Assembly: GCA_913057235.1 (NCBI GenBank)
Contig: CAJXNI010000013.1
Span: 10,005 to 74,004, forward strand
Source of the DNA: an uncultured Bacteroidota bacterium
Lineage (GTDB): Bacteria; Bacteroidota; Bacteroidia; Flavobacteriales; Schleiferiaceae
DNA length: 64,000 bases
Direction of reading: 5' to 3'
Below the pieces are notes generated by a model. The model saw nothing but the letters and a program-made list of their open reading frames with translations, made no database searches and had not been told where the DNA came from. Below are positions 1 to 64,000 of the stretch, piece by piece (within the stretch, counting starts at the first letter, position 1; every line of letters begins with the position of its first letter). The translations under genes were made by a program, and so were the position numbers.

Positions 1-3000
1 ATAGTACGCATCAGCACTTCCCTACCTTGAGCATCCAGTAAACGTAAAGTGACATCGCCATTTAGGCTACTTTCAAAACTTACGTTGATGATGTCGTGAG
101 CTGGGTTAGGATAAATCTCTAGGCTATTGGTCAAAAGCAGCTCAGCTATTCCAATTTCTTCAATCACCAAAGATTGACAGGTGGTATCCGTACCACAATT
201 ATTAGAAACTACTAGACATGCCGTGTAGGTACCATTAGTGGAATAGGTGTGCGTACTGGTAACACCCGTACCGCTGTTTCCATCACCGTAATCCCAGGTA
301 TAAGTAGCACCTGCACCCGCTGAAGTAGAGGCAGAACCGTCAAATGTAACACTTCGCCCGGTTAGGGTTGCGGCCTGCAAGGTAGTGGTATAACTTGCCG
401 AAGGAGCCCCGCTAGTGCCGGTATTAAAGGTGTATGGTCCAGCCGGGCTACTGGTATCAGTTGCACAAATATCTATGATGTACACATCATAATTAGTGCT
501 TGCATTTAATCCTGGTAAAGCCTGTGGACTGGAAGCATTGTTAATGATGGTACCTGCACCAGGGGTAAACCCAGTAGGACCATACTCTATAACACTACTC
601 ACCATAGCGGCCCCTGAATTCCAGCTCACATCCACACTATCACAACGATAGACATTATGGGCAATATTGGCCGGAGTCACACAACCGGGTGAAGCATCGT
701 AAATACTTACATCATCGAGGGCATTATCACCGGCACAACAACCGTTTGAAACACTTCTAAAGCGTACTCTAAAATTGCTAAGTCCAATGTAAGGGCTCAG
801 GTCGATGATGGTGTCTTTGTAGGGGTCAGTAGTAGCTGTTTGCGCCCCGGTTTGGTTGGTGAAGCTATGCACTCCATTTACCCATTGGCTGCCATCATAA
901 AGGTCTACATAAAAATCAGCCATCTGGGTACCATAACGATGCAGATGATACTCCAGCTCAGGCGCTGACAGCAAACTTAAATCAATGATAGGTGAAACCA
1001 ACAGGGTTGAATCACCTGTACCTGAACCAGAAACATCTGCAGTAATAAAGGTACCACCGGTAGCCGGATAATTGGTATTGTCACCAGCCGGCCCTGTACT
1101 GGTACCAGACGTAGTTTGCGGTGTGTTGCGCACCTCCCAACTGTAACCGCCACTAGAAGAGGTGCCCGGGTTGTTGGAAATAAAATCCCAGCAATTATCC
1201 GCACCATCCCAATGACCTACAGTGTTGTTGGTAAAATCCTCAGCATAAGGTGCCAATACCGGTAAGCAAGTAGTGCTAAAACATAGCGGACCTTCCCAGT
1301 TACTGCTATCGCCTGGAGCACAAATTTCGCGCACGTAATAACAGTAGTTGGTATTGCTTGATAAACCAGTTATAGTACCCGATGTACCGCTAATAAGCTG
1401 CGTAGTACCCGCTGCCGGTGCTGATATACCGGCTCCAAAAGATACCTCGAAGTTGGCCGCTGGATTACCTGTTGCGGCTGTCCAGGAGACATCTGCCGCA
1501 TTTGCGGTAATATTAGCTACCGCCAAACTATTAGGGGCTGGGCAAGTGGGTACTGCTTCTACATAAAAGTCATTCACAAAGCAATCGGGTCCAAAATCTG
1601 AAATGGCTTTGAGTAGCACTTGCACCGTATCACCCGTATAGGTGCCGGGGTCTAATGGCGTAACATTGGTAATAAAACTACCAGGCGTATTAGAGTTACC
1701 CGCGGTAGGATCATTAAAGTTATTCGGCCCAATTAGATTCACCACCGTATCCCAGGTTGTGGCCGATACCTTTTTCACCAATACCAGTAACTGGTCATTG
1801 GGGTAAGCTGTGCTGTACAAGTGACTCCAATCAAAGCGAACCTGGGCATCCACCGATAATATTACGGCCGGTGAAGTCAAAAACAAGGAATCATTTGGAA
1901 GACCCCAAAAGTTTGCTTCGGCATAATTATCTCCGGCCGGACCGGTAAACTGTAGCCAATTAGCGCTCCCACCGGTCTCATCCCAACAGGTTAAAGGCCA
2001 GTTATCAAAACTTTCATAATAAGGCATAGTTACCGCCACACATGGCGTGCAAAACACAAAGGGGCCTACCCAATCTGAAGTATCACCAGGACTACAAACA
2101 GAACGCACTAAAAATTCATAACAAGTGCTGCTCATTAAAGCAGACACTGAGGTAGGATTGGTACTGGAAGTAACCACGGTTCCTCCGGCCGTTTGCGTAC
2201 CCTGGAAAAAGCCTTGCGGGCCATACCAAACTTCATACGACTGAGCGTTAGGTGAAGGATTCCATCCTAAGTCGGCTCCGGTAATAGTAATGTTTGTGGC
2301 ACTTAAGTTGGCTAAATCAGGACAACTAGGTGCGGGTTCTACAAAGAGATCGTTTACAAAACAGTCAGGACCAAAGTCAGAGTTGGCCACAATTTTCACC
2401 TGAATGGTATCTCCGGTATAAACGGCTGGGTTTATAACCACCGCTTCCTCTAAGAAGTTACCAGGGGTGTTAAAGTTACCAGCCGAAGGATCATTAAAGT
2501 CATTGGGCCCTTTAAGGTCCACAATGGTGTCCCAAGAAGTTGCTGATAAGGTTTTCACCATCACCAGTAATTGGTCATCAGGATAGAAGTTGTTGTATAA
2601 ATGACTCCAATAAAAACGCACTTGTGCATCTTGGGTAATGGCTATAGGCCTCGAAGTTAAGTGATAAGTTCCCGTGCTATTTGCCCAGAAATCTGCGCGA
2701 GCGTATTGATCGCCTCCACCAGCATCATAAGGCGTCCAGAAACTATTACCACCAGCTGAATCCCAGCAAGACAGAGCCCAGGTATCAAATGTTTCGTGGT
2801 AAGGCATGGTGGCCGGTAAGCAAGGCGTAGTAAAGGTGAACGGTCCAATCCAGGGACTCAAGCCGGAACCCACACAACTATCCTGAATATAAAACTCATA
2901 AGTAGTTTGCGGACCTAATCCCGTGATAGTACCCTGATCAATGGTTCCGGGTACAGAATCCAATCCTAGCTGACCGGCTACCTGTGGAACAAAGCCTACC

Positions 3001-6000
3001 GCACCCCATGCAAAATAGGTTTTAACACCTTGGCTTCCGCTACCCCAAGTAGCCGTAGCCTGCGTAGTACTGGCTCCAGAGATACCCAGAGAAGATGCCA
3101 ACGGTGGTACGCAGGCTGGTATAGGCTCGTACACAAAATCATCTATGTTGTAAGTTGTAAAATCCTGACCCTCATGACTCAACACAATATATTCATGGGA
3201 ACCATTATAACCGTTGGCTACAGTAACATCTAAATTATACTGGGTCCAGGTAGTAGTTAAAGCTATGGTGTCAATCACCGTAAAGCTACCCCTATCCGTT
3301 AGACTGGCAATGGTTCCTATGTAGAGATCATTGTTTGTACTAAATGAAGAGGTAGTACGCGCAAAGAAGCTAATTCTACCTGTATCTCCCGGCAGATCAC
3401 TGAACTGCGGAGAGATGAGCCAGGTGGTATCATTATTAAAATTGTAAAAGCGTACGTGATTGGGCGAAGAATTAGGCGGGTTAAAGGTGCCTGCCTCTAC
3501 CTCTGCTGCCGAAGAATTAGCACTGGGTCCCGAAAGGAAAGCATTCCAACAATCTGGAACTTCCCCAACCGGATCGGCATCAAAATCATTGGTATAGGTC
3601 ATACCCAAAGGTTGACAAAGGGTGCAAAATTGAATAGGGCCTCTCCAAATACTTACGCCATTACTGCTTCCGGTACAGTTCCCCCGTACATACACATCGT
3701 AACACGTATTAGGACTTAAGGGGCCAAAGGTTACCGTATCATTTGTTACGGAAGTTACGGAGCCAGTACCTTGGGTAAAGCCTACCGGGCCCCATTCCAA
3801 ATCCCAATCCGTACCGCTGGGATCATTCCACCCTAAGGTAGCGGTGGTATCCGTAACCGCCACAATTTGCTGACCGGTAGGCCACGGGCAGGTAGGGGCT
3901 TCTTTGATTTCTACTTTGTCAATGGCCGCATCCCCACAACATCCGTTACCATCCTGTTGGAAGCGCACAATAATGGTGTCTCCCGTGTAAGCACCCAGGT
4001 TTACAAAAACCAATTGGTAAGGATCGGCTAAAGCGGTTTGTACTTCACCCGTAATGGTATACTCGGTATTCCAGGTCGCACCAAAATCATTACTTATCTG
4101 AACCTTCATGTCAGCAATAGAGCCGCCATTGCTAAAGCGGTGTTGCTCAAAATATACGGCCGGGGTAGTAAGTCCACTTACATCAACGGCAGGGCTTTGA
4201 ATCCAGGCACTATCTCCAGCTGCACTACCTGAAGCCTCGCAATACAAATAGTTTCCACCGGTCACATCGGCCGAAGGACCATTACCACTGGTAGGAGCCG
4301 TACTGCGTGGAATCCATTTAAAAGGCTCAGTGCCATCTGAAGCAGGAGGCCACGCAATCCAACAAGGATCTAATTGGTTGCCGGCATTATTTCCGCTGGC
4401 TACCCAGCTAGTACCGTCAAAGTTTTCGGTTAAAGGAGCGGTAAAAATATTACAAAGCGTGGTAAACTGAACCGGGCCAATCCAAATACTGGTGCCGTTG
4501 CTGGAGGCCGTACAATTAGAACGAATGTAAGCTTCGTAAGTTGTGCCTGCGGTAAGTCCGGTTATAGTACCAGGATTAGAACTCACATTCTGAACTGTTC
4601 CGGTACCTTGGGGAAAACCAGGTGCACCAAATTCAATATCCCAACTGCTCCCACCCGGGTCTAACCAGCTAAAGGTAGCGCTAGTGGCCGAGGTGCTTAA
4701 ACTGGCAAAATTATTAGGCCAAGGGCAAGCGGGAGCTTCATCTACCACAATAGAATCAATGGCGGCATCTCCACAACAACCATTGTAGCTTTGCTTAAAG
4801 CGGATTTGAACCGTATCACCGGTATAAGACCCAAGATTTATAAACTCCTGCGTCCAGGCATCGGCTGAAGAGGTTTGCACATCTCCCACCACGGAATACA
4901 ACGTAGTCCAGGTAGCGCCAAAATCATTGGTTACCTCCACGTCCATGTCGGCTATGGTAGCGCCACTAAAACGGTGCTGGTGGAAGTATAAGGCCGGACT
5001 GGTTAAGCTGCTCACGTCAATTAAAGGCGTGGTAAACTCTGCAGGCGGGAAGTTTCCAAATATAGATGCTTCACAGTACAAGAAATTGCCCCCGGTAAGA
5101 TCGGCTAAAGGCCCGTTACCGCTAGTAGGAGCTGTGGAACGTGGTTCCCAACTCCAGGTTGAACCGGCCGAAGGATTGGCGGTCCAGCAGGGGTCTATAG
5201 TTGTGCGGCTCGCCCAGTTAGCAGTATTATCAAAGTTTTCATTGAATGGCGCGGCAAAAACCGTACACGCAGTAAGAGCGCTCACAGCGGCTGTCCAAGG
5301 GCTGTTGCCCGAAGTACCCCCGCAGGTGCTGCGCACGTAAAAGTCGTAATTAGTTTGAGGTGACAAGCCCGTAGCCGTTACCGATGTACCGGTAACGGTA
5401 CCGCTGGCTGCCAAACCGGTAGGGCCACTTCCGGGAGCGCCACTGGTTCTAAGCTCATACTCATAGCCATTGGAACCGGTACTGGCCGTCCATGAAAAGT
5501 TAGCCGCTGTAGACGATGCGCCCAAGAACTGAGGTGCTGAGGGAGGCAAACAGCTAGGCGCTGGGCTGTGGTAAACTATAATTTCCCAGGTATTATTGTC
5601 TACCTGGTTAAAGCTGGCATCACAGCCGGAGCCACCCCAGGTTCTACCCACGTGTAACTCTATGGTAACGCTTCCTGTGGCGGTACTAGCAAAGGTAAGT
5701 CCTGAGCGCGCGTAGCTAAAGGTACCTGCCGTAGTACCCGAACCGGAAGCCACGCTGGGTTCTCCGGTAAGGGTGTTGGGTGAGTACAACCAAGTACGTT
5801 GCTCACTCATCCAGGCACCGTTGGCGGCCGTCATGTCGTAACTGGTAGAAACACTGTCTACCCAATTACCGGCAGGGATGGTCACCGTTAAAGACCCTAA
5901 ACAAGCGGCTGGAAAATCAGCGGCAGTGTTAAAATCATAATCGGAGGCAATGTCTCCACTGGTAAGCGTGTCGCAAACGGCTCCCGGAGGACACTGACCT

Positions 6001-6101
6001 TGTACAGAGTTGGTAAAAGAAAGGGAAAAACCCAGTACCAATACACATGACCAAAGCCATGAACGCCAAGAGGCGCCTTGGTAATTTAGTAATCTTCTCA
6101 T
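1..6101 (-). CDS. Giant secreted multi-domain protein (FN3-like / MAM-like / choice-of-anchor-J-like / PKD modules with a T9SS C-terminal sorting tail); 3' end cut by the window edge
   Basis: Absent from the ORF track because it has no in-window stop. My translation of the minus strand from the ATG at 6101..6099 (MRRLLNYQGASWRSWLWSCVLVLGFSLSF...) stays open for 2033 codons to nt 3. It has repeated modules (...PRSTAPTSGNGP...YLYCEAS...NDFGATW...NGCCGDAAID...), a PKD-like stretch (YTWDYGDGNSGTGVTSTHTY) and a T9SS-type tail (LEIYPNPAHDIINVSF...LRLLDAQGREV). Confidence 0.88.
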   Translation of the reverse strand, partial: MRRLLNYQGASWRSWLWSCVLVLGFSLSFTNSVQGQCPPGAVCDTLTSGDIASDYDFNTAADFPAACLGSLTVTIPAGNWVDSVSTSYDMTAANGAWMSEQRTWLYSPNTLTGEPSVASGSGTTAGTFSYARSGLTFASTATGSVTIELHVGRTWGGSGCDASFNQVDNNTWEIIVYHSPAPSCLPPSAPQFLGASSTAANFSWTASTGSNGYEYELRTSGAPGSGPTGLAASGTVTGTSVTATGLSPQTNYDFYVRSTCGGTSGNSPWTAAVSALTACTVFAAPFNENFDNTANWASRTTIDPCWTANPSAGSTWSWEPRSTAPTSGNGPLADLTGGNFLYCEASIFGNFPPAEFTTPLIDVSSLTSPALYFHQHRFSGATIADMDVEVTNDFGATWTTLYSVVGDVQTSSADAWTQEFINLGSYTGDTVQIRFKQSYNGCCGDAAIDSIVVDEAPACPWPNNFASLSTSATSATFSWLDPGGSSWDIEFGAPGFPQGTGTVQNVSSNPGTITGLTAGTTYEAYIRSNCTASSNGTSIWIGPVQFTTLCNIFTAPLTENFDGTSWVASGNNAGNQLDPCWIAWPPASDGTEPFKWIPRSTAPTSGNGPSADVTGGNYLYCEASGSAAGDSAWIQSPAVDVSGLTTPAVYFEQHRFSNGGSIADMKVQISNDFGATWNTEYTITGEVQTALADPYQLVFVNLGAYTGDTIIVRFQQDGNGCCGDAAIDKVEIKEAPTCPWPTGQQIVAVTDTTATLGWNDPSGTDWDLEWGPVGFTQGTGSVTSVTNDTVTFGPLSPNTCYDVYVRGNCTGSSNGVSIWRGPIQFCTLCQPLGMTYTNDFDADPVGEVPDCWNAFLSGPSANSSAAEVEAGTFNPPNSSPNHVRFYNFNNDTTWLISPQFSDLPGDTGRISFFARTTSSFSTNNDLYIGTIASLTDRGSFTVIDTIALTTTWTQYNLDVTVANGYNGSHEYIVLSHEGQDFTTYNIDDFVYEPIPACVPPLASSLGISGASTTQATATWGSGSQGVKTYFAWGAVGFVPQVAGQLGLDSVPGTIDQGTITGLGPQTTYEFYIQDSCVGSGLSPWIGPFTFTTPCLPATMPYHETFDTWALSCWDSAGGNSFWTPYDAGGGDQYARADFWANSTGTYHLTSRPIAITQDAQVRFYWSHLYNNFYPDDQLLVMVKTLSATSWDTIVDLKGPNDFNDPSAGNFNTPGNFLEEAVVINPAVYTGDTIQVKIVANSDFGPDCFVNDLFVEPAPSCPDLANLSATNITITGADLGWNPSPNAQSYEVWYGPQGFFQGTQTAGGTVVTSSTNPTSVSALMSSTCYEFLVRSVCSPGDTSDWVGPFVFCTPCVAVTMPYYESFDNWPLTCWDETGGSANWLQFTGPAGDNYAEANFWGLPNDSLFLTSPAVILSVDAQVRFDWSHLYSTAYPNDQLLVLVKKVSATTWDTVVNLIGPNNFNDPTAGNSNTPGSFITNVTPLDPGTYTGDTVQVLLKAISDFGPDCFVNDFYVEAVPTCPAPNSLAVANITANAADVSWTAATGNPAANFEVSFGAGISAPAAGTTQLISGTSGTITGLSSNTNYCYYVREICAPGDSSNWEGPLCFSTTCLPVLAPYAEDFTNNTVGHWDGADNCWDFISNNPGTSSSGGYSWEVRNTPQTTSGTSTGPAGDNTNYPATGGTFITADVSGSGTGDSTLLVSPIIDLSLLSAPELEYHLHRYGTQMADFYVDLYDGSQWVNGVHSFTNQTGAQTATTDPYKDTIIDLSPYIGLSNFRVRFRSVSNGCCAGDNALDDVSIYDASPGCVTPANIAHNVYRCDSVDVSWNSGAAMVSSVIEYGPTGFTPGAGTIINNASSPQALPGLNASTNYDVYIIDICATDTSSPAGPYTFNTGTSGAPSASYTTTLQAATLTGRSVTFDGSASTSAGAGATYTWDYGDGNSGTGVTSTHTYSTNGTYTACLVVSNNCGTDTTCQSLVIEEIGIAELLLTNSLEIYPNPAHDIINVSFESSLNGDVTLRLLDAQGREVLMRT

Positions 6102-6144
6102 AAAAAATTAATGCTTAGTTAATAGGCCGTTAAATTAAAAAAAA

Positions 6145-6172
6145 AGCCGCCCCGAAATGCTTCGGGGCGGCT
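6145..6172 (-). terminator. Rho-independent terminator hairpin downstream of the 6202..11859 gene
   Basis: agccgccccgaa / atgc / ttcggggcggct forms a perfect 12-bp GC-rich stem flanked by A/T runs on both sides. It sits 30 nt after the stop of the upstream minus-strand CDS. Confidence 0.8.
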
Positions 6173-6201
6173 AAAAATTATTATTCTTCTTTTAGAGGGT
6201 A

Positions 6202-9200
6202 CTAGCGTAAGCTAACGGAGCGTCTGGCTTTTAAGTCACCAGATTCTACTTCTAAAATGTAGACCCCTCGGGCGTAAGCCGAAAGATCTATTTGCGTACT
6301 AAATTTATTGCCACTGAGGTTTTGGGTCTCTTTAAAGACTACTCTACCCTGTGCATCTTGCAAGCTTAGGGTTACCTCACCGGCCCCTACCTGATCAAAG
6401 GCAATGTTCACCAAGTTGGTGGTAGGGTTCGGATAAACATCCAGGCTTTGACTCAAGGCATTCTCCTCAATTCCTACGTTCACCGTGATGGTTTCAGTAG
6501 CCGTATCCTGACTGATACAGTCAGTGCTGTCAAGGGTAGTTAGGGTAACCGTGTACACCCCATTGTTGGCATAGGTGTGTGAAGTTGTTACACCGGTACC
6601 GCTGTTACCATCGCCAAAATCCCACTGATAGAAGTCTGCATTCACCGAAGCAGATGCATCAAAGTTAAAGGTGGGCTGAGTACCTGTTGTGGTAAAGGCT
6701 GCCTCTGTAGTATCATTAGAAAGATTTACATTCACGGGCGTTCTTATTTCGGAGCAACCCCCGCTGCCGTAGTACAAGGCACCATTAAAGTTACGTGGTG
6801 AAAAGCTTCCGCTGATGTTACCGGATGACCAACCAATGCCAAAACCCTCATAAATGGTAAGGTCACTATTGGAAGCAAATACCGCCCCAACGGTTGTACC
6901 GTTGGTGTAGTCAATATTAGTACTAGTTGTAAGCACCACTAAAATAGCCGATACCTGACCTCCTGGTAAGTTAAGCGGGGAACTAAACTGCAAATTGGTA
7001 GGATTTCCAATTCCTGCCCCAACTACACCGGTAAAGGATTCATGGAGGGTCCAGTTATTAATTTGACCGGTATTGGAATTACCAGCAGCAGTGCCTAATC
7101 GATAATAAACAGACACATTTTCAGTGGTAGTACCACCGATATGAATATCCATACCGGATAGGCTAATGGCACTGGTTGGTAGCACATCAAAAGTATTTCC
7201 GGCTTGACCGTTACCACCGGCATAGGTGGTGGTTAAACTACCTGATACTCCAGTTTGGTACTGAAGGAAATAGGTGCCTAGTGCGTTTGCTGCGGCAAAA
7301 GCTACCGTATCACCTGTTGCCAAAGGAATGGTATCCGTTGGACTATTACTGCCAAACCAAGCATACTGGGCTCCTACATCTAGGGCGCGTAAAAATACAC
7401 TGTCATCAGACGCGCAAGCGACTGTGTCAAAACCAACCGGTTCAAATGGAATAAACTCTACTGGACCTTCTGATATAGTATCGTTTAAGCCTACCTGATC
7501 ATTGGCTAAGTTAGCCGTAGCGGTAAAGTTTAGTAAGGCGCCTCCGTAAGTGTTTACGGTGCCAACTCTTAAAGTGTCCGTTTGATCGGTGGCTAAATTA
7601 CCGGTGTAAACACCATTTAAGGTAGTAGTTTGCGAACCGCTTACCGCCACACTTACCGGCAGGCTGGTTATGGCATTGGCGCCTCGGTTAGTAAATACTA
7701 CATCCACGGCCGTGGTACTATCACCGCAGCCCGCTTCAACCAACAAGGCGTTTACCTCCGCGTCATTGATGATCGGCTCCCCTACTTCCACATCGTCTAT
7801 GGAAACATCACCGGTAAAGCTGGTGCCGCGGGTCACCCTAAAACGTAATTGAATGAGTCCGCTGTAGGAAGAGATATCTACCGCAGTATCACGCCACGGA
7901 TCAGAACTTGCAGTTTGTTGTTGCCCTTGCAAGAACATTAAATTCGTCCAACCCGAGCCGTCATTGATATCCAGGTTAAGGGAGTCAATGGTAGAGCCGT
8001 ACATGTGGTAAGCAAACTTCACCTCTGGACTGGTTTGGCCCGTGAGGTCAAATAATGGACTGTACAACTCGGCCACGTTGCCGGTAGTTCCGCTGGAAGC
8101 CTCGGTGTATAAATACACGCCACTGCCGCTGGTAGCGTCTCCATTTGGTCCGGTACTGCCACTGGTAGTAGTACCCGTATTGGAACGGAAGCTAAAGGTG
8201 GTAGTGGTTTCCGGTAAACCGCTCCAGCAATTGCCGAAGTCTCCTGAAGTAGCGGTTACTGCATCAAAGTCCTCCGCATAAGGCGTAGGGAATGGCGAAC
8301 AAGGCGTACAGAAAGTAAAAGGTCCTACCCAATTACCGGTATCACCGGGTGCGCAAATACCTCTTACCACAAAATCAAAACAGGTATTAGCATTTAGTGT
8401 GTCAATCACGATATTTGGATTGGAAACAATAGTTCTTGAGCCAGCAGTAACCTGCGTTCCCTGGAAGAAGCCTTGCGGTCCAATCCAGAACTCGTAGGAG
8501 TTGGTAGCAGGATTACCCACCCAGCTTAAGGTAGCGGCAGTATCAACTACATTATTAGCAGCCAGGTTAATCACATCAGGGCAAGTGGGCGCTTCGGCAA
8601 ATTGCACGTCATCAATAGCGGCATCACCACAGCAACCATTCGAAGCCTGAACGAAACGTACCGCCACCGTATCGCCTACATAATTGCCCAAGGCAATGAT
8701 TTCATCTTCCCAAGGATCACCGGCTGCACTTTGGATTTCACCGGTTACCGAGTAAATCTGCGTCCAGGTGGCGCCAAAGTCATTGGTTACCTCTACTTGC
8801 ATGTCAGCAAGGTTTCCACCATTAGCATTACGGTGCTGTGAAAAGTACAATGCCGGCACGGTTAAGGTGCTAACATCTACGTAAGGGGTTACTAGCCAAG
8901 CTGTGTCAGAAGTACCAGCACCGGAAGCTTCGCAATACAGGAAGTTGACCCCTGTTTTATCACTGGTAGGACCGTTACCACTGGTAGGGCCGGTACTACG
9001 TGGAATCCACTTAAACACCAGGGTCGAAGTGGTGTCTGGGTCTGAAGTCCAGCAAGGATCCAACACGTTATTATTGTTATTCCCACTGGCAATCCAGCTA
9101 TTGCCGTCAAAATCTTCGGCAAAAGGTGCCGTGAAAATAGAACAAGCGGTACTGAACAAGAATGGTCCTACCCAGGGGCTCAAACCATCAGTAGTACAAC

Positions 9201-11859
9201 TATCTTGTACGTAAAACTCGTAGGTAGTCTGAGGAGATAAACCGGTAATATTGTACTGGTCTACCGTACCAGCTACGGAGTCAATACCCAATTGACCGGC
9301 CACTTGCGGCACAAAACCAGGCGTACCCCAGGCAATACGGGTTTTAAAACCGTCACTACCGCTACCCCAGGTGGCTGTGGCCGAAACATTGGTAACGCCA
9401 GCCACTCCTAAAGTGGTAACCAAAGGTGGTGCACAAGAAGGAATTTGCTTGTATTCAAAGTCATCTACGTGAATATTGTCAAAGGTAGAATTCATGCCGT
9501 GCTGGAATACCACGTGACCGCCACCACTGGTGATAGGGTTATTGGTCAAATCCACCACAAAGAAATCCCAAAGATCATCGTCCATTTCAGCGGCTGTAAT
9601 AGTATCCAAACCAATAAAAGTAGTTTCATCGGCCAGGTTGGTCATCACACCAATAATCAAATCAGAGCCGTCAAAAGAACCATCTTCATCGTATACAAAG
9701 AACTCCAAACGTTTTTGATCATCCAGGTCACTAAAGCGTGGGCTGGCAATACCCAAGAAGCCTGAAGTAGCTGAGGCATTATGCAGCTCCATACTGTTAC
9801 TAGGCGAATTATTCCGGAAAGCATCTGTCTGTAATTCAAAGTTGGTCGCGCTCGGATTAAATGCCAAAGGTGTCCAACAATTGTCTAAATCAGGAGCGGT
9901 GGTGCCGTCAAAGTTTTGGCTGTAAGGGGCCGTAAAAGCTGCGCACTGAGTGCAGAATTGAAGGGGTCCTATCCAACCACTTGTTCCGTTATTGGCAGCC
10001 GTACAATTAGATCGAATATACAAATCATAACAGGTGTTAGGAGATAAAGGTCCAAAGCTCACCGAGTCTGAGGTAACCGAAGTAACTGAACCTGTTCCTT
10101 GCTGAAACCCTATTGGGCCCCATTCCAGATCCCAGGTGCTTCCGGAAGGGTCACTAAATTGGACAGTGGCATTCGTATCAGTTAGGGCGGTTATAGCAGG
10201 TGAACTGGGAAATGGACATAACACGCAAGAACGAATCTCTAACTGATCAATAGCTATATCCCCAGTAAAACTAGTACCACTGGTATAAGCAAATTCAATG
10301 AAAATAGTCTGACCTACATAGGCATCTAAGCGCACGCCCACGTTTTGCCAGGGGTCTCCCTGAGCCGATTGAACAGCCCCTGAACTGGTGAAAACAGGGG
10401 TAAATGGCCCGGATGCAGAAGTACTAACACCAACCGTAAGGGTTCCAATTTGGGCACCGAAAGCATGGAGCCAAAAGGACATTTCAGCTGAATCATTGGC
10501 CGTGGATAAATCAACTGCTCCTGTCACCACAGAACCTGAAGTTGGGTTGCTTCCCGAAGTTTCATAATACATGTATTGATTTCCTTGATGCGCCCCTAAA
10601 GGCCCCGTGCTACTGGAGGACGTACCACCAGAATTTAGTCTCCATACTCCGTTTCCTGTGCCCAATCCCGTTAGATTTGGAGCTGCGCTCTCAAAATCTT
10701 CAAAATACACTACCCCAGGATTACCAGTAATGCACGTTACACCTCTCGGTCCTCTAATCGGGGTAGTAAAAGCTTCCGGGCCTGCGGTGTCACTAAAGGT
10801 ACTGCTGCCGCAATCGGCAAAAAGATACACATCATAAGCTGTGCTTGGGTTTAACCCAAACAGGTTAATGGGGCTGGAACTAACGGCTGGAGTAGCCGTG
10901 CCAGAAGAAGATGGATTGCCTTGCGGTACCACTATGGCTTGGTAGGTAATACCGGGTACAGCACCAAAATTTACCTCTGCAGTGGTAGCGGTTACATTAG
11001 TCACTGAGGTGATTTGAGGAGCCGCTAATGCTAAGGTGGCCGTAGCCGTATCATTCAGATTTGCTGTATCTGCCGTCATATTGGGCATAGTGGTCCAAGC
11101 CTTCACTACATAATTAGTTTGAGGGGCATAGGTAATGTTACCTATGTTCACCAAGGCCGAGGAAGGACCAGTGCCTGCCGCAGTGTCAAGCAGTTGACTG
11201 TAAGTTACCGGAGTTTGAGCCACCCCATTTACTTCCCACTCGATGTCTACCGTGGTAATTTGGTTGGTACCAAAGTTTTGCAGATTTACAAAAACCGGAA
11301 AAGTGCCCGGACAAGAGGAAGTAAGCGATTGGTCTATGCTACCAACACCTGCATCATTGGGGGCTGTGCTAGCCTGCATAATCTCTATCTCCCTAAAGTT
11401 AGGGTTAGAAGTTTGACCGCTACCCGTCATTTGAAAAGCCGTCATTCTAAAGCGATCTGCGAAAGTCTTTTGAATAGGCACGCGGTTAATACAAGCTTGC
11501 GGTAGGTTAGATACAGTTTCCGTAGTTACCCAGGTAGTACCATCCCACACCTGAATGGTAAAGCCTGTAAGACTACGGGCGTTGTTTTGGGCGTGATGAA
11601 TTATTAGTGAATCAAATGCCTGTACACTTGGCCATGTGAACTCAATAAAATCAGTCCCAATTACAGAGGAGGGAGGGGAGCTGGTTGGAATCCACATTTG
11701 CTGGGTTCCGCAGGTACCAAAATTGAGATCATTTAAGGTGCTGCAAGGCCCTGTGTTACAGGCGCTTGCGGTTGCTGTGGCCTGTGGGGCCAAATTGATT
11801 TGGGCCTTAGCGCCTACCCAACAGGCAATCATTCCAAATAATAGTAAGATTCTCTTCAT
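6202..11859 (-). CDS. Giant secreted protein, 1885 aa: signal peptide, discoidin-like N-domain, FN3-like + MAM-like + choice-of-anchor-J-like modules, PKD domain, T9SS C-terminal sorting domain
   Basis: Signal peptide MKRILLLFGMIACWVGAKAQ. MAM-type blocks (GVWRLNSGGTSSSSTGPLGAHQGNQYMYYETS...FTGDIAIDQLEI; RSTGPTSGNGPTSDKTGVNFLYCEAS...NGCCGDAAIDDVQF; TGPNGDATSGSGVYLYTEAS...FTGDVSIDDVEV). PKD motif (YQWDFGDGNSGTGVTTSHTY). T9SS tail (LDVYPNPTTNLVNIAF...GVYILEV). Confidence 0.9.
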   Translation of the reverse strand: MKRILLLFGMIACWVGAKAQINLAPQATATASACNTGPCSTLNDLNFGTCGTQQMWIPTSSPPSSVIGTDFIEFTWPSVQAFDSLIIHHAQNNARSLTGFTIQVWDGTTWVTTETVSNLPQACINRVPIQKTFADRFRMTAFQMTGSGQTSNPNFREIEIMQASTAPNDAGVGSIDQSLTSSCPGTFPVFVNLQNFGTNQITTVDIEWEVNGVAQTPVTYSQLLDTAAGTGPSSALVNIGNITYAPQTNYVVKAWTTMPNMTADTANLNDTATATLALAAPQITSVTNVTATTAEVNFGAVPGITYQAIVVPQGNPSSSGTATPAVSSSPINLFGLNPSTAYDVYLFADCGSSTFSDTAGPEAFTTPIRGPRGVTCITGNPGVVYFEDFESAAPNLTGLGTGNGVWRLNSGGTSSSSTGPLGAHQGNQYMYYETSGSNPTSGSVVTGAVDLSTANDSAEMSFWLHAFGAQIGTLTVGVSTSASGPFTPVFTSSGAVQSAQGDPWQNVGVRLDAYVGQTIFIEFAYTSGTSFTGDIAIDQLEIRSCVLCPFPSSPAITALTDTNATVQFSDPSGSTWDLEWGPIGFQQGTGSVTSVTSDSVSFGPLSPNTCYDLYIRSNCTAANNGTSGWIGPLQFCTQCAAFTAPYSQNFDGTTAPDLDNCWTPLAFNPSATNFELQTDAFRNNSPSNSMELHNASATSGFLGIASPRFSDLDDQKRLEFFVYDEDGSFDGSDLIIGVMTNLADETTFIGLDTITAAEMDDDLWDFFVVDLTNNPITSGGGHVVFQHGMNSTFDNIHVDDFEYKQIPSCAPPLVTTLGVAGVTNVSATATWGSGSDGFKTRIAWGTPGFVPQVAGQLGIDSVAGTVDQYNITGLSPQTTYEFYVQDSCTTDGLSPWVGPFLFSTACSIFTAPFAEDFDGNSWIASGNNNNNVLDPCWTSDPDTTSTLVFKWIPRSTGPTSGNGPTSDKTGVNFLYCEASGAGTSDTAWLVTPYVDVSTLTVPALYFSQHRNANGGNLADMQVEVTNDFGATWTQIYSVTGEIQSAAGDPWEDEIIALGNYVGDTVAVRFVQASNGCCGDAAIDDVQFAEAPTCPDVINLAANNVVDTAATLSWVGNPATNSYEFWIGPQGFFQGTQVTAGSRTIVSNPNIVIDTLNANTCFDFVVRGICAPGDTGNWVGPFTFCTPCSPFPTPYAEDFDAVTATSGDFGNCWSGLPETTTTFSFRSNTGTTTSGSTGPNGDATSGSGVYLYTEASSGTTGNVAELYSPLFDLTGQTSPEVKFAYHMYGSTIDSLNLDINDGSGWTNLMFLQGQQQTASSDPWRDTAVDISSYSGLIQLRFRVTRGTSFTGDVSIDDVEVGEPIINDAEVNALLVEAGCGDSTTAVDVVFTNRGANAITSLPVSVAVSGSQTTTLNGVYTGNLATDQTDTLRVGTVNTYGGALLNFTATANLANDQVGLNDTISEGPVEFIPFEPVGFDTVACASDDSVFLRALDVGAQYAWFGSNSPTDTIPLATGDTVAFAAANALGTYFLQYQTGVSGSLTTTYAGGNGQAGNTFDVLPTSAISLSGMDIHIGGTTTENVSVYYRLGTAAGNSNTGQINNWTLHESFTGVVGAGIGNPTNLQFSSPLNLPGGQVSAILVVLTTSTNIDYTNGTTVGAVFASNSDLTIYEGFGIGWSSGNISGSFSPRNFNGALYYGSGGCSEIRTPVNVNLSNDTTEAAFTTTGTQPTFNFDASASVNADFYQWDFGDGNSGTGVTTSHTYANNGVYTVTLTTLDSTDCISQDTATETITVNVGIEENALSQSLDVYPNPTTNLVNIAFDQVGAGEVTLSLQDAQGRVVFKETQNLSGNKFSTQIDLSAYARGVYILEVESGDLKARRSVSLR

Positions 11860-12276
11860 TTCTTTTTTGTTTAAAAGTTATCCTCTAAAGTATCAAAAAA
11901 AAGTCAGTAATTTTTCTAATTCATTTTTCAGGCCATCTTAAAACCTAAGAAAATTGGCCCTTTAAGCATTAAATGGCAAAAGCAATTGGCGCTCAAGTAA
12001 TCTAAACCACTACTTTCAAAAATTAATTCTTTAGTCGTTTCGCCCTTTGTGCTAAATTTCGGATCCTAATTCTTGTCAGAAGGCTTTCAGATGAAAGAAG
12101 GGTCACCCAGGGTCTTTTGCGCCCGTCTACCCTCTGGCAATAAAAACTCTTTATTTTAGGTTTATTGGTATTTAGGTGCTTCTAATTCTGAGATTGGGAT
12201 ATCCCTGAGATTCACAAAACAACGGTGCGCCTGTCCAAAGGCTTTAGCTCCAAAGTTTTAGTACCCGAATATTCCG

Positions 12277-12284
12277 TACCTTTG
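12277..12284 (+). promoter_or_regulatory. Candidate Bacteroidota -7 promoter element (TAnnTTTG) for the 12299 gene
   Basis: TACCTTTG lies 15 nt upstream of the ATG at 12299. I saw no clean -33 TTG at the expected spacing. Confidence 0.3.
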
Positions 12285-12298
12285 ACGCCCTGTAAAAA

Positions 12299-12595
12299 AT
12301 GACAAGTAGTATGGAAGTGCTAGACAATACAGAAATGCGCCATTTTGAGGTGAAAGTGGGCGAACGCTTGGCTTTAATTGAATACCAAATTCAAGAGAAG
12401 AAATACTTCCTCACCCGAACCGAGTTTCCTAAAAAGTTTGTGGAGCAAGGCAAAGACCAGGAAATGATGGCTGAGGTGATTAAAATGATTGAGCCTACGG
12501 GAATGCGCATTGTGCCGATGACCAAGTTTGTGAAACAGTATTTTAAAGAGCATCGCGAATTAAAGCCGCTCTTGCCGGTGGGCATTCACCTTTAA
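12299..12595 (+). CDS. Small GNAT-like N-acetyltransferase-fold protein (YjdJ-type, about 100 aa)
   Basis: The size and layout (MRHFEVKVGERLALIEYQ...YFLTRTEFPKKFVEQG...MRIVPMTKFVKQYFKEH) match the short GCN5-related 'Acetyltransf_CG' proteins as I remember them. Confidence 0.6.
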   Translation: MTSSMEVLDNTEMRHFEVKVGERLALIEYQIQEKKYFLTRTEFPKKFVEQGKDQEMMAEVIKMIEPTGMRIVPMTKFVKQYFKEHRELKPLLPVGIHL

Positions 12596-12621
12596 AGATA
12601 AATGATTATTGAATTCACTAC

Positions 12622-12647
12622 AAGGCCAGGTTTCATGGCCTTTTTTT
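12622..12647 (+). terminator. Rho-independent terminator after the 12299..12595 gene
   Basis: aaggcca / ggtttca / tggcctt stem-loop followed by a T-run. Confidence 0.65.
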
Positions 12648-12759
12648 GTCCAGGTTTTTGCCGCAGGATGTTTAAACGCTCGTTCTTTTCAAGGAGTACC
12701 TAAACAGTCAGTGTAAACAATTCAAGTTTGGTGCCATTGGAAAGATCTAAAGAAAAGCC

Positions 12760-13413
12760 ATGAGTGAATTCAAAATCAAGATTACCAGCATTACCAAACT
12801 TACGCACGATGTGTTTCAGTTTACCACTACCAAGCCTGAGAACTACTTCTTTACTCCTGGACAGGCCACAGAATTGAGTTTAGACCAAGATGGCTGGCGC
12901 AAGGAAAAACGACCTTTCACCTTTACCTCCTTACCGGAAGATGATCACCTGGAATTCAGCATTAAAAGCTACCCCAATCACGATGGGGTTACGGAGCAGA
13001 TTGCCAAACTTACCCCCGGTGATTCTTTCTTAATTGGTGAGGCATGGGGGGCTATTACCTACCAGGGAACGGGCACTTTTATAGCCGGTGGCGCTGGTAT
13101 TACGCCCTTCATCAGCATATTCAAATCACTTGAACAAAAAGGAGAAGTCAATGGCAACCGGCTTATTTTTAGCAATAAAACTAAAGAAGACATCATACTG
13201 CAAGAGTACTGGGAACAATTATTGGGCGAAAACTTCATACCGGTGCTTACCGAAGGAAACGGTAAGCAAATAGATCAGGATTTTCTGGAGCAGCAAAAAC
13301 TCTCTAAAGATGAGCGCATTTATTTATGCGGCCCTCCTGCCATGGTAGAAGATCTTAAAGAGGCGTGCCAAGCGCTAGGGTTGGATGCTAGCAACGTAGT
13401 ATTGGAAGAATAA
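12760..13413 (+). CDS. Ferredoxin-NADP reductase-like FAD/NAD(P)-binding oxidoreductase
   Basis: RPFTFTS (RxYS-type FAD motif), GTFIAGGAGITPF (NAD(P)-binding glycine motif) and a C-terminal YLCGPPAMV. Confidence 0.75.
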   Translation: MSEFKIKITSITKLTHDVFQFTTTKPENYFFTPGQATELSLDQDGWRKEKRPFTFTSLPEDDHLEFSIKSYPNHDGVTEQIAKLTPGDSFLIGEAWGAITYQGTGTFIAGGAGITPFISIFKSLEQKGEVNGNRLIFSNKTKEDIILQEYWEQLLGENFIPVLTEGNGKQIDQDFLEQQKLSKDERIYLCGPPAMVEDLKEACQALGLDASNVVLEE

Positions 13414-14310
13414 TTAGCCTTTGGTCTTTAGAACCCTGGAGAGGACAGGAACCTGAGCTATTTTATGATTCATATCTAGTTTCTGAGCGGCTAACTTCTG
13501 AGAACTGCTGTAGTTCTTTTTTGGAAAATCATAGCCTAGGGCACGCATGGCCGCACCCCCATTTTTTTCCAGGTAATACCGTAGGTGGGGAGGCCAGTTG
13601 GCACCACGGTTCAAGGGATTAAAATCTTTGCTTTTGGTGCTGCGCTGCCACTTAAACGAGCCATCTTTTTGCTTAGTGGTTGAACTGCCGTACACGGGCA
13701 GTTGCTCCAAAGCCTCGTAGTCGTAGTTAGCCGGATTCAAATCCAAAAATTCAAAGGCCTTGGTAAGCTCCTTCTCCGGATTTTTCACCAGATCTTCATA
13801 CTTGAGGAGCAAAAAGGACTGGTGCTGCTGTTCCTGAACAATACGCCTGGCACTTTCTGACCACAGTTTGATACCCTTGCGGTACGACCAAAAATCTCCA
13901 ATGTACCCTGACTCTACTGCATCTAAGCCACTGCGCACCAGCACAATTAATTGGGCATCGGAAAAGAATGATTTAAAAAGCGGCAGATTATGCGTGTAAG
14001 GCGTATGGGTAGCATAGTACTTACCTTCTTCCGTAACCGCATCACTCAAATAGCGGTAAAGCCCATCGCGCAAAGCTTCATTTAGTCTTTGCTTTTGGGA
14101 TTGGGGCGTTATTTTCTCATTCCATTTCCAAACCTCACTCCAAGAGCCAGCCACGCCCTCGCTAAAGTGCGTAAGCTTTGACAAATGATAGGTTAAAAAG
14201 TCTTCACCAACAATGCCGCAGCGGGCAATCTCTTTATGACGATGCAGGAGGTTTGCCAAATAATTACTGCCGCAACGCGGGGTTATTCCAAGGATAAAAA
14301 GTGGTTTCAT
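13414..14310 (-). CDS. Sulfotransferase-family protein
   Basis: The N-terminal ILGITPRCGSNYL resembles the 5'-phosphosulfate-binding P-loop, and VLVRSGLDAVES resembles the 3'-phosphate-binding region. The start overlaps the upstream stop as ATGA (14307-14310). Confidence 0.6.
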   Translation of the reverse strand: MKPLFILGITPRCGSNYLANLLHRHKEIARCGIVGEDFLTYHLSKLTHFSEGVAGSWSEVWKWNEKITPQSQKQRLNEALRDGLYRYLSDAVTEEGKYYATHTPYTHNLPLFKSFFSDAQLIVLVRSGLDAVESGYIGDFWSYRKGIKLWSESARRIVQEQQHQSFLLLKYEDLVKNPEKELTKAFEFLDLNPANYDYEALEQLPVYGSSTTKQKDGSFKWQRSTKSKDFNPLNRGANWPPHLRYYLEKNGGAAMRALGYDFPKKNYSSSQKLAAQKLDMNHKIAQVPVLSRVLKTKG

Positions 14311-15476
14311 GGAAGTTTAGCAAGTTGGTAAATAAAGGCCGTTCTTAAGGCCAAAATAAGGTTGAGAAAAAACAAAGCTAAATGTAAATCCTGGGGAAAC
14401 ATGAACCAAGCCACGGCTACCGCGCCATGCCAAAAAGATCCAATCAAAAATAAAAGGCGGCTGCGCTTTCTCGCCCTGTCACTAAAAAGTAAAAAAGCCA
14501 GAAACAAATGAAAGGGTAAGGCCCAAAGCAAATTTAGGTTACGGGCGGCTGCAGCATGATCGGTGAAAAACCAAAGAATAAAAAGCAGCAGACCCACCAG
14601 GCCCACACTTAAAAAGAGTAAAAAATCAGGTAGAGGACGGTAGGATTTTTTACGGTATTGCCTGATGCTGAGGGCAAGCACCACCGCCAAGAGCACCAGA
14701 AATACCAGGGTTGGAGTAACTGTGGACTTTTGGTCCTGCGGCTTTCCTGCAAAGGTAACCTGCCTTTGTGCTACCAGGGGCTTGGTTCCTTCTGCCGTTT
14801 TTAGAGTGGCTGAAGCTATGCCCTTCTCCAAATAATCCGGTAGAAACATGTATTCAAAGGCGCTGGCCTTTTTATCCATGGGTAGACCCAGGCAAATATC
14901 AATGCCTAAATCGCCCCAAGGTTGCTGGCTCAGGTATAAGTCGCATAATTCGCGTATAGAGTGCTTGGCCTCTACGTAGCTTGAATCAAAATGCAAGGTG
15001 TCGCCTAAAACCTGCAGCAAGCCATCTCGAATGCGCGTTGCGCAGTTGTCGTAAAAATAATCGTAACGGTAGGTGGCATTTTGCGGCAAAGCATTAACCT
15101 GCAAAAAATTAAAATAAGCCTGTTTTTGCCAGGGGCTTAAATTCAGTATTTGCTCATGAACGAAGCGGCCTTCAGAAGTGTAACTGCGCACAAAACGGCT
15201 GTAATCCGTTACCGCTAATTTGTAGAGTAAATTGCCTTTGGTGAAATTCAGGTAAAAATTAGGCTGGTCAAAATCAAATACTCCGTAGTTGTAGAGCAAA
15301 TCAAAGCCGGTTTTAGGATCATGCACCCGCACCGCACTATGCCCAAAAGCCGAATAGAGCTCATTTTGACCGGGCCCACAGGTAATCACACTTATCTGAG
15401 CCTGGGGCGAGAGCTGCCACTGTGCAAGCGTGCACCATGACCAGAGAATACCTAAAAGAAGGCCCATCTTTTTCAT
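14307..15476 (-). CDS. DUF4105 (Lnb-type N-terminal periplasmic domain) membrane protein
   Basis: ISVITCGPGQNELYSAFGHSAVRVHDPKTGFDLLYNYGVFDFDQPNFYLNFTKGNLLYKL is the hallmark DUF4105 block, and the C-terminal third has about 5 hydrophobic helices. The track start (15503) is a TTG. The ATG at 15476 (MKKMGLLLGILWSWCTLAQ, a signal-like peptide) is more plausible. Confidence 0.75.
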   Translation of the reverse strand: MKKMGLLLGILWSWCTLAQWQLSPQAQISVITCGPGQNELYSAFGHSAVRVHDPKTGFDLLYNYGVFDFDQPNFYLNFTKGNLLYKLAVTDYSRFVRSYTSEGRFVHEQILNLSPWQKQAYFNFLQVNALPQNATYRYDYFYDNCATRIRDGLLQVLGDTLHFDSSYVEAKHSIRELCDLYLSQQPWGDLGIDICLGLPMDKKASAFEYMFLPDYLEKGIASATLKTAEGTKPLVAQRQVTFAGKPQDQKSTVTPTLVFLVLLAVVLALSIRQYRKKSYRPLPDFLLFLSVGLVGLLLFILWFFTDHAAAARNLNLLWALPFHLFLAFLLFSDRARKRSRLLFLIGSFWHGAVAVAWFMFPQDLHLALFFLNLILALRTAFIYQLAKLP

Positions 15477-15537
15477 GCTGCCAAGGTACTTTGCCGCTGC
15501 CAATAGCCCAAATTAAAATTTCTTCGTTTTAGCTAAC

Positions 15538-15570
15538 TTGCGTTAAGACCTCCCTTATATTCTAACTTTG
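15538..15570 (+). promoter_or_regulatory. Candidate Bacteroidota promoter (TTG-N22-TAACTTTG) for priA
   Basis: TAACTTTG at 15563-15570 fits TAnnTTTG, and a TTG lies at 15538-15540. The motif ends 4 nt before the priA ATG, which implies a leaderless or near-leaderless mRNA. Confidence 0.3.
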
Positions 15571-15574
15571 CGGT

Positions 15575-18019
15575 ATGGAGCTGTTTGCCGAAGTTATTTT
15601 ACCCCTGGCCCTCCCCCAGAATTACACGTACCGTATTCCATCGGCCTTAGAGCCTAAGGTGCAGCGTGGCATTAGGGTGGTGGTGCAATTTGGTAAACGC
15701 AAATTATACACAGCCTTGGTGGCGCGGGTGCATCAGGAGAAACCGCAGGATTTTAAGCCCAAAGACTTGCTGGATGTAGAAGATGAGCATCCCATAGTCA
15801 ATGATTTTCAGTTTTCACTTTGGCAGTGGATGGCCGGGTACTACCTCTGTACCCAAGGCGAGGTAATGGCGGCAGCCTTACCCAATGGCCTAAAGCTGGA
15901 AAGTGAAATGAGTGTGCTCCCCAACCAATTGAAAGAATTGGTAGATGATGAGCTTAGCGATGCTGAATTTTTAGTGGTTGAAGCACTGGAGCAGCAGCAA
16001 AAGCTGAGCATAAAAGAAATTAGCGCCATCACCGAAATGGCCAACCCCCTACCTATTATTAAAAGTCTGCTGGGCAAGCGCTACATTTTGCTGGAAGAAG
16101 AAATAAAGGGAGGCTACCGACCGGTGCAAAAAAGATATGTAAAGCTTCCCGCCAACTTAAGCGAAACAGCTATAAATGAGGTTTTTGCCGATTTGGAAAA
16201 AGCACCCAAGCAGCGCGATTTATTGCTGGCATTTTTTAGCCTTAAAAAAAATAGCGACCGGGTAACCGCCAGCAAGCTGCTGAAATATTGCCAGGCCAGT
16301 GATGGCTCTTTAAAAAGCTTGGAAAAAAAGGGGTTGTTGGAACTTTTTTACGATGCCGAAAACACCCCACCTCAACCGGGCAAAGCAGAAGTTTTAAAAA
16401 CCTTAAACCAGCATCAACAAACGGCCCTTAATGAGCTGAAAGCGCTGTGGGAAAAACACGATGTGAATCTTCTGCACGGCATAACCTCTAGCGGAAAAAC
16501 GGAAATTTACAGCGCCCTTATTGAGCCCCTCTTAGCGCAAAATAAACAGGTACTTTACCTGGTACCCGAAATTGCCCTTACCACGCAATTAATAGGGCGC
16601 TTGCAAAAGCATTTTGGACCACAAGTGATGGTTTACCACTCGCGCTTTAGTGATAGGGAAAGGGTGGAAAGCTGGCTAAAACTTCTGGAAGAGCCTCATG
16701 CTCCCCGCCTGATAATTGGCGCCCGGAGCAGTGTTTTTCTACCCTTCAGCAACTTGGGATTGGTGATAGTGGATGAAGAGCATGAAACCAGCTTTAAGCA
16801 ATTTGATCCTTCGCCCCGCTACCACGCGCGCGATACGGCTATTGTTTTAGCTAAAATGCATAAGGCCAAAGTTCTACTGGGCTCCGCAACGCCCTCGCTG
16901 GAAAGCTACCAAAATGCCCAAAATCAAAAATTTGGCCTGGTGCAACTTTTTAAGCGTTACGGTGACATGCCTTTACCTGAAATCACTTGCGTAGACCTGA
17001 AAGAAGCCAGGCGTAAAAAGCGTTTACGGGGGGCTTTCACCGAAGATTTACAGCTGGCTATAGAAGCCTCCCTTAATGCGAATAAACAAGTTATTCTTTT
17101 TCAAAACCGCAGAGGCTTCAGCACTTTTATCCAGTGCAAAAGCTGCAGCTATGTGATGCAATGCCAGAATTGCGACATCAGCCTCACCTACCACAAACAC
17201 AGCCATAATTTACGCTGCCATTACTGTGGCTACCAGCGCAAGATCCCTCAACGCTGCCCGGCTTGTAATAGCCATGAAATCAATAACCTGGGGTTTGGCA
17301 CTGAAAAATTAGAAGACGACCTACAACTTATGTTTCCAGACATTAGCGTGCAACGTATGGATTTGGATACCACCCGTAAAAAGAATGCGTTCCAAAGTAT
17401 TATTACCGATTTTGAAGAAGGCGACACGCAAATTTTAGTGGGCACCCAAATGGTCACCAAGGGTCTGGATTTTGAAAATGTAGGCTTGGTGGGCATCATG
17501 AATGCCGATGCGCTTTTAAACTTCCCCGATTTTAGAAGCCATGAACGCGCCTTTCAGCTGCTGGGACAAGTGGCAGGGCGGGCAGGCCGCAAAGGAGAGC
17601 GCGGTAAAGTAATCATTCAAACCTCTGAGCCTTACCATCACGTAATCCGTAAGGTAATGGACAGCCAATACCAAGAGTTTTTTAAACAAGAGTTATACGA
17701 ACGGAAGCAATTCAAATACCCACCTTTCTACCGCATTATTAAGCTTACGCTGAAGCATAGAGATCAACAGCATTTAGAAAGCCGCAGCCGCAAATTGGGC
17801 CAGGCCCTGAGGGCTAGCTTTGGCAACCGGGTGTTAGGTCCTGAATTTCCATTGGTGGCACGCTTGCGAAACCGCTACCACATGGAACTATTATTAAAAC
17901 TAGAACCGCAAGCCCATTTGGGTAAGGTGAAAAGCATCATACAGAACACCATTGTAGAGTTTGAACAAAATTATCCCCAGCAAAAAATTCAAATAGTTTT
18001 TGATGTAGATCCTTACTAG
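15575..18019 (+). CDS. priA: Primosomal protein N' (replication restart helicase PriA)
   Basis: Walker A GITSSGKTEIY, DEEHE box, and a Cys-rich zinc-binding insert (CKSCSYVMQCQNCDISLTYHKHSHNLRCHYCGYQRKIPQRCPACNSHE). The length of 814 aa also fits. Confidence 0.93.
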   Translation: MELFAEVILPLALPQNYTYRIPSALEPKVQRGIRVVVQFGKRKLYTALVARVHQEKPQDFKPKDLLDVEDEHPIVNDFQFSLWQWMAGYYLCTQGEVMAAALPNGLKLESEMSVLPNQLKELVDDELSDAEFLVVEALEQQQKLSIKEISAITEMANPLPIIKSLLGKRYILLEEEIKGGYRPVQKRYVKLPANLSETAINEVFADLEKAPKQRDLLLAFFSLKKNSDRVTASKLLKYCQASDGSLKSLEKKGLLELFYDAENTPPQPGKAEVLKTLNQHQQTALNELKALWEKHDVNLLHGITSSGKTEIYSALIEPLLAQNKQVLYLVPEIALTTQLIGRLQKHFGPQVMVYHSRFSDRERVESWLKLLEEPHAPRLIIGARSSVFLPFSNLGLVIVDEEHETSFKQFDPSPRYHARDTAIVLAKMHKAKVLLGSATPSLESYQNAQNQKFGLVQLFKRYGDMPLPEITCVDLKEARRKKRLRGAFTEDLQLAIEASLNANKQVILFQNRRGFSTFIQCKSCSYVMQCQNCDISLTYHKHSHNLRCHYCGYQRKIPQRCPACNSHEINNLGFGTEKLEDDLQLMFPDISVQRMDLDTTRKKNAFQSIITDFEEGDTQILVGTQMVTKGLDFENVGLVGIMNADALLNFPDFRSHERAFQLLGQVAGRAGRKGERGKVIIQTSEPYHHVIRKVMDSQYQEFFKQELYERKQFKYPPFYRIIKLTLKHRDQQHLESRSRKLGQALRASFGNRVLGPEFPLVARLRNRYHMELLLKLEPQAHLGKVKSIIQNTIVEFEQNYPQQKIQIVFDVDPY

Positions 18020-18091
18020 TATAGTTTTTACCTATTAATTTTTAAATCAAATAATTCATAATTATAGCATCTTTGCTTAAAATTTTAACCC

Positions 18092-18346
18092 ATGAGACTA
18101 CCTATAATAAAACACACGCTAGAATTTATTGAAGCCAACGATGAAGATTGGGTGAATGAAACCATAGAACTCTTAGAGCACATGGCAGATGCCAAGGGCA
18201 TTAAAGACGAAGAACTAGAAGTTATTGGCGAACTGCTCAGCAACTTTTACGGTGCCTTAGAAGTGCAGAAAGCCGTAAAGGACGGGAAGTCCCGCAAAGA
18301 TGCCATGAATGAATTCATGCAACGCGTGATGGGCAGCATCAATTAA
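18092..18346 (+). CDS. Small acidic hypothetical protein (84 aa)
   Basis: Clean ORF that ends just before a strong hairpin terminator. I recognised no motif. Confidence 0.5.
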   Translation: MRLPIIKHTLEFIEANDEDWVNETIELLEHMADAKGIKDEELEVIGELLSNFYGALEVQKAVKDGKSRKDAMNEFMQRVMGSIN

Positions 18347-18370
18347 TTTGGGGGGATACCCCACAAAAAA

Positions 18371-18394
18371 AGAGGTCGCCTTTGGGCGACCTCT
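18371..18394. terminator. Bidirectional rho-independent terminator between convergent genes
   Basis: agaggtcgcc / tttg / ggcgacctct forms a 10-bp stem with an A-run upstream and a T-rich stretch downstream. It lies between the stops at 18346 (+) and 18418 (-). Confidence 0.8.
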
Positions 18395-18417
18395 CTTATC
18401 ATCAAACCACACTTCAA

Positions 18418-19434
18418 TTATTGTGCAAACACACCTAAAATCACATAGGTGGTTGGATCTACAGTAGTTATAGGCTGTAGCGGATCATGCACTACAAAAA
18501 AGGCGTCATAATTAGTAGTCAGCTCTCCATACGAAAGCGTTGAAGTTTGCGCTACATGCACGCTACCTCCATTACCCATGGCCATTTTTACCATTACATT
18601 GGCATTAGGCGTTTCATCATAAGGCGTGCCATTAGGCGTAGTATTTGGGTCTGCCTGATCATGAGAATGAACCATATAAGTTTCACCGGCAATGGTATTG
18701 CTTAATACCACACTAACACGTGCTTCATTATTGGCTAACTCTTTTACCGTTAGCTCAGCGGTTAAATCATTAGGGTGGCTGCCGTTGTACGCAAAACCTG
18801 GGTCAACCTGCCCGGTATTGAAATTGTAAGTATACGTTTCAGACTGGTAACTAGCCGGGGTACCTTGATCTCTTGCAAAAGAACCTACAATCAGATAGGT
18901 GGAAATATCAGCGGTATTAACCGGCTGTAAGGGATCATGCACCACAAAAAAGCCTGCATAGTCATTTACTATGTCTGAGTAGGAGAAGCCATTGGTGGTG
19001 TAGGTCATGCTAGCGGTGCCACCATTGCCTTCAATCATCATCACTAATACATCATTATTAGGCGTTTCATTGTAAGGAGTTCCGTTAGGAGTAGTGCTAG
19101 GATCAGCTGCATCATGAGCGTGTACCGGATACATTTGACCGTCTATGGTGTTGGTCAAGGTCACCGTAATTTCTGCATTCGCACCGTCTTCCACCACTTC
19201 TAAATCTGCGGTTAGATTGTCCATGTGGTTGCCGTTGTAAGCGGTCCCTGCACCCACTTCACCATTGTTAAAGGCGTAATTAAAAGTGCTCATTTCCGTG
19301 GATCCGTTTCCACCATTGTTGTTGTTATCATCTTCCTCTTCGCAGGAGGTGGTTGAAAACATTAAGGCTGGAATGGCTAGCGCCATCATCCATTTTTTTC
19401 CGTTCATTAAATTCATGCGTTTCATTTTAGTCAT
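18418..19434 (-). CDS. Predicted surface-exposed lipoprotein with two tandem ~135-aa repeat domains of unknown function
   Basis: The likely true start is MTKMKRMNLMNGKKWMMALAIPALMFSTTSC (lipobox Cys) followed by EEEDDNNNN. There are two paralogous halves (...MYPVHAHDAADPSTTPNGTPYNETP...FFVVHDPLQP... and ...TYMVHSHDQADPNTTPNGTPYDETP...FFVVHDPLQP...). The first 53 codons of the track ORF (to 19593) look like a spurious extension. Confidence 0.75.
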   Translation of the reverse strand: MTKMKRMNLMNGKKWMMALAIPALMFSTTSCEEEDDNNNNGGNGSTEMSTFNYAFNNGEVGAGTAYNGNHMDNLTADLEVVEDGANAEITVTLTNTIDGQMYPVHAHDAADPSTTPNGTPYNETPNNDVLVMMIEGNGGTASMTYTTNGFSYSDIVNDYAGFFVVHDPLQPVNTADISTYLIVGSFARDQGTPASYQSETYTYNFNTGQVDPGFAYNGSHPNDLTAELTVKELANNEARVSVVLSNTIAGETYMVHSHDQADPNTTPNGTPYDETPNANVMVKMAMGNGGSVHVAQTSTLSYGELTTNYDAFFVVHDPLQPITTVDPTTYVILGVFAQ

Positions 19435-19609
19435 TTTTATTTGTTTGACACCATGTACGCAACGTAATGAGATGTGGATTGTGCGAAGTATGAAATATTT
19501 CTGGAAAAAAGGGTCAAAACCCAGGCCTAGGTCTTGCAGACAACTGGTATACTGTAATTTACATTGATTTAGAAATTTTGAATTTTTCTCCAACCAGAAC
19601 CCAAAAAAA

Positions 19610-19630
19610 GGGGATTACTGTCTAATCCCC
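19610..19630 (-). terminator. Rho-independent terminator after the 19640..24082 gene
   Basis: ggggatta / ctgtc / taatcccc stem-loop with A7 on one side and T7 on the other, 10 nt below the stop at 19640. Confidence 0.75.
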
Positions 19631-19639
19631 TTTTTTTGA

Positions 19640-22600
19640 CTAGTCTTCTGCGGCTGCATCTTCAAATTTGTCAAAACGCCTCACAAACCGATTCATTTTT
19701 CCTTTGGTGCTTATGGTATAGGTGAAAGGCGGTTTGCCTCTTTCTTCATTACGCCTGTCGTCTAGGTCCATTTCCTTAATCAGCGTCATCAGTTGTTCGT
19801 CACTGCTGTAGATTCCCATAATATTTCGCTTGTACTCAATGTAAATAAAGGTGGTGCGGTCAATGTCTAATATCATGTAAATCTCGTCTCCCCTACGCTT
19901 GCGCTGAATTTCAAAAATCCCTTTTACTTTGGTGTTCACCAAATCATCCCCAAAAGCGGTAATGCCTATGGTTTCTTCTGAAAGAAAAGAACGTGACTCA
20001 GGTGTCCAGTTCATGGTGGCTTTGCCAAACAAGATGGTGTTTTGCAGCTCTTTGGGGAGCTTTTCTGGAGCGCCATAATTCTCTATGGCGCTGTAAAAGT
20101 CATCGCGCTCATCAGCCGGAAGGCTCTGATTTACATAGGTTTTAAAGGGGTTGGCGGCCAGGTTTACACCCTCCCCACTGCCATAATCATACACCAATTG
20201 CGCCATGCGTTCCTGAATCTTATCACTGAAGTGAAAGTTCAAGCCCATCACAATATCCAGCTTCATTTCATCGGTTTCCAAATCATATACTATGGTGCCG
20301 TAGCTGCTAATTTCCATCTGGCTTTGGCCATCTCCCAGGCTCATCGCCCCCTCTCCATACATGGTACAGTCTAAGTTATTGAGGCGTAAATAATTATCCG
20401 GAGCATTTTTATTCTGAATGCGCTCTTTGGTAGTAATCACATAGCCGCTCTCCCCCTCATCATAGTAGAGCACCCCATTGGCAAAAAACATTTGTTTATC
20501 GGCTGGTGAGACCTCTTGGGAGAGAAAAGCGGCATAGCCGCTCACCGTATCAGCGGCCAGGAAAATTCCGTTGGCCAGAGTTTTGGTTTTGTCTTCAGGG
20601 TCAATTTCTGGCAGTTCAATTAAAATGTTATTGGGGTCTATGAGACTTTTAAAATTGAACCAGTTGGTGCTTATAGCTTCGCAATCACTTTCAATGTGGG
20701 TGTACCCTCTAAAAAATAGCTCTTTACGGTTGGCTTTAAAGCGCACGTTGCCGTAGTAGGCAAAGTAAGGGCTTAGGTAAAAGCCATCTTCTTTTTTAAG
20801 CTGCGCAAAACCAACGGTAGTGCCCGTATCTACTTTGATTTCCTTGAAGAAAATAGGCCAGGGCGTTCCATCCTGATCCAGGTATTCGTAATCGGCTGAG
20901 CCGGTAAAGCTATTGGCGCCCTGGATGTTTAGGTTACCCCCGTAAAATTCATGGTAGCGGTTTTCTACACTAGCCGTAATGCTGGCGTTTTTAAGGGTGC
21001 GCATGCGGGCTGCGGTGTCAATGGCCACGTAGCCCGTATCGGGAAATAGCAGGGCATCGGCCACGGGGATTTCCGGAATTTGAAAGCCTTCCAAAAGGTC
21101 GCTTTCCAAGTAAAACTTGGCGTATTCTGCGTTAAAGCGCAGCGAATCTTGTTCGGGTTTAACCGATACCATTTCCGAAAGGGCCGCTCCCCCGCCTTGC
21201 TTTTTCACGTTAAATGATTTCTGGGGAATGTTCCATTGGGCATAGTCCATGTAGCAGATGTACTGATTCGCCAAAAAGCTGAAGTAATCGGCAGGGTCTA
21301 AAAGCTCAAAGAATCCTTTCTCCCGATCAAAGTCTACCTCACCCTGGGCGCGATCAATGCCAAAGCCCCATCCGGCATTTTCATTGGCTCTTACCCTAAA
21401 AGCCAATTCAGGCGCATTAAATTTTTGGTGGTTGAAGGTGTAATCTTTAGAGCGGGTTTCGGCATTTAAAAATTCCATCAGGCCCCGACCTTTTAAACCG
21501 CTGGGTGAATGGGCCAGCGTGCCGGTGCCGCGCATGCCAATAGCATCATACATGGCAAAGGGCGTTTGCTGGCTGGTGGTGTACAGCACATCGTTGTAGG
21601 GCTCCCAATGCAGTTTTACGCCATAGTTGGTAACGTGCGGATTACTGGCCCCTCCGGTTTTCTCATCAATCTCATAATTGGCGGCAATACCGTTGGTACT
21701 ATCCGGAAAGAAGAAAAACTCATCTGAGGTGGCGTAAGAGTTGAGATAATCTATACGGCCATTGCCCCGCAAACCTTGGTTGCTCAACTGCAGCGTACTG
21801 GTAAACTTACCCTTGCCCCCGTAAGCGCTGAGGCCGCTGGGTGGGGTTTCGGTGGTAAAGCCCAGGGAGTAATCTGGCTGCACTGAAATGGTTTGGTTCA
21901 GATCTGGGAAAATGTTGGCACTGGTAAAGGTCCCGTCAAAAGTTAAGCCGCTGGTACTGGTATTATCCAAACTGTCTATTTCAAAAGGTTCCAGGCGTAC
22001 AAAGAATTCTTCGCGGTTGTACACGCCCGAGAATATGGAGGGTTTGTCGTAATAAATATAGCTGTCTTTAGCACTTCTAAAAATGGGGTACTCAGAGTAC
22101 ACCACTTTACCCGATTTGTTATTGGGTTTGTCAATGAGCAGCTCTCCCGTAAGGTCTTGCAATACCGTTTTACACGACACCAAATATTTCTGGCCCAGGC
22201 TGTTAGGCTCAAAGCTCAGAACCTTAAAACGCATGGAGTCAATGTCGGTCATGGCAATCATAAACTCATCATAGCTGAATTTAAACTCATGCCCCCAATA
22301 ATTGAAACGCCCTGCAGCTATGCGGCCGTTAAAGTCAAAATCCAGGCCTTGGTGCATGGTAATGGTTTTGCCGTAAGGAAAGAGCCCCACTTTCTGGGAG
22401 TCACTCAAGGCGATGGCCTCAATGCCCTCAACATCCATGGCAAAATCCTCTAAACTCATTTGAGCGTTGTTCCCTTCCTCAACCCTGGAAACAAACTGAA
22501 TCACATCAAAATCACGCACTTTTTTAATGTTGAGAAAGTAGTTGAAGATTTTGTCTTTCAACACGGCCTGACGTTTGTCTACGCTGTAATCTACAAATCC

Positions 22601-24082
22601 GGCAATAGCCATATTCATTAAAAAAATATGGGCGTTGCTCTCATCCATGCGCATGTGGCGCGCCACTTCCTGGGTTGTGAACTCACGGCTGTTGCCATAG
22701 GCCTCTGAGAGGTCTTTTAAATGCAAAATGGGGTTACGGGTGTTCATGCCCTGTATTTGATCAAAACGGGCCTCCCTAAAATAATTTTTACTTTCAAAGA
22801 CCACCGGCTTTTGCCCTCCGCCAATATTCAGGTTGCCCATGTCTAAAAGCGGGCTGCCTATTTTCCAATTGAGCACATCAAAAATCATATCAATGTTGTG
22901 GTATGAATTGGTAAAAGGGGCTGAGCCCATGCCTTCTTCTTTACGAATAAGACTGAACTGCGAACGCTCTGGCAGATAGCGTAAGGTGAGCTTGGGATGG
23001 TAAATGCTATCATTTTTAAGGTAGAGCACCGTTTCCACTTCCTCGGAGAACACTTTATCTGTGCTCAGCAAAAAACGGTCACTGCGGGCTTTAATGAACA
23101 GTGTGTCTTTGTATTTGAACTCTAAAGTGGCCTTGCCATCTTGCCCGCCTGTGCCGTAAAAGCGAGAGCCTACCACTGAAAAGCCGCCTAAAAAGCTGGC
23201 GTCTGGCAAAAAGATGTTCACCCTTAAATCATTCCGATAAGAGCGAAAACGAGGAAATACAGCATCATCGGCTTCACCACTTTGGCTGGTAAGCTTTTCA
23301 GAGTACTCGCCTACAACAGGCTCATCAAAGTACTCAGGTGCAAACATGGTGGCAGAGTCGGCTGAAAAATCGGCTTTGGTTACATCAATTTGGTAGGCTT
23401 GCAGCTCAACCCTTGCGCTGTCTACTGAAAGGCCTGCCCGCGTAAAATAAGTGTTGCCACCCTGCCCTTTAACCTGATACTTCCGCGGAACATAGCTAAG
23501 GTTAGTAAGCTCAATTAGGGTGCTATCATTTTTAAAGTGCCCCCACAAATCCACTTCCTTAAATGTGAAAGTAGGTGTGCCGTTAAAGCTATACTCTGGC
23601 TCCAGCCCAATAACTTCCCAGCTTTGGCGGCCATCATCAAACAAAATATTTTTATACAACAACTGGTGCACAGTTGCTAAGTATTGTTCGCTTTCGCGCG
23701 ATGGCCTTCTGCTAAGATCATGCAGGTCTTTTAAGAAAGGCAGTGTGGCCTCTTCCTTTTGATTTAACTCAAAATGCTGAATGATTTCAAAAAACCGCTT
23801 CCAGGTGGCAAAATCGGTGATGCGTTTTCTGCTGTAGTTATTGCTGATATTATATACCCACTTCGCCTCCTCATCGGTAAAAGTAGGAACGTTCCAAACT
23901 TGGGCAAAGCTGTTGATCATGGGCATTAGCTCCTCTTCTTCATCCAGCTTGTTTTCATCGTCAAGGTATTCTTTCAGCTCTTTCAAATACGCCTCTTTAT
24001 TGGGGGTAAACTTTCGCAGGCCCTGCCCAAAGCACTGACCAATTGCCAGCCCCAAAAGAATTATGAGTGCCTTAATTTTCAT
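19640..24082 (-). CDS. Very large (1480 aa) secreted protein of unknown function
   Basis: Signal peptide MKIKALIILLGLAIGQCFGQ and an uninterrupted ORF. It has no T9SS tail and no motif I recognise. It sits 25 nt downstream of prmA on the same strand. Confidence 0.7.
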   Translation of the reverse strand: MKIKALIILLGLAIGQCFGQGLRKFTPNKEAYLKELKEYLDDENKLDEEEELMPMINSFAQVWNVPTFTDEEAKWVYNISNNYSRKRITDFATWKRFFEIIQHFELNQKEEATLPFLKDLHDLSRRPSRESEQYLATVHQLLYKNILFDDGRQSWEVIGLEPEYSFNGTPTFTFKEVDLWGHFKNDSTLIELTNLSYVPRKYQVKGQGGNTYFTRAGLSVDSARVELQAYQIDVTKADFSADSATMFAPEYFDEPVVGEYSEKLTSQSGEADDAVFPRFRSYRNDLRVNIFLPDASFLGGFSVVGSRFYGTGGQDGKATLEFKYKDTLFIKARSDRFLLSTDKVFSEEVETVLYLKNDSIYHPKLTLRYLPERSQFSLIRKEEGMGSAPFTNSYHNIDMIFDVLNWKIGSPLLDMGNLNIGGGQKPVVFESKNYFREARFDQIQGMNTRNPILHLKDLSEAYGNSREFTTQEVARHMRMDESNAHIFLMNMAIAGFVDYSVDKRQAVLKDKIFNYFLNIKKVRDFDVIQFVSRVEEGNNAQMSLEDFAMDVEGIEAIALSDSQKVGLFPYGKTITMHQGLDFDFNGRIAAGRFNYWGHEFKFSYDEFMIAMTDIDSMRFKVLSFEPNSLGQKYLVSCKTVLQDLTGELLIDKPNNKSGKVVYSEYPIFRSAKDSYIYYDKPSIFSGVYNREEFFVRLEPFEIDSLDNTSTSGLTFDGTFTSANIFPDLNQTISVQPDYSLGFTTETPPSGLSAYGGKGKFTSTLQLSNQGLRGNGRIDYLNSYATSDEFFFFPDSTNGIAANYEIDEKTGGASNPHVTNYGVKLHWEPYNDVLYTTSQQTPFAMYDAIGMRGTGTLAHSPSGLKGRGLMEFLNAETRSKDYTFNHQKFNAPELAFRVRANENAGWGFGIDRAQGEVDFDREKGFFELLDPADYFSFLANQYICYMDYAQWNIPQKSFNVKKQGGGAALSEMVSVKPEQDSLRFNAEYAKFYLESDLLEGFQIPEIPVADALLFPDTGYVAIDTAARMRTLKNASITASVENRYHEFYGGNLNIQGANSFTGSADYEYLDQDGTPWPIFFKEIKVDTGTTVGFAQLKKEDGFYLSPYFAYYGNVRFKANRKELFFRGYTHIESDCEAISTNWFNFKSLIDPNNILIELPEIDPEDKTKTLANGIFLAADTVSGYAAFLSQEVSPADKQMFFANGVLYYDEGESGYVITTKERIQNKNAPDNYLRLNNLDCTMYGEGAMSLGDGQSQMEISSYGTIVYDLETDEMKLDIVMGLNFHFSDKIQERMAQLVYDYGSGEGVNLAANPFKTYVNQSLPADERDDFYSAIENYGAPEKLPKELQNTILFGKATMNWTPESRSFLSEETIGITAFGDDLVNTKVKGIFEIQRKRRGDEIYMILDIDRTTFIYIEYKRNIMGIYSSDEQLMTLIKEMDLDDRRNEERGKPPFTYTISTKGKMNRFVRRFDKFEDAAAED

Positions 24083-24107
24083 GTGGAATAGTTTTTTTGC
24101 CGTTGCC

Positions 24108-24944
24108 CTACTTTTTTAGGTACAGGCAGCAAAGCCAATTTTCTAACTCAAGCTTTTTCTGCAAGCTAAATCCTAAACGCTCTGCCCTGATATTAATTTT
24201 ATCAAAGTCTTTGGTTAGAAAACCACTCATTACCAAAACCCCACCTGTACAAAGCGTTTCTGCGTAAGCTGGCATGTCTTCAAGCAATACGTTGCGGTTA
24301 ATATTGGCCAGAACGGCATCAAAAAGCAAATCCTTTAGGTTAGCGGCATCCCCTAATTGAGCCTTTACTTTTTGACAATTATTGCGCTGTGCATTTTCAG
24401 CCGTGTTTTCAGCTGCCCACTCAAAATTATCAATGGCCAAAACCTCCCTTGCTCCCAGCTTTTCGGCTAAAATGGCCAGTACTCCTGTACCGGTACCCAT
24501 GTCTAAAACCTTTAAGTCTTGCCAGTTTTCCTGAAACATGAGGGTGGTCATTAGGCGGGTAGTCTGATGATGGCCCGTACCAAAAGACATTTTGGGCTCA
24601 ATTTCAATCTCCATTTTAAAGCCCTCTTTTTGCGGGTGAAAAGGCGCCCTGATGTGCAAGAGGTCTTCAACCACTACGGGTTGGTAATGGCGCTCCCACT
24701 CTTCATTCCAGTTAATGGTGCTGAGCGCTTCGGTGTGATACGACCAGGTGATGCCCGTCTGCTGCAAGAAAGGTAGTTCTTCCAATTGCCGGGCATTAAA
24801 GCTATGCTTAAGAATGTAGGCTTTCAGGCCTTCTTCAGTTTCTTCAAAAGAGTCATAACCCAGATTATCTAAAAGCGCAATCAAAATTTCGCGGTTGGGC
24901 TCCACTGGGCTCAGTTTGATATGCACTACCAGAAAATCTTCCAT
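24108..24944 (-). CDS. prmA: Ribosomal protein L11 methyltransferase
   Basis: FGTGHHQTTRLM and VLDMGTGTGVLAI (SAM-binding motif), with a typical length of 278 aa. The start shares one nt with the tpiA stop (TAATG). Confidence 0.88.
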   Translation of the reverse strand: MEDFLVVHIKLSPVEPNREILIALLDNLGYDSFEETEEGLKAYILKHSFNARQLEELPFLQQTGITWSYHTEALSTINWNEEWERHYQPVVVEDLLHIRAPFHPQKEGFKMEIEIEPKMSFGTGHHQTTRLMTTLMFQENWQDLKVLDMGTGTGVLAILAEKLGAREVLAIDNFEWAAENTAENAQRNNCQKVKAQLGDAANLKDLLFDAVLANINRNVLLEDMPAYAETLCTGGVLVMSGFLTKDFDKINIRAERLGFSLQKKLELENWLCCLYLKK

Positions 24945-25714
24945 TAGAGTACTGCTTCGCCAATTTTTATAAGCTCAATAAAGGTATCGGCTTGCAGGGA
25001 AGCACCCCCAATTAAGCCTCCATCCACATCGGGTTGGCCAAAAAGCTCTTCGGCATTAGCCGGCTTTACCGAGCCACCGTAAAGCACACTAATTTCATCG
25101 GCCAAAGTAGCATTGTGTTGTTGCGCAATAAAGCTGCGAATATGGGCGTGCATTTCCTGCGCCTGCGCTCCGCTGGCCGTTTCACCCGTTCCAATAGCCC
25201 AAACCGGCTCATAGGCAATGACCAGATTCTCCAATTGAGCAGCATCATATTTGCCTAAAGCGCCTGAAATTTGGTCTTCTACCGTCTTAAAATGATGGCC
25301 GGCTTTGCGGTCTTCCAGGCTTTCACCTACGCAAAAAATAGGTAATAAATTGTTAGCCCAAGCCTGTTCTACTTTTGCACTCAACTGGGCGTGGGTTTCC
25401 TTAAAGTACTGTCTGCGCTCTGAGTGCCCAATTATTACCAGCTCGGCTCCAGCCGATTTTAACATGGCCGCGCTTACTTCACCCGTAAAGGCTCCGCTTT
25501 CCTGGGCACTACAATCTTGCCCGGCTATGGAGAGATGGGTGTTTTTGCTGATTTCTGCCGCCTGAGCAATATGAATAAAAGGCGGGGCAATTACTGTTTC
25601 TACATTTTTTGGCGCAATCTTTAGAAGATAGGCCTCTAGGGCCTGCACTACTTCCAACCCTTCCTTAAGGTTGTGATTCATTTTCCAGTTACCCGCTACT
25701 ATTTTTCTTGCCAT
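24944..25714 (-). CDS. tpiA: Triosephosphate isomerase
   Basis: AGNWKMN, IIGHSERR, AYEPVWAIGTG and VLYGGSV motifs. Confidence 0.95.
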   Translation of the reverse strand: MARKIVAGNWKMNHNLKEGLEVVQALEAYLLKIAPKNVETVIAPPFIHIAQAAEISKNTHLSIAGQDCSAQESGAFTGEVSAAMLKSAGAELVIIGHSERRQYFKETHAQLSAKVEQAWANNLLPIFCVGESLEDRKAGHHFKTVEDQISGALGKYDAAQLENLVIAYEPVWAIGTGETASGAQAQEMHAHIRSFIAQQHNATLADEISVLYGGSVKPANAEELFGQPDVDGGLIGGASLQADTFIELIKIGEAVL

Positions 25715-25731
25715 TTTTATTGTTTTTACTT

Positions 25732-26802
25732 TTAAACTCTTACCCGTGGATCTAGCCAGGCGTATAACAAATCAACCAAAAAATTGATAAGTACAAAGGT
25801 AAAGCCTATCACCAGCACGGCCCCCATGACCACCGGCAAATCCAACTGGTTCAAAGATTCAACAATTTGCTTTCCCAGGCCATTCCAGCCAAAAATATAT
25901 TCTACAAATACGGCTCCGGCCAGCATGCTGGCAAACCAACCGCTGGCTGCGGTTACCACCGGATTTAGAGCATTGCGTAGAGCATGTTGGTACACCACTT
26001 TTTTAAAGGATAAGCCTTTTGCCCGAGCTGTACGCACATAATCTTGTCCCATTTCTTCCAGTAAACTGCTGCGCGTAAGTTGGATAATTACGCCCAGTGG
26101 CCTTATGCCTAAAGTTACTGCGGGTAAGATTAAATTTTTCCAATTGATGTAAACCCCCTCCCCGTAGTCATCTACTTCGTATAAACTGCCGGTCATATTT
26201 AAACCTGTGTATTCTGCCCATAAAAAGCCAAATAGCCAGGCAATTAAAATGGCTGAGAAAAAAGAGGGTACAGACATGCCCAAAGTTCCTCCAACGGTAA
26301 TTAGGCGGTCTAGGAAACTACCCCGATTTAAAGCAGTAACCACGCCCAAAACCACGCCCAAAACCATAGCAATGAGTATAGAACTGATAGCCAATACGAT
26401 GGTGTTGGGCAAAGTTTCGGCAATAATTTGGGTCACGGGTTTGCCTTCACTTTTAAAGGATTGCCGCAAGTAGGGTCGTTTAAGTACGATTTGGCCATCG
26501 CCCAAAGAGGCTAATTTTTGGTAATGACTGTACTTCTTTAAAGCGGTAAAAGCATTTGGATCATTGCTGTGCCATGAAATTGGACTTAAATCATTGAGGT
26601 ACAGCAAATACTGCTGCCCAAGAGGCTTGTCAAAACCGTATTTTTTTTGCACTAAGGCCAGCTGCTCACTGTCTTCGCGCTGATCTAACATCATACGCGA
26701 AGGGTCTCCGGGCAGCAGGTTAAAAAGCAAAAATACTGCACTGGCTACGCCTAGCATTACCAGCAGACTGTATTGAATTTTATGAAAAAAATAGCGCAGC
26801 AA
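25732..26802 (-). CDS. ABC transporter permease, DppB/OppB-like
   Basis: YVRTARAKGLSFKKVVYQHALRNALNPVVT is the classic binding-protein-dependent permease (EAA-loop region) signature, with multiple TM helices. No cognate ATPase or binding protein is adjacent. Confidence 0.8.
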   Translation of the reverse strand: MLRYFFHKIQYSLLVMLGVASAVFLLFNLLPGDPSRMMLDQREDSEQLALVQKKYGFDKPLGQQYLLYLNDLSPISWHSNDPNAFTALKKYSHYQKLASLGDGQIVLKRPYLRQSFKSEGKPVTQIIAETLPNTIVLAISSILIAMVLGVVLGVVTALNRGSFLDRLITVGGTLGMSVPSFFSAILIAWLFGFLWAEYTGLNMTGSLYEVDDYGEGVYINWKNLILPAVTLGIRPLGVIIQLTRSSLLEEMGQDYVRTARAKGLSFKKVVYQHALRNALNPVVTAASGWFASMLAGAVFVEYIFGWNGLGKQIVESLNQLDLPVVMGAVLVIGFTFVLINFLVDLLYAWLDPRVRV

Positions 26803-27948
26803 TTAGAGGTAATTGGCCTTTACCTGCTCAAAACTGGGCAAGTCATTGTAATGCCATTTTTTAACCACTACGCCATGCTGCAATAGTACAATACCCGGAT
26901 TAGCCCTAATGATAGTCTTAAGAGCCGTTTCATCGGCCACGGCCACGGGGAAGTTAAAGTTCCAGGCCTCCTTCTTTTCTTGCACCACCTGCGAAAGTGA
27001 AGCACTGGCCCCCACTACGGGTAAATCCTGGCGCTGCACAGCCTGGGTAAAGCTATTCAGGCGCTCAAAAGCCTCTGCCTGGGTCTTCTCCATTTTGTAC
27101 ATCACTACTAAAAACACCACCGGTTCGGCCAAAACTTTCTCGGTTATTTCCTCATCATTGAGGGTAAGAATAAAATCATGAATAGGCGGCTCATAGCCTT
27201 CCTTTAACTTCACGGTTTCCGTTTTATCTGATTGAATTTCCCACTCTTTCTTTTTCCACCATTCTTCGGCTACGTAAGCCTCTGAACTCACTTTCATTTC
27301 TTCACCAGTTTGTTTATTGAGCAGGTAATAGATGGTGCCGTATTGGGTGGGTTCTTTGCCCAGCTCTTCGGCTGATTTTCGCCCTTCAATGATACTCTTC
27401 CCTTCGGCATAAGGCCGGAAATCTTTGATAGGAAGATGATTCAATACATGATTGGCCAGCACCACGCATCCTGCAAAAGAAAAGCCCAGTACAAACCACT
27501 GTGATAATTTTGAGAATAGGGGTTTTAAGTATTGCTGGTGGGTGAAAATTATCAAGATGAGCACCAACAAAATAACGTCTTTGCCAAAAGACTGCCAGGG
27601 CGTGAGCGGTATGGCATCTCCAAAGCATCCACAGTCGGTTACTTTGTTGAAATAAGCGCTGTAAAATGTGAGAAAGGTGAAAAACACAATCATGAGCAGG
27701 AGCAGCCAAACGGTAAGTTTGCGCATCATGCCAATTAAGAGGGCCACACCCAACAGCACTTCTAAGATGACAATAAACAGGGCAAGCTCCAGCGTAAAGG
27801 GCTGAAATACAGGTAGGTTTAAAACATCTTCGGCAAAATAGTCACTGAGCTTAAAGGCAAAGCCCATTGGGTCATTCAGCTTTATGAGGCCTGAGAAAAT
27901 AAATAGACCCCCCACTAGAATTCGAGAAATTTGTGTAATTAACTTCAT
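26803..27948 (-). CDS. DoxX/MauE-like membrane protein with a C-terminal thioredoxin-like domain (BT_3928-type)
   Basis: N-terminal ILVGGLFIFSGLIKLNDPMGFAFKL (DoxX-like), a TDCGCFGD motif in the membrane part, and a soluble C-terminal half. Confidence 0.65.
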   Translation of the reverse strand: MKLITQISRILVGGLFIFSGLIKLNDPMGFAFKLSDYFAEDVLNLPVFQPFTLELALFIVILEVLLGVALLIGMMRKLTVWLLLLMIVFFTFLTFYSAYFNKVTDCGCFGDAIPLTPWQSFGKDVILLVLILIIFTHQQYLKPLFSKLSQWFVLGFSFAGCVVLANHVLNHLPIKDFRPYAEGKSIIEGRKSAEELGKEPTQYGTIYYLLNKQTGEEMKVSSEAYVAEEWWKKKEWEIQSDKTETVKLKEGYEPPIHDFILTLNDEEITEKVLAEPVVFLVVMYKMEKTQAEAFERLNSFTQAVQRQDLPVVGASASLSQVVQEKKEAWNFNFPVAVADETALKTIIRANPGIVLLQHGVVVKKWHYNDLPSFEQVKANYL

Positions 27949-28496
27949 GCTTCTTCTTTTGCTTCGTTCATTTTTATCAGGGCAAAGGCTGCATAGTTCA
28001 CCATATCAAAATAATTGGCATCCAAACCTTCACTGGCCAAGGTCTTACCCGCATTGTCTTCAATTTGTTTAATCCGTAAGAGCTTTTGTAAAATCAAGTC
28101 GGTCAAGGAGCTTAAGCGCATTTCGCGCCAAGCCTCACCGTAATCATGGTTTTTTCTGAGCATCAAATCTTTGGCCATTTGGGCTTGCTGCCGGTATTTT
28201 TCCAGGGCTTTTTCCGGAGAAAGGTCGGGTTGCTCAGCCACCCCCATTTCCAATTGAATCAGGGCCATTAATGAATAGTTGATGATGCCAATGTATTCAC
28301 CGTCCAGGGCATCGTCTACCAATTGTTTGCCCTTGTCTTCTATGCTTCGCAAGCGCTGGGCCTTAATAAAGATTTGGTCGGTTAAGGAGGGTAGACGCAA
28401 AACGCGCCAGGCGGCCCCATAATCGTGCATTTTTTTTTCAAAGAGGTTGTTGCACAATTCTAGTACTTTATTGTACTGCTGTAGTGTATTGCTCAT
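27945..28496 (-). CDS. DUF1599 domain protein (tandem DUF1599 repeats)
   Basis: Two repeats of the HDYGxAWRxxRLxSLTDxIxxKxxRxxxIE pattern (MHDYGAAWRVLRLPSLTDQIFIKAQRLRSIE and NHDYGEAWREMRLSSLTDLILQKLLRIKQIE). It is divergent from folP, an arrangement I recall as common in Bacteroidota. Confidence 0.8.
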   Translation of the reverse strand: MSNTLQQYNKVLELCNNLFEKKMHDYGAAWRVLRLPSLTDQIFIKAQRLRSIEDKGKQLVDDALDGEYIGIINYSLMALIQLEMGVAEQPDLSPEKALEKYRQQAQMAKDLMLRKNHDYGEAWREMRLSSLTDLILQKLLRIKQIEDNAGKTLASEGLDANYFDMVNYAAFALIKMNEAKEEA

Positions 28497-28518
28497 TTAA
28501 TAATTTAGCGCGCTTATC

Positions 28519-29385
28519 ATGAATTCAACAAGCGAAAATAACAGATTTTACGGCAATTTCAGCTTAAGTATCCGAGGAGAAATTTATCCGCTGCAGCGCC
28601 CCCAAATACTGGGTATACTAAATGTTAATGACCATTCTTTCTATGACGGAGGCCGCCACAACTCTGTAGACAAAGCAGTGGCGCATTGTGCTCAGCTTCT
28701 GGAAGAAGGGGCCGACTTTATTGACGTAGGCGCGGTGAGCACCAAGCCGGGCAGCGCGCTTATAAACGCAGAAGATGAATGGAAACAGCTACAACCCTTT
28801 TTAAAGGAGTTGGTGCAGAGCTTTCCCCAGGCACGGTTCTCAGTAGACACCTACAACTCGGCTGTGGCCGAAAAGGCCGTGAAAACAGGCGCGGTTCTCA
28901 TCAACGACATATCGGGCGGAACCCTGGATTCAAAAATGCCCGAAGTAATTGGCAAGTTAAAAGTACCTTACATCCTTATGCATTTAAAAGGCACCCCCGA
29001 AACCATGCAAAACAAGGCGCACTATGAAAATGTGGTCAAGGAAGTTGCCTATTACTTCAGCGTGCAATTAGACAAGTTTTACGCTCATGGTGCTAACGAC
29101 CTAATCCTGGATTTGGGTTTCGGATTTGGGAAAACCAGTTCGCATAATTTTGAACTGCTTAATTATCTGGCCTACTTCAAAACTTTTTTTGAACTACCCG
29201 TTCTGGCAGGCTTAAGCCGAAAATCGATGATTTACAAAAACCTGGACTGCAGCCCAGATGAAGCATTAAACGGAACCACAGTTCTCAACACTTTGGCTTT
29301 GCAACAAGGCGCAGATTTCTTGCGAGTGCACGATGTAAAGCCCGCCCGAGAAGCCATTAAATTAGTTACTTTAACCCAAAATTAG
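28519..29385 (+). CDS. folP: Dihydropteroate synthase
   Basis: GILNVNDHSFYDGG, DVGAVSTKPG, SVDT, INDISGG, GFGFGKT, GLSRKS and LRVHDV motifs. Confidence 0.92.
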   Translation: MNSTSENNRFYGNFSLSIRGEIYPLQRPQILGILNVNDHSFYDGGRHNSVDKAVAHCAQLLEEGADFIDVGAVSTKPGSALINAEDEWKQLQPFLKELVQSFPQARFSVDTYNSAVAEKAVKTGAVLINDISGGTLDSKMPEVIGKLKVPYILMHLKGTPETMQNKAHYENVVKEVAYYFSVQLDKFYAHGANDLILDLGFGFGKTSSHNFELLNYLAYFKTFFELPVLAGLSRKSMIYKNLDCSPDEALNGTTVLNTLALQQGADFLRVHDVKPAREAIKLVTLTQN

Positions 29386-29388
29386 CGC

Positions 29389-30162
29389 GTGTCATTACTG
29401 GACTTCTCCTTTCTGGATCTTTTAGACATTTTGCTGGTGGCCTTTCTGCTTTACCAGCTTTACCGCCTTATAAAAGATACGGTTGCTATAAACGTGCTCA
29501 TAGGCGTGGCCGCCATTTATGTGATTTGGAAGATTGTGCAGGCGCTGAACATGGAGCTGCTGGGTGAAATTTTAGGGCAGTTCATTGGCGTTGGGGTAAT
29601 TGCTCTGGTGATTGTGTTTCAGCAAGAAATTCGAAAGTTTTTATTGGTAATTGGCTCTACTAACTTTACCAAAAGACGCAAATTTTTGCGTCAGTTACGC
29701 TGGTTGCGCGATGAAGAGACCGAACTGGAACTTGATGAAATTATTCAGGCCGTAGAGCACATGAGTCGTCAAAAAATGGGCGCCCTCATGGTTATTGAAC
29801 GCGAAAGTAAATTGGGTTTTTACCGCGATACAGGTACTGAAATACAAGCCAAATTAAGCGCTCGGTTACTGGAAAGTATTTTTAATAAATACTCCCCTTT
29901 GCATGATGGTGCCGTGCTAATAAGCGGTGACAAAATTGTGGCTGCCAGTTGCATACTCCCCATTACTGACAAAACCGCCCTGCCCAGCCGTTTTGGGCTT
30001 CGCCACCGGGCCGCCATTGGCGTAGCTGAAAAGACCAATGCTTTAGCCTTAGTGGTTTCTGAGGAAACCGGTGACATCAGCATTGCTGATGATGATGAAT
30101 TCTTGAACAAGGTGGAAATAGCACGCCTAAAGGAAATTCTGGTGAGCCGCCTTTCAGTCTAA
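29389..30162 (+). CDS. cdaA: Diadenylate cyclase (membrane-anchored, CdaA/DacA type)
   Basis: Three N-terminal TM helices and a DAC domain with HDGAVLI (DGA) and GLRHRAAIGV (RHR) motifs, plus LALVVSEETGDISI. GTG start 3 nt after folP. Confidence 0.9.
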   Translation: MSLLDFSFLDLLDILLVAFLLYQLYRLIKDTVAINVLIGVAAIYVIWKIVQALNMELLGEILGQFIGVGVIALVIVFQQEIRKFLLVIGSTNFTKRRKFLRQLRWLRDEETELELDEIIQAVEHMSRQKMGALMVIERESKLGFYRDTGTEIQAKLSARLLESIFNKYSPLHDGAVLISGDKIVAASCILPITDKTALPSRFGLRHRAAIGVAEKTNALALVVSEETGDISIADDDEFLNKVEIARLKEILVSRLSV

Positions 30163-30257
30163 AGAGTCTAGAACAAATGCAGTTCACCTATTAAACACCT
30201 GTAATACAAAATTTTGAACCCTACAGTCTGCTAGGCTAAAACGGGTTTTCTTGATTA

Positions 30258-30287
30258 TTTGACACCCGGTTAGTTTTAGTACATTTG
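30258..30287 (+). promoter_or_regulatory. Candidate Bacteroidota promoter (TTTG-N18-TACATTTG)
   Basis: TACATTTG (30280-30287) fits the -7 consensus TAnnTTTG, and TTTG lies at 30258-30261. It is about 75 nt upstream of the receiver-domain gene. Confidence 0.35.
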
Positions 30288-30360
30288 CACTAAGTGTAAA
30301 AAGTACAATTAGTATTCAGTTAACTTTTACACAACATTTATTGACTAGATTACTTATACC

Positions 30361-30756
30361 TTGCACATGACTCTGGATTTTCCTGTAAAAAAAAGACAAT
30401 TGTTAGAAGAAAAAGAAGTACTGCTTATTGGCGTAGATGAGGTAGATCAGATGCTGCTTAAATACATGATTGAAGAGCAAGGGGCTGCTTTACACATTGA
30501 AAATAAAACCGATGACGCCATCAAGCGTATTAAGGAGCGGAAGTATGACTTACTGCTCATTAACATGCGCTTGGAGCGTTTGAACACCCTGGACTTAGTA
30601 AGTAAAATGCGTCAAGAGCGCGAGATTAGAGTTCCTGTTATTGGTATTACTTCAAATGACATGAATGGCCGTGCTTTGCACCACGGTTTTGACGCCATTA
30701 TTCAAAGGCCAATTGAGAAGCATAAGTTAATGCGGGCTTTGCAGCAAATTCGCTAG
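30361..30756 (+). CDS. Stand-alone response-regulator receiver-like domain lacking the canonical phospho-acceptor Asp (pseudo-receiver)
   Basis: CheY-like layout: LLIGVDEVD (acidic pocket), YDLLLINMRLERLNTLDL (Asn where the phospho-acceptor Asp is expected), VIGITSN (conserved Thr) and AIIQRPI (Arg where Lys is expected). The track start is TTG, with an ATG at 30367. Confidence 0.7.
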   Translation: MHMTLDFPVKKRQLLEEKEVLLIGVDEVDQMLLKYMIEEQGAALHIENKTDDAIKRIKERKYDLLLINMRLERLNTLDLVSKMRQEREIRVPVIGITSNDMNGRALHHGFDAIIQRPIEKHKLMRALQQIR

Positions 30757-32929
30757 ACCAGCGCGTGTAAGTTTGTTGCGGTAATTTTAGAATTTCAATC
30801 AGCGCTACTTCTTTTTCCTGCGCATATGCCCGCCATAACTCTAATACATCCGTTTCTGTAGTGGCTATTATAATGGCCTTTGCCGGTGGCGGTAATTTTT
30901 CATCGGGTTTACCCCGATGAACGAGCCAAAAATCTGAGGTAACTACCGAAGGAAAAGTAGTTAAAATTTCTCCTTGGCTGAAGAGTAGCTGGGGCTCCTG
31001 GTTGGCATGCGCTGGATTCAAATCTGCGTTTAACCATTCTACCCGCTCTACCGCCTTTAGGTTTTGAGCCCACCAGTGATGCTTCACGTGAAAAGTAAGA
31101 GCATCTTCATCTTGCAAAAGCTTGCGGGGAGCCAGTAAAATCCCTTTTCCCTCACCATAAATTCCCCAGGCCAGGCCAGCGTTAGTTTGGTATAAGGTGA
31201 TGCGTTGAGTATTATTCCATTTGTAGTTCTCTACAAATTGCCAAGCCACCAAAAATAGTAGAACCCATAATGCTCCTTGTATACGCCAGCGTTTGCCGCT
31301 ATTGAGCCAATGACATCCCAAAACTATCATCACGTATAACAATCCAAGTTCCAGTTGGCTAATGGTTATACCAGATATGAGATACCCCTGCTGTTCTACA
31401 AAATTAACCGAGGCATTGAGTAGCCGTAGCAAAAGGTCAAATCCTGCTACCAGCAGTTCGCTAAGGCCGTCATGCCAAGCTAAAGGCTCTAGGTCACTAA
31501 AAAGCCCCGGCTTGTTTTGCCATAATTGATCAAAGGGCGCTAATTCAGACCGGCTTTGCCAATGCATAGAAATGGCTCCCAAGGCTGTAAACACCAACAA
31601 TCCAATACCATAGTACATAAGAATACTCACCAGGGGTATTACTAAAATATTAGAGATTAAAAAGAGTGCGGGAAACTGATGAAAATAATATAAACCTAAA
31701 GGAAACGTGGCCAGCTGAGCTGCAATAGACACGGTGGTTATGGCCCAAAGCCCTCTTAAAAGCCGTGTGGGTAAAGCGGGTAGCAAGCGTTCCATACGAG
31801 GCTGTAGCCAAACAATACCAAAAACTGCTGCATAGCTCAATTGAAAACCTACTTCAAATAGATAGGTAGGCTTAATCAATAAGAGAAAAAAAGCCGAAAC
31901 TACAATGGTATTGTAAATTGAGGTATGCCGGTTAAACAGCTGCCCTACCGCCACAAAACTAAACATAGTAGCCGCCCGCACCACTGAGGCAGACAAACCG
32001 GTTAGCAGCGCATAGCCCCAAAGGAATACAATTAGTAAAAGCAGTTTTAACCCCCTACGCCAGGCTTTACCCTGCAAGAAAAAAAGGGCTTTGTTCAGCA
32101 TTAAATAGATAATACCCACGTGCAAACCACTAACTGCCAGCACATGCATGGCTCCGGCCGATGAATAGGCCTTCATTAATTCTTGATCTATATCTTCTCT
32201 AAAACCCAACAGTAGAGCTTTAGAAACAGCGGTTTCACGCTCTCTTAAGCGCCATTGATTAATTTTCTCAAGGAAAAAATCTTGCCATTGGTGTGAAAAC
32301 CTGATGAGACTGAAACCGCTTTGCGAAGTAGATATCCACCAGCGGCTACTATCGGCATAAGCCTGCCAGGCTATACCTTTTAAATTGAGGTAGTTCTTGT
32401 AATCAAATTCGTAAGGGTTGCCTGGGGGCTCCAATTCATTTAGCCGGGTATTTAGCCAAATTCTATCACCAAACTTTAAGCTCCGGGCTTCCACAGACTT
32501 TTGGAGATAAACCATCAGTTTTGCCTCTGCCTTTTTGAAATTGCCTTCAGGGCTTTTGTCTAAGTAACCCAAAACCTGAGCCTGTAGGCCTATGCTGCGT
32601 TCCTTATCTTGCGGTTTAGACTCTACCTCTACTAAAAAGTACTGATGGTTACCATTTGCCAGAGACTGCTTGCTAAAATGGTTTAAGTATAAGGCGCTGC
32701 TCAGCAAGCCCAGGCCAAAAAACAAAAGCAAAAAAGAGGCACCCACCCAACGCGGAAATAGCAGCCAGGAGATCCGGGATTTTAAAAAATGAGCCAGCAC
32801 CCAGCCCGCTAAGGCAAATAGCATGGGTATGAAAGCGTACCAGGGCTCAGGGTGGAAGAAATTGTAGAGCATCACCCCTGTGACGTACGCCAATAGCAAC
32901 TTAAATATTGGATAGCGGCTCCAGAACAA
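30698..32929 (-). CDS. comEC: ComEC/Rec2-family DNA internalisation channel protein
   Basis: Polytopic membrane protein with the competence-domain signature SSAGAMHVLAVSGLHVGIIY. Its 3' end overlaps the convergent receiver gene by 59 nt. Confidence 0.8.
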   Translation of the reverse strand: MFWSRYPIFKLLLAYVTGVMLYNFFHPEPWYAFIPMLFALAGWVLAHFLKSRISWLLFPRWVGASFLLLFFGLGLLSSALYLNHFSKQSLANGNHQYFLVEVESKPQDKERSIGLQAQVLGYLDKSPEGNFKKAEAKLMVYLQKSVEARSLKFGDRIWLNTRLNELEPPGNPYEFDYKNYLNLKGIAWQAYADSSRWWISTSQSGFSLIRFSHQWQDFFLEKINQWRLRERETAVSKALLLGFREDIDQELMKAYSSAGAMHVLAVSGLHVGIIYLMLNKALFFLQGKAWRRGLKLLLLIVFLWGYALLTGLSASVVRAATMFSFVAVGQLFNRHTSIYNTIVVSAFFLLLIKPTYLFEVGFQLSYAAVFGIVWLQPRMERLLPALPTRLLRGLWAITTVSIAAQLATFPLGLYYFHQFPALFLISNILVIPLVSILMYYGIGLLVFTALGAISMHWQSRSELAPFDQLWQNKPGLFSDLEPLAWHDGLSELLVAGFDLLLRLLNASVNFVEQQGYLISGITISQLELGLLYVMIVLGCHWLNSGKRWRIQGALWVLLFLVAWQFVENYKWNNTQRITLYQTNAGLAWGIYGEGKGILLAPRKLLQDEDALTFHVKHHWWAQNLKAVERVEWLNADLNPAHANQEPQLLFSQGEILTTFPSVVTSDFWLVHRGKPDEKLPPPAKAIIIATTETDVLELWRAYAQEKEVALIEILKLPQQTYTRWSSEFAAKPALTYASQLAFE

Positions 32930-33046
32930 GATTAAAGGTTTAGAGTCTAAAGCTACATAAAAAATAAATTTAACGGAGGCAGAATGAGGTACTTAAGCCC
33001 TTAAATGAAAAACACTCGTAGTGGCTTGGCTGTGATGACTATTACT

Positions 33047-35260
33047 TTACTGGCTTACTCTAAAGACTAAACCTTTCTCAGGATGCCCATAGCCTTTTAA
33101 ATAGTATAGGCCGGCCGGGAGCTCTAAGAGGTTTTTGTTGTGGCCGCTAAAGAGCCCATGCCAAACCTGCTGGCCGCTGGAATTATAAATGGCTATTTCT
33201 CTTTGAGTAGCGGCAGAGTTCTCAACCCAGAATGCTCCTTGGCTAGGATTGGGATAAACCGAAATAAGACCTTCTGTAAATTCTTCAAGGCCTAAGCTGG
33301 GGTCTACAAAAACACGCATGCTGTCAGCGTTGGTGCACCTCCAATTATTTACTGCTTGAACCCAGTAAGTCAGCCATTGCCGGGCAGGCAGTGCCGCGGC
33401 ATCTATGGTTAGGCTTGCTGAATTTTGGCCGGTTGACCACTGAACATTACTAAAGCTCGGCCCCACTTGATAGGTAATCTTTTGGGTAGGATTTAAAATA
33501 AGGGTGTCTGGTAAAACTGTGAGCGTATTGGGGCGCACCACTGCCTGCAAAAAAGTATCTGCCTGGCATTGCCCATCGGGTTTAAACCCATAGTGGTAAA
33601 AAATAGCCCCACTAAAAATCCGTGGAAAATAGGTGCTGGAAAACTGTCCGCCAATTCCCGTACCGCTCACAAGCTTAAGCTCTGGGGTATTGAAACTTTT
33701 TTCTTGTCCTTCATTGGCATATTGCAGGTTAGCGCCTGAAGGCATTTGCAGGTAAATACTAAAGGTATCAGCAGGCACCAGCGTTTGAGGTGAAAAACGA
33801 GCCGTGGCAAAGGATTCATTACGAGGGGCATGGATACTATCTGCACCCCAATAAGTCCAGGCACTGGCATTGGTTTCAAAACCCTTGTAGTCTCCTAAAA
33901 GGTAGTAAGCCTGTAGGTTATAAGTTCCCGCGTTTTGTAATTTTAGTTCTAAACTATCTAGGGTTAGTGTGTCTGCGGCCACTAAAGCAAACATGATACC
34001 CCGCCAATTCACATTAGTACTTTCCAAGGTTTTAAGGCGCCCTTTAAAATGAAAAGGGCCGGTACTCACTTGGGCCCTATACCAGGTAGCTGAATCTAAA
34101 CTGTCAACTTCTAGGGTGTCTCCGTATTGAATAAAGCCACCTTGGGCATCAAACCAACGCGTAGTATCTGCACCCGTAGCCATTAATAGTGCCAATTCAT
34201 TTTTGCAAACCGTATCATTGGTTGCCAATGGCGTGGGTAAAGCCGGAGTTTGAAATGAGAAGGCGGCTGAGTCATTGATTTGCAAGCTATCTCCCTGGGT
34301 GAAAATTTTAACCGAAACGCTAAAACTACCCCCCAGGCTCGTATTCAGGGAAACCTTACTAAAAGTGTCTAAGCAGGTACTAATACCACCGTAGAGGGTA
34401 TCCCAGTAGGTTATTGTGGCTGTGGCCGATGTTAACTGCCAGCGAATGGGAAGCGCATATTGGGTGGCTAGACCCAGGTTGGATATGCCTACCTGAAAGG
34501 TGTCACGTTTTTGGCCGCAGAATGTCTGTAGACGTTTAAGGTTGTAGAGGAATAAGTCGGGTTGAGGTAAAGTATTTACTAAATTGGGTAGTATATTTTT
34601 GGCCTGTACTCTCTGAAAAAGTATGCAATGCGCGGCATCATTGAGGTGTACCCCGTCTCCCGAATCATAGGCCGAATCAATTTGGTTCACGCTATCAGCT
34701 AAACCTGTCCAAAAATCAATGGCCTTAGTGCCAAAAATCTGAAGTACGCTGTCTCGCACTTGCATTTGCACCTGACGCTTTGAAATATTAAAGCTTCTTG
34801 GCTGAGTGGTACATACCCAAACCGGTATTCCTGCTGAGTCTGCGTGATTTACGATGGCCCTAAAATTGGTTAGTTGCTCTGCTACTGAAAAGCCCAAAGC
34901 AGCATCATTACTAGGCATGTTCACTATAATGCCATCGGCATTGAGCCGCAGAGCCTCACTTACATTGCGGGTGCTATTAGGTTGCGGGCGATTGGCAGGT
35001 GCGTTGCACCAATCAGGTAAGATGTGATAAGTGGTGGTGCCTCCCTGAGCAAGATTTGTGACCTGATTAGGCGGGTTTACAGCTTGGATATATTTTCGGT
35101 AACGATTCACCCAGGTAGAATCTGAACTACTGGGCCCCACCCCCGCTGCGGTGGAAGAACCTAATATCACTACATGAAAGGATTGCCCTATTAGACAAGG
35201 ATTCTGGGCCATTACATACAAAGGAACCAGTATTAGAAGGTAAAACAGAGCATGTTTCAT
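33047..35260 (-). CDS. Secreted SGNH/GDSL-family hydrolase with a T9SS C-terminal sorting domain
   Basis: Signal peptide, block I VVILGSSTAAGVG, block V DGVHLNDAAH (DxxH), and a C-terminal T9SS tail (ISVYPNPSQGAFWVEN...GLYYLKG). Confidence 0.75.
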   Translation of the reverse strand: MKHALFYLLILVPLYVMAQNPCLIGQSFHVVILGSSTAAGVGPSSSDSTWVNRYRKYIQAVNPPNQVTNLAQGGTTTYHILPDWCNAPANRPQPNSTRNVSEALRLNADGIIVNMPSNDAALGFSVAEQLTNFRAIVNHADSAGIPVWVCTTQPRSFNISKRQVQMQVRDSVLQIFGTKAIDFWTGLADSVNQIDSAYDSGDGVHLNDAAHCILFQRVQAKNILPNLVNTLPQPDLFLYNLKRLQTFCGQKRDTFQVGISNLGLATQYALPIRWQLTSATATITYWDTLYGGISTCLDTFSKVSLNTSLGGSFSVSVKIFTQGDSLQINDSAAFSFQTPALPTPLATNDTVCKNELALLMATGADTTRWFDAQGGFIQYGDTLEVDSLDSATWYRAQVSTGPFHFKGRLKTLESTNVNWRGIMFALVAADTLTLDSLELKLQNAGTYNLQAYYLLGDYKGFETNASAWTYWGADSIHAPRNESFATARFSPQTLVPADTFSIYLQMPSGANLQYANEGQEKSFNTPELKLVSGTGIGGQFSSTYFPRIFSGAIFYHYGFKPDGQCQADTFLQAVVRPNTLTVLPDTLILNPTQKITYQVGPSFSNVQWSTGQNSASLTIDAAALPARQWLTYWVQAVNNWRCTNADSMRVFVDPSLGLEEFTEGLISVYPNPSQGAFWVENSAATQREIAIYNSSGQQVWHGLFSGHNKNLLELPAGLYYLKGYGHPEKGLVFRVSQ

Positions 35261-35306
35261 AAGGCACTAAACTAACGTAAAAAAGCATTTTACCGGTGGC
35301 TCGTGC

Positions 35307-35660
35307 TTATTTAGCAAGTGCCACCTTTGCTGCCTCTACGGTTTTTGCCGCATTTCCCACAAAAATTTGATTGTTGAAAAGAAGAACTGGTCGTTTTAAA
35401 AAAGTGTATTCATTCAAAATCAGGGCGCGGTAATCACTTTCGCTCAGTACCTTAGTTTTTAGGCCCATGGTCTTGTATTTCTGGGCTCTTTTACTAAAAA
35501 GGGCTTCATAACTTCCCGCCAGTTCTGCCATTGAGTCGAGCTGCTCTGCAGAAATTGGCTCTGTTTTAATGTCTTGTTGCTCTATTGAGTCTGGTAATTC
35601 AAGTTCCTTTAGAATTCTTTTACAGGTGCTACAGGTAGCTAAAAGGTAAAACTTGCTCAT
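35307..35660 (-). CDS. ArsC/Spx-family (thioredoxin-fold) protein
   Basis: N-terminal YLLATCSTCKRILKEL and FLKRPVLL, characteristic of the ArsC/YffB family, with a length of 117 aa. ATGA overlap with the upstream GT61 gene. Confidence 0.7.
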   Translation of the reverse strand: MSKFYLLATCSTCKRILKELELPDSIEQQDIKTEPISAEQLDSMAELAGSYEALFSKRAQKYKTMGLKTKVLSESDYRALILNEYTFLKRPVLLFNNQIFVGNAAKTVEAAKVALAK

Positions 35661-36721
35661 CTCACAATTGGCTTTATAAGGTCATTTTTTCTTAGTTCAT
35701 TCAAAATTAAGGAGGCATCAGAAGTCATGTTACCTTGGTCATCTACTTTCTTGCAGAATAATGGCGTATACTTTAGCTCCAAGATTTCGGTCATTTTCTC
35801 GTAGTAATCATCTGCCTGCCCACTTTGATTCAACCTTAGTTCAATAAAATGCACCCAAGGTTGGCAATAGAGTAAATTTGTATTGCCCGCCCCATGAGGC
35901 GCTATAATAACTTCGGCCTTATGGAAAAGAGCAACTTGCTGATCTACATTCAACTGTGAGAGAACTATCTTTTCAAAACCAAAGGGTTCCAGGAAATTTA
36001 ACAACTCATGTTCATTCTTTATTTGACGGTTAGTAGCATCAGCTCTTGAAATTAAAACTCGTTTTGAAAAATCAGACTTACGAAAATCTTGAGAACAGGC
36101 CAGAGATTTTAAAATCCGGTTTCGGAAGGAATTCAGCAGCTGTTTATTATAGCGTAAAGCCGGCATTTCTGGTAGAACTACAAGCTCTTGTATCCTGTAA
36201 TTTGTAGAAACTTCAAGAAATTGGAAAGTATCTATCTCAAGTAGCTCCAGGTAGCGCTTTTGCCAAGGCTTGAGACCGCTCTTATTGAGTCCAGTAAAAA
36301 TAGGGGCCGAGAGGTTCAACCTTTCAAAGGCAGCGAAATAGAGGATTTGTTGCACTACAAAATGAAAGTAATTTCCTTTAAAGGGATGGTAAAGAAAGTT
36401 AACTGTCTTTATTTTTGATACCCTACTTAGTCGCAATTTCACCAGTAGGTAGCGCAAAAAGTACCGTATTTTTAAATCAGTAGCAGCCCAGCTTGGGTGG
36501 CCATAAAAATTGAGAACCAGTCCTTTTGGCTGAAACTTAAATAGGGCTGTTCCGATTAGAATAACATCCTTAACTAGAATCTTTTCATTTCCATTCTTAA
36601 TAATTTTGGCATCCATGCCATATTGATTGATCAAAAAGCGCCTTACAGTCTTCTTTATCTGTATCCACTTACGTTTAACTAATCGCTTCAAGAAGGCCAT
36701 TAAAATTTGGTCAAGAATCAA
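35657..36721 (-). CDS. Glycosyltransferase family 61-like (DUF563) protein
   Basis: The IIAPHGAGNTNLLYC motif matches the GxHGAGLTN signature of DUF563/GT61. The start may instead be the internal Met (MDAKIIKNG). Confidence 0.6.
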   Translation of the reverse strand: MILDQILMAFLKRLVKRKWIQIKKTVRRFLINQYGMDAKIIKNGNEKILVKDVILIGTALFKFQPKGLVLNFYGHPSWAATDLKIRYFLRYLLVKLRLSRVSKIKTVNFLYHPFKGNYFHFVVQQILYFAAFERLNLSAPIFTGLNKSGLKPWQKRYLELLEIDTFQFLEVSTNYRIQELVVLPEMPALRYNKQLLNSFRNRILKSLACSQDFRKSDFSKRVLISRADATNRQIKNEHELLNFLEPFGFEKIVLSQLNVDQQVALFHKAEVIIAPHGAGNTNLLYCQPWVHFIELRLNQSGQADDYYEKMTEILELKYTPLFCKKVDDQGNMTSDASLILNELRKNDLIKPIVR

Positions 36722-36745
36722 TTATCATGGCGGCTTTAAGCCAGT

Positions 36746-39700
36746 CTACATATTCCTTCTATACTGCCCTCCTACTTCAAACAAGGCAGAGGTGATTTGG
36801 CCCAAGGAGCAATACTTCACCGCTTCCATAAGCACGTCAAAAAGGTTATCATTGTGAATGGCTGCCTGCTGCAGATTCTGCAACCACTTCTCGCTATGGT
36901 CCTTATTTTTGCTGTGCAAGCGGCCCAGCATTTCTATCTGGTATTCTTTCTCCTCTTTAGTGGCCCTAATCACCTCTCCAGGCCGCACCGTTGGAGAGCC
37001 TGTGGAACTTAAGAAGGTGTTCACGCCAATAATAGGAAATTCACCCGTGTGCTTGAGGGTTTCATAGTAAAGGCTTTCTTCCTGAATTTTACCGCGTTGG
37101 TACATGGTCTCCATCGCGCCAAGCACCCCGCCTCTTTCTGTGATACGGTCAAACTCGGCTAAAACGGCTTCTTCTACTAAGTCGGTCAGCTCTTCAATAA
37201 TAAAGCTGCCCTGTATGGGGTTTTCGTTTTTGGCAAGTCCCAGTTCTTTATTGATGATCAACTGAATAGCCATCGCTCTACGCACACTTTCTTCGGTAGG
37301 CGTGGTGATGGCCTCATCGTAAGCATTGGTGTGCAGAGAGTTACAGTTATCGTAGATCGCGTAAAGCGCCTGCAGTGTGGTGCGGATGTCGTTGAACTGA
37401 ATCTCCTGTGCGTGCAATGAACGCCCTGAAGTCTGAATGTGGTATTTAAGCATTTGCGCACGAGGTGAAGCTCCATACTTCTCCTTCATGGCCTTACTCC
37501 AAATTTTTCGGGCCACACGGCCAATTACTGCGTACTCAGGATCAATACCGTTGCTAAAAAAGAAGCTCAGGTTAGGACCAAATTTGTCGATATCCATGCC
37601 GCGGCTCAGGTAGTATTCCACATAAGTGAAACCATTGGCCAAGGTAAATGCGAGTTGCGTAATGGGGTTGGCGCCTGCCTCAGCAATGTGGTAGCCGCTA
37701 ATAGATACCGAGTAAAAGTTACGCACTTTCTTGGCGATAAAGCTTTCCTGCACGTCACCCATCAGGCGTAAAGCAAACTCAGTGGAAAATATGCAGGTGT
37801 TTTGGGCCTGATCTTCTTTCAGAATATCAGCCTGAACAGTACCACGCACTGTGGCCAGCGTTTTGGCTTTAATTTCACCATACACTTGAGGTTCTAACAC
37901 TTGATCACCTGTAATGCCTAAAAGCATAAGACCTAAACCGTTGTTGCCTTCCGGCAGATCGCCATCAACGTTTACACCAGAAAGAACTTTCTGCTGGGTC
38001 GTTTCGGTAACCTCAGTGGCCCCGGTTTCAATTGCTTTATTATCCTCTATTTTGGCTTCCTCACCGCGTTTGGCAATATTGCCTTGATATTTTGGACGCT
38101 CTAAACCCTGATCATCGTACAGTTCCTTAAGCTTAGCCTCTACCTTACTTTCCAAACCGTTTTCACGGATGTACTTCTCACATTCTTGATCTATGGCCGC
38201 ATTCATAAAGAAAGCTAAAAGCATGGGCGCAGGACCATTAATGGTCATACTTACCGAGGTGGTTGGGGCCGTTAATTCAAAGCCTGAGTATAGTTTCTTG
38301 GCGTCATCTAAACAACATATGCTTACCCCGGAATTACCAATTTTCCCGTAAATATCAGGACGGTAGTCCGGATCATTACCATAAAGTGTTACCGAATCAA
38401 AAGCAGTACTCAAACGCGCAGCTGGCATATCCTGACTCACGTAGTGAAAACGCCTGTTGGTGCGCTCAGGGCCTCCTTCTCCGGCAAACATTCGGGTAGG
38501 GTCTTCACCAGTTCTTTTAAAAGGATAGATTCCTGCAGTGTATGGGAATTCACCCGGAACGTTTTCTTGCAGATTCCATTTAAGCAGGTCACCCCAGGCG
38601 GTGTATTTGGGCACTGCAACCTTTGGTACTTGCGTGTGACTCAGCGATTTGGTGTGTGTTTCAATTTCAATTTTTTTGTCACGCACGGTAAAGGTGTACA
38701 CCTCATCTTTATAGCGCTTCACTTTAGCCTCCCACCCGGAAATTATATCCCAGTTGTGAGGATCCAAGTCTTTTTTGATTTCTATGAATTTATCGATGAG
38801 GGTAGCTACAGTAGTGTCTTCCCCCCCGCTGCGCGGCCCCCCTCCAGAGGGGGCTAAGCCCCCTTGCCCTTCGGGCGTTCCCCTTGAGGGAGAAATGGGC
38901 TGACCAGATAAGTCCTGGCCGGAACCAGCTCCCTTCCTCTGGGGAAGGGTTGGGGATGGGCTTTTCAGCAAATCGGGCCCACCAAAGGTTAGTACGGCCT
39001 GGTAAAGCCCAAAGAGTTTTTGTGCTACCGCAGCCTGCTCTTTGGCTTTCTTGTCATAAGCGCGATTATTCTCCGCAATCTCAGACAAATAACGGGTGCG
39101 GTTAGGCGGAATAATGTAAATTTTCTCGCTCATTTCGGCACTGCTTAAGAAACTGGTCTTTAGCTGATCAGCGCCTGTTTTCTCTACAATTTTGTTCATC
39201 AAAGCTCGGTACAGCTGGTTGGTACCAGGATCATTAAACTGGCTGGCAATACTGCCGTAAACGGGCATTGCATCTGGGTCTTGATCAAACATCTGATGGT
39301 TGCGTTGATATTGCTTTTTAACATCGCGCAAAGCATCTAAAGCCCCTCTTTTATCAAATTTGTTGAGGGCGATGATGTCGGCAAAATCCAGCATGTCAAT
39401 TTTTTCCAACTGCGTAGCTGCCCCGTATTCTGGGGTCATCACATAGAGTGAAACATCACTGTGCTCTATAATTTCCGTGTCACTCTGTCCAATACCCGAG
39501 GTCTCCAAAATAATCAGGTCGTATTTAGCCGCCTTGAGAATATTTACCGCCTCTTGCACATGTTTACTCAAGGCAAGATTACTCTGCCGAGTAGCTAATG
39601 AACGCATGTATACTCGCTTATTGCGGATGGCGTTCATGCGGATGCGGTCTCCCAAAAGGGCACCACCTGTTTTACGTTTACTGGGGTCAACTGATACAAT

Positions 39701-40390
39701 CGCGATGGTTTTGTCTTCAAAATCTAGTAGGAATCTACGCACCAGTTCATCTACCAAAGAAGACTTACCAGCCCCTCCTGTACCCGTAATACCTAGTACC
39801 GGTGTTTTAACTTCTGTTGCTCTCTTGTCAATGACATCCAACACTTCTTTGGACTCATCCATGTAGTTTTCAGCAGCCGAAATAAGCCGGGCAATGGCCG
39901 GTTTGAATTTTTCCTCTAACTGATCTACCTCTCCATTGATTTCTTTTCCAGTGGGGAAATCTGCTTTTTCCACCATGTCATTAATCATGCCCTGTAAGCC
40001 CATTTCGCGGCCATCGTCTGGCGAGTAGATTCTGTCAATGCCATACTCGTGAAGTTCCTCTATTTCCTCAGGAAGAATCACTCCTCCTCCACCACCAAAA
40101 ATTTTGATGTGCTTTGCTCCCTTCTCATTCAAAAGGTCACGCATGTATTTGAAGTACTCTATGTGTCCGCCTTGGTACGAAGTCATGGCTATGGCCTGAG
40201 CGTCTTCCTGAATAGCGGTGTTTACTACCTCTTCTACCGAACGGTCATGACCCAAGTGAATCACTTCGCAACCCGTGGCTTGGATAATGCGCCTCATCAC
40301 GTTAATAGCAGCATCATGGCCATCAAAAAGGGAGGCGGCTGTTACTATTCTAATCTTGTTTTTGGGCTTATAGGGCGCTATTTGCTGCAT
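36746..40390 (-). CDS. icmF: Fused isobutyryl-CoA mutase-like protein (B12-binding domain + MeaB-like G-protein + acyl-CoA mutase barrel), 1214 aa
   Basis: [22 protein letters not shown] (DxHxxG B12 motif), [15 protein letters not shown] (P-loop) with NKFD, and mutase-domain blocks ([77 protein letters not shown]). Confidence 0.88.
38821..38965. repeat. GC-rich cluster of four short palindromes (REP/MITE-like segment) lying in frame inside icmF
   Basis: The 60-nt line starting at 38821 has 47 G+C, against 21 of 60 in the preceding line. Hairpins: ccccctc/gaggggg (38838-38853), ggggc-taa-gcccc (38850-38862), gccc-ttc-gggc (38866-38876) and cccttcc-tctgg-ggaaggg (38931-38949). It encodes the Pro/Gly/Ser-rich stretch [47 protein letters not shown]. 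Confidence 0.6.
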
Positions 40391-40408
40391 AGTTTAATTT
40401 TGGAAAAG

Positions 40409-40440
40409 CAAAGGTACGAAAGGCACTTTGTTCCGAACAA
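40409..40440 (-). promoter_or_regulatory. Candidate Bacteroidota promoter (TTG-N21-TACCTTTG) for icmF
   Basis: On the minus strand, TACCTTTG (40416..40409) fits TAnnTTTG and a TTG (40440..40438) lies 21 nt upstream. The -7 box ends 18 nt before the ATG at 40390. Confidence 0.4.
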
Positions 40441-40462
40441 GGAGAGAAGAGTGGCTTGCAAC

Positions 40463-40495
40463 AAAAAAGCACCTAACAGAAGACTGTTGGTGCTT
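40463..40495 (-). terminator. Rho-independent terminator closing the polysaccharide operon
   Basis: Minus strand: agcaccaacag / tctt / ctgttaggtgct (one bulge) followed by TTTTTT, about 60 nt after the stop at 40556. Confidence 0.7.
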
Positions 40496-40555
40496 TGGGA
40501 GGCTTACAAAATCTGACACTGTTAAAACCGTGGATTACGGTTTAGCGATCGCTTA

Positions 40556-41149
40556 TCATTCCTTTAGCATCTTCGCAAAAGAAGAGATCAATTCATTTTT
40601 GAAATCTTGGTAATAATATCGGTCTATTCTAAAAAACTTTAGAATATTATCTTGTGCTTCTTTCCACTGCTCCGTAGGTAATATGTAGTAAAAACGGTCT
40701 ACATCTTCGGTGAAGAGTATGGGCTTCTTCACAGCGCTATAGCGTAAAACGCGGAGGTTGTCTTTGCGTACATCAAAACGCATTATTGGAAGTTTAAAGT
40801 TTTCAAAACCTAAATTGGTAATTGCCAAATCAGAAATGATGGGTAAGCTTTTATACTGACACTTACTGAAAAGCCAACTTCCAATTGTAAAAGAAATTGA
40901 GTTTATTTCATAGAGACGGTACAAACCTACCTTGGCACCATTCTCATAAATAACAAAATAGTATTCCTCACCTTTGGCCTCCCTCTTTTTGTAAGCTCTG
41001 ATCCACTCTTTTTGGTCTTCAAGGGACGCAGAAGTAAAATTGAGGTGTTTTTTAAGCTCCGGATCATTCCGGAGTTTAATGATGAACTCTGCGTCATTAA
41101 CCTCTACCAACTTTATTTCATGCCTTTGAATTCCGTTAGTCATTCCCAT
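40556..41149 (-). CDS. GNAT-family N-acetyltransferase (RimJ/RimL-like)
   Basis: IKLVEVNDAEFIIKLRNDPELKKHLNF...QKEWI...YFVIYENGAKVGLYRLYEI has the layout of Acetyltransf_3-type GNATs that are common in glycan loci. Confidence 0.6.
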   Translation of the reverse strand: MGMTNGIQRHEIKLVEVNDAEFIIKLRNDPELKKHLNFTSASLEDQKEWIRAYKKREAKGEEYYFVIYENGAKVGLYRLYEINSISFTIGSWLFSKCQYKSLPIISDLAITNLGFENFKLPIMRFDVRKDNLRVLRYSAVKKPILFTEDVDRFYYILPTEQWKEAQDNILKFFRIDRYYYQDFKNELISSFAKMLKE

Positions 41150-41152
41150 AGA

Positions 41153-41935
41153 TTAATCAAAGAAAGGCTGCCATACCGTTCCCCTTCTCTCTAAAGTAAG
41201 TTTTTTAATAGGAAGCATATTTTTTTCAATGACGACTATAAATGGATAATTATGAACCGAATTAATAATTCTTTGCAAATCAGATGCCGAGGCAATGGCC
41301 TTTTGATTGAGCGCACTAACTAACCCCGAGCAAAATATAGAAAAAGGATGATGAATGCCATGGATATCCTCACATAAATAAACCCCCCCATGGGTCACGT
41401 GAGGCAACAATTCTTCCAAAGAAATCCTTTGCTGATTAGGCCTGTGTCCTCCATCATCAATAATAATATCGAAGGGGCCTTCTTCTTCGATAACTTTTCT
41501 TAAGAAAGCTCTATCGGATTGACTGCCAATGTAAACTTTAGTGTAATTATTCTCGTAGGCCCTGCAATCAGGCTCAATATCTATACCTACAATTCTGCAA
41601 TGGTCACCAAAATAATCACGCCACATTTTTAAACTACCGCCACTATAAATACCAATCTCAAGAATTTTCAGTTTGCGTCCTCTAAATTTATGAAAGTGCC
41701 TATGGTAGATATCAAAGTAGTGGCGCCATTTCCAAATACCATTACCCTTGGTATTATTATTAAAAGAAACACTTAGTGGGTTTGATTCTTCTGCTTCTAC
41801 TAAATCACTTTTATGAGATGTCTTATTTAAGGTTTTACGTTGAGCATAGTCGTAGCCTTTAAAATAACTAGACCTATTGACTAAAATATTTCTAGTAAAC
41901 TTTAGGGCCTGTTTAATTCGAGTCTTTGTTTTCAT
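41153..41935 (-). CDS. Class I SAM-dependent methyltransferase (candidate sugar O-methyltransferase)
   Basis: KILEIGIYSGGSLKMWRDYFGDHCRIVGIDIEP (motif I plus the acidic post-I residue) and FDIIIDDGGHRPNQQ. Confidence 0.7.
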   Translation of the reverse strand: MKTKTRIKQALKFTRNILVNRSSYFKGYDYAQRKTLNKTSHKSDLVEAEESNPLSVSFNNNTKGNGIWKWRHYFDIYHRHFHKFRGRKLKILEIGIYSGGSLKMWRDYFGDHCRIVGIDIEPDCRAYENNYTKVYIGSQSDRAFLRKVIEEEGPFDIIIDDGGHRPNQQRISLEELLPHVTHGGVYLCEDIHGIHHPFSIFCSGLVSALNQKAIASASDLQRIINSVHNYPFIVVIEKNMLPIKKLTLERRGTVWQPFFD

Positions 41936-42086
41936 TGTGCTTATTTCAAGTGTTTGGCATGATTAAAATCCTAAAATGATCTAATTCTTGTGGCTTAGAA
42001 TTATTTACTTGGAAATTTTCGTGCCAGTAAAATGAGACGTTCAAAAAAAGCTATATAAGTTTGTAATCGTGATTTCCAGTTCTTAA

Positions 42087-42506
42087 TCAACGCCTTTTAT
42101 ATCTGTAAAACTGCTCTAGATTTCTTATATAATCCTTCTCAAAAAACTTCTCAGAAGCCAAAACCAAGCAATTACTTCCGGCAGAAAAATTGAAAACCTC
42201 CTTCCAAATACCTGATGGAACAAGCAGCCCTTTATCTGGCTGGTTAAGATGGATTGTACGAATGTCCGAACCATCATCTAAAATAACTTCGAAGCTACCA
42301 CTAACGGCAATAATAACTTGATGCAACTCAATATGAGCGTGCCCACCTCTTCGTCCTCCAGCAGGAACATCAAAGAGGTAAAAACAGCGTTTAACCGGAA
42401 AAGGGAACAACTTATTATTTTCATAAAAAGTAATATTTCCTTCAGCTGTGGTGATTTTTGGTAGCTCTATTACACTACAGTTGTGAATTGTTCTTTCCCT
42501 CATCAT
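42087..42506 (-). CDS. fdtA: WxcM/FdtA-like cupin: dTDP-4-keto-6-deoxyhexose 3,4-ketoisomerase
   Basis: PFPVKRCFYLFDVPAGGRRGGHAHIELHQVIIAVSGSFEVILDDG...LVLASEKFFEKDYIRNLEQF matches the FdtA pattern (RG-HAH, paired His, C-terminal DYIR). Length is 139 aa. Confidence 0.75.
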   Translation of the reverse strand: MMRERTIHNCSVIELPKITTAEGNITFYENNKLFPFPVKRCFYLFDVPAGGRRGGHAHIELHQVIIAVSGSFEVILDDGSDIRTIHLNQPDKGLLVPSGIWKEVFNFSAGSNCLVLASEKFFEKDYIRNLEQFYRYKRR

Positions 42507-43473
42507 GAATTATTAAGGCTGTTCTAGTTTTCAATGTACGCCTAAGGTTTGACTTCAATAAAATATATCCGGCCACCGTGATAAAAGCCACAATCAAGTA
42601 TGTATAACCAGGCATCTTAAATAAGTAGCCCGTTATAATCAGTGCTGAAATTAATAATTGGGTACCTGCATAGATGAAAGCCACTTGTAGATGTTTCCAG
42701 CCAAACTCATTACACAGTTGCTGATACAAATGAGATCGGTGCGCTTCAAAAATATTTTCACCTTGCAGTAAACGCTCCACAATGGTAATAACAGCATCAA
42801 CCCCGTAAACTAAGAAAAATAGGATAAAGAACCAATACTCTGATGTGGCTAATAAATTAATCATCAAAAAGGCGAGTAGAAATGCCAAGGAAACGCTGCC
42901 AATGTCACCGGCAAATAGCAGGGCCTTTCGCCTTACGTTATAAAAAGAAAACACTGCAGTGGTAATTACAGTAGTCACAATAATAGAGTCTTCAATGAAA
43001 AAGACATATTTATTTGTAAGCCATAGAGATCCTAAGACACTCAGCGCATACAATGAGGTGATTCCGTTAATACCATCCATAAAATTATAGGCATTGAGCC
43101 AGCCTACGCTTAATATAGACAAAGCAAGCAGAAATATCCATGAAGAACCAAGGCTATTTACATCCAGAAACATTAATGCCACCGCGGCAAACTGAGTAAG
43201 AAGTCTTAATTTAAAACTCAGCCCTCTAAGATCATCGGTGAAACTTACTAAGGCTACTAATAAAATCCCGCTTAGAAAAAACGGGTATTGATAATCATTT
43301 AGAACAAACCAAACTATGGCTAGGATTGGAAATACAATTCCCCCGCCTCTTACAGTGGGTTTGGTATGGGAAGATCGCTTATTTGGCTGATCTAATATTC
43401 CGAGTCTTAATGCGAGCCTGCGGTACACAAAAAGGGTGACAAAGCTAATTATGGCAACACTCAAATAATTCAT
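42475..43473 (-). CDS. Polyprenyl-phosphate hexosamine-1-phosphate transferase (MraY/WecA family; initiating transferase)
   Basis: DQPNKRSSHTKPTVRGGGIVF and NAYNFMDGINGIT motifs, with about 10 TM helices. I prefer the ATG at 43473 (MNYLSVAII...), which makes an ATGA overlap with the upstream stop. The track start (43512) adds 13 unlikely residues. Confidence 0.8.
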   Translation of the reverse strand: MNYLSVAIISFVTLFVYRRLALRLGILDQPNKRSSHTKPTVRGGGIVFPILAIVWFVLNDYQYPFFLSGILLVALVSFTDDLRGLSFKLRLLTQFAAVALMFLDVNSLGSSWIFLLALSILSVGWLNAYNFMDGINGITSLYALSVLGSLWLTNKYVFFIEDSIIVTTVITTAVFSFYNVRRKALLFAGDIGSVSLAFLLAFLMINLLATSEYWFFILFFLVYGVDAVITIVERLLQGENIFEAHRSHLYQQLCNEFGWKHLQVAFIYAGTQLLISALIITGYLFKMPGYTYLIVAFITVAGYILLKSNLRRTLKTRTALIIHDEGKNNSQL

Positions 43474-44354
43474 GAAATATGGATGGCCTTTACCGCATTT
43501 GAAGGTTCCCAATTTAGCTTTTTTGTGGCTTTCTCACTGCTAAAGGTGAGGTCTGAGGACATCTTTTTTATTGTACTACTGTTTACGGGCACAAATTTTA
43601 GAATATCTCCTAAACTACCCAACACTTTGGCTATTTTAAAACTAATATTTTTAGGAGGTTTAGACTTGATTAGTTGACAGATATGATCCTCAATTTCCTT
43701 GAATGATGGATCTCTTTGATCCGTTAAGTTGAAAATTCCTTCCTTGCCAAGGCTACTTTTTAAGAATTCTGCCACATCATAAGCTGAAACAATGCTCCTC
43801 TTCGCACGCCCGTTATCGATACTTAAATATTTTCCTGTTCTAAGGCCATCAATCATCTTTTTTAAATTACCGGGTGGGTTGGCACCAGATATTAGTGGCA
43901 ATCTCACTATTAAGAGCGGCACTGCATTGGTTTTCGCCCATTCTTGAAGATACGCTTCAGCTTGTATCTTGCTGAGCGCATAAGGGCTTTCTCCTAATAG
44001 GGGAGCCGACTCATCGGTTTGAAGAGGTACATACTCTCCGTAAACTGCCACGGTACTAATAAATATGAAGCCTTTTAGCGTTTGCAGATTTAAGCCCTTG
44101 GTAAGATTTACAGTACCCGTAAGATTTACCTTGAAAAAAGCATCAATCTCCTCCTGGCTTTTAGGAACAGTATGTGCTTTACCCGCTGCATGAATAACGT
44201 ACTCTATATCTGCTGGGAGTTGAGGCACAGCCGCAGCCAAGTCGCATGGAATATCCGCCCCTGAGCGAGCTAAACCTAGTACTTCTTGCCCTGTAAATGC
44301 ATCTTTCAAGATACCTCCTAAGAAACCACTGGTACCGGTTATAAGTGTTTTCAC
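43470..44354 (-). CDS. NAD-dependent epimerase/dehydratase (extended SDR)
   Basis: N-terminal TLITGTSGFLGGIL Rossmann motif and a YALSK catalytic YxxxK. Confidence 0.75.
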   Translation of the reverse strand: MKTLITGTSGFLGGILKDAFTGQEVLGLARSGADIPCDLAAAVPQLPADIEYVIHAAGKAHTVPKSQEEIDAFFKVNLTGTVNLTKGLNLQTLKGFIFISTVAVYGEYVPLQTDESAPLLGESPYALSKIQAEAYLQEWAKTNAVPLLIVRLPLISGANPPGNLKKMIDGLRTGKYLSIDNGRAKRSIVSAYDVAEFLKSSLGKEGIFNLTDQRDPSFKEIEDHICQLIKSKPPKNISFKIAKVLGSLGDILKFVPVNSSTIKKMSSDLTFSSEKATKKLNWEPSNAVKAIHIS

Positions 44355-44355
44355 T

Positions 44356-45486
44356 TTATAGATTTAAGGCTTCAACAATACTTTTAAAAACTTGCTTCTG
44401 CTCAAATTTTTGATCAAATAAAGCTCTACTTTCCTTAGCCATAGCCTGCTTGGCCTCATCGCTAAGCTGATTGTAATTTAACAAAGCTTCTTTCAAAGCT
44501 TTTGCTGATTTTGGTGCAACTAAAAAACCATTTACACCATCAACGCAAGTTTCTCGGCAGCCTTTGTGATCTGTGGTAATAATGGGTTTTCGCATGGCCA
44601 AAGACTCGGTTAAGGACCGGGGTACGCCCTCTGGATAGTAGCTGGGCAATACCACCGCCTCCGCAATGGAAACTATGTAACGCACATCTGACTGGTACCC
44701 CAAAAGATGGATGGCAGCATTTGGCTCAACCAATTGCTGTAACTCCCTTTCCAGACCCGCATCATCATACCACCCAGCAATTACCAAATCAAAATCCAAG
44801 CGTGTTTCTTTGGCTGCCTGAAGGTATCCCTCAACCAACTCTTTCACCCCTTTCTCACGAACAATTCTGCTGCATAAAAGCAGGTAGGGCCTTTGCGGAA
44901 GCTTCAGCCTTTCACGGTCTTTCTGATCATCAAAGGTGAAGTTTTCAAAGCGCGACTGGTCTACCCCGCTGCCATAAGTTAGAACTAACTTAGGCTTGGG
45001 TAAGTAAGGCTTTAGCAAAGCCAAATCATCTTTATTCTGAATGATTACATAATCGGCTCGGTTAAGAACTTTAGTGTAAACTCTGAAAATTTGGCGAATT
45101 AAGAAATTACGGTCCTGCTTATCTAAAAACCCAAGGCCGGCAATAGTTCCTGCCGCTTTAACGCCAGGTACCGCTTTGGCCGCCATAATGCCAATTAAAT
45201 TGGGGAAAAACTTAAGGGTGTACACCAAATCAAAACCACCTGCTTTAATCTGTTTTTTAAGCTGACGATAAAAAGTGGCGAAATAAAAAACTGCCAAGGC
45301 ACTTCTCTGGTACTTGTAAAAAGTTACCGGATGCCCCTGTTTTTCAACCTCAGGCTGGTATTTATCTTTAGGCACCATGGCGTGCACTTCAACCTCGCGT
45401 TCCTTTAAAAAACTTAAAAACTTGCTTCGGTACGCAATGTAATCTTCGCCAAAATGGGCTACCAGTAATAGTTTCCTCCTACTCAA
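44356..45486 (-). CDS. Glycosyltransferase, GT-B fold (GT4-like)
   Basis: C-terminal half has PSYYPEGVPRSLTESLAMRKPIITTD (an EX7E-type motif). Confidence 0.75.
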   Translation of the reverse strand: MSRRKLLLVAHFGEDYIAYRSKFLSFLKEREVEVHAMVPKDKYQPEVEKQGHPVTFYKYQRSALAVFYFATFYRQLKKQIKAGGFDLVYTLKFFPNLIGIMAAKAVPGVKAAGTIAGLGFLDKQDRNFLIRQIFRVYTKVLNRADYVIIQNKDDLALLKPYLPKPKLVLTYGSGVDQSRFENFTFDDQKDRERLKLPQRPYLLLCSRIVREKGVKELVEGYLQAAKETRLDFDLVIAGWYDDAGLERELQQLVEPNAAIHLLGYQSDVRYIVSIAEAVVLPSYYPEGVPRSLTESLAMRKPIITTDHKGCRETCVDGVNGFLVAPKSAKALKEALLNYNQLSDEAKQAMAKESRALFDQKFEQKQVFKSIVEALNL

Positions 45487-46619
45487 ATTACTAGGTTTTT
45501 ATAAACCTCAACGGTTTGTTCCGCGCAAGCTTTCCAGGTAAAGTCTTGGGCCCTTTGCAAACCTTTGGCTACTAGCTCCTTTCTTACAATCTCATTTTCC
45601 AGCACATGAAGCATCGTTTCTGCCAGGGCTTGCTCATTATAGGGGTCAACCAAAGCTGCTGCTCCCCCGGCTATTTCTGGTAAGCACGACAGGTTGGAAG
45701 TTACTACCGGGCAACCGCTGGCCATGGCCTCTAAAATGGTTAAGCCAAAGCCTTCAAATAAAGAAGGATACACAAAAAGCTCTGCTTGGCGATACAGCGC
45801 GCGGAGTTGCTCATCGCTCACATAGCCCATAAAATGCACCCTATCTTGTAATTGGTACTTGGCCACTAGATCTTTTACCTCAGCGTCATCCCAACCGCTG
45901 CCGCCCACGGTAACCAAATGGTGATTGGTTTTATTCTTGATTAAATTTAACGCTTGAACCACTCTGGCCAGGTTCTTACGCGGGCTTATAGCACCTGCCG
46001 CCAAGATAAAGGGCGCTTTTGGCATACTCAAAGAGTTTAATGCACTAAAATTAGGCTCCTCAAAAAAATGCGATGAAACCCCTTCTAAAATTACCCGCAC
46101 CTTAGCTGAAATGTCTTTTTGATAGGTTTTGTGTACATACTCTGTGAGAGCGTTAGCGGTAGTTTGGCTTACACAAATAAAAATGCGTGCCTGTTTTACC
46201 GCACGGTCTAAGCTTTTCCGCAAAATCCAGCTGGGTTTATCCGTGAAAAACTGCGGATGGGTGAGCGGCCCAATGTCATGAATAGTAATTAAAAACGGTT
46301 TTTGAGTAGCCACCGCATAGCCTAAAGACTGGGAGTGCACAAGGTCTACCGGTGATTTTAGCCCCCACTCTAAAGGTGGAAAGTTAAATTGGCTCCATAG
46401 CAGAGGGGTTATTTTTCGCCCCCAAGGCAAGATTTTTAGGCCTGTTTTGGCCTGCAGTTGCGCTAGGTCTTCTGGACTGCGCTCACTCCAGGTAGCAACA
46501 GGAATGAGCCTAGGAGTATTAGGTACCTCTTGAACAGCTGAAAAAAGATTGTGGGTAAAACGGGCAATACCGTGCCCCTGCGCCTGCGCAAACTGATTCG
46601 CAAAAAAGGCTATGTTCAC
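45483..46619 (-). CDS. Glycosyltransferase family 4
   Basis: YPSLFEGFGLTILEAMASGCPVVTSN. 4-nt overlaps at both ends. Confidence 0.85.
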   Translation of the reverse strand: MNIAFFANQFAQAQGHGIARFTHNLFSAVQEVPNTPRLIPVATWSERSPEDLAQLQAKTGLKILPWGRKITPLLWSQFNFPPLEWGLKSPVDLVHSQSLGYAVATQKPFLITIHDIGPLTHPQFFTDKPSWILRKSLDRAVKQARIFICVSQTTANALTEYVHKTYQKDISAKVRVILEGVSSHFFEEPNFSALNSLSMPKAPFILAAGAISPRKNLARVVQALNLIKNKTNHHLVTVGGSGWDDAEVKDLVAKYQLQDRVHFMGYVSDEQLRALYRQAELFVYPSLFEGFGLTILEAMASGCPVVTSNLSCLPEIAGGAAALVDPYNEQALAETMLHVLENEIVRKELVAKGLQRAQDFTWKACAEQTVEVYKNLVI

Positions 46620-47776
46620 AATGCATCCAATTTTTGAAAAGCCTCTTCGGCTCTAAGTTTACAGCTTCGCCAAGAGTGCTTTTGCGCAAAGGCCAGCATA
46701 GCGGATTTGTGCGCTTCATAATTCTCAAAAACACTTTTTACACCTTCCTTAGTTTCAGCCTCATTGCGTACCTCTAAAATAGGCGGTTGCAAAGTGTCAA
46801 ACTCTTCATGCGGAGTGCACAAAACCGGCAGGCCTGCAGCGGCATACTCATACAACTTCAATGGGTGTTGGCCCTTGTAAATTTCTTGTCTACTACGATC
46901 ATAGGTCATAATACCTAACTGTGCATGACGTAGATAAGCGGGCACCTCGGCAGCTTTGATGGGTCCCAGGAAATGAGTGTTGGAGTGTTTTTCCACAAAC
47001 TCAGGAAGCCAATCACAGGGCGGGCCAATCAGCACTACAGAACCACCTCTTTCTTGCATAGCTTGGCTTAAAGCCGATAGCATCGACTGGTCTAGCTTGC
47101 GGGTTAGACCAATCCACATGGCAACTGGTCCTTTTATATTTTCTAGAGCTGTTGGTTTTGCAACCGTGCCTTCATACTGATCTAAGTGCACGCCCTGACC
47201 CAAGTTGGTAATTTTCTCAGCCGGTACTTGAAATTTTTCTTGCAAATAATTCTGCAAGGCCTGGCCAATCACAAAAAGATGATCGGCTTTTTGATAATCA
47301 GTTTTTTCTAGGTACTCAATACCGCTTCCGCGATAAGCAGAATACATGTCTACCACGTGAAAAAAGAGCTTAGCTTTGGGGTATATTCGCTTTAAAGCAC
47401 TGCTGCCCGGGATGGTGGTCCAAATAATCTGAGGGGCTCCATGACCACCCGCACTTACCAATTTTTTAATGCTAGGCATAGCGGTCAGGTAACTGTTGGC
47501 AGCAGTAAGCTGTGCCAAAGTCTTACCTTTATTATCCATATGCGGTATAGCAGATAAGGCTCCGGTTACCCAAATATTTCCTTCAAAACGAGAACCTAAT
47601 TTATAGGTATGGTAATAGCCTTTACGCAAGGCCAAATGGGCCAAATTGCTGTTGGCCTGCAAATAGGTTACGGGGTAGCCCGCCTCGCTGAAAAGCTGGG
47701 CATAGGTTTTAGTGCTGCACTGCAATTCACTCTGCCAGGGGGTGGGCCTATGAAAAAGAATATGGGGCTTACTCAT
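46616..47776 (-). CDS. Glycosyltransferase, GT-B fold (TuaH-like)
   Basis: The C-terminal PLKLYEYAAAGLPVLCTP motif. I prefer the Met at 47776 (MSKPHILFH...), since the track start at 47863 would overlap the upstream gene by 80 nt. Confidence 0.65.
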   Translation of the reverse strand: MSKPHILFHRPTPWQSELQCSTKTYAQLFSEAGYPVTYLQANSNLAHLALRKGYYHTYKLGSRFEGNIWVTGALSAIPHMDNKGKTLAQLTAANSYLTAMPSIKKLVSAGGHGAPQIIWTTIPGSSALKRIYPKAKLFFHVVDMYSAYRGSGIEYLEKTDYQKADHLFVIGQALQNYLQEKFQVPAEKITNLGQGVHLDQYEGTVAKPTALENIKGPVAMWIGLTRKLDQSMLSALSQAMQERGGSVVLIGPPCDWLPEFVEKHSNTHFLGPIKAAEVPAYLRHAQLGIMTYDRSRQEIYKGQHPLKLYEYAAAGLPVLCTPHEEFDTLQPPILEVRNEAETKEGVKSVFENYEAHKSAMLAFAQKHSWRSCKLRAEEAFQKLDAL

Positions 47777-47783
47777 CAAAGGC

Positions 47784-48629
47784 TTATTGAGAATTTCTCC
47801 TTTTTTGCCACTGATCTGCAATGTTCTTTTCCAATTCTGCTCTGGAAACTCGGTTCTGTTCATCCCAAACTAAAGCAGCCGACTTAAAGCTGGCACTGGC
47901 CGAGTGCATAGCACTTAAAATTCCCAGGCTGCCGTCTCGATAGCCTTTTTTGTAGATGTATTTGTAAATGAATTCTTTCACAAAGGCCTTAAGTAAGGCG
48001 CTCCCCGTTATCTTTTTATTGCTTTTGCGAATGCGGGCAGCAACCTCTTTCTGGTATTGGGTGCTTTTCTGCAGTCTCTCGGCATAGGTGCTGTCATTAA
48101 AATGATGCATCAGTTCCTGAAGCTGCTCTATTTCCTGGGCATGGGCCTCAAGCTTTATTTCTTCATGAAACATGCCGTCAAAACGTAAAACCTCTCTTTT
48201 AGCAAGATGTACTAAATTCCAGTCGGCCCAGCCGCCTCCTTTCATAGGGCGGTGCAAAAAGTAGTTCAGTCTTCTAAACTTGAAAGCTTTCACCCCAGGC
48301 TTTGCTATTCGCAGCAGAATCTCATCGGCCAAAGCCGGAGTTACTCTTTCATCAATATCCATGTGCAACAACCAATCACTCTCCGCAGCATCAATGCCTT
48401 TGTTGCGTTGTTGGGCATAATATTCTCTCTCTTTTCTGGGTGAACTTAAAAACTTCACTTTAGGTGCATACTTTGCCGCAATGGCTTGGGTAGCATCGGT
48501 TGATCCATCGTCTACAATCACCACCTCGTTTACCCAGTGACACAAATGCTCTAAAAAGCCGGGGAGATCTTCTTCCTCATTATAGGAAATAGCTACTACG
48601 CCTAAAGTTGGTTGCTTGGTTTGCTCCAA
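47784..48629 (-). CDS. Glycosyltransferase family 2
   Basis: VVAISYNEEEDLPGFLEH, VIVDDGSTDAT and HMDIDE (DxD-type). Confidence 0.85.
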   Translation of the reverse strand: MEQTKQPTLGVVAISYNEEEDLPGFLEHLCHWVNEVVIVDDGSTDATQAIAAKYAPKVKFLSSPRKEREYYAQQRNKGIDAAESDWLLHMDIDERVTPALADEILLRIAKPGVKAFKFRRLNYFLHRPMKGGGWADWNLVHLAKREVLRFDGMFHEEIKLEAHAQEIEQLQELMHHFNDSTYAERLQKSTQYQKEVAARIRKSNKKITGSALLKAFVKEFIYKYIYKKGYRDGSLGILSAMHSASASFKSAALVWDEQNRVSRAELEKNIADQWQKRRNSQ

Positions 48630-49559
48630 TTACTGTTTGTTTTTCATTCTTAAGCGGAGGGGCGTCACCACCCTATCGCGCAAGCGTGTTTTAAAAAGGT
48701 TCACTTTTGCCTCCCATTTGCGTTTACCTTTTGTCCAGGCAGAAGGTTCTGGTTTAGGTGGGTTAAATAGCTCCGCTTGGGTATAGCCGAAATAATGAGC
48801 CAGCTGTTTTACCATAGGGTCCAATTGCAAGGTAAACTGCCGGTCTTCCTTCCACTTTTCCAAGGATTTAGCATGGGCTCCTGATCCGCTGGAATTATTT
48901 TGAGGCAGGCCTAAAAAGTCAAAAACCTGCGTAAAGAGTGACTTTGGATCACTTATGAGGTCTTCATATTTCACGGATAAAAACTGCTCTTTAGGGACCA
49001 TGCTCTTGAAGGTGAGCAGGTTTTTTTGGTTTTCCAGCCATCCAAACTGTCTTTTCTCTGGTTCGGTATAAAAGAGTTGAAAAGCTGAGTATTGCACGGA
49101 AAGTGGATTGCGGGTAAGCCCGATGAATTTTACCTGATAACTGGTTTGCCGTGACCACTCTAACAAAAGACTTAGGCAAGCCCAATGTGCGATGTATTGC
49201 GGGGATTTCTCAAAAAAAACAGGCTGGGCAAACTTTTCACAAAGTGCATCCCAACCTTTAAAAATGAGCTCTTTGGCGTCTTTGGGTACTTCAAAATCCG
49301 GAATATTCCCGCGTATGGTATCTATGGTGTAGCTGCGGGCATTCTCCAGTGTGCCATACCCCCCATATACTTTTTTTCCAGAAAAGCCTTCGGCTGAAGC
49401 CTTAGTGATAACGGCCCCTTTGAGCCAATGGTGAGTTTCTAAATAGGTGTGAGAGGAATAGTCTACGGTTTGTATTTGCGGGTGCTTGCAAATTTCACGC
49501 TGAAAAAGAGTAGAGCCTGAACGCTTATCAGAGAGTAGTATGCAAACGGTTTTGTTCAA
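48630..49559 (-). CDS. Sulfotransferase (K/R-x-G-S-T P-loop type)
   Basis: 5'-PSB-like ILLSDKRSGSTLF near the N-terminus and 3'-PB-like GLTRNPLSVQYS. Confidence 0.75.
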   Translation of the reverse strand: MNKTVCILLSDKRSGSTLFQREICKHPQIQTVDYSSHTYLETHHWLKGAVITKASAEGFSGKKVYGGYGTLENARSYTIDTIRGNIPDFEVPKDAKELIFKGWDALCEKFAQPVFFEKSPQYIAHWACLSLLLEWSRQTSYQVKFIGLTRNPLSVQYSAFQLFYTEPEKRQFGWLENQKNLLTFKSMVPKEQFLSVKYEDLISDPKSLFTQVFDFLGLPQNNSSGSGAHAKSLEKWKEDRQFTLQLDPMVKQLAHYFGYTQAELFNPPKPEPSAWTKGKRKWEAKVNLFKTRLRDRVVTPLRLRMKNKQ

Positions 49560-49560
49560 A

Positions 49561-50367
49561 CTAATAGCCGTGTTGTAAAATGATCAACCGCTCCCTATTT
49601 TTTACTAGTTGGTAATTTTCAGCCGTGTAAAAATCTTCAAAAGGTTTTGAGCCACTAGAGTTCGTTCTTTCCATGGACTTAATTTCACTTGTAAGTTCAT
49701 CACTAAGAGTATAGTTTAGTTTCTCTAATACACTTAATAATTGGCCTGTTAAGTCATGTTGATGAATAAAATCATCTACCATGCACATTGCGCCCCAATC
49801 GGTAAGTAGAGTATCTAGTTCCATTTTCTCCTTTTCAAAGATCCAAGCTTCTTTTTTTATGTATAGCAACACATATCTAAATGTTAAAAGGCCTGAGTGC
49901 TCGGAGATCGGACTTCGAAAATAATTTTCTCCAATGGCCTTACTATTCCTTGAATCAAGTATTGATAATAGCCATAGATTAAAATTCTCTTTAGTTTTTT
50001 CGGCATAAACCTTTTGCCAAACAGAGGTGCTACGGGTGGCCTCATCCCAAAGATCGATAAACAAAGAACCGATAGAAGTATGATAGGCCTGCTTGTACCA
50101 CTTAAGTTTTATACCAAAATGATTTCGAGTGATTAGCCGCTCAAATAAACCTCCCTTGCGAAGGCAGCCATAGGTCCAAAGTGACACATAATAAGAGAAT
50201 GGATCTCTTATTGAGCCTATAACATGTTGATTACCATGTATGGGCGCCTGCAATCTTCCATGTTTGGGACCTCGATCAAAACTATCAACCTTTTCTAAAA
50301 CCCGTGAAATATGAGTACCTCCGGTTTTCTGCAAGTGAACAAAAGCAAGTTTATTGTTGTAGAGCAC
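49561..50367 (-). CDS. Sulfotransferase (family-2-like, K-T-G-G-T P-loop type)
   Basis: FVHLQKTGGTHISRVL resembles the HxPKTGGT motif of carbohydrate sulfotransferase family 2, and SIRDPFSYYVSLW resembles the RDPxxRxxS 3'-PB block. Confidence 0.7.
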   Translation of the reverse strand: MLYNNKLAFVHLQKTGGTHISRVLEKVDSFDRGPKHGRLQAPIHGNQHVIGSIRDPFSYYVSLWTYGCLRKGGLFERLITRNHFGIKLKWYKQAYHTSIGSLFIDLWDEATRSTSVWQKVYAEKTKENFNLWLLSILDSRNSKAIGENYFRSPISEHSGLLTFRYVLLYIKKEAWIFEKEKMELDTLLTDWGAMCMVDDFIHQHDLTGQLLSVLEKLNYTLSDELTSEIKSMERTNSSGSKPFEDFYTAENYQLVKNRERLIILQHGY

Positions 50368-51748
50368 TTCTCTTTTTCAGGAATTGATGATATTTAAATT
50401 GAATATAGGAATAACGTTTAAGTAAAAATGGCGTAAACCCAACTATATAAGCCAAACCATAAATAAAGATATATAGATAAAAGCCTCTTGGGTTAGTAAC
50501 CATTCCATGTGTAGTTAGCATCCAGGGTAAAAGAGCTAATAAAGAAACAACCGAGGCAGACAAAGCCGCCTTGGCCATTGGATTTCTTTCTTTTTTGGCC
50601 ATGCCTAGATTTCTGATAATTAGGCCAAAGACTAAAACGAAAATAACAATAGAATAAGAAATACCATAGGTGTAGAAGCCTTTGGCAAATGCTGAATGGG
50701 TTGCGGCCTCCCTTTCATCATAAATCCTTTGAATACCGGTTCCTCGTCTTTTTAGTCGGAAAGCGGCATTACCTTCCCCGAGAATTATGAAAGTGGGGCG
50801 GTTTAGCATGAAGACAAAAGGCTCTGTGAAGGACTGTAGTCGCTCCTTTTCACTTTTGGCTAATTCTCCCTCCTGAAAAACAGCCGCTGTTCTTCGTTCA
50901 ATTCGATCAAACATGAAATACTCTTGATTGCCCCAGGCATAAGCTAAAAAAACACTCAGCAAAATAATTAAAGGAATGAGGGTCTTACGAATTTTGGCCG
51001 AGCCCAAAAATAAAAACCCCATTAGTACTAATAGCAAGCCCAGTAAACCTCCTCTGCTGTAACCTAAGAAAACACCGAGAGGACCAACAATTAGAAACAT
51101 GTTAAATACCCTTACCGAACCTTTTATTATTCTTTTAGCATAAACCCTAGCAAAAAAAGCATAAGGCAAAATTGTATTGATAAAGGCAGCGGTTAGATTA
51201 GAAGTTCCAATAAGTGATCGACCACGAACGGCACCTTCTAAACCTTCTAATGTATCATCAGGAGGGGCCAAAAAGGGATTAGAGAAAATGATACCATTTA
51301 CAATGGATCTTGTAAAAGGTAAAGAGGCCAAAACAATAGTTATAGCAGAAATTAAAGCCCCTAAAGTCGCTACCTTAATAATAATCACTAATAACCTATG
51401 ATCAATTAAGAGTTTACTTATGGAAAAAGCAATTGTTATACCGGCAACAAACCGAACAAGCATGTAGATTGACTCTAACGGGTAGCCATACACAAATAGT
51501 CCTTGCAACTCACTTAAGCTGGCTGACACCAGAAGTAAGAACAAAAGACCTGCTGTCTTAATAGTAAAACCTTTTTGCGTTGTAACGTAAAGGTACGAAC
51601 CTAGAATAAACGCATCAATTACATAGAATGGGAGACTGGGTATTAATCTAGCTCTTGGAAAGGCAAAAAGCATGAAAACAAAAACCAAGAAAAACTTAAA
51701 AGCAAGCCTTCGGTTATTTGGTAAATATTTTGCGGAATTCTCAAACAA
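50351..51748 (-). CDS. O-antigen polymerase/ligase-like (Wzy-type) polytopic membrane protein
   Basis: More than 10 hydrophobic helices, and GYSRGGLLGLLLVLMGFLF resembles the Wzy_C core. It sits in the middle of the glycan locus. Confidence 0.7.
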   Translation of the reverse strand: MFENSAKYLPNNRRLAFKFFLVFVFMLFAFPRARLIPSLPFYVIDAFILGSYLYVTTQKGFTIKTAGLLFLLLVSASLSELQGLFVYGYPLESIYMLVRFVAGITIAFSISKLLIDHRLLVIIIKVATLGALISAITIVLASLPFTRSIVNGIIFSNPFLAPPDDTLEGLEGAVRGRSLIGTSNLTAAFINTILPYAFFARVYAKRIIKGSVRVFNMFLIVGPLGVFLGYSRGGLLGLLLVLMGFLFLGSAKIRKTLIPLIILLSVFLAYAWGNQEYFMFDRIERRTAAVFQEGELAKSEKERLQSFTEPFVFMLNRPTFIILGEGNAAFRLKRRGTGIQRIYDEREAATHSAFAKGFYTYGISYSIVIFVLVFGLIIRNLGMAKKERNPMAKAALSASVVSLLALLPWMLTTHGMVTNPRGFYLYIFIYGLAYIVGFTPFLLKRYSYIQFKYHQFLKKRSALQQ

Positions 51749-52829
51749 TTCCTTTCAAATTAAAATAATGTTTAAAATATTTTTCCGCCATTGCCTGACT
51801 GCTGAACTTTAAAGAGTGTACAAAAGCCTCGCGGGCAAAGCTCCTATATTTTTCAAAATTCACCAATACTTCTTCCAAAACCTCTGCAATTTCTGAAATG
51901 TCTTGAGGATCTACCAATCTGGCAAAAGGGAGCGTACTTTCGTTAATATAAACCAGCTCCTTTAAACCAGCCACATTGCTGAGCACCACGGGAAGCGATG
52001 CATTCATAGCTTCAACAGCGGCTAGACCAAAGCCTTCCCAGGCAGAAGGCATGAAAAACAGGTCGCCTTGTTTGAGAAAACCATCAATTGGATCACAGCG
52101 GCCGCAAAACTTCACCCTTTGATTTAGACCAAGGTGATTGACCAGTTTTTTCAAAGGTTCAAGATCTTTACCTTCCCCAGCTATATGATACTCCCAGTTC
52201 AAATGAGCGATGAGGGATAATGCATGAAGAGCTATTCGATAATTCTTTGCCTCCCGCAATGAACCAACGGATACTATTCTAATTACTTTGGGGACTTTTC
52301 TTTTTATTGGTTCCGAAAAAAATAAGGGAGTACCATTTTCAACAACGAGTATTTTTGTTTCATCTACTATTCCGCGACTAAGTAGCGAATCCCTAACTCC
52401 ATTGCTAATGGCAAAGACCCTGTGGTAGCTTCTAAAAATAAATTTATCTAGGATTCTGCCATACCATTTATCCCTCCTCCTATTAGAGGTACTATGTTCG
52501 GTAATAACAAGCCGTCCTCTCAACAGCCCTAGCCTCTTAAAAATAGCTAGATATAGAATCGCAGGAAATAGATGACCGTGAAAAATTACCTGATTATCAC
52601 TAATTCGCTTTAACTCATTAAGCAATTTAAATACTGCCTTAAAACCGTAAGGTGAGTCATTTGCTAAGGTTTTGGAATTAGCTAGGTCTTCTATCTCTAT
52701 ATCATTATGGTACAGGCCTAACACCTTTGAAGGAAAACCACGATCTAAAGAGGCCGAGTGAATATACCTTACAATACGCTCTGCTCCACCAATAGTAGGA
52801 CTATAACTATTGCAAACATGCACAATCAT
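51741..52829 (-). CDS. Glycosyltransferase family 4
   Basis: MPSAWEGFGLAAVEAMNASLPVVLSN. Confidence 0.85.
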   Translation of the reverse strand: MIVHVCNSYSPTIGGAERIVRYIHSASLDRGFPSKVLGLYHNDIEIEDLANSKTLANDSPYGFKAVFKLLNELKRISDNQVIFHGHLFPAILYLAIFKRLGLLRGRLVITEHSTSNRRRDKWYGRILDKFIFRSYHRVFAISNGVRDSLLSRGIVDETKILVVENGTPLFFSEPIKRKVPKVIRIVSVGSLREAKNYRIALHALSLIAHLNWEYHIAGEGKDLEPLKKLVNHLGLNQRVKFCGRCDPIDGFLKQGDLFFMPSAWEGFGLAAVEAMNASLPVVLSNVAGLKELVYINESTLPFARLVDPQDISEIAEVLEEVLVNFEKYRSFAREAFVHSLKFSSQAMAEKYFKHYFNLKGIV

Positions 52830-52843
52830 TTGACAAAATAAGG

Positions 52844-53932
52844 CTAAATATTAGTGTGATTTTTAGAAATAACTTCATATATTCTTCCTAGCCGTTCTCT
52901 GTAATTCTGCCAGCTATTTTGTACAGCCTTAAGTCTAGCTTTTTTACCAATGCTGCTTCTAAGTTTTTTAGAGCTGTAAAGCTCTTGCATCAGATTTGCA
53001 AGACTTTTAAAATCTTCTTGTATAAGAATAAAGCCATCCTTCTTATCTTCTATTATTGACCCCGACTCATCAGTGGTAATAACAGGCAGTCCCGAAGCCA
53101 TTGCCTCATAAACACATTTAGCGGAACCTTCTTTTTTACTGGGGAAGACAAAAATATGCGCTTGATTATACTCATGCACAAGCTCTTGCCAATTTAAAAA
53201 TCCTTTTAATATTAAGTTTTTTGGCTTTAGTTGAATCATTAAGTCTTTAAAGTAGGATGTATTTTTTCCATGGCCACATAAGACTAAATCGGCATTTGGT
53301 AAGTCAGCCAGATTCCATGCTAGCAGTAACTCTTTTATGCCCTTACGATCATTCAAGGTCCCAGAAAACATAAAGCGTATGCGCCCTTCAACTTTCGCCA
53401 CAGGTTTGAAAGTATCGATATCAACACCGAAGGGGTGGTAAAATAATCTTTCCTCAGGTATTCCTATCCCTAAAGCCTTTTTGTAAAGAGGTCTAGAGGG
53501 AACGCAAACATAATCCACATATTGCAAATCCTTACCGGGCCAAATATTCATTGCTACATCTAAAATAGTAACGGCTCCTAATTCTTTAGCTTTTCTAAAA
53601 CAAGCAGGTGAGCGATCCCATGAATGGTAGATATCACAAGACTTTATGTTTAGAAGACTTGCTTGTTCAAAGCGCTTTATTTTGTCATTGTAAGATTTCC
53701 GCTTTATTCCTATCACCCTTGCCAAATAGCTAATCAACCTATCTCTGAATAAAAAAGCAACCCCTAGTTCTTCGACCATTGATGCTGGCAGATTGCTCCT
53801 GTTTTTTGTGCAAAGAAGGCTTACTATGTAGTTCTCTTCTTTAGCCATAGTAGCTGCATTATACGCTACCGCTCCCATTCCTGAAGTTTCTTGAATAGTT
53901 GCATTTATATGTTGAAGAACTTTTAAATTCAT
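52844..53932 (-). CDS. Glycosyltransferase family 4
   Basis: FPSKKEGSAKCVYEAMASGLPVITTD. Confidence 0.8.
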   Translation of the reverse strand: MNLKVLQHINATIQETSGMGAVAYNAATMAKEENYIVSLLCTKNRSNLPASMVEELGVAFLFRDRLISYLARVIGIKRKSYNDKIKRFEQASLLNIKSCDIYHSWDRSPACFRKAKELGAVTILDVAMNIWPGKDLQYVDYVCVPSRPLYKKALGIGIPEERLFYHPFGVDIDTFKPVAKVEGRIRFMFSGTLNDRKGIKELLLAWNLADLPNADLVLCGHGKNTSYFKDLMIQLKPKNLILKGFLNWQELVHEYNQAHIFVFPSKKEGSAKCVYEAMASGLPVITTDESGSIIEDKKDGFILIQEDFKSLANLMQELYSSKKLRSSIGKKARLKAVQNSWQNYRERLGRIYEVISKNHTNI

Positions 53933-53955
53933 GGAGTTTTTAACTAATATTTTGC

Positions 53956-54804
53956 TTACCGAAAATCTTTCCAGTCTAATTTAAGCGAGAATAATTCTTT
54001 TAACTCTTGTACATCCTCGTAAAAAATTGAAGTTAAGTTTTCGCGGTCTTCTAAAGTTATTCTATAGTTATTTTTCTTTGACTCACCCTTTCCAAGCAAA
54101 TTTTTTCCACCATATCTTATAACCGCATTTGGAATAAAGTCAAGATTATATTTCCTCATTTTTTGGGTAAGTAAATGGGCGTATCTCGCTGTTTTCTTAT
54201 ATTTTGGAATTACGCTTTGGTTTTTTTTTCGTACAGAAATGAAGTCCTCTTCAAGGTTAAAGAAGTCTTTTAGCTGGGAATATATCGCAGACGGTCTTTC
54301 AACAATTTCCTCAAATGGGATAATTAAGAATTGTTCACGATGAAAATGCTGAAGATATTGCTTTAAAAATTTTGCATAAAGGCCATTTTCTATTGCTAGT
54401 GATCTAAGCTTTCCTTGCCTATTAGAATAAAATTGCATGAATGTAATACTTTCATTGTGAAGTTGAATATGCCATTTATAATGCGAGTATGCCCTGTCAA
54501 TGGGGTTCCTCACAGTCATAACTATTTTTTTTATGGTTCCCAATTCAGCAATACGCCTGGGTGCCTGAGGCTCCCGTAAATAACCGGGCGTAATTTCTCC
54601 ATACCATTTACAGCCGCTTTTTAGAATTTGGTGTTCGGGAAAAAAGGACTCATAAAACTTAGGGCCTTTATCATAAAAGCGTGTGAAGTACTGTACTTCT
54701 TTACGTTTGGAGGGCAAATAAAAATCTGGGTGCGATTTTAAAACTTCATGAAGCCAAGTTGACCCACCCCTCACGGCACCGATACCTAGAAAATTGGGTT
54801 TCAC
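53956..54804 (-). CDS. Sulfotransferase (heparan-N-sulfotransferase-like motifs)
   Basis: 5'-PSB FLGIGAVRGGSTWLHEVL and 3'-PB TVRNPIDRAYSHYKW. Confidence 0.8.
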   Translation of the reverse strand: MKPNFLGIGAVRGGSTWLHEVLKSHPDFYLPSKRKEVQYFTRFYDKGPKFYESFFPEHQILKSGCKWYGEITPGYLREPQAPRRIAELGTIKKIVMTVRNPIDRAYSHYKWHIQLHNESITFMQFYSNRQGKLRSLAIENGLYAKFLKQYLQHFHREQFLIIPFEEIVERPSAIYSQLKDFFNLEEDFISVRKKNQSVIPKYKKTARYAHLLTQKMRKYNLDFIPNAVIRYGGKNLLGKGESKKNNYRITLEDRENLTSIFYEDVQELKELFSLKLDWKDFR

Positions 54805-56021
54805 TTCTTTAAAACTGCGCTTTTAAAATTCTTAATTTTTGTAACCAATGAGGCCGGTAAATAATCACTTAGACCAGTTTCAAAATTTGGATCTGGTGTG
54901 AATTCTGACCAGCTTTTAGGTTCATGGAATTTTGCCTGGGCAACCACCTCTTTGAATAAATTGGCATAGGCCTTGGCAGCTATAGTATTAGTAAAATACT
55001 TAAGCGCCTTATCGGCAGATGCCTTAGAAAGATTATCCAGTAAAGCTCGGTTATCATTTAAACTGGCTATTGATTCAGCAAATCCAGCATAGTCTTTGGT
55101 TGTGTGTACAAAGCCATTTTTCTGGTGATCAATAATAAAATCAGTGGTGCCTTCAATGAGCCAGCTTACAGGCACCATACCTGCCATCATAGCTTCTAAC
55201 AAAGTGTTAGGGCAACCTTCAAAGTGTGAAGTGAACAACAAAATATCCTGGGTGCCCATGAAGTCTGCCAGCTCATCGGCCTTAAGAGCCCCCATAAATT
55301 CTACACTTCCTTCATGCAAGTAAATCTCCAACAGGTCTTTTAAAATAGACTTGTGCCTTCCTTTACCAGCAATAGAAAGCTTAAATGGTATATCTCTCTT
55401 TTTTAGGGCCTCTAAAATTTTGGGTATATGAAAAACCCCTTTTTGGGTATTTTCCAATCGTCCAATAAATGCTAACTGTAAAACCTTTTGCGCTCCTCTT
55501 TTGGCTTTTCGGGCTTGTTTATAGGCATCTGGATTTATACCGTTAGGTATAAGCTCAATCTCGTTAGCTGACACTCCGTAAGAAGTAATTAGATCTTGGC
55601 GAAGTTTAGGCGTAAGTGCAACTATGCGCTCCAAGCGCGGCTTTCCACTTAGGGTGATTTTGTAACCATGATCAAATCCATTGGCGCAACGCGCCAGTGC
55701 ATGAACCTGCTGGGGCAGGTGCTCTATGGCTGATAAAATGGGTCTTGAATTTATACCCATTACAATATCAATTTTAGCATCGCGCACCCACTTTACAAAG
55801 TGCTTGGCCTGTTTCTTTATTTTTAAACTTTTAGGTGCTAGTTTCACGCAGTTTTCATCGGCATAAGCCTTATCCCAAAGTTCGGCCTCTCTTTTACCTA
55901 CCGAAACGCAAAACATCTCTATGCCTTGCTTGGCTAGTTGAGGTCTAAGATTGCGGTAAAACGTAAAAGTGCCACTATCTTTGGGAATGGAAGCAAATGC
56001 TACTCTAATAGCCTTCTGCAC
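54801..56021 (-). CDS. Glycosyltransferase family 4
   Basis: FTSHFEGCPNTLLEAMMAGMVPVS. ATGA-type overlap with the downstream gene. Confidence 0.8.
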   Translation of the reverse strand: MQKAIRVAFASIPKDSGTFTFYRNLRPQLAKQGIEMFCVSVGKREAELWDKAYADENCVKLAPKSLKIKKQAKHFVKWVRDAKIDIVMGINSRPILSAIEHLPQQVHALARCANGFDHGYKITLSGKPRLERIVALTPKLRQDLITSYGVSANEIELIPNGINPDAYKQARKAKRGAQKVLQLAFIGRLENTQKGVFHIPKILEALKKRDIPFKLSIAGKGRHKSILKDLLEIYLHEGSVEFMGALKADELADFMGTQDILLFTSHFEGCPNTLLEAMMAGMVPVSWLIEGTTDFIIDHQKNGFVHTTKDYAGFAESIASLNDNRALLDNLSKASADKALKYFTNTIAAKAYANLFKEVVAQAKFHEPKSWSEFTPDPNFETGLSDYLPASLVTKIKNFKSAVLKK

Positions 56022-56025
56022 GTGA

Positions 56026-56631
56026 CTAAGCCCGTTTAATTTTATTTCTGATGAGCCTGCCTAAGCGCACTACCGATGAGGTACTTTTTGCTTGATTCAT
56101 GTGTGGAAAGTCAATCTCAGGAATTTCAAGTCCTAAGAAATCGCATAGCTCTTGCCAACCGTCTTCATCTTCCCAATTCACAATTAATAATTGATCTGGC
56201 TTATCCTTAAATAACTCGGTAACCTCTACAATATGGTTCCGGTAAAAATTCAAATACACTTCTTCATCGTCCCATGGGTTGGGAGAACCAAAAAACTGTT
56301 GACGTAAATATTCTGAGTTTTTGCGGGTATTTCTGGAAGTATGTTTTTGCAAGCTATTAAGCCATACCCGCTCATTTGCGCGTAAAGTGAGAACAAACTT
56401 AGCTTGCGGGTACTGCTCTAGTAAGTATTTGTAAATCACTGGCCAGGGCCAGTCTTCAAAACAGTCGTACTGGTCTATTTCTGCCTTTAAATCGCTGTAA
56501 TTCCCTCTGGCAATTTGGTTGATAAGTTGCAGATTGTAAGGGGCCTTTTTATAGCCCAAAATTTCAAAACAGCGGCCTAATGTTGATGTGCCTGTTTTGG
56601 GAAGACCTACTCCAAAAATTTTGTTAGCCAT
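56026..56631 (-). CDS. Sulfotransferase (short, K-T-G-T-S-T P-loop type)
   Basis: FGVGLPKTGTSTLGRCF at the N-terminus and a later LTLRANERVWLNS block. Length is 201 aa. Confidence 0.7.
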   Translation of the reverse strand: MANKIFGVGLPKTGTSTLGRCFEILGYKKAPYNLQLINQIARGNYSDLKAEIDQYDCFEDWPWPVIYKYLLEQYPQAKFVLTLRANERVWLNSLQKHTSRNTRKNSEYLRQQFFGSPNPWDDEEVYLNFYRNHIVEVTELFKDKPDQLLIVNWEDEDGWQELCDFLGLEIPEIDFPHMNQAKSTSSVVRLGRLIRNKIKRA

Positions 56632-56637
56632 ACATAA

Positions 56638-57678
56638 TTAATTTGTCTGCAATTTGGCAGGGTGGTTGGTTTCAAGTTTAGTAAACACTAGTAGCTGCTT
56701 TGCTAATATAGCGGTATCGTAATGGTTTTCTGCCCGAAGCCGAGCTTTTTCACCCATTTCCTTTACCAGTTGCTTTTGCTGTAATAGCAGCATCAATTTG
56801 TCTCGCCAATCAGCTAATGTATCCGCTATAAAGCCGGTCTTGCCACTTTGAATAATAGCGCTATTGGCGCTATTGGCCGAGGCTATTGTTGGCAAACCGC
56901 TAGCCATGTACTCTAATGCTTTAAATCCGCATTTGTATTGATTGAATTCATTTCTTTGTAATGGATATACTCCAATATCAAATTCCTGGATGCCCTGGCG
57001 TATAGCAGAGGGATCTTCCCAATTAAGTTGATCCACCCATTCTATCTTTAGCCCGGGTACTGCTTTAAAAGCCTCGCTTAGTTCAGCATCGCCACATAGG
57101 CCAATAATTTTTAGTTTAAAACTCACCTGCTGGGCTAAGGCCATGACAACGGGCTTTAAAATTTCCAACAAATCCTGCTTATAATGAGGGCCGTTGCCAA
57201 TCCAACCAATTGTAAGTGGGGCGGCAAAATCTGTTTTAACCTTATAATTTCGCGTTCTTACCCCCGTAGGCCAGTAATGCACCAAAGGTTGAAACTGCCT
57301 CACGTATTCTACCAAAAATGGGCTGCCAGCTAATACGCCTGAAGCAGCTTGAGCACAGGCTTTAAAATATTTTAAGGTGGCTGGGTTGTTGTTTCTTGAA
57401 GGGGAATCATCAATATCTAAAAAAACCTGCTTGCCTAAAAGGCGCCCCCATTTGATTAATAGTAGGTGATACTTACCATAGCATTTTTGGAAAATCACTA
57501 CCTCTGAAAGCGCTATATGCCAGGCAAATGCCAGGAACTTTTTTAGGGCATGGCCGTGCATAAGCCTTACGCTCAAATAAGCCTGTAGCTCTTGGGCTAT
57601 CCAATAGGCTCTCACACGTGAACTGGCTTTGCTCTTATCGCCTAGGGTAATAAAAAGAAGACGGGAGGAGTTAGCCAT
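56638..57678 (-). CDS. Glycosyltransferase, GT-B fold (GT1/GT4-like)
   Basis: C-terminal GFKALEYMASGLPTIAS motif and a Rossmann-like N-half. Confidence 0.7.
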   Translation of the reverse strand: MANSSRLLFITLGDKSKASSRVRAYWIAQELQAYLSVRLMHGHALKKFLAFAWHIALSEVVIFQKCYGKYHLLLIKWGRLLGKQVFLDIDDSPSRNNNPATLKYFKACAQAASGVLAGSPFLVEYVRQFQPLVHYWPTGVRTRNYKVKTDFAAPLTIGWIGNGPHYKQDLLEILKPVVMALAQQVSFKLKIIGLCGDAELSEAFKAVPGLKIEWVDQLNWEDPSAIRQGIQEFDIGVYPLQRNEFNQYKCGFKALEYMASGLPTIASANSANSAIIQSGKTGFIADTLADWRDKLMLLLQQKQLVKEMGEKARLRAENHYDTAILAKQLLVFTKLETNHPAKLQTN

Positions 57679-58801
57679 TTTTTATTTTGCGTAGTTCACG
57701 TTTAATGCCCTGCAAACTATAACGCAGCAACATTTTACCGTTTGCCGGATGGAGCGGGCTAGCGCTAGTCCAGGTATCTTGAGCAAGGCGCTCAAACAGT
57801 TGAGACCACTCTTCGGCTCTCTTTTCAGGTGTGTAGAACTCTAAAACCGTTTGCCGGGCTTGTTCTCCCATTGCTCGTAATTGCTGAGGGGAAGCGCACA
57901 GTTCCTTAATTTTTTGCTCCCATTCATGGTCATCGGCAAAAGCCGAATTAAGCCCATCTCTAATAGCTTTTTTATGAGGATCTGTAGGGGTAGCCAAACT
58001 AGGCACTCCGCAAATACCTGCCTCTATAAATTTAAGCTCACTTTTTGCCTGGCAAAACATCTCTTGCTGCTCCAGTGGCACTAAATTTAAATCAATCTGT
58101 TCAAAGATTTTGGTATACTCAGCGTAAGGAATAAAATCACGGTGCAAGAACTGCCGCCCAAAGCGGTAAAACTTCTTACTAAACTTTAGCGGCCCCACTA
58201 AAAGCAATTGCAGTCTAGGGTTGTCTTTCAATGACTTTAGAAGCGCCTCCTCTACAATTTTAAAATCGCCATTATGAGTGCTGCTTCCGCAGAGGTAGGC
58301 CATGGTAATGAAGTCTTTGTTCAGACTTTGGCGCTGCTTGTGTATAGCATTACCATTGCGTATAAAATCTGTACTTAAGCCATTTAAAATGGTGCTTACC
58401 TTAGAAAGGTGCTTTCTGGCTCTTTGGGCCAGAAAATCTGTGGAAACTATTACATGGTCACAAGCTTGCATAGCCTTTAAAGCCGATGCGTAATCTTTAT
58501 AGTTTTTCTTTCCAATCCTTACCAGGTAATCTGACCCCGCAGGTTCAAATAAGAGGTCATCCGTATCGTACAAGACGGGGCTACCTTGAGCTTTGGCGGC
58601 ATTTATGAAAGCTTCTGTATACTCATTATAAAAAGCACGGTGCAAAACCACAATTTCTCCTTTCCTGGGGATGGACTGGTGGATTCTTTTTACCCTGACA
58701 TCATAACCTTTAGATCTCAAATACTGGGCTGGCTGCAAACAGCGTAACTGGGTAGAACCATTATGGCGGATGGTTAAGTTAGAGTAAAAACCAACTTTCA
58801 T
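57671..58801 (-). CDS. Glycosyltransferase, GT-B fold
   Basis: C-terminal SELKFIEAGICGVPSLATP. It has a similar architecture to the preceding gene and overlaps it by 8 nt. Confidence 0.65.
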   Translation of the reverse strand: MKVGFYSNLTIRHNGSTQLRCLQPAQYLRSKGYDVRVKRIHQSIPRKGEIVVLHRAFYNEYTEAFINAAKAQGSPVLYDTDDLLFEPAGSDYLVRIGKKNYKDYASALKAMQACDHVIVSTDFLAQRARKHLSKVSTILNGLSTDFIRNGNAIHKQRQSLNKDFITMAYLCGSSTHNGDFKIVEEALLKSLKDNPRLQLLLVGPLKFSKKFYRFGRQFLHRDFIPYAEYTKIFEQIDLNLVPLEQQEMFCQAKSELKFIEAGICGVPSLATPTDPHKKAIRDGLNSAFADDHEWEQKIKELCASPQQLRAMGEQARQTVLEFYTPEKRAEEWSQLFERLAQDTWTSASPLHPANGKMLLRYSLQGIKRELRKIKNG

Positions 58802-58809
58802 GAAGAAGC

Positions 58810-59907
58810 TTAGCTAGAGCCTAACTTTAAATTTAAAAAATACTTAATACGCGTACTTAGGGGGAGGTATTTTAAATAAGGCTTGGTGGTAGCCACTAGC
58901 GGCACTCCGTTTTGGGCCGAGCGCACCAGCAAACGCGCAAACTTTTGCCGTTGTTCTTTAGAACCTTTAGCAGTTAAAAGCTCAATTAGTTTTTCATGAA
59001 TACGGTTGAGTTCACTTTTAAAATTCTCGGGACTAACCGCCTGCTTTTGCTTATTTAGGGTGGTTCCTAACTTGAGGTAGCGCTTAATTTCATCTCGCGT
59101 AACCATTTCTAACTGTTCCTTATTAAGATTAGGCTTTAGCCGATCAAGCACCTTCAAGTGATCTTGAAGATATATTATTCTCTTGGGTCCGCTTAACAAA
59201 GTTTGTGAAAGAGAGGTAGACAAGACACGGTAGGCAGTCAATACCTCCGGTACATAGGCTACTTTGGCTTTTGCCGATATATTTAACCACGCAAAAAAGT
59301 CTTCCTGCAGAATATCCTCCGGATAACGGCCTACATACTGCATTAGTGCTGAAAAGCGAATGAGCACCGTAGGAGAGTGTACCACCACCCCTTTATTAGC
59401 ATGACCCGTTAAAATGGCCTTGAAAGTATTTTCTGGAAATTGATAATTCTCTTCAAAAAAACGAGGTTCCATAATTTCGCCATGCTCATTTACGGTGCAA
59501 TAATTGCCACAGACAAGCGCTACCTCTTCATCTGCTTCCAAAACCGCCATGTGCTTCTTTAACTTTTCAGGGTACTGAAAATCATCACCCGGAATGGGCT
59601 GCAAATACTTACCACTAACCAGGGGTAAAGCTTCATTTACCGTTGCGCACAAGCCCATGTTCTGTTGGTGGGCTAAAAAAATGCAGTTCACCTCATTTCG
59701 ATCAATCCAGTTTTGGATTACCTGCTGCGAATTGTCGGTTGAGCAATCATCTGTAATGATCAATTGCAAATTGGGGTAATCCAGCGCCAGCCCACTGTCA
59801 AGTGCTTTTTCTACATATTTTGCGTGGTTATAGCAAACGCATAACAAAGTGACTAGTGGCTTCTGTGGGTCTTGAAATCGTACCAAGCCTCTTACCTCCT
59901 GACTCAT
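58810..59907 (-). CDS. Glycosyltransferase family 2
   Basis: [31 protein letters not shown] and a PGDDF motif. Confidence 0.85.
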
Positions 59908-61010
59908 CCTTTAAAAAATTCTTTGATGCTATTTGACACTTGGCTTACTTGATCTTGGGTCATACCTACCCAAAGCGGGAGGCTAACTACTGTTTGAGCC
60001 AGCTCTGTAGCTATTTTCATTGAGCTATACTTTAAACTGCCCTTAGGATAGGCCTTCTGCTCATGAATAGGAACCGGGTAATGAATTAGGCTGCCAATAC
60101 CTGATTGTGTTAAATGATCTTGCAGGGCTTGCCTTCTTTCCGTTCTAATCACATAAAGGTGATAGCTATGAGTGGCCTTTGGATGTAGGGTTGGCAAAAT
60201 CAGGTCACCCACTCCGGCCAATTGTTGGTTATACCAACTGGCAATGGTCCTTCGTTCTTCAGTCCATTGCTCTAAATGCTTTAATTTAACTCTTAAAAAA
60301 GCCGCTTGCATCTCATCTAGGCGCATGTTGGCACCTAAAACATCGTTGTAATACTTTTTGGCCGAACCATAGTTGCGGTAAATTTCGGCCTTTTGAGCCA
60401 GTTCATCATTGTTTGTGGTAATCGCCCCTCCGTCTCCTAAAGCCCCTAAGTTTTTTCCAGGGTAAAAACTTACACCATTGATATCTCCAAAACTTCCGGT
60501 GTAAACCGAGTTATAGGCTGCCAAATGAGCCTGAGCATTATCTTCTACCACAAACAAGTTATGCCTCTTGGCGATGCGCATGATCGCATCCATTTCACAT
60601 GCCTGACCATAGAGATGCACGGGCATAATGGCTTTGGTGGAAGGGGTAATTGCCTCCTCAATTAGCGCAGGGTTTAGATTGTACGTTACTATAGATGGTT
60701 CTACCAAAACCGGCATAGCGCCCACGGCCGATACTGCCAGGGCCGTAGCTATGTAGGTGTTGGAAGGGATAATCACCTCATCACCGGGCCCAATTTCCAA
60801 CACTCTTAAGGCGATGATCAGCGAGTCTAGCCCATTACTCACTCCCACGGTATGGTTAACCTTAGTGAGTTGGGAGTATTCAGTTTCAAAGCCCTTCAAC
60901 TGTCCTCCCATAACAAACCAATTGCTGTTGTAGACTTTCTCAAAGGCAGCTTGCATATCGGCTTGCACCGACTTATGCATAGGTGCCATGTCTAAAAAAG
61001 GAATGTTCAT
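59904..61010 (-). CDS. DegT/DnrJ/EryC1/StrS-family PLP-dependent sugar aminotransferase (FdtB-like candidate)
   Basis: [18 protein letters not shown] and [19 protein letters not shown] (PLP Lys). Length is 368 aa. Confidence 0.88.
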
Positions 61011-61013
61011 AGG

Positions 61014-62813
61014 TTATAGTTCCTGGAGTTCAACCATTTTTCTAAATCGCGGAGTGCGCCTCATAAGCTCTTCAAAAGTGCCTACATCTTCTATAAGACC
61101 TTTATTGAGAACAACAATTCGGTTTGCATTCTTAACCGTAGAAAGGCGATGAGCTACAATAACTACTGTGTATCTACCTTTTAAACTGTCTATATTCTCT
61201 TGTATGATTCGTTCTGTTTGAGAGTCAAGAGCAGAGGTGGCCTCATCCAGCACCAATAGTTGCACCTTCTTGTAAAGCTCCCGAGCTATTGAAATTCTTT
61301 GCTTTTGACCGCCACTTAAGTTAGCGCCACTGTTCTCAAGTAGGTGCTTCTCCTTAGCCGGTAAGGAATTTACAAATTCTTCTATCGAAGCTTCTTGCAA
61401 GGCAGCACGGAAACGAGCCATATTTTCAGGGGTAGGATCTTGCCAGAGTGTGATATTATTGAATACTGTATCATTAAAGATGACAGGCTCTTGTGTAATG
61501 TAGCCGATTCTCCTTTGAAAATCCTTCAAGTTGGTTTGTCCTAAATCCTTTGATTCTAATAATACTTTGCCCTGGCTAGGCTTTAGCAAACCACAAATAA
61601 TATTTATTAGCGTTGACTTTCCGCTTCCACTCTCGCCAACAATGGCAATAGTTTCATTCTGGTTAATGGTTAAGTTCAAGTTTTGAAGAATCCAGTCTTT
61701 TGCTTTAAAGGAAAAGCTAACATTGTCTAATTTTATGAATGGTATGTGCTCTGGCACCTTTCCCTCCTTCAGCTTCTCCTGGCCCTTCTTAAGATCGGTT
61801 AACAACTCCGTTGTATTGCGCAAAGACCCCGAAACTCCCAAATAGGTATTCCATTGATTTTGCACCATCATGAAGGCGCCTAATGCGCGATAAAAGAATA
61901 AGAGGGAAATTAAAATAGGCGCTAAACTTGCTTCAAAAACTCTAATTTGCAGGATTATTACGACAGCCATCACTGCAATAATTAAAGGTTCTTTAGAAGC
62001 AAACAAAGTAGCTCTAAGTTTTCCAATATGCACTTGCAATCGTTCAAGAAAAAAAACGCTTTCCTTGATTTGTTTATAAAAAAGCTCGGATGACCCTGAA
62101 GCTTTTAAATACTTGAAGTTGTTTATGAACTGGATAATTCTATTCTGAAATAAATTACCTTGTGTAGACACTTCATAGGAAGCACTCTTGGTTCTGGAAA
62201 AAATAGACCGATAAGCCAAATTGCTTAAAGCGCCACCCGCCAAGGCCATTGATGCAAACCGGAAGTCTATGCTTATGGCAAATCCTGCATAAACGAGGAC
62301 AAGAATCATTTGCTCAAAAGATTTATAATAGGATTGAACAGCCGTAGAAACCCTACCAATCTCACCCGTTAGGGTATTCTGGATACGACCTACATCCAGG
62401 GATATAAATTTTTTGTAAGAGAAATCTTTTAATGCCTTTGAAAGATTCAAGCGGAGTTGTGCTACAAAGAATTGCTGAACTTTGACGAAATAGAAGTGCG
62501 CAAAAAACTTAAAAACCCCCTTTAGAAAAAAGAAAAACACTAATAAGAACAGGATTGTTTCTATGGTAAAAAAAATACCTATCTCATTGAACCAACTTAT
62601 AAAATGACCATAGTCTCCAGCTTCGGAAGGGGTAAGCTCATTGTCACCACCAGCTAATTTCAAAAGCGGTAAAAACATAGCTAAACCTAAACCATCTAAT
62701 AAACCAAAAGTGAAACTTATCAAAAAGGCGATAAACAATCTATGCCTCAGAGTTGAGTAGAAAAAAGCAAAACCCGAAAAATACTGCTTAATAAGTTTTT
62801 TGATGGTCTCCAT
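61014..62813 (-). CDS. Fused TMD-NBD ABC exporter (MsbA/PglK-like)
   Basis: Six-helix N-terminal half, Walker A GESGSGKST, signature LSGGQKQR and Walker B LLVLDEATSALD. Confidence 0.88.
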   Translation of the reverse strand: METIKKLIKQYFSGFAFFYSTLRHRLFIAFLISFTFGLLDGLGLAMFLPLLKLAGGDNELTPSEAGDYGHFISWFNEIGIFFTIETILFLLVFFFFLKGVFKFFAHFYFVKVQQFFVAQLRLNLSKALKDFSYKKFISLDVGRIQNTLTGEIGRVSTAVQSYYKSFEQMILVLVYAGFAISIDFRFASMALAGGALSNLAYRSIFSRTKSASYEVSTQGNLFQNRIIQFINNFKYLKASGSSELFYKQIKESVFFLERLQVHIGKLRATLFASKEPLIIAVMAVVIILQIRVFEASLAPILISLLFFYRALGAFMMVQNQWNTYLGVSGSLRNTTELLTDLKKGQEKLKEGKVPEHIPFIKLDNVSFSFKAKDWILQNLNLTINQNETIAIVGESGSGKSTLINIICGLLKPSQGKVLLESKDLGQTNLKDFQRRIGYITQEPVIFNDTVFNNITLWQDPTPENMARFRAALQEASIEEFVNSLPAKEKHLLENSGANLSGGQKQRISIARELYKKVQLLVLDEATSALDSQTERIIQENIDSLKGRYTVVIVAHRLSTVKNANRIVVLNKGLIEDVGTFEELMRRTPRFRKMVELQEL

Positions 62814-62909
62814 AGAATTATTGAGTACTTAACGGCTCCGCCTCCTCACTCACAAATTAATGTAGGAGCTATGGCTATTATCTGGCTCTCCCCACTCCTT
62901 AAGAAATGG

Positions 62910-64000
62910 CTAGCTTTTTTTAAACCCCCTGGCTAGCCTTGAAAAAAAAGAAGCTTTTTCCTGATCGTCATCGGTATAACCATAACCATAGCCGTAACCA
63001 TAGCCGTAACCATAACCATATCCATAACCATATCCGTAGCCATATCCGTAGCCGTAGCCGTAGCCCTTTTGTACCGTATAATCATTGATTACAACAGCCA
63101 AGTGGTCTATTGCCCTATTCTCATAGCGGTCTTTTAAGAATTTGAGCAACTGCTTATCCGTGTACCCTTGACGCACCACATAAAAAGTATAGTCAGCTGC
63201 CTTCATAATTTCGAAGGAATCAGCTACAAGGCCCACCGGAGGGGTATCCAAAATGATATAATCATATTGCTTCCTCAGCTCAGCCAGCATTTCCTTAAAT
63301 GAATCCCCAATAAGCATCTCTGACGGATTGGGAGGAATAGGCCCTGCGGATAAAATATCTAGATTATCAAATTCTGTACTTTGAATAGCCTCTTTAACTG
63401 GTAACATGCCTGCAAGTACATTTGAGACTCCTTTGTCATTAGTTAGATTAAAGTCATTATAAATTTTAGGCTTTCTTAAATCTAAACCAACCAAGATGGT
63501 TTTGCTGCCACCCATGGCCAATATAGAGGCCATGTTTATGCTATTAAAGGTTTTACCCTCTCCGCCAATAGAAGAGGTAAACAATAATACTTGTGATTTT
63601 TTCTGGTGCTTGCCTGCTAAAAAAGATAAATTAGCTCTAAAGGCTCTAAATGACTCAGAAATGCTTGATTTAGGATGCTTAATTGCTACGAGGTTTGTTG
63701 GTTTTAAACTATGGCCAATCATGGCCACTACCGGCACAGTAAGCATTTTTTCAATGTCTTCTTTGGTTCGAATTTTACCGTCAAAGTAATCTCTTACAAC
63801 TACTATGGCTATGGGTAAAGCCAGTCCAATTAAAAACGCCATGGCAAAAACCACCATAGGATTAGGACTGATCGGGAAAGGACTCACCAAGGCCTCATCA
63901 ACAATGCGGTTATCGGGGCGATTGGCCGCTAAAGCAATTCCTGCCTCAGCCTTCTTTTGCATGAGAAACAAGTAAAGATTTTCATTTAGCTGATACCTCC
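62910..64000 (-). CDS. Polysaccharide co-polymerase / BY-kinase (Wzc-like tyrosine autokinase); N-terminus lies beyond the window
   Basis: Walker A TSSIGGEGKTF, Walker A' VGLDLRKP, Walker B IILDTPPVG and a C-terminal Tyr cluster. The track start (TTG at 63971) is not real: the frame stays open to nt 64000 (...RYQLNENLYLFLMQKKAEAG...), which is typical of the Wzz-like periplasmic part. Confidence 0.85.
   Translation of the reverse strand, partial: RYQLNENLYLFLMQKKAEAGIALAANRPDNRIVDEALVSPFPISPNPMVVFAMAFLIGLALPIAIVVVRDYFDGKIRTKEDIEKMLTVPVVAMIGHSLKPTNLVAIKHPKSSISESFRAFRANLSFLAGKHQKKSQVLLFTSSIGGEGKTFNSINMASILAMGGSKTILVGLDLRKPKIYNDFNLTNDKGVSNVLAGMLPVKEAIQSTEFDNLDILSAGPIPPNPSEMLIGDSFKEMLAELRKQYDYIILDTPPVGLVADSFEIMKAADYTFYVVRQGYTDKQLLKFLKDRYENRAIDHLAVVINDYTVQKGYGYGYGYGYGYGYGYGYGYGYGYGYGYGYTDDDQEKASFFSRLARGFKKS
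62976..63065 (-). repeat. Coding (GGN-TAY)x15 tract, giving a perfect (Gly-Tyr)15 tail in the BY-kinase
   Basis: Minus-strand read: ggc tac x3, gga tat, ggc tac, gga tat, ggt tat, gga tat, ggt tat, ggt tac, ggc tat, ggt tac, ggc tat, ggt tat x2. The tract is followed by TDDDQEK. Confidence 0.95.

Follow-up and report, generated by a model that had tools for sequence, protein, structure and literature searches.

A GC-rich segment built of several short hairpins lies in frame within icmF in the window, the whole stretch of 64,000 nucleotides that was analysed, and raises the question of whether it is a mobile repeat inserted into the gene or an old linker of the protein. The sequence-only reading had favoured a REP/MITE-like palindromic element tolerated in frame. 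The features of the locus are collected in Table 1.

The product of the host gene is IcmF, in which a B12-binding domain, a MeaB-like G-domain and a mutase barrel are joined in one chain. In Pfam these were located at aa 14-119 (B12-binding, PF02310), 167-366 (MeaB, PF03308) and 839-1207 (MM_CoA_mutase, PF01642). The IcmF structure PDB 4xc6 matched the host protein over three stretches (E = 0), leaving query aa 459-547 and 752-837 unaligned. Both analyses agree with the previous placement of the insert between the MeaB-like G domain and the mutase barrel, and the peptide quoted at that time was found in the minus-strand translation at aa 477-523. AlphaFold2 predicted aa 469-521 as a low-confidence coil (insert pLDDT 47-61), and the helices on both sides had pLDDT values of 80-97. 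The insert is probably a floppy peptide rich in Pro, Gly and Ser and translated within a functional IcmF, where we infer both its translation and its tolerance.

Table 1 Features of icmF and of the inserted element, with positions in the window
Feature	Position	Strand	Description
icmF (fused isobutyryl-CoA mutase)	36746..40390	-	1214 aa; ORF intact (ORF list and translation)
Inserted composite element	38816..38962	-	147 nt, codons 477-525; absent from closest orthologues
Type A module	38815..38858	-	3' end of element (coding sense); covariance model R1 match
G-run after hairpin 2	38821-38827		
Hairpin 2 of type A module	38826..38836	-	CCGC-GCA-GCGG (coding sense); aligns to the family's covarying helix 2
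Hairpin 1 of type A module	38838..38853	.	CCCCCTC-nn-GAGGGGG
Hairpin AGGGGGCT/AGCCCCCT	38848-38864		
Internal degenerate mini-doublet	38857..38901	-	Coding sense AGCCCATTTC-TCCCTCAAGGGGA-AC-GCCCGAAGGGC-AAGGGGGCT
Hairpin GCCC-TTC-GGGC	38866-38876		
Middle spacer	38902..38927	-	Weak CCAG-N7-CTGG hairpin
Type B module	38928..38962	-	5' end (coding sense): AGCCCATCCCCAA-CCCTTCC-CCAGA-GGAAGGG-AGC
Hairpin CCCTTCC/GGAAGGG	38931-38949		

The boundaries of the element, initially placed at 38821-38965, were revised to 38816-38962, which corresponds to 49 codons. Its GC content is 67%, compared with 46% in the remainder of icmF, and stop codons are absent. When GC was measured in 100-nt windows, the peak of 0.70 at 38821 was the maximum of the 64 kb (mean 0.44, sd 0.06). 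The composition step described before was reproduced on recounting, with 47 G+C of 60 at 38821-38880 versus 21 of 60 at 38761-38820. An assembly artefact is excluded by a second, independent assembly (L009; 99.7% identity across 15.7 kb), in which the insert is identical.

Three perfect hairpins with a stem of at least 7 bp and a short loop were observed, versus 0.09 expected from mononucleotide shuffles (p about 0.001), and the outer two hairpins form an inverted repeat of 14 nt with 79% complementarity. The overall folding energy was no better than that of dinucleotide shuffles (RNA z = -0.08, DNA z = -0.75). Thermodynamic stability was therefore dropped as evidence, the count of short-loop perfect hairpins alone being above chance, and the strong evidence is homology to repeat families. 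In the type A module, hairpin 1 is followed by hairpin 2, the G-run and AAGAC. The ends of the internal mini-doublet (AGCCCAT... / ...GGGGGCT) resemble the type B consensus ends as judged by eye, without a statistic, and a search for relatives of the 26-nt middle spacer returned none. The element thus combines at least three modules from two subfamilies and is not one unit. It had been described as four palindromes with an outer pair like terminal inverted repeats; the hairpins and the inverted repeat are present, and the idea of a single unit with similar ends had to be given up.

Type A modules were defined by the hairpin CCCCCTyTGGAGGGGG, a 4-bp covarying hairpin and a G-run followed by AGGA, together with a significant score with the covariance model R1. 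This model was built from 59 copies, all of them from other genomes, and its sole significant match in the window was the 44-nt two-hairpin module of the element (42.6 bits, E = 1.1e-9). The type A pattern occurs in at least 119 genome stretches and at least 143 copies, mostly intergenic, in Bacteroidota and other phyla; by a rough uniform-composition estimate, about 3 stretches would be expected by chance. A search of the module-bearing loci with R1 gave 174 matches in 672 kb, present as singles and as inverted doublets. Beyond the pattern itself, the copies have in common a 5' TAT/TGT, the covarying second hairpin and a 3' AGG(A/T). In the 59 aligned copies, the stem is preceded on its 5' side by (T/G)(A/G)T, that is TAT or TGT. 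Compensatory changes in helix 2 amounted to 35 double-change cells, versus 13.6±2.5 in shuffles and at most 13 in slid controls. Inverted ends are clear in canonical doublets (CCTCCCCC.../...GGGGGAGG and AGCCCATCC/GGATGGGCT). Some copies lie in frame within LeuRS, MnmG/GidA and D-2-hydroxyacid dehydrogenase, and the copies inside ORFs were found in both orientations.

The other end of the element belongs to the type B family, defined as AGCCCATCCCCA(A/G)CCCTTCCC-loop-GGGAAGGGAG. The first 21 nt of the window copy match the pattern AGCCCATCCCCARCCCTTMCC exactly, and its hairpin is completed by the CCAGA loop and the GGAAGGG arm. This left-end 21-mer was observed in at least 119 metagenome stretches (at least 128 copies). 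Nearly all of them go on with the same hairpin, though the pattern had left the hairpin free, and the 21-mer is often paired, 40-70 nt off, with hairpin-TTAGGATGGGCT. No second copy of the element was found in the 64-kb window by blastn-short or by the covariance model with filters off, so its multi-copy status had to come from other genomes. The further copies anticipated for a mobile repeat are accordingly absent from the window and present, for both ends, in dispersed families of other genomes.

Orthologues were compared in order to distinguish an insertion from an old linker. In a set of 120 IcmF homologues, 'GGPDLLK' and 'TxxxLIxKF' are separated by a baseline linker of 3-12 mostly acidic residues, and close orthologues have 8-10 acidic residues where the insert sits. 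Of the closest relatives, P0003 (87% identity) lacks the insert and P0002 (89%) carries a different module. Linker length at the site ranges from 0 to 185 aa, and the G/P-rich hairpin inserts are patchy among the 120 homologues, parsimony on an NJ tree giving at least 10 changes with the root 'absent'. By this alignment, which had been proposed as a check, an old linker is excluded. At another icmF loop (site 2), P0037 (L129) carries an element of 144 nt whose two ends are those of the window's element; the type B left end also occurs at site 2 in L130. The icmF inserts of L002 (102 nt) and L006 (84 nt) are inverted doublets, and all four icmF elements measured (147, 144, 102 and 84 nt) are multiples of three and stop-free. 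In Owenweeksia hongkongensis, intergenic copies lie directly beside icmF and the icmF product is predicted to contain the module-encoded peptide LSPSGGGAQGAGED. A second, unrelated palindrome family occupies the same two icmF loops. The flanking target-site duplications that had been suggested as a sign of insertion were not found at the few junctions examined, those of the window (CTGAAA|...|ACTACT), L129 (CAGGGA|...|TTAAAG) and L002, and no clear target motif was found.

Unbiased clustering of the ORFs within 300 nt of modules yielded a sole recurrent family, the Vsr-fold endonuclease DUF559, in 7 genomes. No transposase recurred among the ORFs at this distance from 143 module copies. Eleven of the 12 DUF559 genes have a module within about 300 nt, and a statistical association was observed for both families (type A loci 8/9, P = 7e-6; type B loci 3/3, P = 0.005). 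A same-strand module was located at most 90 nt upstream of the DUF559 ORF in 6 of 8 cases. The gene lies outside the doublets, on the G-run side, and not between the arms. About 95% of module copies have no DUF559 nearby, which allows for the alternatives that DUF559 homes into existing modules or uses them as regulatory parts of its own gene. DUF559 is absent from the window and from about 190 kb of loci in nine of the closest relatives, where no DUF559 ORF adjoins a module. In the IcmF of P0100, and of P0100 only, DUF559 was found in frame at the same site as the window insert, followed by a module-like hairpin and a G-run. In-frame DUF559 was also found in LeuRS (L068), HsdS, Eco57I-type methylases, a Type ISP enzyme and class I aaRS, with hairpin-derived peptides at its flanks. 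A narrow hairpin-peptide regex matched 13 of the top 150 DUF559 proteins, and the flank evidence therefore rests on 20 embedded examples that were read directly. The Vsr/DUF559 fold includes the proven homing endonuclease I-Bth0305I (PMC3424549, PMC3239194), and predicted inversion targets are enriched in DUF559 genes (PMC9881135), as expected if inverted repeats flank these genes. In the open-access literature on DUF559, no associated repeats or in-frame insertions were described, which is weak evidence of novelty.

The modules share properties with several known systems. Rickettsia palindromic elements (RPE) are short dispersed palindromes with in-frame copies in housekeeping genes and no associated enzyme. 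They reportedly go back to Ogata and co-workers in 2000. Like RPE and intragenic REPs (Di Nocera et al. 2013, PMC3733652), the modules are short palindromic dispersed repeats, mostly intergenic and sometimes in frame within housekeeping genes, where they add 20-80 residues at permissive surface positions, often as dimers and sometimes two per gene. In contrast to RPE, they occur in Bacteroidota and other phyla and have other sequences, and the likeness is one of behaviour only; the analogy with Rickettsia drawn in the sequence-only reading holds for in-frame palindromes and does not extend to family membership. Cross-phylum conservation, a covarying second hairpin, G-run tails and the lack of a GTAG/CGTC tag set the modules apart from RPE and REP, and their partner enzyme is DUF559, whereas RPE have none and REP have RAYT.

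The copy distribution is that of REPs, with many dispersed, single and inverted-doublet, mostly intergenic copies, and the REP tag (GTAG or CGTC; PMC3733652) was not found in the 59 aligned copies. Terminal inverted repeats as in MITEs are present in the outer hairpins of the window and at the canonical doublet ends; target-site duplications were lacking at the few junctions examined (window, L129), and no parent IS was detected, since no transposase recurs near the copies. The REP/MITE proposal is supported as to insertion, dispersed copies and inverted ends; a REP tag, a target-site duplication and a recurrent transposase near the copies were not found. The modules resemble REPIN/REPtron systems in forming singles and inverted doublets of a hairpin unit without target-site duplication and in that these units flank a small enzyme gene at a few places per genome. 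They differ in the partner, a Vsr-fold PD-(D/E)xK nuclease and not an HUH/Y1 transposase, and in the tag, TAT/TGT and not GTAG; no RAYT was noticed among the ORFs within 300 nt of the copies. Like Vsr-like (EDxHD) homing genes, e.g. I-Bth0305I (PMC3239194), and inteins, embedded DUF559 is a Vsr-fold nuclease carried as selfish DNA inside host genes whose ORF stays intact (IcmF of P0100, LeuRS of L068). Unlike these, it has neither intron nor intein and appears to be retained in the host protein between hairpin-derived peptides; homing by DUF559 is putative.

An ordinary low-complexity linker, expanded in place by slippage or GC-biased drift and of non-mobile origin, would fit the length range of the site (0 to 185 aa) and the unexceptional folding energy. 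However, repeats homologous to both ends at the DNA level occur in other phyla, between genes and inside unrelated genes, L129 has the same composite at a different icmF site, and GC jumps by 21 points relative to the remainder of the gene, which makes such an origin very improbable. It is hardly credible that the segment is an untranslated one (intein, intron or translational bypassing) or an assembly chimera. No intein or intron signatures were present in Pfam or Rfam, the four icmF elements are in frame and stop-free, and two independent assemblies concur. Intein, intron, bypassing, chimera, CRISPR repeat and terminator readings were all considered and rejected. Judged from these comparisons of sequences, the icmF segment is very likely a dispersed repeat inserted in frame.

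What the modules do and how they move is a separate matter. They might be functional structured RNAs, either relatives of Whalefall-1 or cis-regulatory or terminator-like hairpins, with the icmF copy pausing or stabilising the mRNA. Canonical copies match a sole Rfam family, Whalefall-1 (RF01762), at 17.5-18.5 bits (E = 0.006-0.02), about half its gathering score of 37, and have the same layout of GUAU, a hairpin with a UUGG loop, a second hairpin and GGGnGAGGA(C). Whalefall-1, described from one metagenome as a free-standing non-coding RNA, was graded certainly RNA by Weinberg et al. (PMC2864571). Moreover, hairpin 2 covaries, and there are 16 forward-strand G·T wobbles versus 5 A·C mismatches. 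A DNA hairpin recognised by a protein would covary equally, though, and the wobble asymmetry is weak and biased by the covariance-model alignment, so the wobbles do not settle RNA versus DNA. The window region itself had no Whalefall-1 match in Rfam (E≤1), BjrC80 at E = 0.71 being not meaningful. In contrast to Whalefall-1 as described, the modules are a dispersed repeat also found within coding regions; hundreds of copies with lineage-specific flanks, in both orientations within ORFs and as inverted doublets, behave like repeats, and as the icmF copies are patchy among orthologues, the gene has no need of them. An RNA function is therefore improbable. It is less easily dismissed, though still rather unlikely, that other machinery moves the modules (a RAYT/IS200-type tyrosine transposase, an IS transposase acting in trans on MITE ends, or template switching in repair or replication) and that DUF559 is a passenger homing gene beside them. 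Inverted doublets and singles without target-site duplication are like REP/REPIN and IS200/IS605-type elements (PMC3733652), DUF559 is missing near about 95% of copies, and where present it lies outside the doublets, on the G-run side. Against this, ORF clustering within 300 nt of modules yielded DUF559 only and no transposase-like family, and the stem-side tag is TAT/TGT, not the GTAG or CGTC of REP superfamilies (PMC3733652).

In the preferred reading, the segment would be selfish, non-autonomous DNA with type B at its left end, type A at its right end and a degenerate doublet between them, whose modules would have entered the surface linker joining the G domain to the mutase barrel. The insert may persist because its length is divisible by three, its C-run/G-run composition lacks stops, the Pro/Gly/Ser-rich peptide is flexible and the linker accepts almost any length. 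The modules would represent the solo or doublet form of fuller units with a DUF559 endonuclease gene directly downstream of the doublet. A PD-(D/E)xK nuclease alone is incapable of strand transfer. The DUF559 nuclease would cut at or near modules, and host repair or gene conversion would then copy the elements after these breaks, an arrangement that would parallel REPIN/RAYT with a different enzyme. Taken as a whole, a selfish non-autonomous composite repeat in the IcmF linker, with DUF559-linked spread, is a likely explanation; mobilisation of the modules in dependence on DUF559 is, on its own, a tentative suggestion. As a conjecture of the same standing, DUF559 genes and type A and B modules may constitute a previously undescribed cross-phylum selfish class, REPtron-like and driven by a PD-(D/E)xK nuclease, of which solo doublets and the nuclease-bearing form would settle in frame in essential genes (IcmF, LeuRS, MnmG, HsdS) without intein or intron, and of which Whalefall-1 would be one branch. 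If this is true, nuclease domains and hairpin-encoded peptides stay embedded in host proteins.

To our knowledge, in-frame selfish palindromes are textbook material only for Rickettsia and a few REP-rich Proteobacteria. The same in-frame behaviour is now seen in Bacteroidota, with modules conserved across phyla. For annotation, this accounts for many odd Pro/Gly-rich inserts and spurious small ORFs in such genomes, and flags permissive loops in enzymes such as IcmF. It also suggests that Whalefall-1 is a member of a repeat family rather than a free-standing RNA. For the domain of unknown function DUF559, which is very large (>23,000 clusters at 50% identity), the proposed role is that of a nuclease accompanying hairpin repeats and perhaps spreading them. 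Nuclease domains that would persist unspliced in essential host proteins bear on work on mobile elements and on the tolerance of proteins to insertions.

The icmF gene of this Owenweeksia-like member of the Flavobacteriales encodes, according to Pfam, a B12-binding domain, a MeaB-like G domain and a methylmalonyl-CoA-mutase barrel. The protein matched the Cupriavidus IcmF structure 4xc6 with E=0, relative to which two stretches are extra (aa 459-547 and aa 752-837). A sequence-only reading had proposed that a REP/MITE-like palindromic element is inserted in frame in a linker of this gene. The G+C counts on which it relied (47/60 at 38821, 21/60 in the preceding line) and its hairpins were recovered, and the quoted peptide was found in the icmF translation. 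The GC-rich hairpin element is real. Its GC content is 67%, against 46% in the remainder of icmF, and it marks the GC maximum of the 64-kb window (0.70 vs a mean of 0.44, sd 0.06, in 100-nt windows). Three perfect short-loop hairpins were counted where 0.09 were expected (p about 0.001). The folding energy was not better than that of dinucleotide shuffles (z=-0.08 as RNA, z=-0.75 as DNA). An identical insert was present in a second assembly, 99.7% identical across 15.7 kb. AlphaFold2 modelling with a 66-sequence alignment gave a low-confidence coil for aa 469-521 (pLDDT 47-61), flanked by confident helices. An antisense ORF of 137 aa (38444-38857, plus strand) overlaps icmF and terminates within the GC-rich segment; the stop-poor composition keeps it open, and it is almost certainly spurious.

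Coordinates of the features in the window and in loci of other genomes (L-handles)
Feature	Position	Strand	Remarks
icmF	window 36746-40390	minus	ORF of 1214 aa
Inserted element, site 1	window 38816-38962	minus	147 nt, icmF codons 477-525
Site 2 insertion	window 37958-38080	minus	icmF aa 771-811; 41 aa, between 'YQG' and 'LPxGNxGLGL' of the mutase barrel
LeuRS ORF with in-frame DUF559	L068 1302-4892	minus	1197 aa; Flavobacteriales MAG JBEIPP010000016
Second-family palindromes	L130 11504, 12329, 13953-14666, 20600-21650
Second-family palindromes	L008 11525-11600
Second-family palindromes	L007 11444, 15102-15590

The linker (site 1), delimited by 'GGPDLLK' and 'TxxxLIxKF', was compared among 120 homologues. 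It usually holds 3-12, mostly acidic, residues (full range 0-185), and G/P-rich inserts show a patchy distribution. The window protein has 50 residues at this site, while the homologue P0003 (87% identity) has 8 and P0002 (89% identity) has 16, belonging to a different module. The peptide 'MSPSGGGTRSGGEE', nearly equal to a 13-residue window peptide, was found in P0069-71 and P0075, from lineages only 76-78% identical. Parsimony on an NJ tree required at least 10 changes, with 'absent' as the root state. The patchy insert and the short baseline linker argue against a shared ancestral peptide.

At the DNA level, the icmF inserts of relatives are hairpin modules. A common unit, in coding sense CCCCCT(C/T)TGGAGGGGG followed by a 9-13-nt mini-hairpin, a G-run and A(A/G)GA, was present in the window, in L002 and in O. 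hongkongensis (L005), where icmF contains one copy and the intergenic DNA immediately upstream also carries it. A variant, CCCCCCTnnAGGGGGG-CAn-GGGGGGTGA, occupies both site 1 and a second variable loop (site 2) of one icmF gene, in L003 and in L007. Site 2 varies from 0 inserted residues in Roseivirga and others up to 55 in relatives; the window stretch at this position is not GC-rich, is common to many Owenweeksia-clade proteins and is a second, clade-specific insertion. Hairpin modules were located at site 2 of L003 (at 3673), L007 (at 12330) and L129 (12188-12331). In L129 the element, of 144 nt, opens with the hairpin unit found at the 5' end, in coding sense, of the window element (type B, AGCCCATCCCCAACCCTTCCCCAGAGGAAGGGAGC, almost unchanged here and at site 2 of L130) and closes with the two-hairpin unit of its 3' end (type A). 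This is the window composite at another position in icmF, which is hard to explain except by insertion.

For type A, a scan of one genome per species with the pattern CCCCCTYTGGAGGGGGN{9,13}GGGGG gave at least 143 copies in at least 119 stretches, vs ~3 expected from a rough uniform estimate. Most of the matches listed belong to Bacteroidota (Saprospirales, Lewinellaceae, Sphingobacteriaceae, Flavobacteriales, Cytophagia, Bacteroidales), the others to Paceibacteria, Ignavibacteria, Calditrichota and a few Proteobacteria. Outside the pattern, the copies share a 5' TAT/TGT, a second hairpin and a 3' AGG(A/T). The stem of the second hairpin displayed compensatory substitutions (GGCC/GGCC, GCCC/GGGC, GCTC/GAGC, GTCT/AGAC and others), with 35 double-change cells vs 13.6±2.5 after shuffling and at most 13 in slid controls. 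A covariance model of 59 copies, the window excluded, matched the window at 38815-38858 (42.6 bits, E=1e-9) and detected 174 copies in 672 kb of module-bearing loci, as well as additional intergenic copies in L005 and L002. Many copies are paired as inverted doublets, 117-174 nt long, whose G-run ends point outward; the window is arranged alike, and the L002 and L006 inserts are also inverted doublets. Copies are mostly intergenic (spanning ORF <200 aa), a minority lying within long ORFs, including those for LeuRS (L068, also L092), MnmG/GidA (L116) and, in the opposite orientation, a D-2-hydroxyacid dehydrogenase (L025), as assigned by Pfam. In the Saprospirales MAG VAR_61_metabat_508 (L047, L026, L037, L043 and others) at least 20 copies were counted; past the G-run, the doublets are extended by lineage-specific sequence (aggtagccacgctc / gagcgtggctacct), and their inner arms are conserved, so that the core module is embedded in longer species-specific inverted repeats.

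The type B 21-mer AGCCCATCCCCARCCCTTMCC was found in metagenomes in at least 128 copies on at least 119 stretches. Nearly all of the copies listed run on into the same hairpin; many have hairpin-TTAGGATGGGCT as a partner at a distance of 40-70 nt. By eye, the interior of the window element (38857-38901) looks like another, degenerate, doublet of this kind. A proteobacterial/actinobacterial variant, ccccttCCCCCTCTGGAGGGGGaaggTTGGGATGGGGG, occurs in Gammaproteobacteria Milos-ODIII6 (L030, L049, L112), Noviherbaspirillum (L051) and a Streptomyces MAG (L076); its tail resembles the type B end of the window (GGAAGGGTTGGGGATGGGC), which suggests that both types form one superfamily. As to the further copies by which a mobile repeat was to be recognized, the type A model found no other in the 64-kb window, but both ends recur in many other genomes and metagenomes.

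The proposal of a palindromic repeat inserted in frame was therefore essentially right, given the patchiness among orthologues and the dispersed families at both ends. In its behaviour the element resembles the RPEs of Rickettsia and the intragenic REPs covered in the survey of Di Nocera et al. (PMC3733652); in-frame palindromic repeats are already known as a phenomenon. The label 'REP/MITE-like' held for this behaviour but not for family identity: the tag test failed for GTAG and CGTC REPs, no RAYT was seen among the ORFs listed near module copies, and a classical MITE was rejected for want of a target-site duplication at the junctions inspected (window, L129, L002) and of a parent IS. Whalefall-1 (RF01762) was the only Rfam family touched; canonical copies share its layout and score half of the gathering threshold, and the window copy gave no match in the Rfam search. 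Whalefall-1 could represent one branch of this repeat family.

Unbiased clustering of ORFs within 300 nt of modules in the loci listed revealed a sole recurrent family, DUF559 (7 genomes), and no recurrent transposase. Of nine DUF559 genes in the type A loci listed, eight have a module at a distance of about 300 nt or less (P=7e-6 compared with random positions in the same loci). A same-strand module precedes the ORF by at most 90 nt in 6/8, often with a reverse-oriented partner farther upstream. In the independent type B loci listed, 3/3 DUF559 genes have a module closer than 100 nt (P=0.005). No DUF559 gene was found in the window or in the loci of its nearest relatives. In P0100, a more distant IcmF, site 1 contains an entire DUF559 endonuclease domain in frame, and a module-type hairpin and G-run come after it; the domain matched PDB 3hrl with E=4e-19. 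The family is very large, counting 23,356 clusters at E<=1e-3, and around 20 of the best 150 relatives of the P0100 domain form part of a long protein. Pfam analysis of ten of these placed DUF559 in frame between the two target-recognition domains of HsdS in five cases (P0124, P0126, P0127, P0139, P0156), in Eco57I/MmeI-type methylases in three (P0122, P0123, P0132; two copies in P0123), and in a Type ISP enzyme (P0125) and a class I aminoacyl-tRNA synthetase (P0159). The peptides flanking these domains read as hairpin-derived, with 'SSPPxLGGV..GRGG' on the N-terminal and 'TPPxKGGE' on the C-terminal side. In the L068 LeuRS, DUF559 (aa 618-721, E=5.5e-37) is accompanied by at least three hairpin-module peptides: 'SPEGGELSRSNSSPSGRLGGA', 'LSNSPQGGED' and 'MSPSGGGAQRAGEDA', the last also found in L092.

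The homing endonuclease I-Bth0305I belongs to the Vsr/DUF559 group (PMC3424549, PMC3239194), and predicted programmed-inversion targets are enriched in DUF559 proteins (PMC9881135), which fits flanking inverted repeats. From the association we infer a possible mobilisation of the modules via DUF559; the nuclease may drive the modules, home into them or be regulated by them. Neither the repeats nor in-frame insertion with DUF559 is described in the open-access papers found to mention DUF559. No earlier description appears to exist of the module family, of its conservation across phyla or of DUF559 as its partner.

A second, unrelated palindrome family, of the form TGTCACCCTGAGTG-[variable hairpin]-GTATCGAAGGGTGA, occupies both icmF sites (1 and 2) of other relatives in frame; the encoded peptides include 'DVTLSDS..SGIVSKG' and 'MLRYITPGRDVSKHD'. 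Between genes it is arrayed in tandem, each repeat spanning about 165-190 nt, and L008 bears a perfect palindrome with a 20-bp stem. A small GIY-YIG nuclease gene (PF01541, L130 21316-21609) lies within one array, a hint that the pairing of a small nuclease gene with dispersed hairpin repeats may recur more generally. Since an unrelated family occupies the same two icmF loops, these are permissive landing places and not the specific target of one element.

Follow-up and report, generated by a model that had tools for sequence, protein, structure and literature searches.

A gene locus for a putative sulfated surface polysaccharide, with three and probably four sulfotransferases, in a Flavobacteriales bacterium

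Polysaccharide gene clusters that include sulfotransferases are known from Synechocystis, Vibrio, Cobetia, and Pontiella, and loci with multiple sulfotransferases recur in metagenomes, so the rarity of bacterial sulfated glycans, as claimed in the original prediction for the DNA that we analyzed, was overstated. The xss cluster of Synechocystis sp. PCC 6803 encodes two sulfotransferases and eight glycosyltransferases, and experiments support a product (synechan) with eight sugars and two sulfates (PMC8205485). In Vibrio sp. KMM 8419 and Cobetia marina KMM 1449, sulfotransferases are accompanied by cysC, cysN, and cysD, as a second or an adjacent set, in or beside the capsule cluster (PMC11641403, PMC11766843). 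According to the authors of the Vibrio study, the combination of sulfotransferase genes with cysNDC is a hallmark of clusters for sulfated capsules (PMC11641403). A cluster for a putative sulfated glycosaminoglycan-like product in Pontiella sulfatireligans F21 (Verrucomicrobiota; Kiritimatiellae) combines a sulfotransferase, a methyltransferase, a sugar aminotransferase, and ~8 glycosyltransferases of the GT2/GT4 families; a sulfated exopolymer was detected in this strain by a dye assay (PMC7356697). All of these gene types are present in our locus as well, but the cluster of Pontiella, which is better known for degrading sulfated glycans, has just one sulfotransferase instead of three or four.

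We analyzed a 64-kb stretch of DNA (the window). The closest named relatives of its PriA are from Cryomorphaceae/Owenweeksia (64%), and it encodes type IX secretion signal domains, in agreement with the proposed origin from Bacteroidota. From position 40556 to the window edge there are exactly 23 consecutive ORFs, all on the minus strand (Table 1), and their content bears out the idea of a single co-directional locus for polysaccharide assembly. The ORF listing and a hairpin fold also agree with the gene overlaps and the terminator that had been read from the sequence. Adjacent genes overlap by 4 nt at 43470/43473, 45483/45486, 46616/46619, 54801/54804, and 59904/59907; by 8 nt at 51741/51748 and 57671/57678; by 17 nt at 50351/50367; and by 32 nt at 42475/42506. 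The first of these overlaps depends on an internal ATG (at 43473) of the WecA-like ORF, whose longest version extends to 43512, and the start codon at the 47784/47863 junction is uncertain. The terminator consists of a bulged 13-bp hairpin and a downstream U-run (-16.6 kcal/mol, z = -4.64; 0/200 shuffles were equally stable). A consensus scan missed it because of the one-base bulge. At the other end, the reading frame of Wzc is open up to base 64000, so this gene and the locus extend past the window. The surface-polysaccharide gene cluster is ~32 kb long. A fifth sulfotransferase is encoded elsewhere in the window, at 13414-14310, outside of the 23-gene run.

Table 1. Features of the locus, with positions in the 64-kb window.
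Feature	Position	Strand	Evidence
Intrinsic terminator (hairpin and U-run), end of locus	40462..40496	-	Sequence reading and fold
GNAT N-acetyltransferase	40556..41149	-	Pfam Acetyltransf_3, 40.6 bits; weak PseH-like NCBIfam match
Class I SAM methyltransferase (Methyltransf_24), acceptor unassigned	41153..41935	-	Pfam, 34.3 bits (cut-off 26.3)
FdtA/WxcM-type dTDP-4-keto-6-deoxyhexose 3,4-ketoisomerase	42087..42506	-	Pfam FdtA, 160 bits
WecA-like polyprenyl-phosphate HexNAc-1-phosphate transferase (initiating enzyme)	42475..43473	-	Pfam Glycos_transf_4, 67.3 bits
NAD-dependent sugar epimerase/reductase	43470..44354	-	Pfam Epimerase, 98.5 bits
GT_a, Glycos_transf_1 type	44356..45486	-	Pfam Glycos_transf_1, 100 bits
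GT_b, Glycos_transf_1 type	45483..46619	-	Pfam Glycos_transf_1, 129.9 bits
GT_c, divergent Glycos_transf_1 type, start uncertain	46616..47863	-	Glyco_trans_1_2, 32.2 bits; Glyco_trans_1_4, 31.5 bits
GT2_d, GT2 family	47784..48629	-	Glycos_transf_2, 73.6 bits
ST_A, Sulfotransfer_3/_1	48630..49559	-	Pfam Sulfotransfer_3, 55.6 bits (cut-off 27); Sulfotransfer_1, 36.6 bits, also above cut-off
ST_B, probable sulfotransferase, edge of Sulfotransfer_2	49561..50367	-	Family-level and model evidence; no Pfam/NCBIfam model
Wzy-like repeat-unit polymerase	50351..51748	-	Pfam Wzy_C, 31.5 bits (just below cut-off of 31.7)
GT_e, Glycos_transf_1 type	51741..52829	-	Pfam Glycos_transf_1, 106.9 bits
GT_f, Glycos_transf_1 type	52844..53932	-	Pfam Glycos_transf_1, 103.9 bits
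ST_C, Sulfotransfer_1/_3, carbohydrate-type	53956..54804	-	Pfam Sulfotransfer_1, 55.1 bits (cut-off 22); Sulfotransfer_3, 50.7 bits
GT_g, Glycos_transf_1 type, overlaps ST_C	54801..56021	-	Pfam Glycos_transf_1, 86.9 bits
ST_D, Sulfotransfer_4	56026..56631	-	Pfam, 124.3 bits (cut-off 22.8)
GT_h	56638..57678	-	Glyco_trans_1_4, 48.6 bits
GT_i	57671..58801	-	Glyco_trans_1_2, 56.6 bits
GT2_j, GT2 family	58810..59907	-	Glycos_transf_2, 73.3 bits
DegT/FdtB-type PLP sugar aminotransferase	59904..61010	-	Pfam DegT_DnrJ_EryC1, 381.6 bits
Fused permease-ATPase ABC half-transporter (HepA/MsbA/PglK-like)	61014..62813	-	Pfam ABC_tran, 126.7 bits
Wzc tyrosine autokinase/chain-length co-polymerase, C-terminal 363 codons, cut by window edge	62910..64000	-	TIGR01007, 153.5 bits, above cut-off

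Like xss, the locus encodes many glycosyltransferases (10 by Pfam, plus the initiating enzyme, instead of 8), several sulfotransferases from different subfamilies (three or four instead of two), a Wzy polymerase, and a PCP/Wzc-type co-polymerase. The predicted logic is also the same: the repeat unit would be built and sulfated on a lipid carrier, and then flipped, polymerized, and exported. But xss includes a Wzx flippase, while Pfam searches found no Wzx anywhere in our locus, including the genes beyond the window edge. Also, xss is carried by a megaplasmid, is controlled by XssQ/R/S, and lacks the gene for outer-membrane export, which is located elsewhere, whereas our locus is chromosomal, contains no regulator genes, and adjoins Wza and the PAPS genes. 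The Vibrio capsule differs in being ABC-transporter-dependent with a short Glc/Rha repeat, instead of Wzy-dependent with a long predicted repeat. Finally, the phyla differ (Bacteroidota versus Cyanobacteria for xss), and the structures from the two Gammaproteobacteria (Vibrio and Cobetia) were solved by NMR.

Four ORFs had been proposed to encode sulfotransferases, based on a P-loop and a downstream R-x-P..S block. All four P-loop strings are present in the translations (KRSGST in ST_A, KTGGT in ST_B, RGGSTW in ST_C, and KTGTST in ST_D), as are the blocks RNPLSVQYS (ST_A), RDPFSYYVS (ST_B), and RNPIDRAYS (ST_C). The suggested HMM searches placed three of the four: ST_A, ST_C, and ST_D score above the Pfam thresholds and, judging from sequence, are clearly PAPS-type sulfotransferases from distinct Pfam families. 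In line with the original prediction, according to which they are not recent duplicates, the sulfotransferases are not paralogs of each other. Their genes alternate one by one with glycosyltransferase genes, with tight or overlapping spacing (gaps of 0-1 nt around ST_A and ST_B, and a 4-nt overlap of ST_C with GT_g). No hydrophobic segment was identified in any of the four proteins.

Among solved structures, ST_A is closest to the polyketide sulfotransferase domains of CurM and OLS (E = 3e-7), and ST_D is akin to small-molecule sulfotransferases (SgdX2 and Schistosoma SULT-OR; E = 2e-14). ST_C is nearest to a bacterial sulfotransferase (3rnl; E = 1e-21), followed by animal heparan-sulfate 3-O-sulfotransferases (E = 5e-20) and the NDST sulfotransferase domain (E = 2e-14) (PDB 1t8t, 1nst). 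ST_C and these animal enzymes, whose acceptor is a carbohydrate, have in common the 5'-phosphosulfate loop and the R-N-P...R..S 3'-phosphate block. They differ in that the loop of ST_C has Arg where theirs has Lys, and in that ST_C is bacterial and soluble instead of being a type II membrane protein of the Golgi. The idea that the product mimics algal or animal glycans is unsupported. ST_C has 143 homologs at E <= 1e-10; some are from named organisms, namely cyanobacteria and Chromohalobacter.

ST_B is probably a sulfotransferase, given its wider family and its predicted structure. The protein itself has no match in Pfam or NCBIfam, even at E = 10, and no match in PDB by sequence search. Its family has 682 cluster representatives (at E <= 1e-3), and 28 of 117 aligned members match Sulfotransfer_2 (PF03567; best E = 1.4e-6). 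Local matches to two true members of Sulfotransfer_2 were also obtained with hhalign. Comparing the family profile to PDB sequences, the best match is to the RNPxDxxVSLW block of a plant sulfotransferase, which is not significant (E = 0.03). The AlphaFold2 model (pLDDT of 94.3) has a strand-loop-helix at the KTGGT and RDP...S blocks. About 45 of its top 50 Foldseek matches are PAPS sulfotransferases, yet these are weak (best E = 0.04, TM of 0.36-0.46), with nothing at E <= 0.001. It is possible, but unlikely, that ST_B is a P-loop-like protein with another function, so that the locus has three sulfotransferases instead of four. The missing database matches, the weak structural similarity, and the absence of ST_B from a related species (see below) would fit this alternative. 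It is harder to reconcile with the family's matches to Sulfotransfer_2, the preponderance of sulfotransferases among the Foldseek matches, or the three signature blocks, which agree with sulfotransferases: K-T-G-x-T following strand 1, R-[DN]-P-x(5)-S where a strand turns into a helix, and E..L..D...N.S in the C-terminal part. The context also argues for a sulfotransferase: ST_B lies between ST_A (1-nt gap) and Wzy (17-nt overlap), and a homolog lies among three sulfotransferases in another metagenome locus (L028).

The original prediction noted that the window lacks PAPS-synthesis genes. This is literally true, but cysC, cysD, and cysN are 1-4 kb past its edge. Another contig (L009), which is 98.8% identical to the window over a 1261-nt overlap, continues with genes on the same strand for two further sugar-modifying enzymes (an LbH acetyltransferase and a GFO oxidoreductase), a DASS anion transporter, CysC (281 bits), CysD (444 bits), CysN (600 bits), Wza, and a full-length Wzc (830 amino acids, with Wzz, GNVR, and kinase domains). 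Thus, the genomic search for a PAPS pathway that had been suggested finds one immediately upstream. The same backbone, from the acetyltransferase through Wzc, is also present in three more distant relatives (L010, L011, and L016), and we found no sulfotransferase in their downstream glycan loci (using tblastn for all three and Pfam for L011 only). Adjacency alone is therefore not proof of a dedicated PAPS supply, and CysC and CysDN may be ordinary sulfur-assimilation genes that are there by chance. BT_0412-BT_0416 of Bacteroides thetaiotaomicron, also in the Bacteroidota, encode an anion importer, CysC, CysD, CysN, and a PAPS-dependent sulfotransferase near each other, but BT_0416 sulfates cholesterol instead of a glycan, and neither glycosyltransferases nor genes for polymer export play a part (PMC9417993).

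In a related species (L007; PriA 77% identical), the locus is syntenic and encodes orthologs of ST_A (74%), ST_C (59%), ST_D (75%), and the FdtA/WxcM-type protein (60%). The gene orders ST_D-GT_g-ST_C and ST_A-GT2_d are kept in the different species. ST_C is split there into 236 and 52 amino acids, which suggests that sulfation at its position is dispensable in that species. Synteny comparison found no ST_B gene in the related species and no counterpart of GT_f in L003 or L007. In a strain variant, the central cassette is swapped, and the Wzy-like polymerase (10-12 hydrophobic segments) varies greatly from strain to strain (35% in L003). Other glycosyltransferase-rich metagenome loci with several sulfotransferases also contain homologs of ST_C and ST_B.

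A polysaccharide could be made while the sulfated product is another glycoconjugate, such as a glycolipid or the O-antigen of LPS, and the acceptors of some of the sulfotransferases could be lipids or lipid-linked. We view this as improbable. The WecA-like initiator is typical of O-antigen loci, Pfam describes Wzy_C (a borderline match) as "O-antigen ligase," and rhizobial and mycobacterial sulfotransferases with glycolipid acceptors are known (PMC11625862). Also, the ST_B homolog in L028 adjoins genes for ACP, a ketosynthase, and a ketoreductase, so a lipid acceptor is possible for the ST_B family. On the other hand, Wzc and Wza, at the head of the same co-directional block, are machinery for exporting capsule or exopolysaccharide, and Pfam identified no lipid-synthesis genes in the 23-gene locus. 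It is very improbable that the sulfotransferases act on non-glycan acceptors (small metabolites, sterol-like lipids, or proteins) and owe their placement to a recombination hot spot beside the PAPS genes: the structural relatives of ST_A and ST_D, the cholesterol-sulfating BT_0416, and the mosaic, low-G+C central cassette would be consistent with this, but not the alternation with glycosyltransferase genes, the gene orders kept across species, or the similarity of ST_C to heparan-sulfate sulfotransferases.

For a sulfated polysaccharide, we propose the following pathway. The WecA-like enzyme (~10 hydrophobic segments; 64.9 bits to TIGR02380 wecA, which is under the cut-off) would transfer HexNAc-1-phosphate onto undecaprenyl phosphate, and the ten soluble glycosyltransferases would extend this to a long repeat unit, with ~11 sugars at most. 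The proposal of an N-acetylated, possibly methylated product is consistent with the FdtA, DegT, GNAT, and methyltransferase genes: the GNAT enzyme is likely an amino-sugar N-acetylase, one sugar is probably a 3-acetamido-3,6-dideoxyhexose (via FdtA, DegT, and GNAT), and the methyltransferase may add a methyl group. With PAPS supplied by the DASS sulfate importer, CysC, and CysDN, the soluble sulfotransferases (three certain, one probable), which all belong to different families, would place sulfate esters at different positions. This would occur while the intermediate is still on the cytoplasmic side, since that is where PAPS is found and since the sulfotransferases all lack membrane segments and signal peptides. 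"Heavily sulfated," as originally proposed, cannot be inferred, as the ratio of four sulfotransferases to ~11 sugar transferases points to no more than ~4 sulfates in each long repeat unit. The ABC half-transporter had been taken for an exporter. It has ~6 hydrophobic segments and scores 296 bits to HepA_fam, 259 to MsbA, and 239 to PglK in NCBIfam (all under equivalog cut-offs). Given that there is no Wzx, it is more likely a flippase for the anionic lipid-linked unit. Wzy would then polymerize the repeat unit, and Wzc, which has a (YG)15 tail (from a 6-nt tandem repeat at 62976-63065), would export the polymer with Wza.

Comparable pathways for sulfated polymers have been described in cyanobacteria and Vibrio, and we found none for Bacteroidota in the literature that we searched. 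Based on its genes, the product of this locus is very likely a sulfated sugar polymer. We think it probable that the locus is a Wzy-dependent assembly line for a capsule or exopolysaccharide whose repeat unit is sulfated in the cytoplasm of a halophilic, Owenweeksia/Cryomorphaceae-like member of the Flavobacteriales.

The four candidate sulfotransferase genes (ST_A to ST_D) lie in a run of 23 successive minus-strand ORFs, from 40556 to the edge of the window, whose products we identified with Pfam and NCBIfam (see the table). This is the gene run of the original prediction, and the ORF listing reproduced every one of its junction overlaps. Neighboring genes overlap by 4 nt at 43470/43473 (counted from an internal ATG of the WecA-like ORF), 45483/45486, 46616/46619, 54801/54804, and 59904/59907; by 8 nt at 51741/51748 and 57671/57678; by 17 nt at 50351/50367; and by 32 nt at 42475/42506. 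The remaining intergenic gaps are mostly 0-23 nt and are larger only before FdtA (151 nt) and after Wzc (96 nt). The predicted glycosyltransferases, about ten, came to ten, plus the initiating enzyme. The Wzc reading frame is open up to base 64000, and the gene is truncated by the window.

Features of the glycan locus, of its extension on contig L009, and of the rest of the window
Feature	Position	Strand	Order of transcription in window	Profile match (cut-off in brackets)
Hexapeptide-repeat acetyltransferase (NeuD/PglB/VioB family)	L009, upstream of Wzc	same as Wzc
GFO/IDH/MocA oxidoreductase (WbpB-like)	L009, upstream of Wzc	same as Wzc
DASS/SLC13-type anion transporter	L009, upstream of Wzc	same as Wzc
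CysC	L009, upstream of Wzc	same as Wzc		NF003013, 281 bits (over cut-off)
CysD	L009, upstream of Wzc	same as Wzc		NF003587, 444 bits (over cut-off)
CysN	L009, upstream of Wzc	same as Wzc		NF003478, 600 bits (over cut-off)
Wza	L009, upstream of Wzc	same as Wzc		Poly_export, SLBB
Wzc tyrosine autokinase		-	1	TIGR01007, 153.5 bits (over cut-off)
(YG)15 repeat of Wzc	62976-63065	-
ABC half-transporter		-	2
DegT aminotransferase		-	3	381.6 bits
GT2_j, GT_i, GT_h (glycosyltransferases)		-	4-6
ST_D	56026-56631	-	7	Sulfotransfer_4, 124.3 bits (Pfam gathering, 22.8)
GT_g (glycosyltransferase)		-	8
ST_C	53956-54804	-	9	Sulfotransfer_1, 55.1 bits (Pfam gathering, 22)
GT_f, GT_e (glycosyltransferases)		-	10-11
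Wzy-like protein		-	12	Wzy_C, 31.5 bits (31.7)
ST_B	49561-50367	-	13
ST_A	48630-49559	-	14	Sulfotransfer_3, 55.6 bits (Pfam gathering, 27)
GT2_d, GT_c, GT_b, GT_a (glycosyltransferases)		-	15-18
NAD-dependent epimerase/reductase		-	19
WecA-like polyprenyl-phosphate sugar-phosphate transferase		-	20	Glycos_transf_4, 67.3 bits
FdtA		-	21	160 bits
Methyltransferase		-	22	Methyltransf_24
GNAT acetyltransferase		-	23
IcmF-like fusion	36746-40390	-
GT61-family glycosyltransferase	35657-36721	-
GDSL lipase	33047-35260	-		CHU_C-type Ig, Por_Secre_tail
ORFs of 391 aa and 1480 aa	18418-24082	-
Lnb-like protein	14307-15503	-		Lnb_N, 5TMH_Lnb
Fifth sulfotransferase	13414-14310	-		Sulfotransfer_3, 60.9 bits
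Type IX secretion cargo, 1885 aa	6202-11859	-		MAM, fn3, PKD, Por_Secre_tail

At the downstream end, a scan for consensus terminators found nothing at 40.47 kb. Read directly, the sequence there has a 13-bp hairpin with a bulge and, after it, UUUUUUGUU. The hairpin has a folding energy of -16.6 kcal/mol (z = -4.6), a stability reached by 0 of 200 shuffled sequences. Directly beyond this terminator is a gene for a 1214-aa IcmF-like fusion with a B12-binding domain, a MeaB GTPase, and methylmalonyl-CoA-mutase-type domains, and beyond that is a lone GT61-family gene, which is outside the locus.

Profile searches bore out the sulfotransferase assignment for three of the four ORFs (ST_A, ST_C, and ST_D) but not for ST_B, which we discuss below. 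The three each match a different Sulfotransfer family, with scores well above the gathering cut-offs. ST_A has KRSGST as its 5'-phosphosulfate loop and RNPLSVQYS as its 3'-phosphate block; the corresponding motifs of ST_C are RGGSTW and RNPIDRAYS. ST_D has the loop PKTGTST and, by alignment to the HMM, a 3'-phosphate block of the Sulfotransfer_4 type. Judged by score and cofactor blocks, ST_A, ST_C, and ST_D are predicted members of the PAPS-dependent sulfotransferase superfamily.

The nearest solved structures also differ. ST_C is closest to a bacterial sulfotransferase (3rnl, E = 1e-21), followed by heparan-sulfate 3-O-sulfotransferases (E = 5e-20) and the sulfotransferase domain of NDST (E = 2e-14), which are carbohydrate sulfotransferases. 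ST_A is closest to the polyketide sulfotransferase domains of CurM/OLS (E = 3e-7), and ST_D to SgdX2 and the Schistosoma SULT-OR (E = 2e-14). Because the three proteins differ in Pfam family and in nearest structure, they are not recent duplicates, as had been proposed. None of the four candidates has a hydrophobic segment (the maximum Kyte-Doolittle mean over 19 residues is at most 0.81), so they should be soluble cytoplasmic proteins.

Searching the contigs of species-representative genomes with ST_D gave a single match, a 43%-identical homolog in a Qingshengfaniella MAG. A homolog of ST_C (31% identity) is found in Chromohalobacter israelensis (JQNW01000004.1). Its neighbors there are very large GT2/GT1 fusion proteins (1062 aa and 949 aa), a UDP-glucose dehydrogenase, transposases, and a Sulfotransfer_2 fragment. 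We regard this region, too, as a candidate for sulfated-polymer synthesis in a halophile.

ST_B had no match in Pfam or NCBIfam at E <= 10, and phmmer found no sequence match in the PDB. It is not an orphan: with clusters defined at 50% identity, an exhaustive phmmer search matched 382 cluster representatives at E <= 1e-10 and, at the looser threshold of 1e-3, 682. In an alignment of 117 family members, P56, Y60, S62, and N236 are invariant, and K14, T15, H36, R54, and S238 show a conservation of 90% or more. When searched individually, 28 of the 117 matched Sulfotransfer_2 (PF03567; best E = 1.4e-6). A profile of the family, compared to the PDB, gave an Arabidopsis sulfotransferase as its best match (E = 0.03), aligned exactly at the RNPxDxxVSLW block. 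Using hhalign, we found two local matches between the family and two true Sulfotransfer_2 proteins: one at the N-terminal loop (probability 77%, E = 2e-5) and one at a C-terminal E..L..D...N.S block (probability 55%, E = 1e-4). The comparison of the family to ST_C gave a probability of 4%.

We also modeled ST_B with AlphaFold2. An alignment of 4 sequences gave a pLDDT of 39.5, and the 117-sequence alignment was needed to reach a pLDDT of 94.3 (pTM 0.92). In this model, a strand (7-10) leads into the loop KTGGT and a helix (17-27), and a second strand (48-53) leads through RDP into a helix (56-68) that includes S62. A loop after a strand, together with R...S at a strand-helix junction, is how the cofactor blocks of sulfotransferases are arranged. 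Comparing the model to the PDB with Foldseek gave nothing at E <= 0.001. Of the 50 top matches, about 45 were PAPS sulfotransferases, all of them weak (TM 0.36-0.46); the best was SULT1C3 (E = 0.04, probability 0.98), and the heparan-sulfate 6-O- and 2-O-sulfotransferases were also matched.

A 33%-identical homolog of ST_B (P0002, on contig L028 at 3625-10852) is encoded with one Sulfotransfer_1 protein, two Sulfotransfer_2 proteins, and glycosyltransferases, as well as an ACP, a ketosynthase, and a ketoreductase, and this locus may encode a sulfated glycolipid pathway. Another homolog (P0003) is from a cyanobacterial region without glycan genes. We conclude that ST_B is probably a divergent sulfotransferase from an unmodeled family on the edge of Sulfotransfer_2.

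The original prediction noted the absence of PAPS-synthesis genes. This holds inside the window, but cysC, cysD, and cysN lie just past its end: they are missing because of where the window stops. We read the adjacent sequence from contig L009 (PR_CR_10_Liq_1), which was returned by a metagenome scan with the Wzc fragment. L009 is 98.8% identical to the window at 62743-64000 (1261 nt, with 12 mismatches and 2 gaps). The C-terminus of Wzc is a pure (YG)15 tract encoded by a 6-nt tandem repeat; the two gaps are probably in this repeat, and metagenome contigs such as that of a conspecific strain (L002) end there.

On L009, cysC, cysD, and cysN sit 1-4 kb upstream of Wzc, and a divergently transcribed gene lies upstream of the hexapeptide-repeat acetyltransferase. 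The same-strand genes and this divergent neighbor therefore define a co-directional block of about 31 genes and about 32 kb. On the numbering of the window, this block would extend from 40556 to about 72.7 kb, with the divergent gene at one end and the terminator at the other, and it contains a complete module for sulfate import and PAPS synthesis.

Could the adjoining cys genes prove a dedicated supply of PAPS? We rejected this argument: the backbone of acetyltransferase, GFO oxidoreductase, DASS transporter, CysC, CysDN, Wza, and Wzc is equally present in three more distant relatives (L010, L011, and L016; 46-50% identity for Wzc, 83-84% for CysN, and 86% for CysD). Using the five sulfotransferases of the window (the four candidates and one outside the locus) as tblastn queries, we found no match in those three loci. 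In L011, Pfam searches of the ten ORFs (10 kb) downstream of Wzc found no sulfotransferase; they found glycosyltransferases, a GDP-mannose dehydratase, and a Bac_transf initiator. Since these relatives share the backbone without the sulfotransferases, cys-wza-wzc is a lineage-wide syntenic backbone for varied glycan cassettes. As far as gene content goes, the neighborhood shows an organism able to make PAPS, which is not the same as showing a dedicated supply. We also observed that in L009 (4144-7026) cysD and cysN point the same way as the glycan genes, but that they are inverted in the three loci without these sulfotransferases, a difference that chance or recruitment into the operon could explain.

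The assembly genes point to a Wzy-type system. The Wzy-like protein falls just below the Wzy_C cut-off and has 10-12 hydrophobic segments. L009 encodes a full-length Wzc with Wzz, GNVR, and kinase domains (PCP-2a), and its Wza is of the OPX type. Among the 23 genes of the window and the 8 upstream genes of L009, Pfam identified no MOP/Polysacc_synt (Wzx) flippase. The ABC protein is a fused permease-ATPase half-transporter whose nearest models are HepA, MsbA, and PglK, with scores under each equivalog cut-off. We rejected ABC-transporter-dependent assembly (Wzm/Wzt or KpsMT) because the ABC protein is a fused half-transporter of the MsbA type and a Wzy-like protein is encoded. PglK is an established precedent for an ABC flippase that acts on Und-PP-oligosaccharides.

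We propose that the WecA-like enzyme primes undecaprenyl phosphate and that the ten glycosyltransferases then assemble a long repeat unit. FdtA, the DegT aminotransferase, and the GNAT acetyltransferase would supply 3-acetamido-3,6-dideoxyhexose, with RmlA and RmlB encoded elsewhere. (FdtA/FdtB/FdtC is the established route to this sugar, and it requires RmlA and RmlB.) A second acetamido sugar would perhaps come from the upstream WbpB-like and LbH enzymes. The soluble sulfotransferases would add sulfate from PAPS at the cytoplasmic face, the ABC half-transporter would flip the repeat unit, as PglK does, and Wzy would polymerize the units for export via Wzc and Wza.

The product is probably a sulfated glycan. 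In the synechan cluster (xss) of Synechocystis sp. PCC 6803, the numbers of glycosyltransferase and sulfotransferase genes roughly equal the numbers of sugars and sulfates per repeat (PMC8205485). By this rule, the product here would have up to four sulfates per approximately eleven sugars. Such a polymer would be sulfated, as predicted, but not obviously heavily so.

A related species (77% identity for PriA) has a syntenic locus at an equal distance from priA, on a 409-kb JGI contig (L007, from 3300060338). Identities range from 84% for Wzc down to 57% for the WecA-like protein (ABC protein, 67%; ST_D, 75%; GT_g, 66%; ST_C, 59%; ST_A, 74%). ST_B and GT_f are absent, which leaves three sulfotransferases; of these, ST_C is in two pieces (236 + 52 aa) and is possibly a pseudogene. 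Among conspecific strains, L002 is 99-100% identical throughout, and L003 is identical from the ABC protein to GT_g and then has a different central cassette (8287-11632, corresponding to 50351-54804 of the window), with ST_C at 63% identity, GT_e at 64%, Wzy at 35%, and no GT_f. The number of sulfotransferases (3 or 4) therefore differs between close relatives. The variable center coincides with the lowest G+C content (0.38-0.39 at 50-56 kb, versus 0.44-0.51 in the flanks). Cassette swapping is usual for capsule and O-antigen loci under diversifying selection.

The best named relatives by PriA are Cryomorphaceae/Owenweeksia (64% identity), Crocinitomicaceae (52%), and Flavobacteriaceae (about 50%). 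The window encodes type IX secretion C-terminal domains, including those of a 1885-aa cargo protein and a GDSL lipase, and an Lnb-like protein. (Lnb is a lipoprotein N-acyltransferase family of Bacteroidota.) The gene for the fifth sulfotransferase overlaps the Lnb-like gene by 4 nt, and both the pair and the overlap are kept in the related species (L033, 3855-5914); we did not find the pair beside priA in Owenweeksia-like genomes. Two adjoining ORFs have no Pfam match at E <= 0.001, and the larger is conserved in the related species (1478 aa, L033). Identical proteins are found in the JGI samples PR_CR_10_Liq, whose name suggests a saltern at roughly 10% salt, and in two ENA assemblies.

The concept of sulfotransferases within Wzy-type clusters, with PAPS genes beside them, is already known. 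The synechan precedent is experimental; the product here is predicted from genes. The clusters also differ in regulation: Pfam identified no STAND regulator, response regulator, or histidine kinase like XssQ, XssR, and XssS of xss among the 31 genes of the block. A Vibrio polysaccharide cluster contains sulfotransferases and cysNDC, and this combination was described as a hallmark of sulfated polysaccharides (PMC11641403); our locus, with its sulfotransferases and with the cysC, cysD, and cysN genes that L009 shows next to it, shares this hallmark. A sulfated capsule and its biosynthesis genes are described for Cobetia marina (PMC11766843), and a sulfotransferase-containing polysaccharide cluster has been described in Pontiella (PMC7356697). 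In Bacteroides, a module of a transporter, PAPS genes, and a sulfotransferase acts on cholesterol (PMC9417993). The halophiles Halomonas and Haloferax are well known for sulfated exopolysaccharides, according to work cited in PMC5066984.

A 2024 review puts the number of bacterial genera for which sulfated polysaccharides have been reported at only six (PMC11625862). A metagenomic survey that used PF13469 alone reported that sulfotransferases were lacking from all Bacteroidetes genomes (MAGs) (PMC9723792). Surveys that rely on one or two Pfam models overlook families such as ST_B. In the full-text literature that we searched, which mostly excludes subscription journals, we found no description of a Bacteroidota polysaccharide locus with sulfotransferases. 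Related loci with multiple sulfotransferases and many glycosyltransferases recur in metagenomes, so such genes are not rare, merely unstudied. Tentatively, this could be a first for Bacteroidota: a pathway for a sulfated capsule or exopolysaccharide that is defined genetically, with the unrecognized ST_B family and an MsbA/PglK-type flippase that replaces Wzx. Two features would then be unusual: a widespread sulfotransferase family (about 680 clusters at 50% identity) that lacks a Pfam or NCBIfam model, and an ABC flippase that handles a highly anionic lipid-linked repeat unit.

In the sea and in salt ponds, sulfated glycans form a major carbon pool that is degraded slowly, and Bacteroidota are treated as its consumers. 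The locus is conceptually unsurprising. It bears on the cycling of marine glycans and on engineering: the four differing sulfotransferases, with matched glycosyltransferases, would be a toolkit for engineering sulfated polysaccharides. With ten glycosyltransferases, three or four sulfotransferases, and an adjoining PAPS module, it is a concrete candidate for the production of sulfated polymers in Bacteroidota. If our reading is correct, marine and hypersaline Flavobacteriales would be producers of sulfated glycans and not only degraders.

Follow-up and report, generated by a model that had tools for sequence, protein, structure and literature searches.

The Escherichia coli protein Wzc (K30 capsule and K-12 colanic acid; PDB 7NHR, 9R62 and 3LA6) is a P-type BY-kinase and PCP-2a co-polymerase. 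It has an N-terminal Wzz-type periplasmic domain between two transmembrane helices, a P-loop kinase domain, and a Tyr-rich tail, and its gene is paired with wza. The tail is irregular – about 7 Tyr in about 17 residues – and it ends the protein. Cryo-EM, MD and mutants of the K30 protein show that each subunit of the octamer places its tail in the active site of its neighbor (PMC11986026). The Tyr of the tail are phosphorylated in order, the C-terminal ones first and then those towards the N-terminus (PMC11986026). During this process the Tyr at position i-2 is held in a pocket that rejects phosphotyrosine, an arrangement described in 2025 as a YxY ‘molecular ratchet’, and where a Glu mimic is present, the Tyr on its N-terminal side is the one best positioned in the active site (PMC11986026). 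The ring disassembles after the fourth phosphate, and one Tyr, Y706, is never phosphorylated (PMC11986026).

Two other systems are relevant. The F-type CapA/CapB of Staphylococcus aureus (PDB 4JLV, 3BFV and 2VED) also forms an octameric ring in which the tail is inserted into the neighboring active site. Unlike the kinase described here, CapA/CapB consists of two polypeptides and has a short YYHYYG-like tail with no GY repeat or C-terminal extension. Ptk1 of Porphyromonas gingivalis (PGN_1524) is an experimentally characterized BY-kinase from the Bacteroidota; compared by description, it has the phylum and the single-chain transmembrane layout in common with the present kinase. A GY repeat is not described in the Ptk1 paper, and the work on Ptk1 concerns community signaling and other substrates, roles that are not inferable for the present protein. 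Reviews and primary papers mention only a variable ‘tyrosine-rich cluster’ (PMC4007543, PMC9800525, PMC4082711), and no description of GY-repeat tails in BY-kinases was found in the literature searched on BY-kinases, Bacteroidetes and the Y-cluster.

The window, the 64,000-nucleotide stretch of DNA that was analyzed, encodes on its minus strand the 3’ part (362 codons and a stop codon) of a gene for a Wzc-type BY-kinase and PCP-2a co-polymerase (62910–64000). The 5’ end of the gene is beyond the window edge at 64000. The full protein, 830 amino acids, is encoded by L030, a near-identical contig from JGI (PR_CR_10_Liq_1_inCRDRAFT_1002026), and is 100% identical to the window protein across all 362 visible residues. 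The visible part matches Pfam GNVR (37 bits) and AAA_31 (53 bits), and NCBIfam TIGR01007, ‘polysaccharide biosynthesis tyrosine autokinase’, at 153 bits (cut-off 108). Matches in the PDB range from 2e-44 to 1e-26. The kinase core has its best solved-structure sequence match in S. aureus CapA/CapB (2e-44), and its identity to E. coli K30 Wzc is low (7NHR, 8e-36). The full-length L030 protein has Wzz, GNVR and AAA_31 domains. GNVR scores 44 bits in it, and Wzz, at residues 23–113, scores 22.1 bits, below the cut-off of 25.5; the Wzz domain of one orthologue (L003) scores 34.5 bits. Hydrophobic helices near residues 30–52 and 515–536 flank the Wzz-type domain, which is fused to the kinase in a single chain as in Wzc. 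The second of these transmembrane helices is visible in the window after the GNVR region (63795–63860, minus strand; PMVVFAMAFLIGLALPIAIVVV), where a hydrophobic stretch coincides with an AlphaFold2 helix at residues 47–72 and aligns with TM2 of E. coli Wzc.

All three P-loop catalytic motifs of a BY-kinase are present on the minus strand. Walker A is SSIGGEGKT (63549–63575), whose G148 and K149 do not vary across an alignment of 48 relatives and which aligns with the mutated K540M position of 7NHR. Walker A’ is ILVGLDLRKP (63468–63497), with D173 invariant and R175, K176 and P177 nearly so in the same relatives; it aligns with the DxD/R motif of CapB and Wzc. Walker B is YDYIILDTPP (63237–63266), with D251 and P254 invariant, and it aligns with IIIDTPP of Wzc. 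An AlphaFold2 model built from the 48-relative alignment is confident in the kinase core (mean pLDDT 84.8). By its profiles, structural matches and complete Walker motifs the gene is an ordinary Wzc-type BY-kinase; the first-pass annotation of this DNA had also named it a BY-kinase.

A co-directional polysaccharide locus of about 22 kb lies downstream of wzc (40556–62813, minus strand). Its content was read from gene calls and Pfam matches on the near-identical contig L029, from Pfam matches of the window ORFs, and from ORF lists. The encoded products include an ABC-type protein, a DegT aminotransferase, GT2, GT1 and GT4 glycosyltransferases, two sulfotransferases, a protein of the Wzy_C polymerase/ligase family, an epimerase, an initiating Glycos_transf_4 protein, a methyltransferase, and an acetyltransferase. 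The pairing of wza with wzc known from E. coli is seen here in orthologues: a wza homologue (Poly_export and SLBB domains) ends at the start of wzc in 11 of the 11 clade orthologues that have upstream sequence, and both the window and L030 stop short of the upstream gene. A simple pattern search of the window, a weak test, found no motif of a cognate phosphatase of the LMW-PTP or PHP type. The kinase probably heads a Wzy-dependent polysaccharide locus, and the polymer is probably sulfated; the host is a Flavobacteriales bacterium with Schleiferiaceae and Owenweeksiaceae as relatives.

The Y-cluster of this kinase lies at 62976–63065 on the minus strand, which translates to exactly (GY)15, residues 312–341 of the 362 visible. 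It contains 15 Tyr and 14 overlapping, consecutive YGY motifs, the i, i+2 spacing of Tyr found in the YxY ratchet of Wzc. Its first Gly-Tyr is 5 residues past the last core beta-strand, and the tract is the C-terminal tyrosine cluster expected of a BY-kinase. Gly is encoded by ggc, gga or ggt and Tyr by tac or tat. In order, the first eight units are ggctac three times, ggatat, ggctac, ggatat, ggttat and ggatat, and the remaining seven are ggttat, ggttac, ggctat, ggttac, ggctat and ggttat twice. Tandem Repeats Finder returns the same coordinates, with 15.0 copies of period 6 (79% matches) or a period of 12 (88% matches). After the tract the protein continues with TDDDQEKASFFSRLARGFKKS, and the stop codon occupies 62910–62912. 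The perfect (GY)15 tail described in the first-pass annotation is confirmed by the translation and by the repeat search, and the acidic TDDDQEK that it placed after the tract is read directly 3’ of the last Tyr codon. The tail is disordered in the AlphaFold2 model – residues 312–344, which span the tract, have pLDDT below 50.

Three independent assemblies agree at every base of the 90-nt tract: the window and, from near-identical strains, the ENA contig L029 (assembly ERZ27241910) and the JGI contig L030. The tract is therefore not an assembly artefact. L029 is 99.7% identical to the window over 8.5 kb (54577–63087). L029 and L030 represent one haplotype; between it and the window there are 15 differences, which cluster just downstream of the tract, at 62814–62949. 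The ORF list of the window has no plus-strand ORF of at least 60 amino acids across the tract, which rules out an overlapping gene on that strand.

Perfect GY tracts are found in every close relative of the kinase. Two DNA-pattern scans of public contigs returned relatives in Flavobacteriales MAGs, 49–65% identical, from Schleiferiaceae, Croceimicrobium, Owenweeksia, Cryomorphaceae, Thermaurantimonas and UBA7878, and all have a perfect tract. Compared to the 15 GY units of the window, these relatives have 6, 9, 12 (six different sequences), 12.5, 13, 13, 14, 14 and 17 units. In a maximum-likelihood tree of kinase domains with the tails cut off, the window and its relatives form a single clade of 16 rows (support 100/95), with 6–17 units in 16 of 16 rows and a mode of 12. 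The perfect GY tract is a trait common to the whole clade. Outside it, in the sister row and all other groups, GY runs are no longer than 6, with one exception – L039, L040 and L043, with 9–10 units, which represent a second, independent origin of a long tract.

The wider Bacteroidota family, for which 126 representatives at no more than 50% identity were compared, has tails that are rich in G and Y yet interrupted, with a median of 10 Tyr (range 2–20). The window tail has 14 YxY motifs, one more than the highest count in the family (13; median 6), and its Tyr count is at the 99th percentile of the family. The first-pass annotation had contrasted the tail with a norm of a handful of Tyr; that norm fits the E. 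coli and S. aureus models, but not the Bacteroidota. Its description of the Tyr array as unusually large holds in that the window is at the extreme of the family, but the array is not exceptional within a clade in which every row has a perfect tract. Rather than an oddity, the window tail is a long version of the style that is typical of its lineage. A search of 5.8 billion proteins gave best matches only 41–51% identical to the window kinase, and none of the 116 proteins newly returned by it had more than 6 consecutive GY Tyr. By the refuting condition named with the annotation, ubiquity in the family, the tract loses much of its novelty through the presence of 6–17 units across the clade, though no paper characterizing such a tract was found.

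Unlike the tail of E. coli Wzc, which ends the protein, the strict alternation of 15 Gly-Tyr pairs is followed by a 21-residue extension that is first acidic and then amphipathic. The acidic patch, TDDDQEK, comes right after the last Tyr (62955–62975, minus strand), and 4 of the first 8 residues after that Tyr are acidic, versus a median of 2 in relatives. Comparable patterns in the clade are TDDESEK, TDEEES, FEEDS and YYGEDD. The remainder is a C-terminal basic segment (62913–62954, minus strand; ASFFSRLARGFKKS). Within it, FFSRLARGFKK has a hydrophobic moment of 0.89 and a net charge of +4 (shuffle p = 0.004), and AlphaFold2 predicts a short helix at residues 351–360 (pLDDT about 77). A motif of two hydrophobic residues, any residue, Lys or Arg, and two further hydrophobic residues occurs in 61 of 156 relatives, compared to 0.8 expected.

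This segment resembles the membrane-targeting sequence of E. coli MinD, KGFLKRLFGG (PMC5471200), in sequence and in amphipathicity: SFFSRLARGF here, and SFFKRLFKG, FIKRLF and FWKRLF in relatives. Like the MinD-type helix it is C-terminal, has about 10 residues, and has basic and hydrophobic faces. The P-loop ATPase fold class is common to MinD and the BY-kinases, and NCBIfam MinD profiles match the present protein. Unlike MinD, Wzc is already an integral membrane protein, and in the present protein the GY tract (30 residues) and the acidic patch lie between the ATPase core and the motif. The segment is a putative membrane binder on the strength of this likeness. The motif is missing from clade members L001–L003, L006, L007 and L011, so that tethering to the membrane would not be essential. 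No description of the acidic patch or of a MinD-like C-terminal motif in Bacteroidota BY-kinases was found in the literature searched.

Comparison of the tract among orthologues separates the history of the protein from that of the DNA. Between 14 orthologues, codon identity within the tract is 0.46–0.48, with all residues G or Y, versus a synonymous codon identity of 0.42 in the kinase domain. The tract value is what picking at random from the codons used would give. Simulated under neutrality, (GY)15 was still intact in 0.14% of runs with 0.1 substitutions per site, and no run with 0.2 retained it. Since the synonymous sites are randomized while the residues remain 100% G or Y, the periodicity is held by selection at the protein level, which agrees with the earlier claim to that effect. 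Judged from these alignments, the amino acid sequence of the tract is under strong purifying selection.

The role of such a tract can be modeled on K30 Wzc (PMC11986026). An octameric ring would form in which each GY tail enters the active site of the adjacent subunit. Tail Tyr would be phosphorylated serially from the C-terminal end towards the N-terminus, with the upstream Tyr at i-2 held in the ‘tyrosine pocket’. Build-up of phosphate would break the ring, a phosphatase would reset it, and this cycling would gate polymerization and export. The tract itself would act as a long ratchet track of 14 uninterrupted YxY steps, free of register since Gly at the x position gives maximal flexibility and no side-chain clash. 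Given the effect of a Glu mimic in E. coli Wzc, the acidic residues that follow the Y-cluster may imitate a phosphorylated residue and so give the ratchet its starting register. At the far C-terminus, the amphipathic helix may keep the end of the tail at the membrane. From these parallels we infer that (GY)15 is an extended YxY track for sequential C-to-N trans-autophosphorylation. Taken as a whole, it is probable that this is an ordinary Wzc-type kinase at the head of a Wzy-dependent locus, with a clade-typical GY tail selected as a YxY ratchet. The likeness to Wzc may not extend to the tyrosine pocket. In pairwise alignment E675, the acidic residue with which the Wzc pocket rejects phosphotyrosine, aligns to a Gln, in TDKQLL, next to gaps, with an Asp two residues upstream, and CapB is also misaligned by one residue in this region.

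Four phosphates are enough to break the Wzc ring of E. coli; there is no evident need for 15 acceptors, and many of the 15 Tyr may serve only as spacer. In a stronger form of this idea, the tract is mainly a passive, flexible, Gly-rich linker of which only the last few Tyr are phosphorylated. The linker would give the tail the reach to enter the active site next door, while the amphipathic helix anchors its end in the membrane. The early disassembly of the Wzc ring and the unphosphorylated Y706 are in keeping with such a linker, as are the predicted disorder of the tract, the range of 6 to 17 units in the clade, and the occurrence of the C-terminal amphipathic motif in 61 of 156 relatives. A linker would not require strict alternation of Gly and Tyr, yet there are no substitutions of either residue despite saturated synonymous divergence, and several clade members combine a perfect tract with the lack of the tethering motif. 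A passive role is plausible in part, but we consider a mainly passive role of the tract quite unlikely.

Strict conservation of both residues is also compatible with a need for sequence-specific packing. Unphosphorylated GY tails might stick to one another through Tyr stacking or steric zippers and stabilize the oligomer or higher-order clusters, which phosphorylation would then dissolve. Synthetic GYGYGYG heptapeptides assemble into fibrils (PMC8163036), and a ring would concentrate eight tails of 15 Tyr each at the membrane. The established role of the Y-cluster, however, already explains the conservation of Tyr, and the interrupted tails of most Bacteroidota do the same job. No ordered state emerges from AlphaFold2, but assembly is beyond the reach of a monomer model. 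Such self-association is extremely improbable as the main function of the tract, and a selected YxY ratchet remains the preferred explanation.

A more elaborate version joins the three parts of the tail into one device: a YxY track of about 12–17 steps, an acidic patch that sets the register by mimicking the first phosphotyrosine, and a MinD-like helix that pins the end to the membrane. The track would be a multi-step phospho-timer or, alternatively, a self-associating segment dissolved by phosphorylation, and the device would be a feature of this Flavobacteriales clade and, more loosely, of the Bacteroidota. This combination is speculative and, in our estimate, unlikely. If it did exist, the number of track steps would set the lifetime of the octamer and, through it, the chain length of the polymer.

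The annotation of the gene as a normal Wzc-type kinase in a polysaccharide locus is unchanged by the tract. The clade nonetheless has modest value as a natural experiment on the ratchet model of 2025, with a perfect YxY track that varies in length from 6 to 17 units. Its tails could help to show how many phosphorylations are tolerated per ring, and whether track length tunes polymer length.

The DNA of the tract has a history of its own. By codon shuffling, hexamers that are identical at lag 2 number 7 in the window tract versus 2.0 expected (p = 0.001), while adjacent identical hexamers are at chance level (3 versus 2.1 expected). The repeated blocks are ggctac (three times), ggatat-ggttat (twice), and ggttac-ggctat (twice). 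Homogeneous codon runs are found in two other tracts, L002 (6 ggttat and 7 ggctat) and L033. The 12-nt periodicity and these runs indicate that block duplication built and resized the tracts. The irregular codon order reported in the first-pass annotation is thus upheld for adjacent units, but not at the 12-nt scale, and its statement that the tract was not produced by slippage was too strong. The codon patterns point to DNA that turns over by synonymous change together with an occasional duplication of a 6- or 12-nt block. Selection and duplication both act on the tract, and selection dominates.

Duplication could be the whole explanation if the tract were a neutral or contingency coding repeat, its length set by slippage and either varying freely or switching phenotype from cell to cell. 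The 12-nt periodicity, the homogeneous runs in L002 and L033, and the spread of 6–17 units across species would all follow from such a repeat. The three assemblies, however, have identical tracts in two haplotypes, and the longest perfect hexamer run in the window is 3 units, with identity of neighboring units no greater than chance. A contingency locus has a long run of identical units and length polymorphism. In addition, exactly 12 units are found in six lineages with different codon patterns, and most tracts lack the uniform codons that homogenization by slippage is expected to leave. Any change in length would be in frame, and would thus provide no on/off switch. No sign of a slippage switch was seen in the window tract or across the three assemblies. 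Public reads gave Logan contigs of low coverage, interrupted within the repeat, and GY-coding fragments of unrelated organisms, all of which are uninformative on length polymorphism. A freely slipping repeat is very improbable, and selection of the protein sequence, with occasional duplication, is preferred.

The closest pair of orthologues, L001 and L003, gives a finer view of this turnover. Their kinase parts are 100% identical in protein and 91% identical in synonymous codons, and their tracts are of equal length. Within the tract 8 of 24 codons differ, compared to 27 of 302 in the rest of the gene (p = 0.002), an excess of synonymous differences that counts in favor of the slippage reading. 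Shifts of units do not account for it – allowing unit insertions or deletions (cost 1) leaves the 8 differences unreduced. The comparison of these two genes gives a hint of more rapid silent turnover within the tract than elsewhere in the gene.

Differences between the window and the haplotype shared by the near-identical strains of contigs L029 (ENA) and L030 (JGI) were tightly clustered at the 3' end of wzc, the Wzc-type BY-kinase gene. All 15 of the differences in this region fell within 136 bases (62814–62949), a stretch made up of the last 40 nt of wzc and the intergenic spacer between it and the adjoining ABC protein gene. They include a 3-nt insertion in the spacer, and the two changes within wzc itself were both synonymous. 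Upstream of this stretch, wzc had no differences from the L029/L030 haplotype over 1,050 nt. The cluster looks like either the edge of a recombined segment or a fast-evolving regulatory spacer.

The gene directly downstream of wzc (61014–62813) encodes a protein of 599 amino acids that carries an ABC ATPase domain at its C-terminal end (residues 376–527); its N-terminal part did not match any Pfam family. This protein could be an exporter or flippase of the ABC type, within what is otherwise a Wzy-type locus. Two sulfotransferase genes, at 53956–54804 (Sulfotransfer_1) and 56026–56631 (Sulfotransfer_4; families from the L029 gene calls), are found further along the polysaccharide locus. Both lie amid glycosyltransferase genes, which suggests that the product of the locus is a sulfated exopolysaccharide or capsule.

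The match between L029 and the window, 99.7% over 8.5 kb, ends at 54577. Past this point, where window ca. 51700–54577 stands against L029 8515–11659, the only L029 match is a 298-nt piece with 90% identity. The GT4 and Wzy region, distal in the polysaccharide locus, therefore appears to have been swapped between strains.

Silent change was also found within the GY tracts of wzc orthologs. The kinase parts of two of these, L001 and L003, encode identical protein, and their synonymous codons are 91% identical. In their 12-unit GY tracts, 8 of 24 codons differ with no change of length (Fisher p = 0.002) – silent turnover seems to be faster in the tract than elsewhere in the gene, at least for this pair.

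The ortholog L005 is on a contig labeled Algoriphagus sp. (Cyclobacteriaceae). Its Wzc has 89–93% protein identity to the Schleiferiaceae-clade relatives L004, L033 and L034 and is placed within that group in the tree; the contig was probably mis-binned, or else the locus was transferred. Four Bacteroidales BY-kinases from ruminant samples (L017, L021, L044 and L046) have a natural C-terminal poly-His of 6–9 residues after a G/Y-rich tail, for example KKKKHHHHHHHHHSNSEK.
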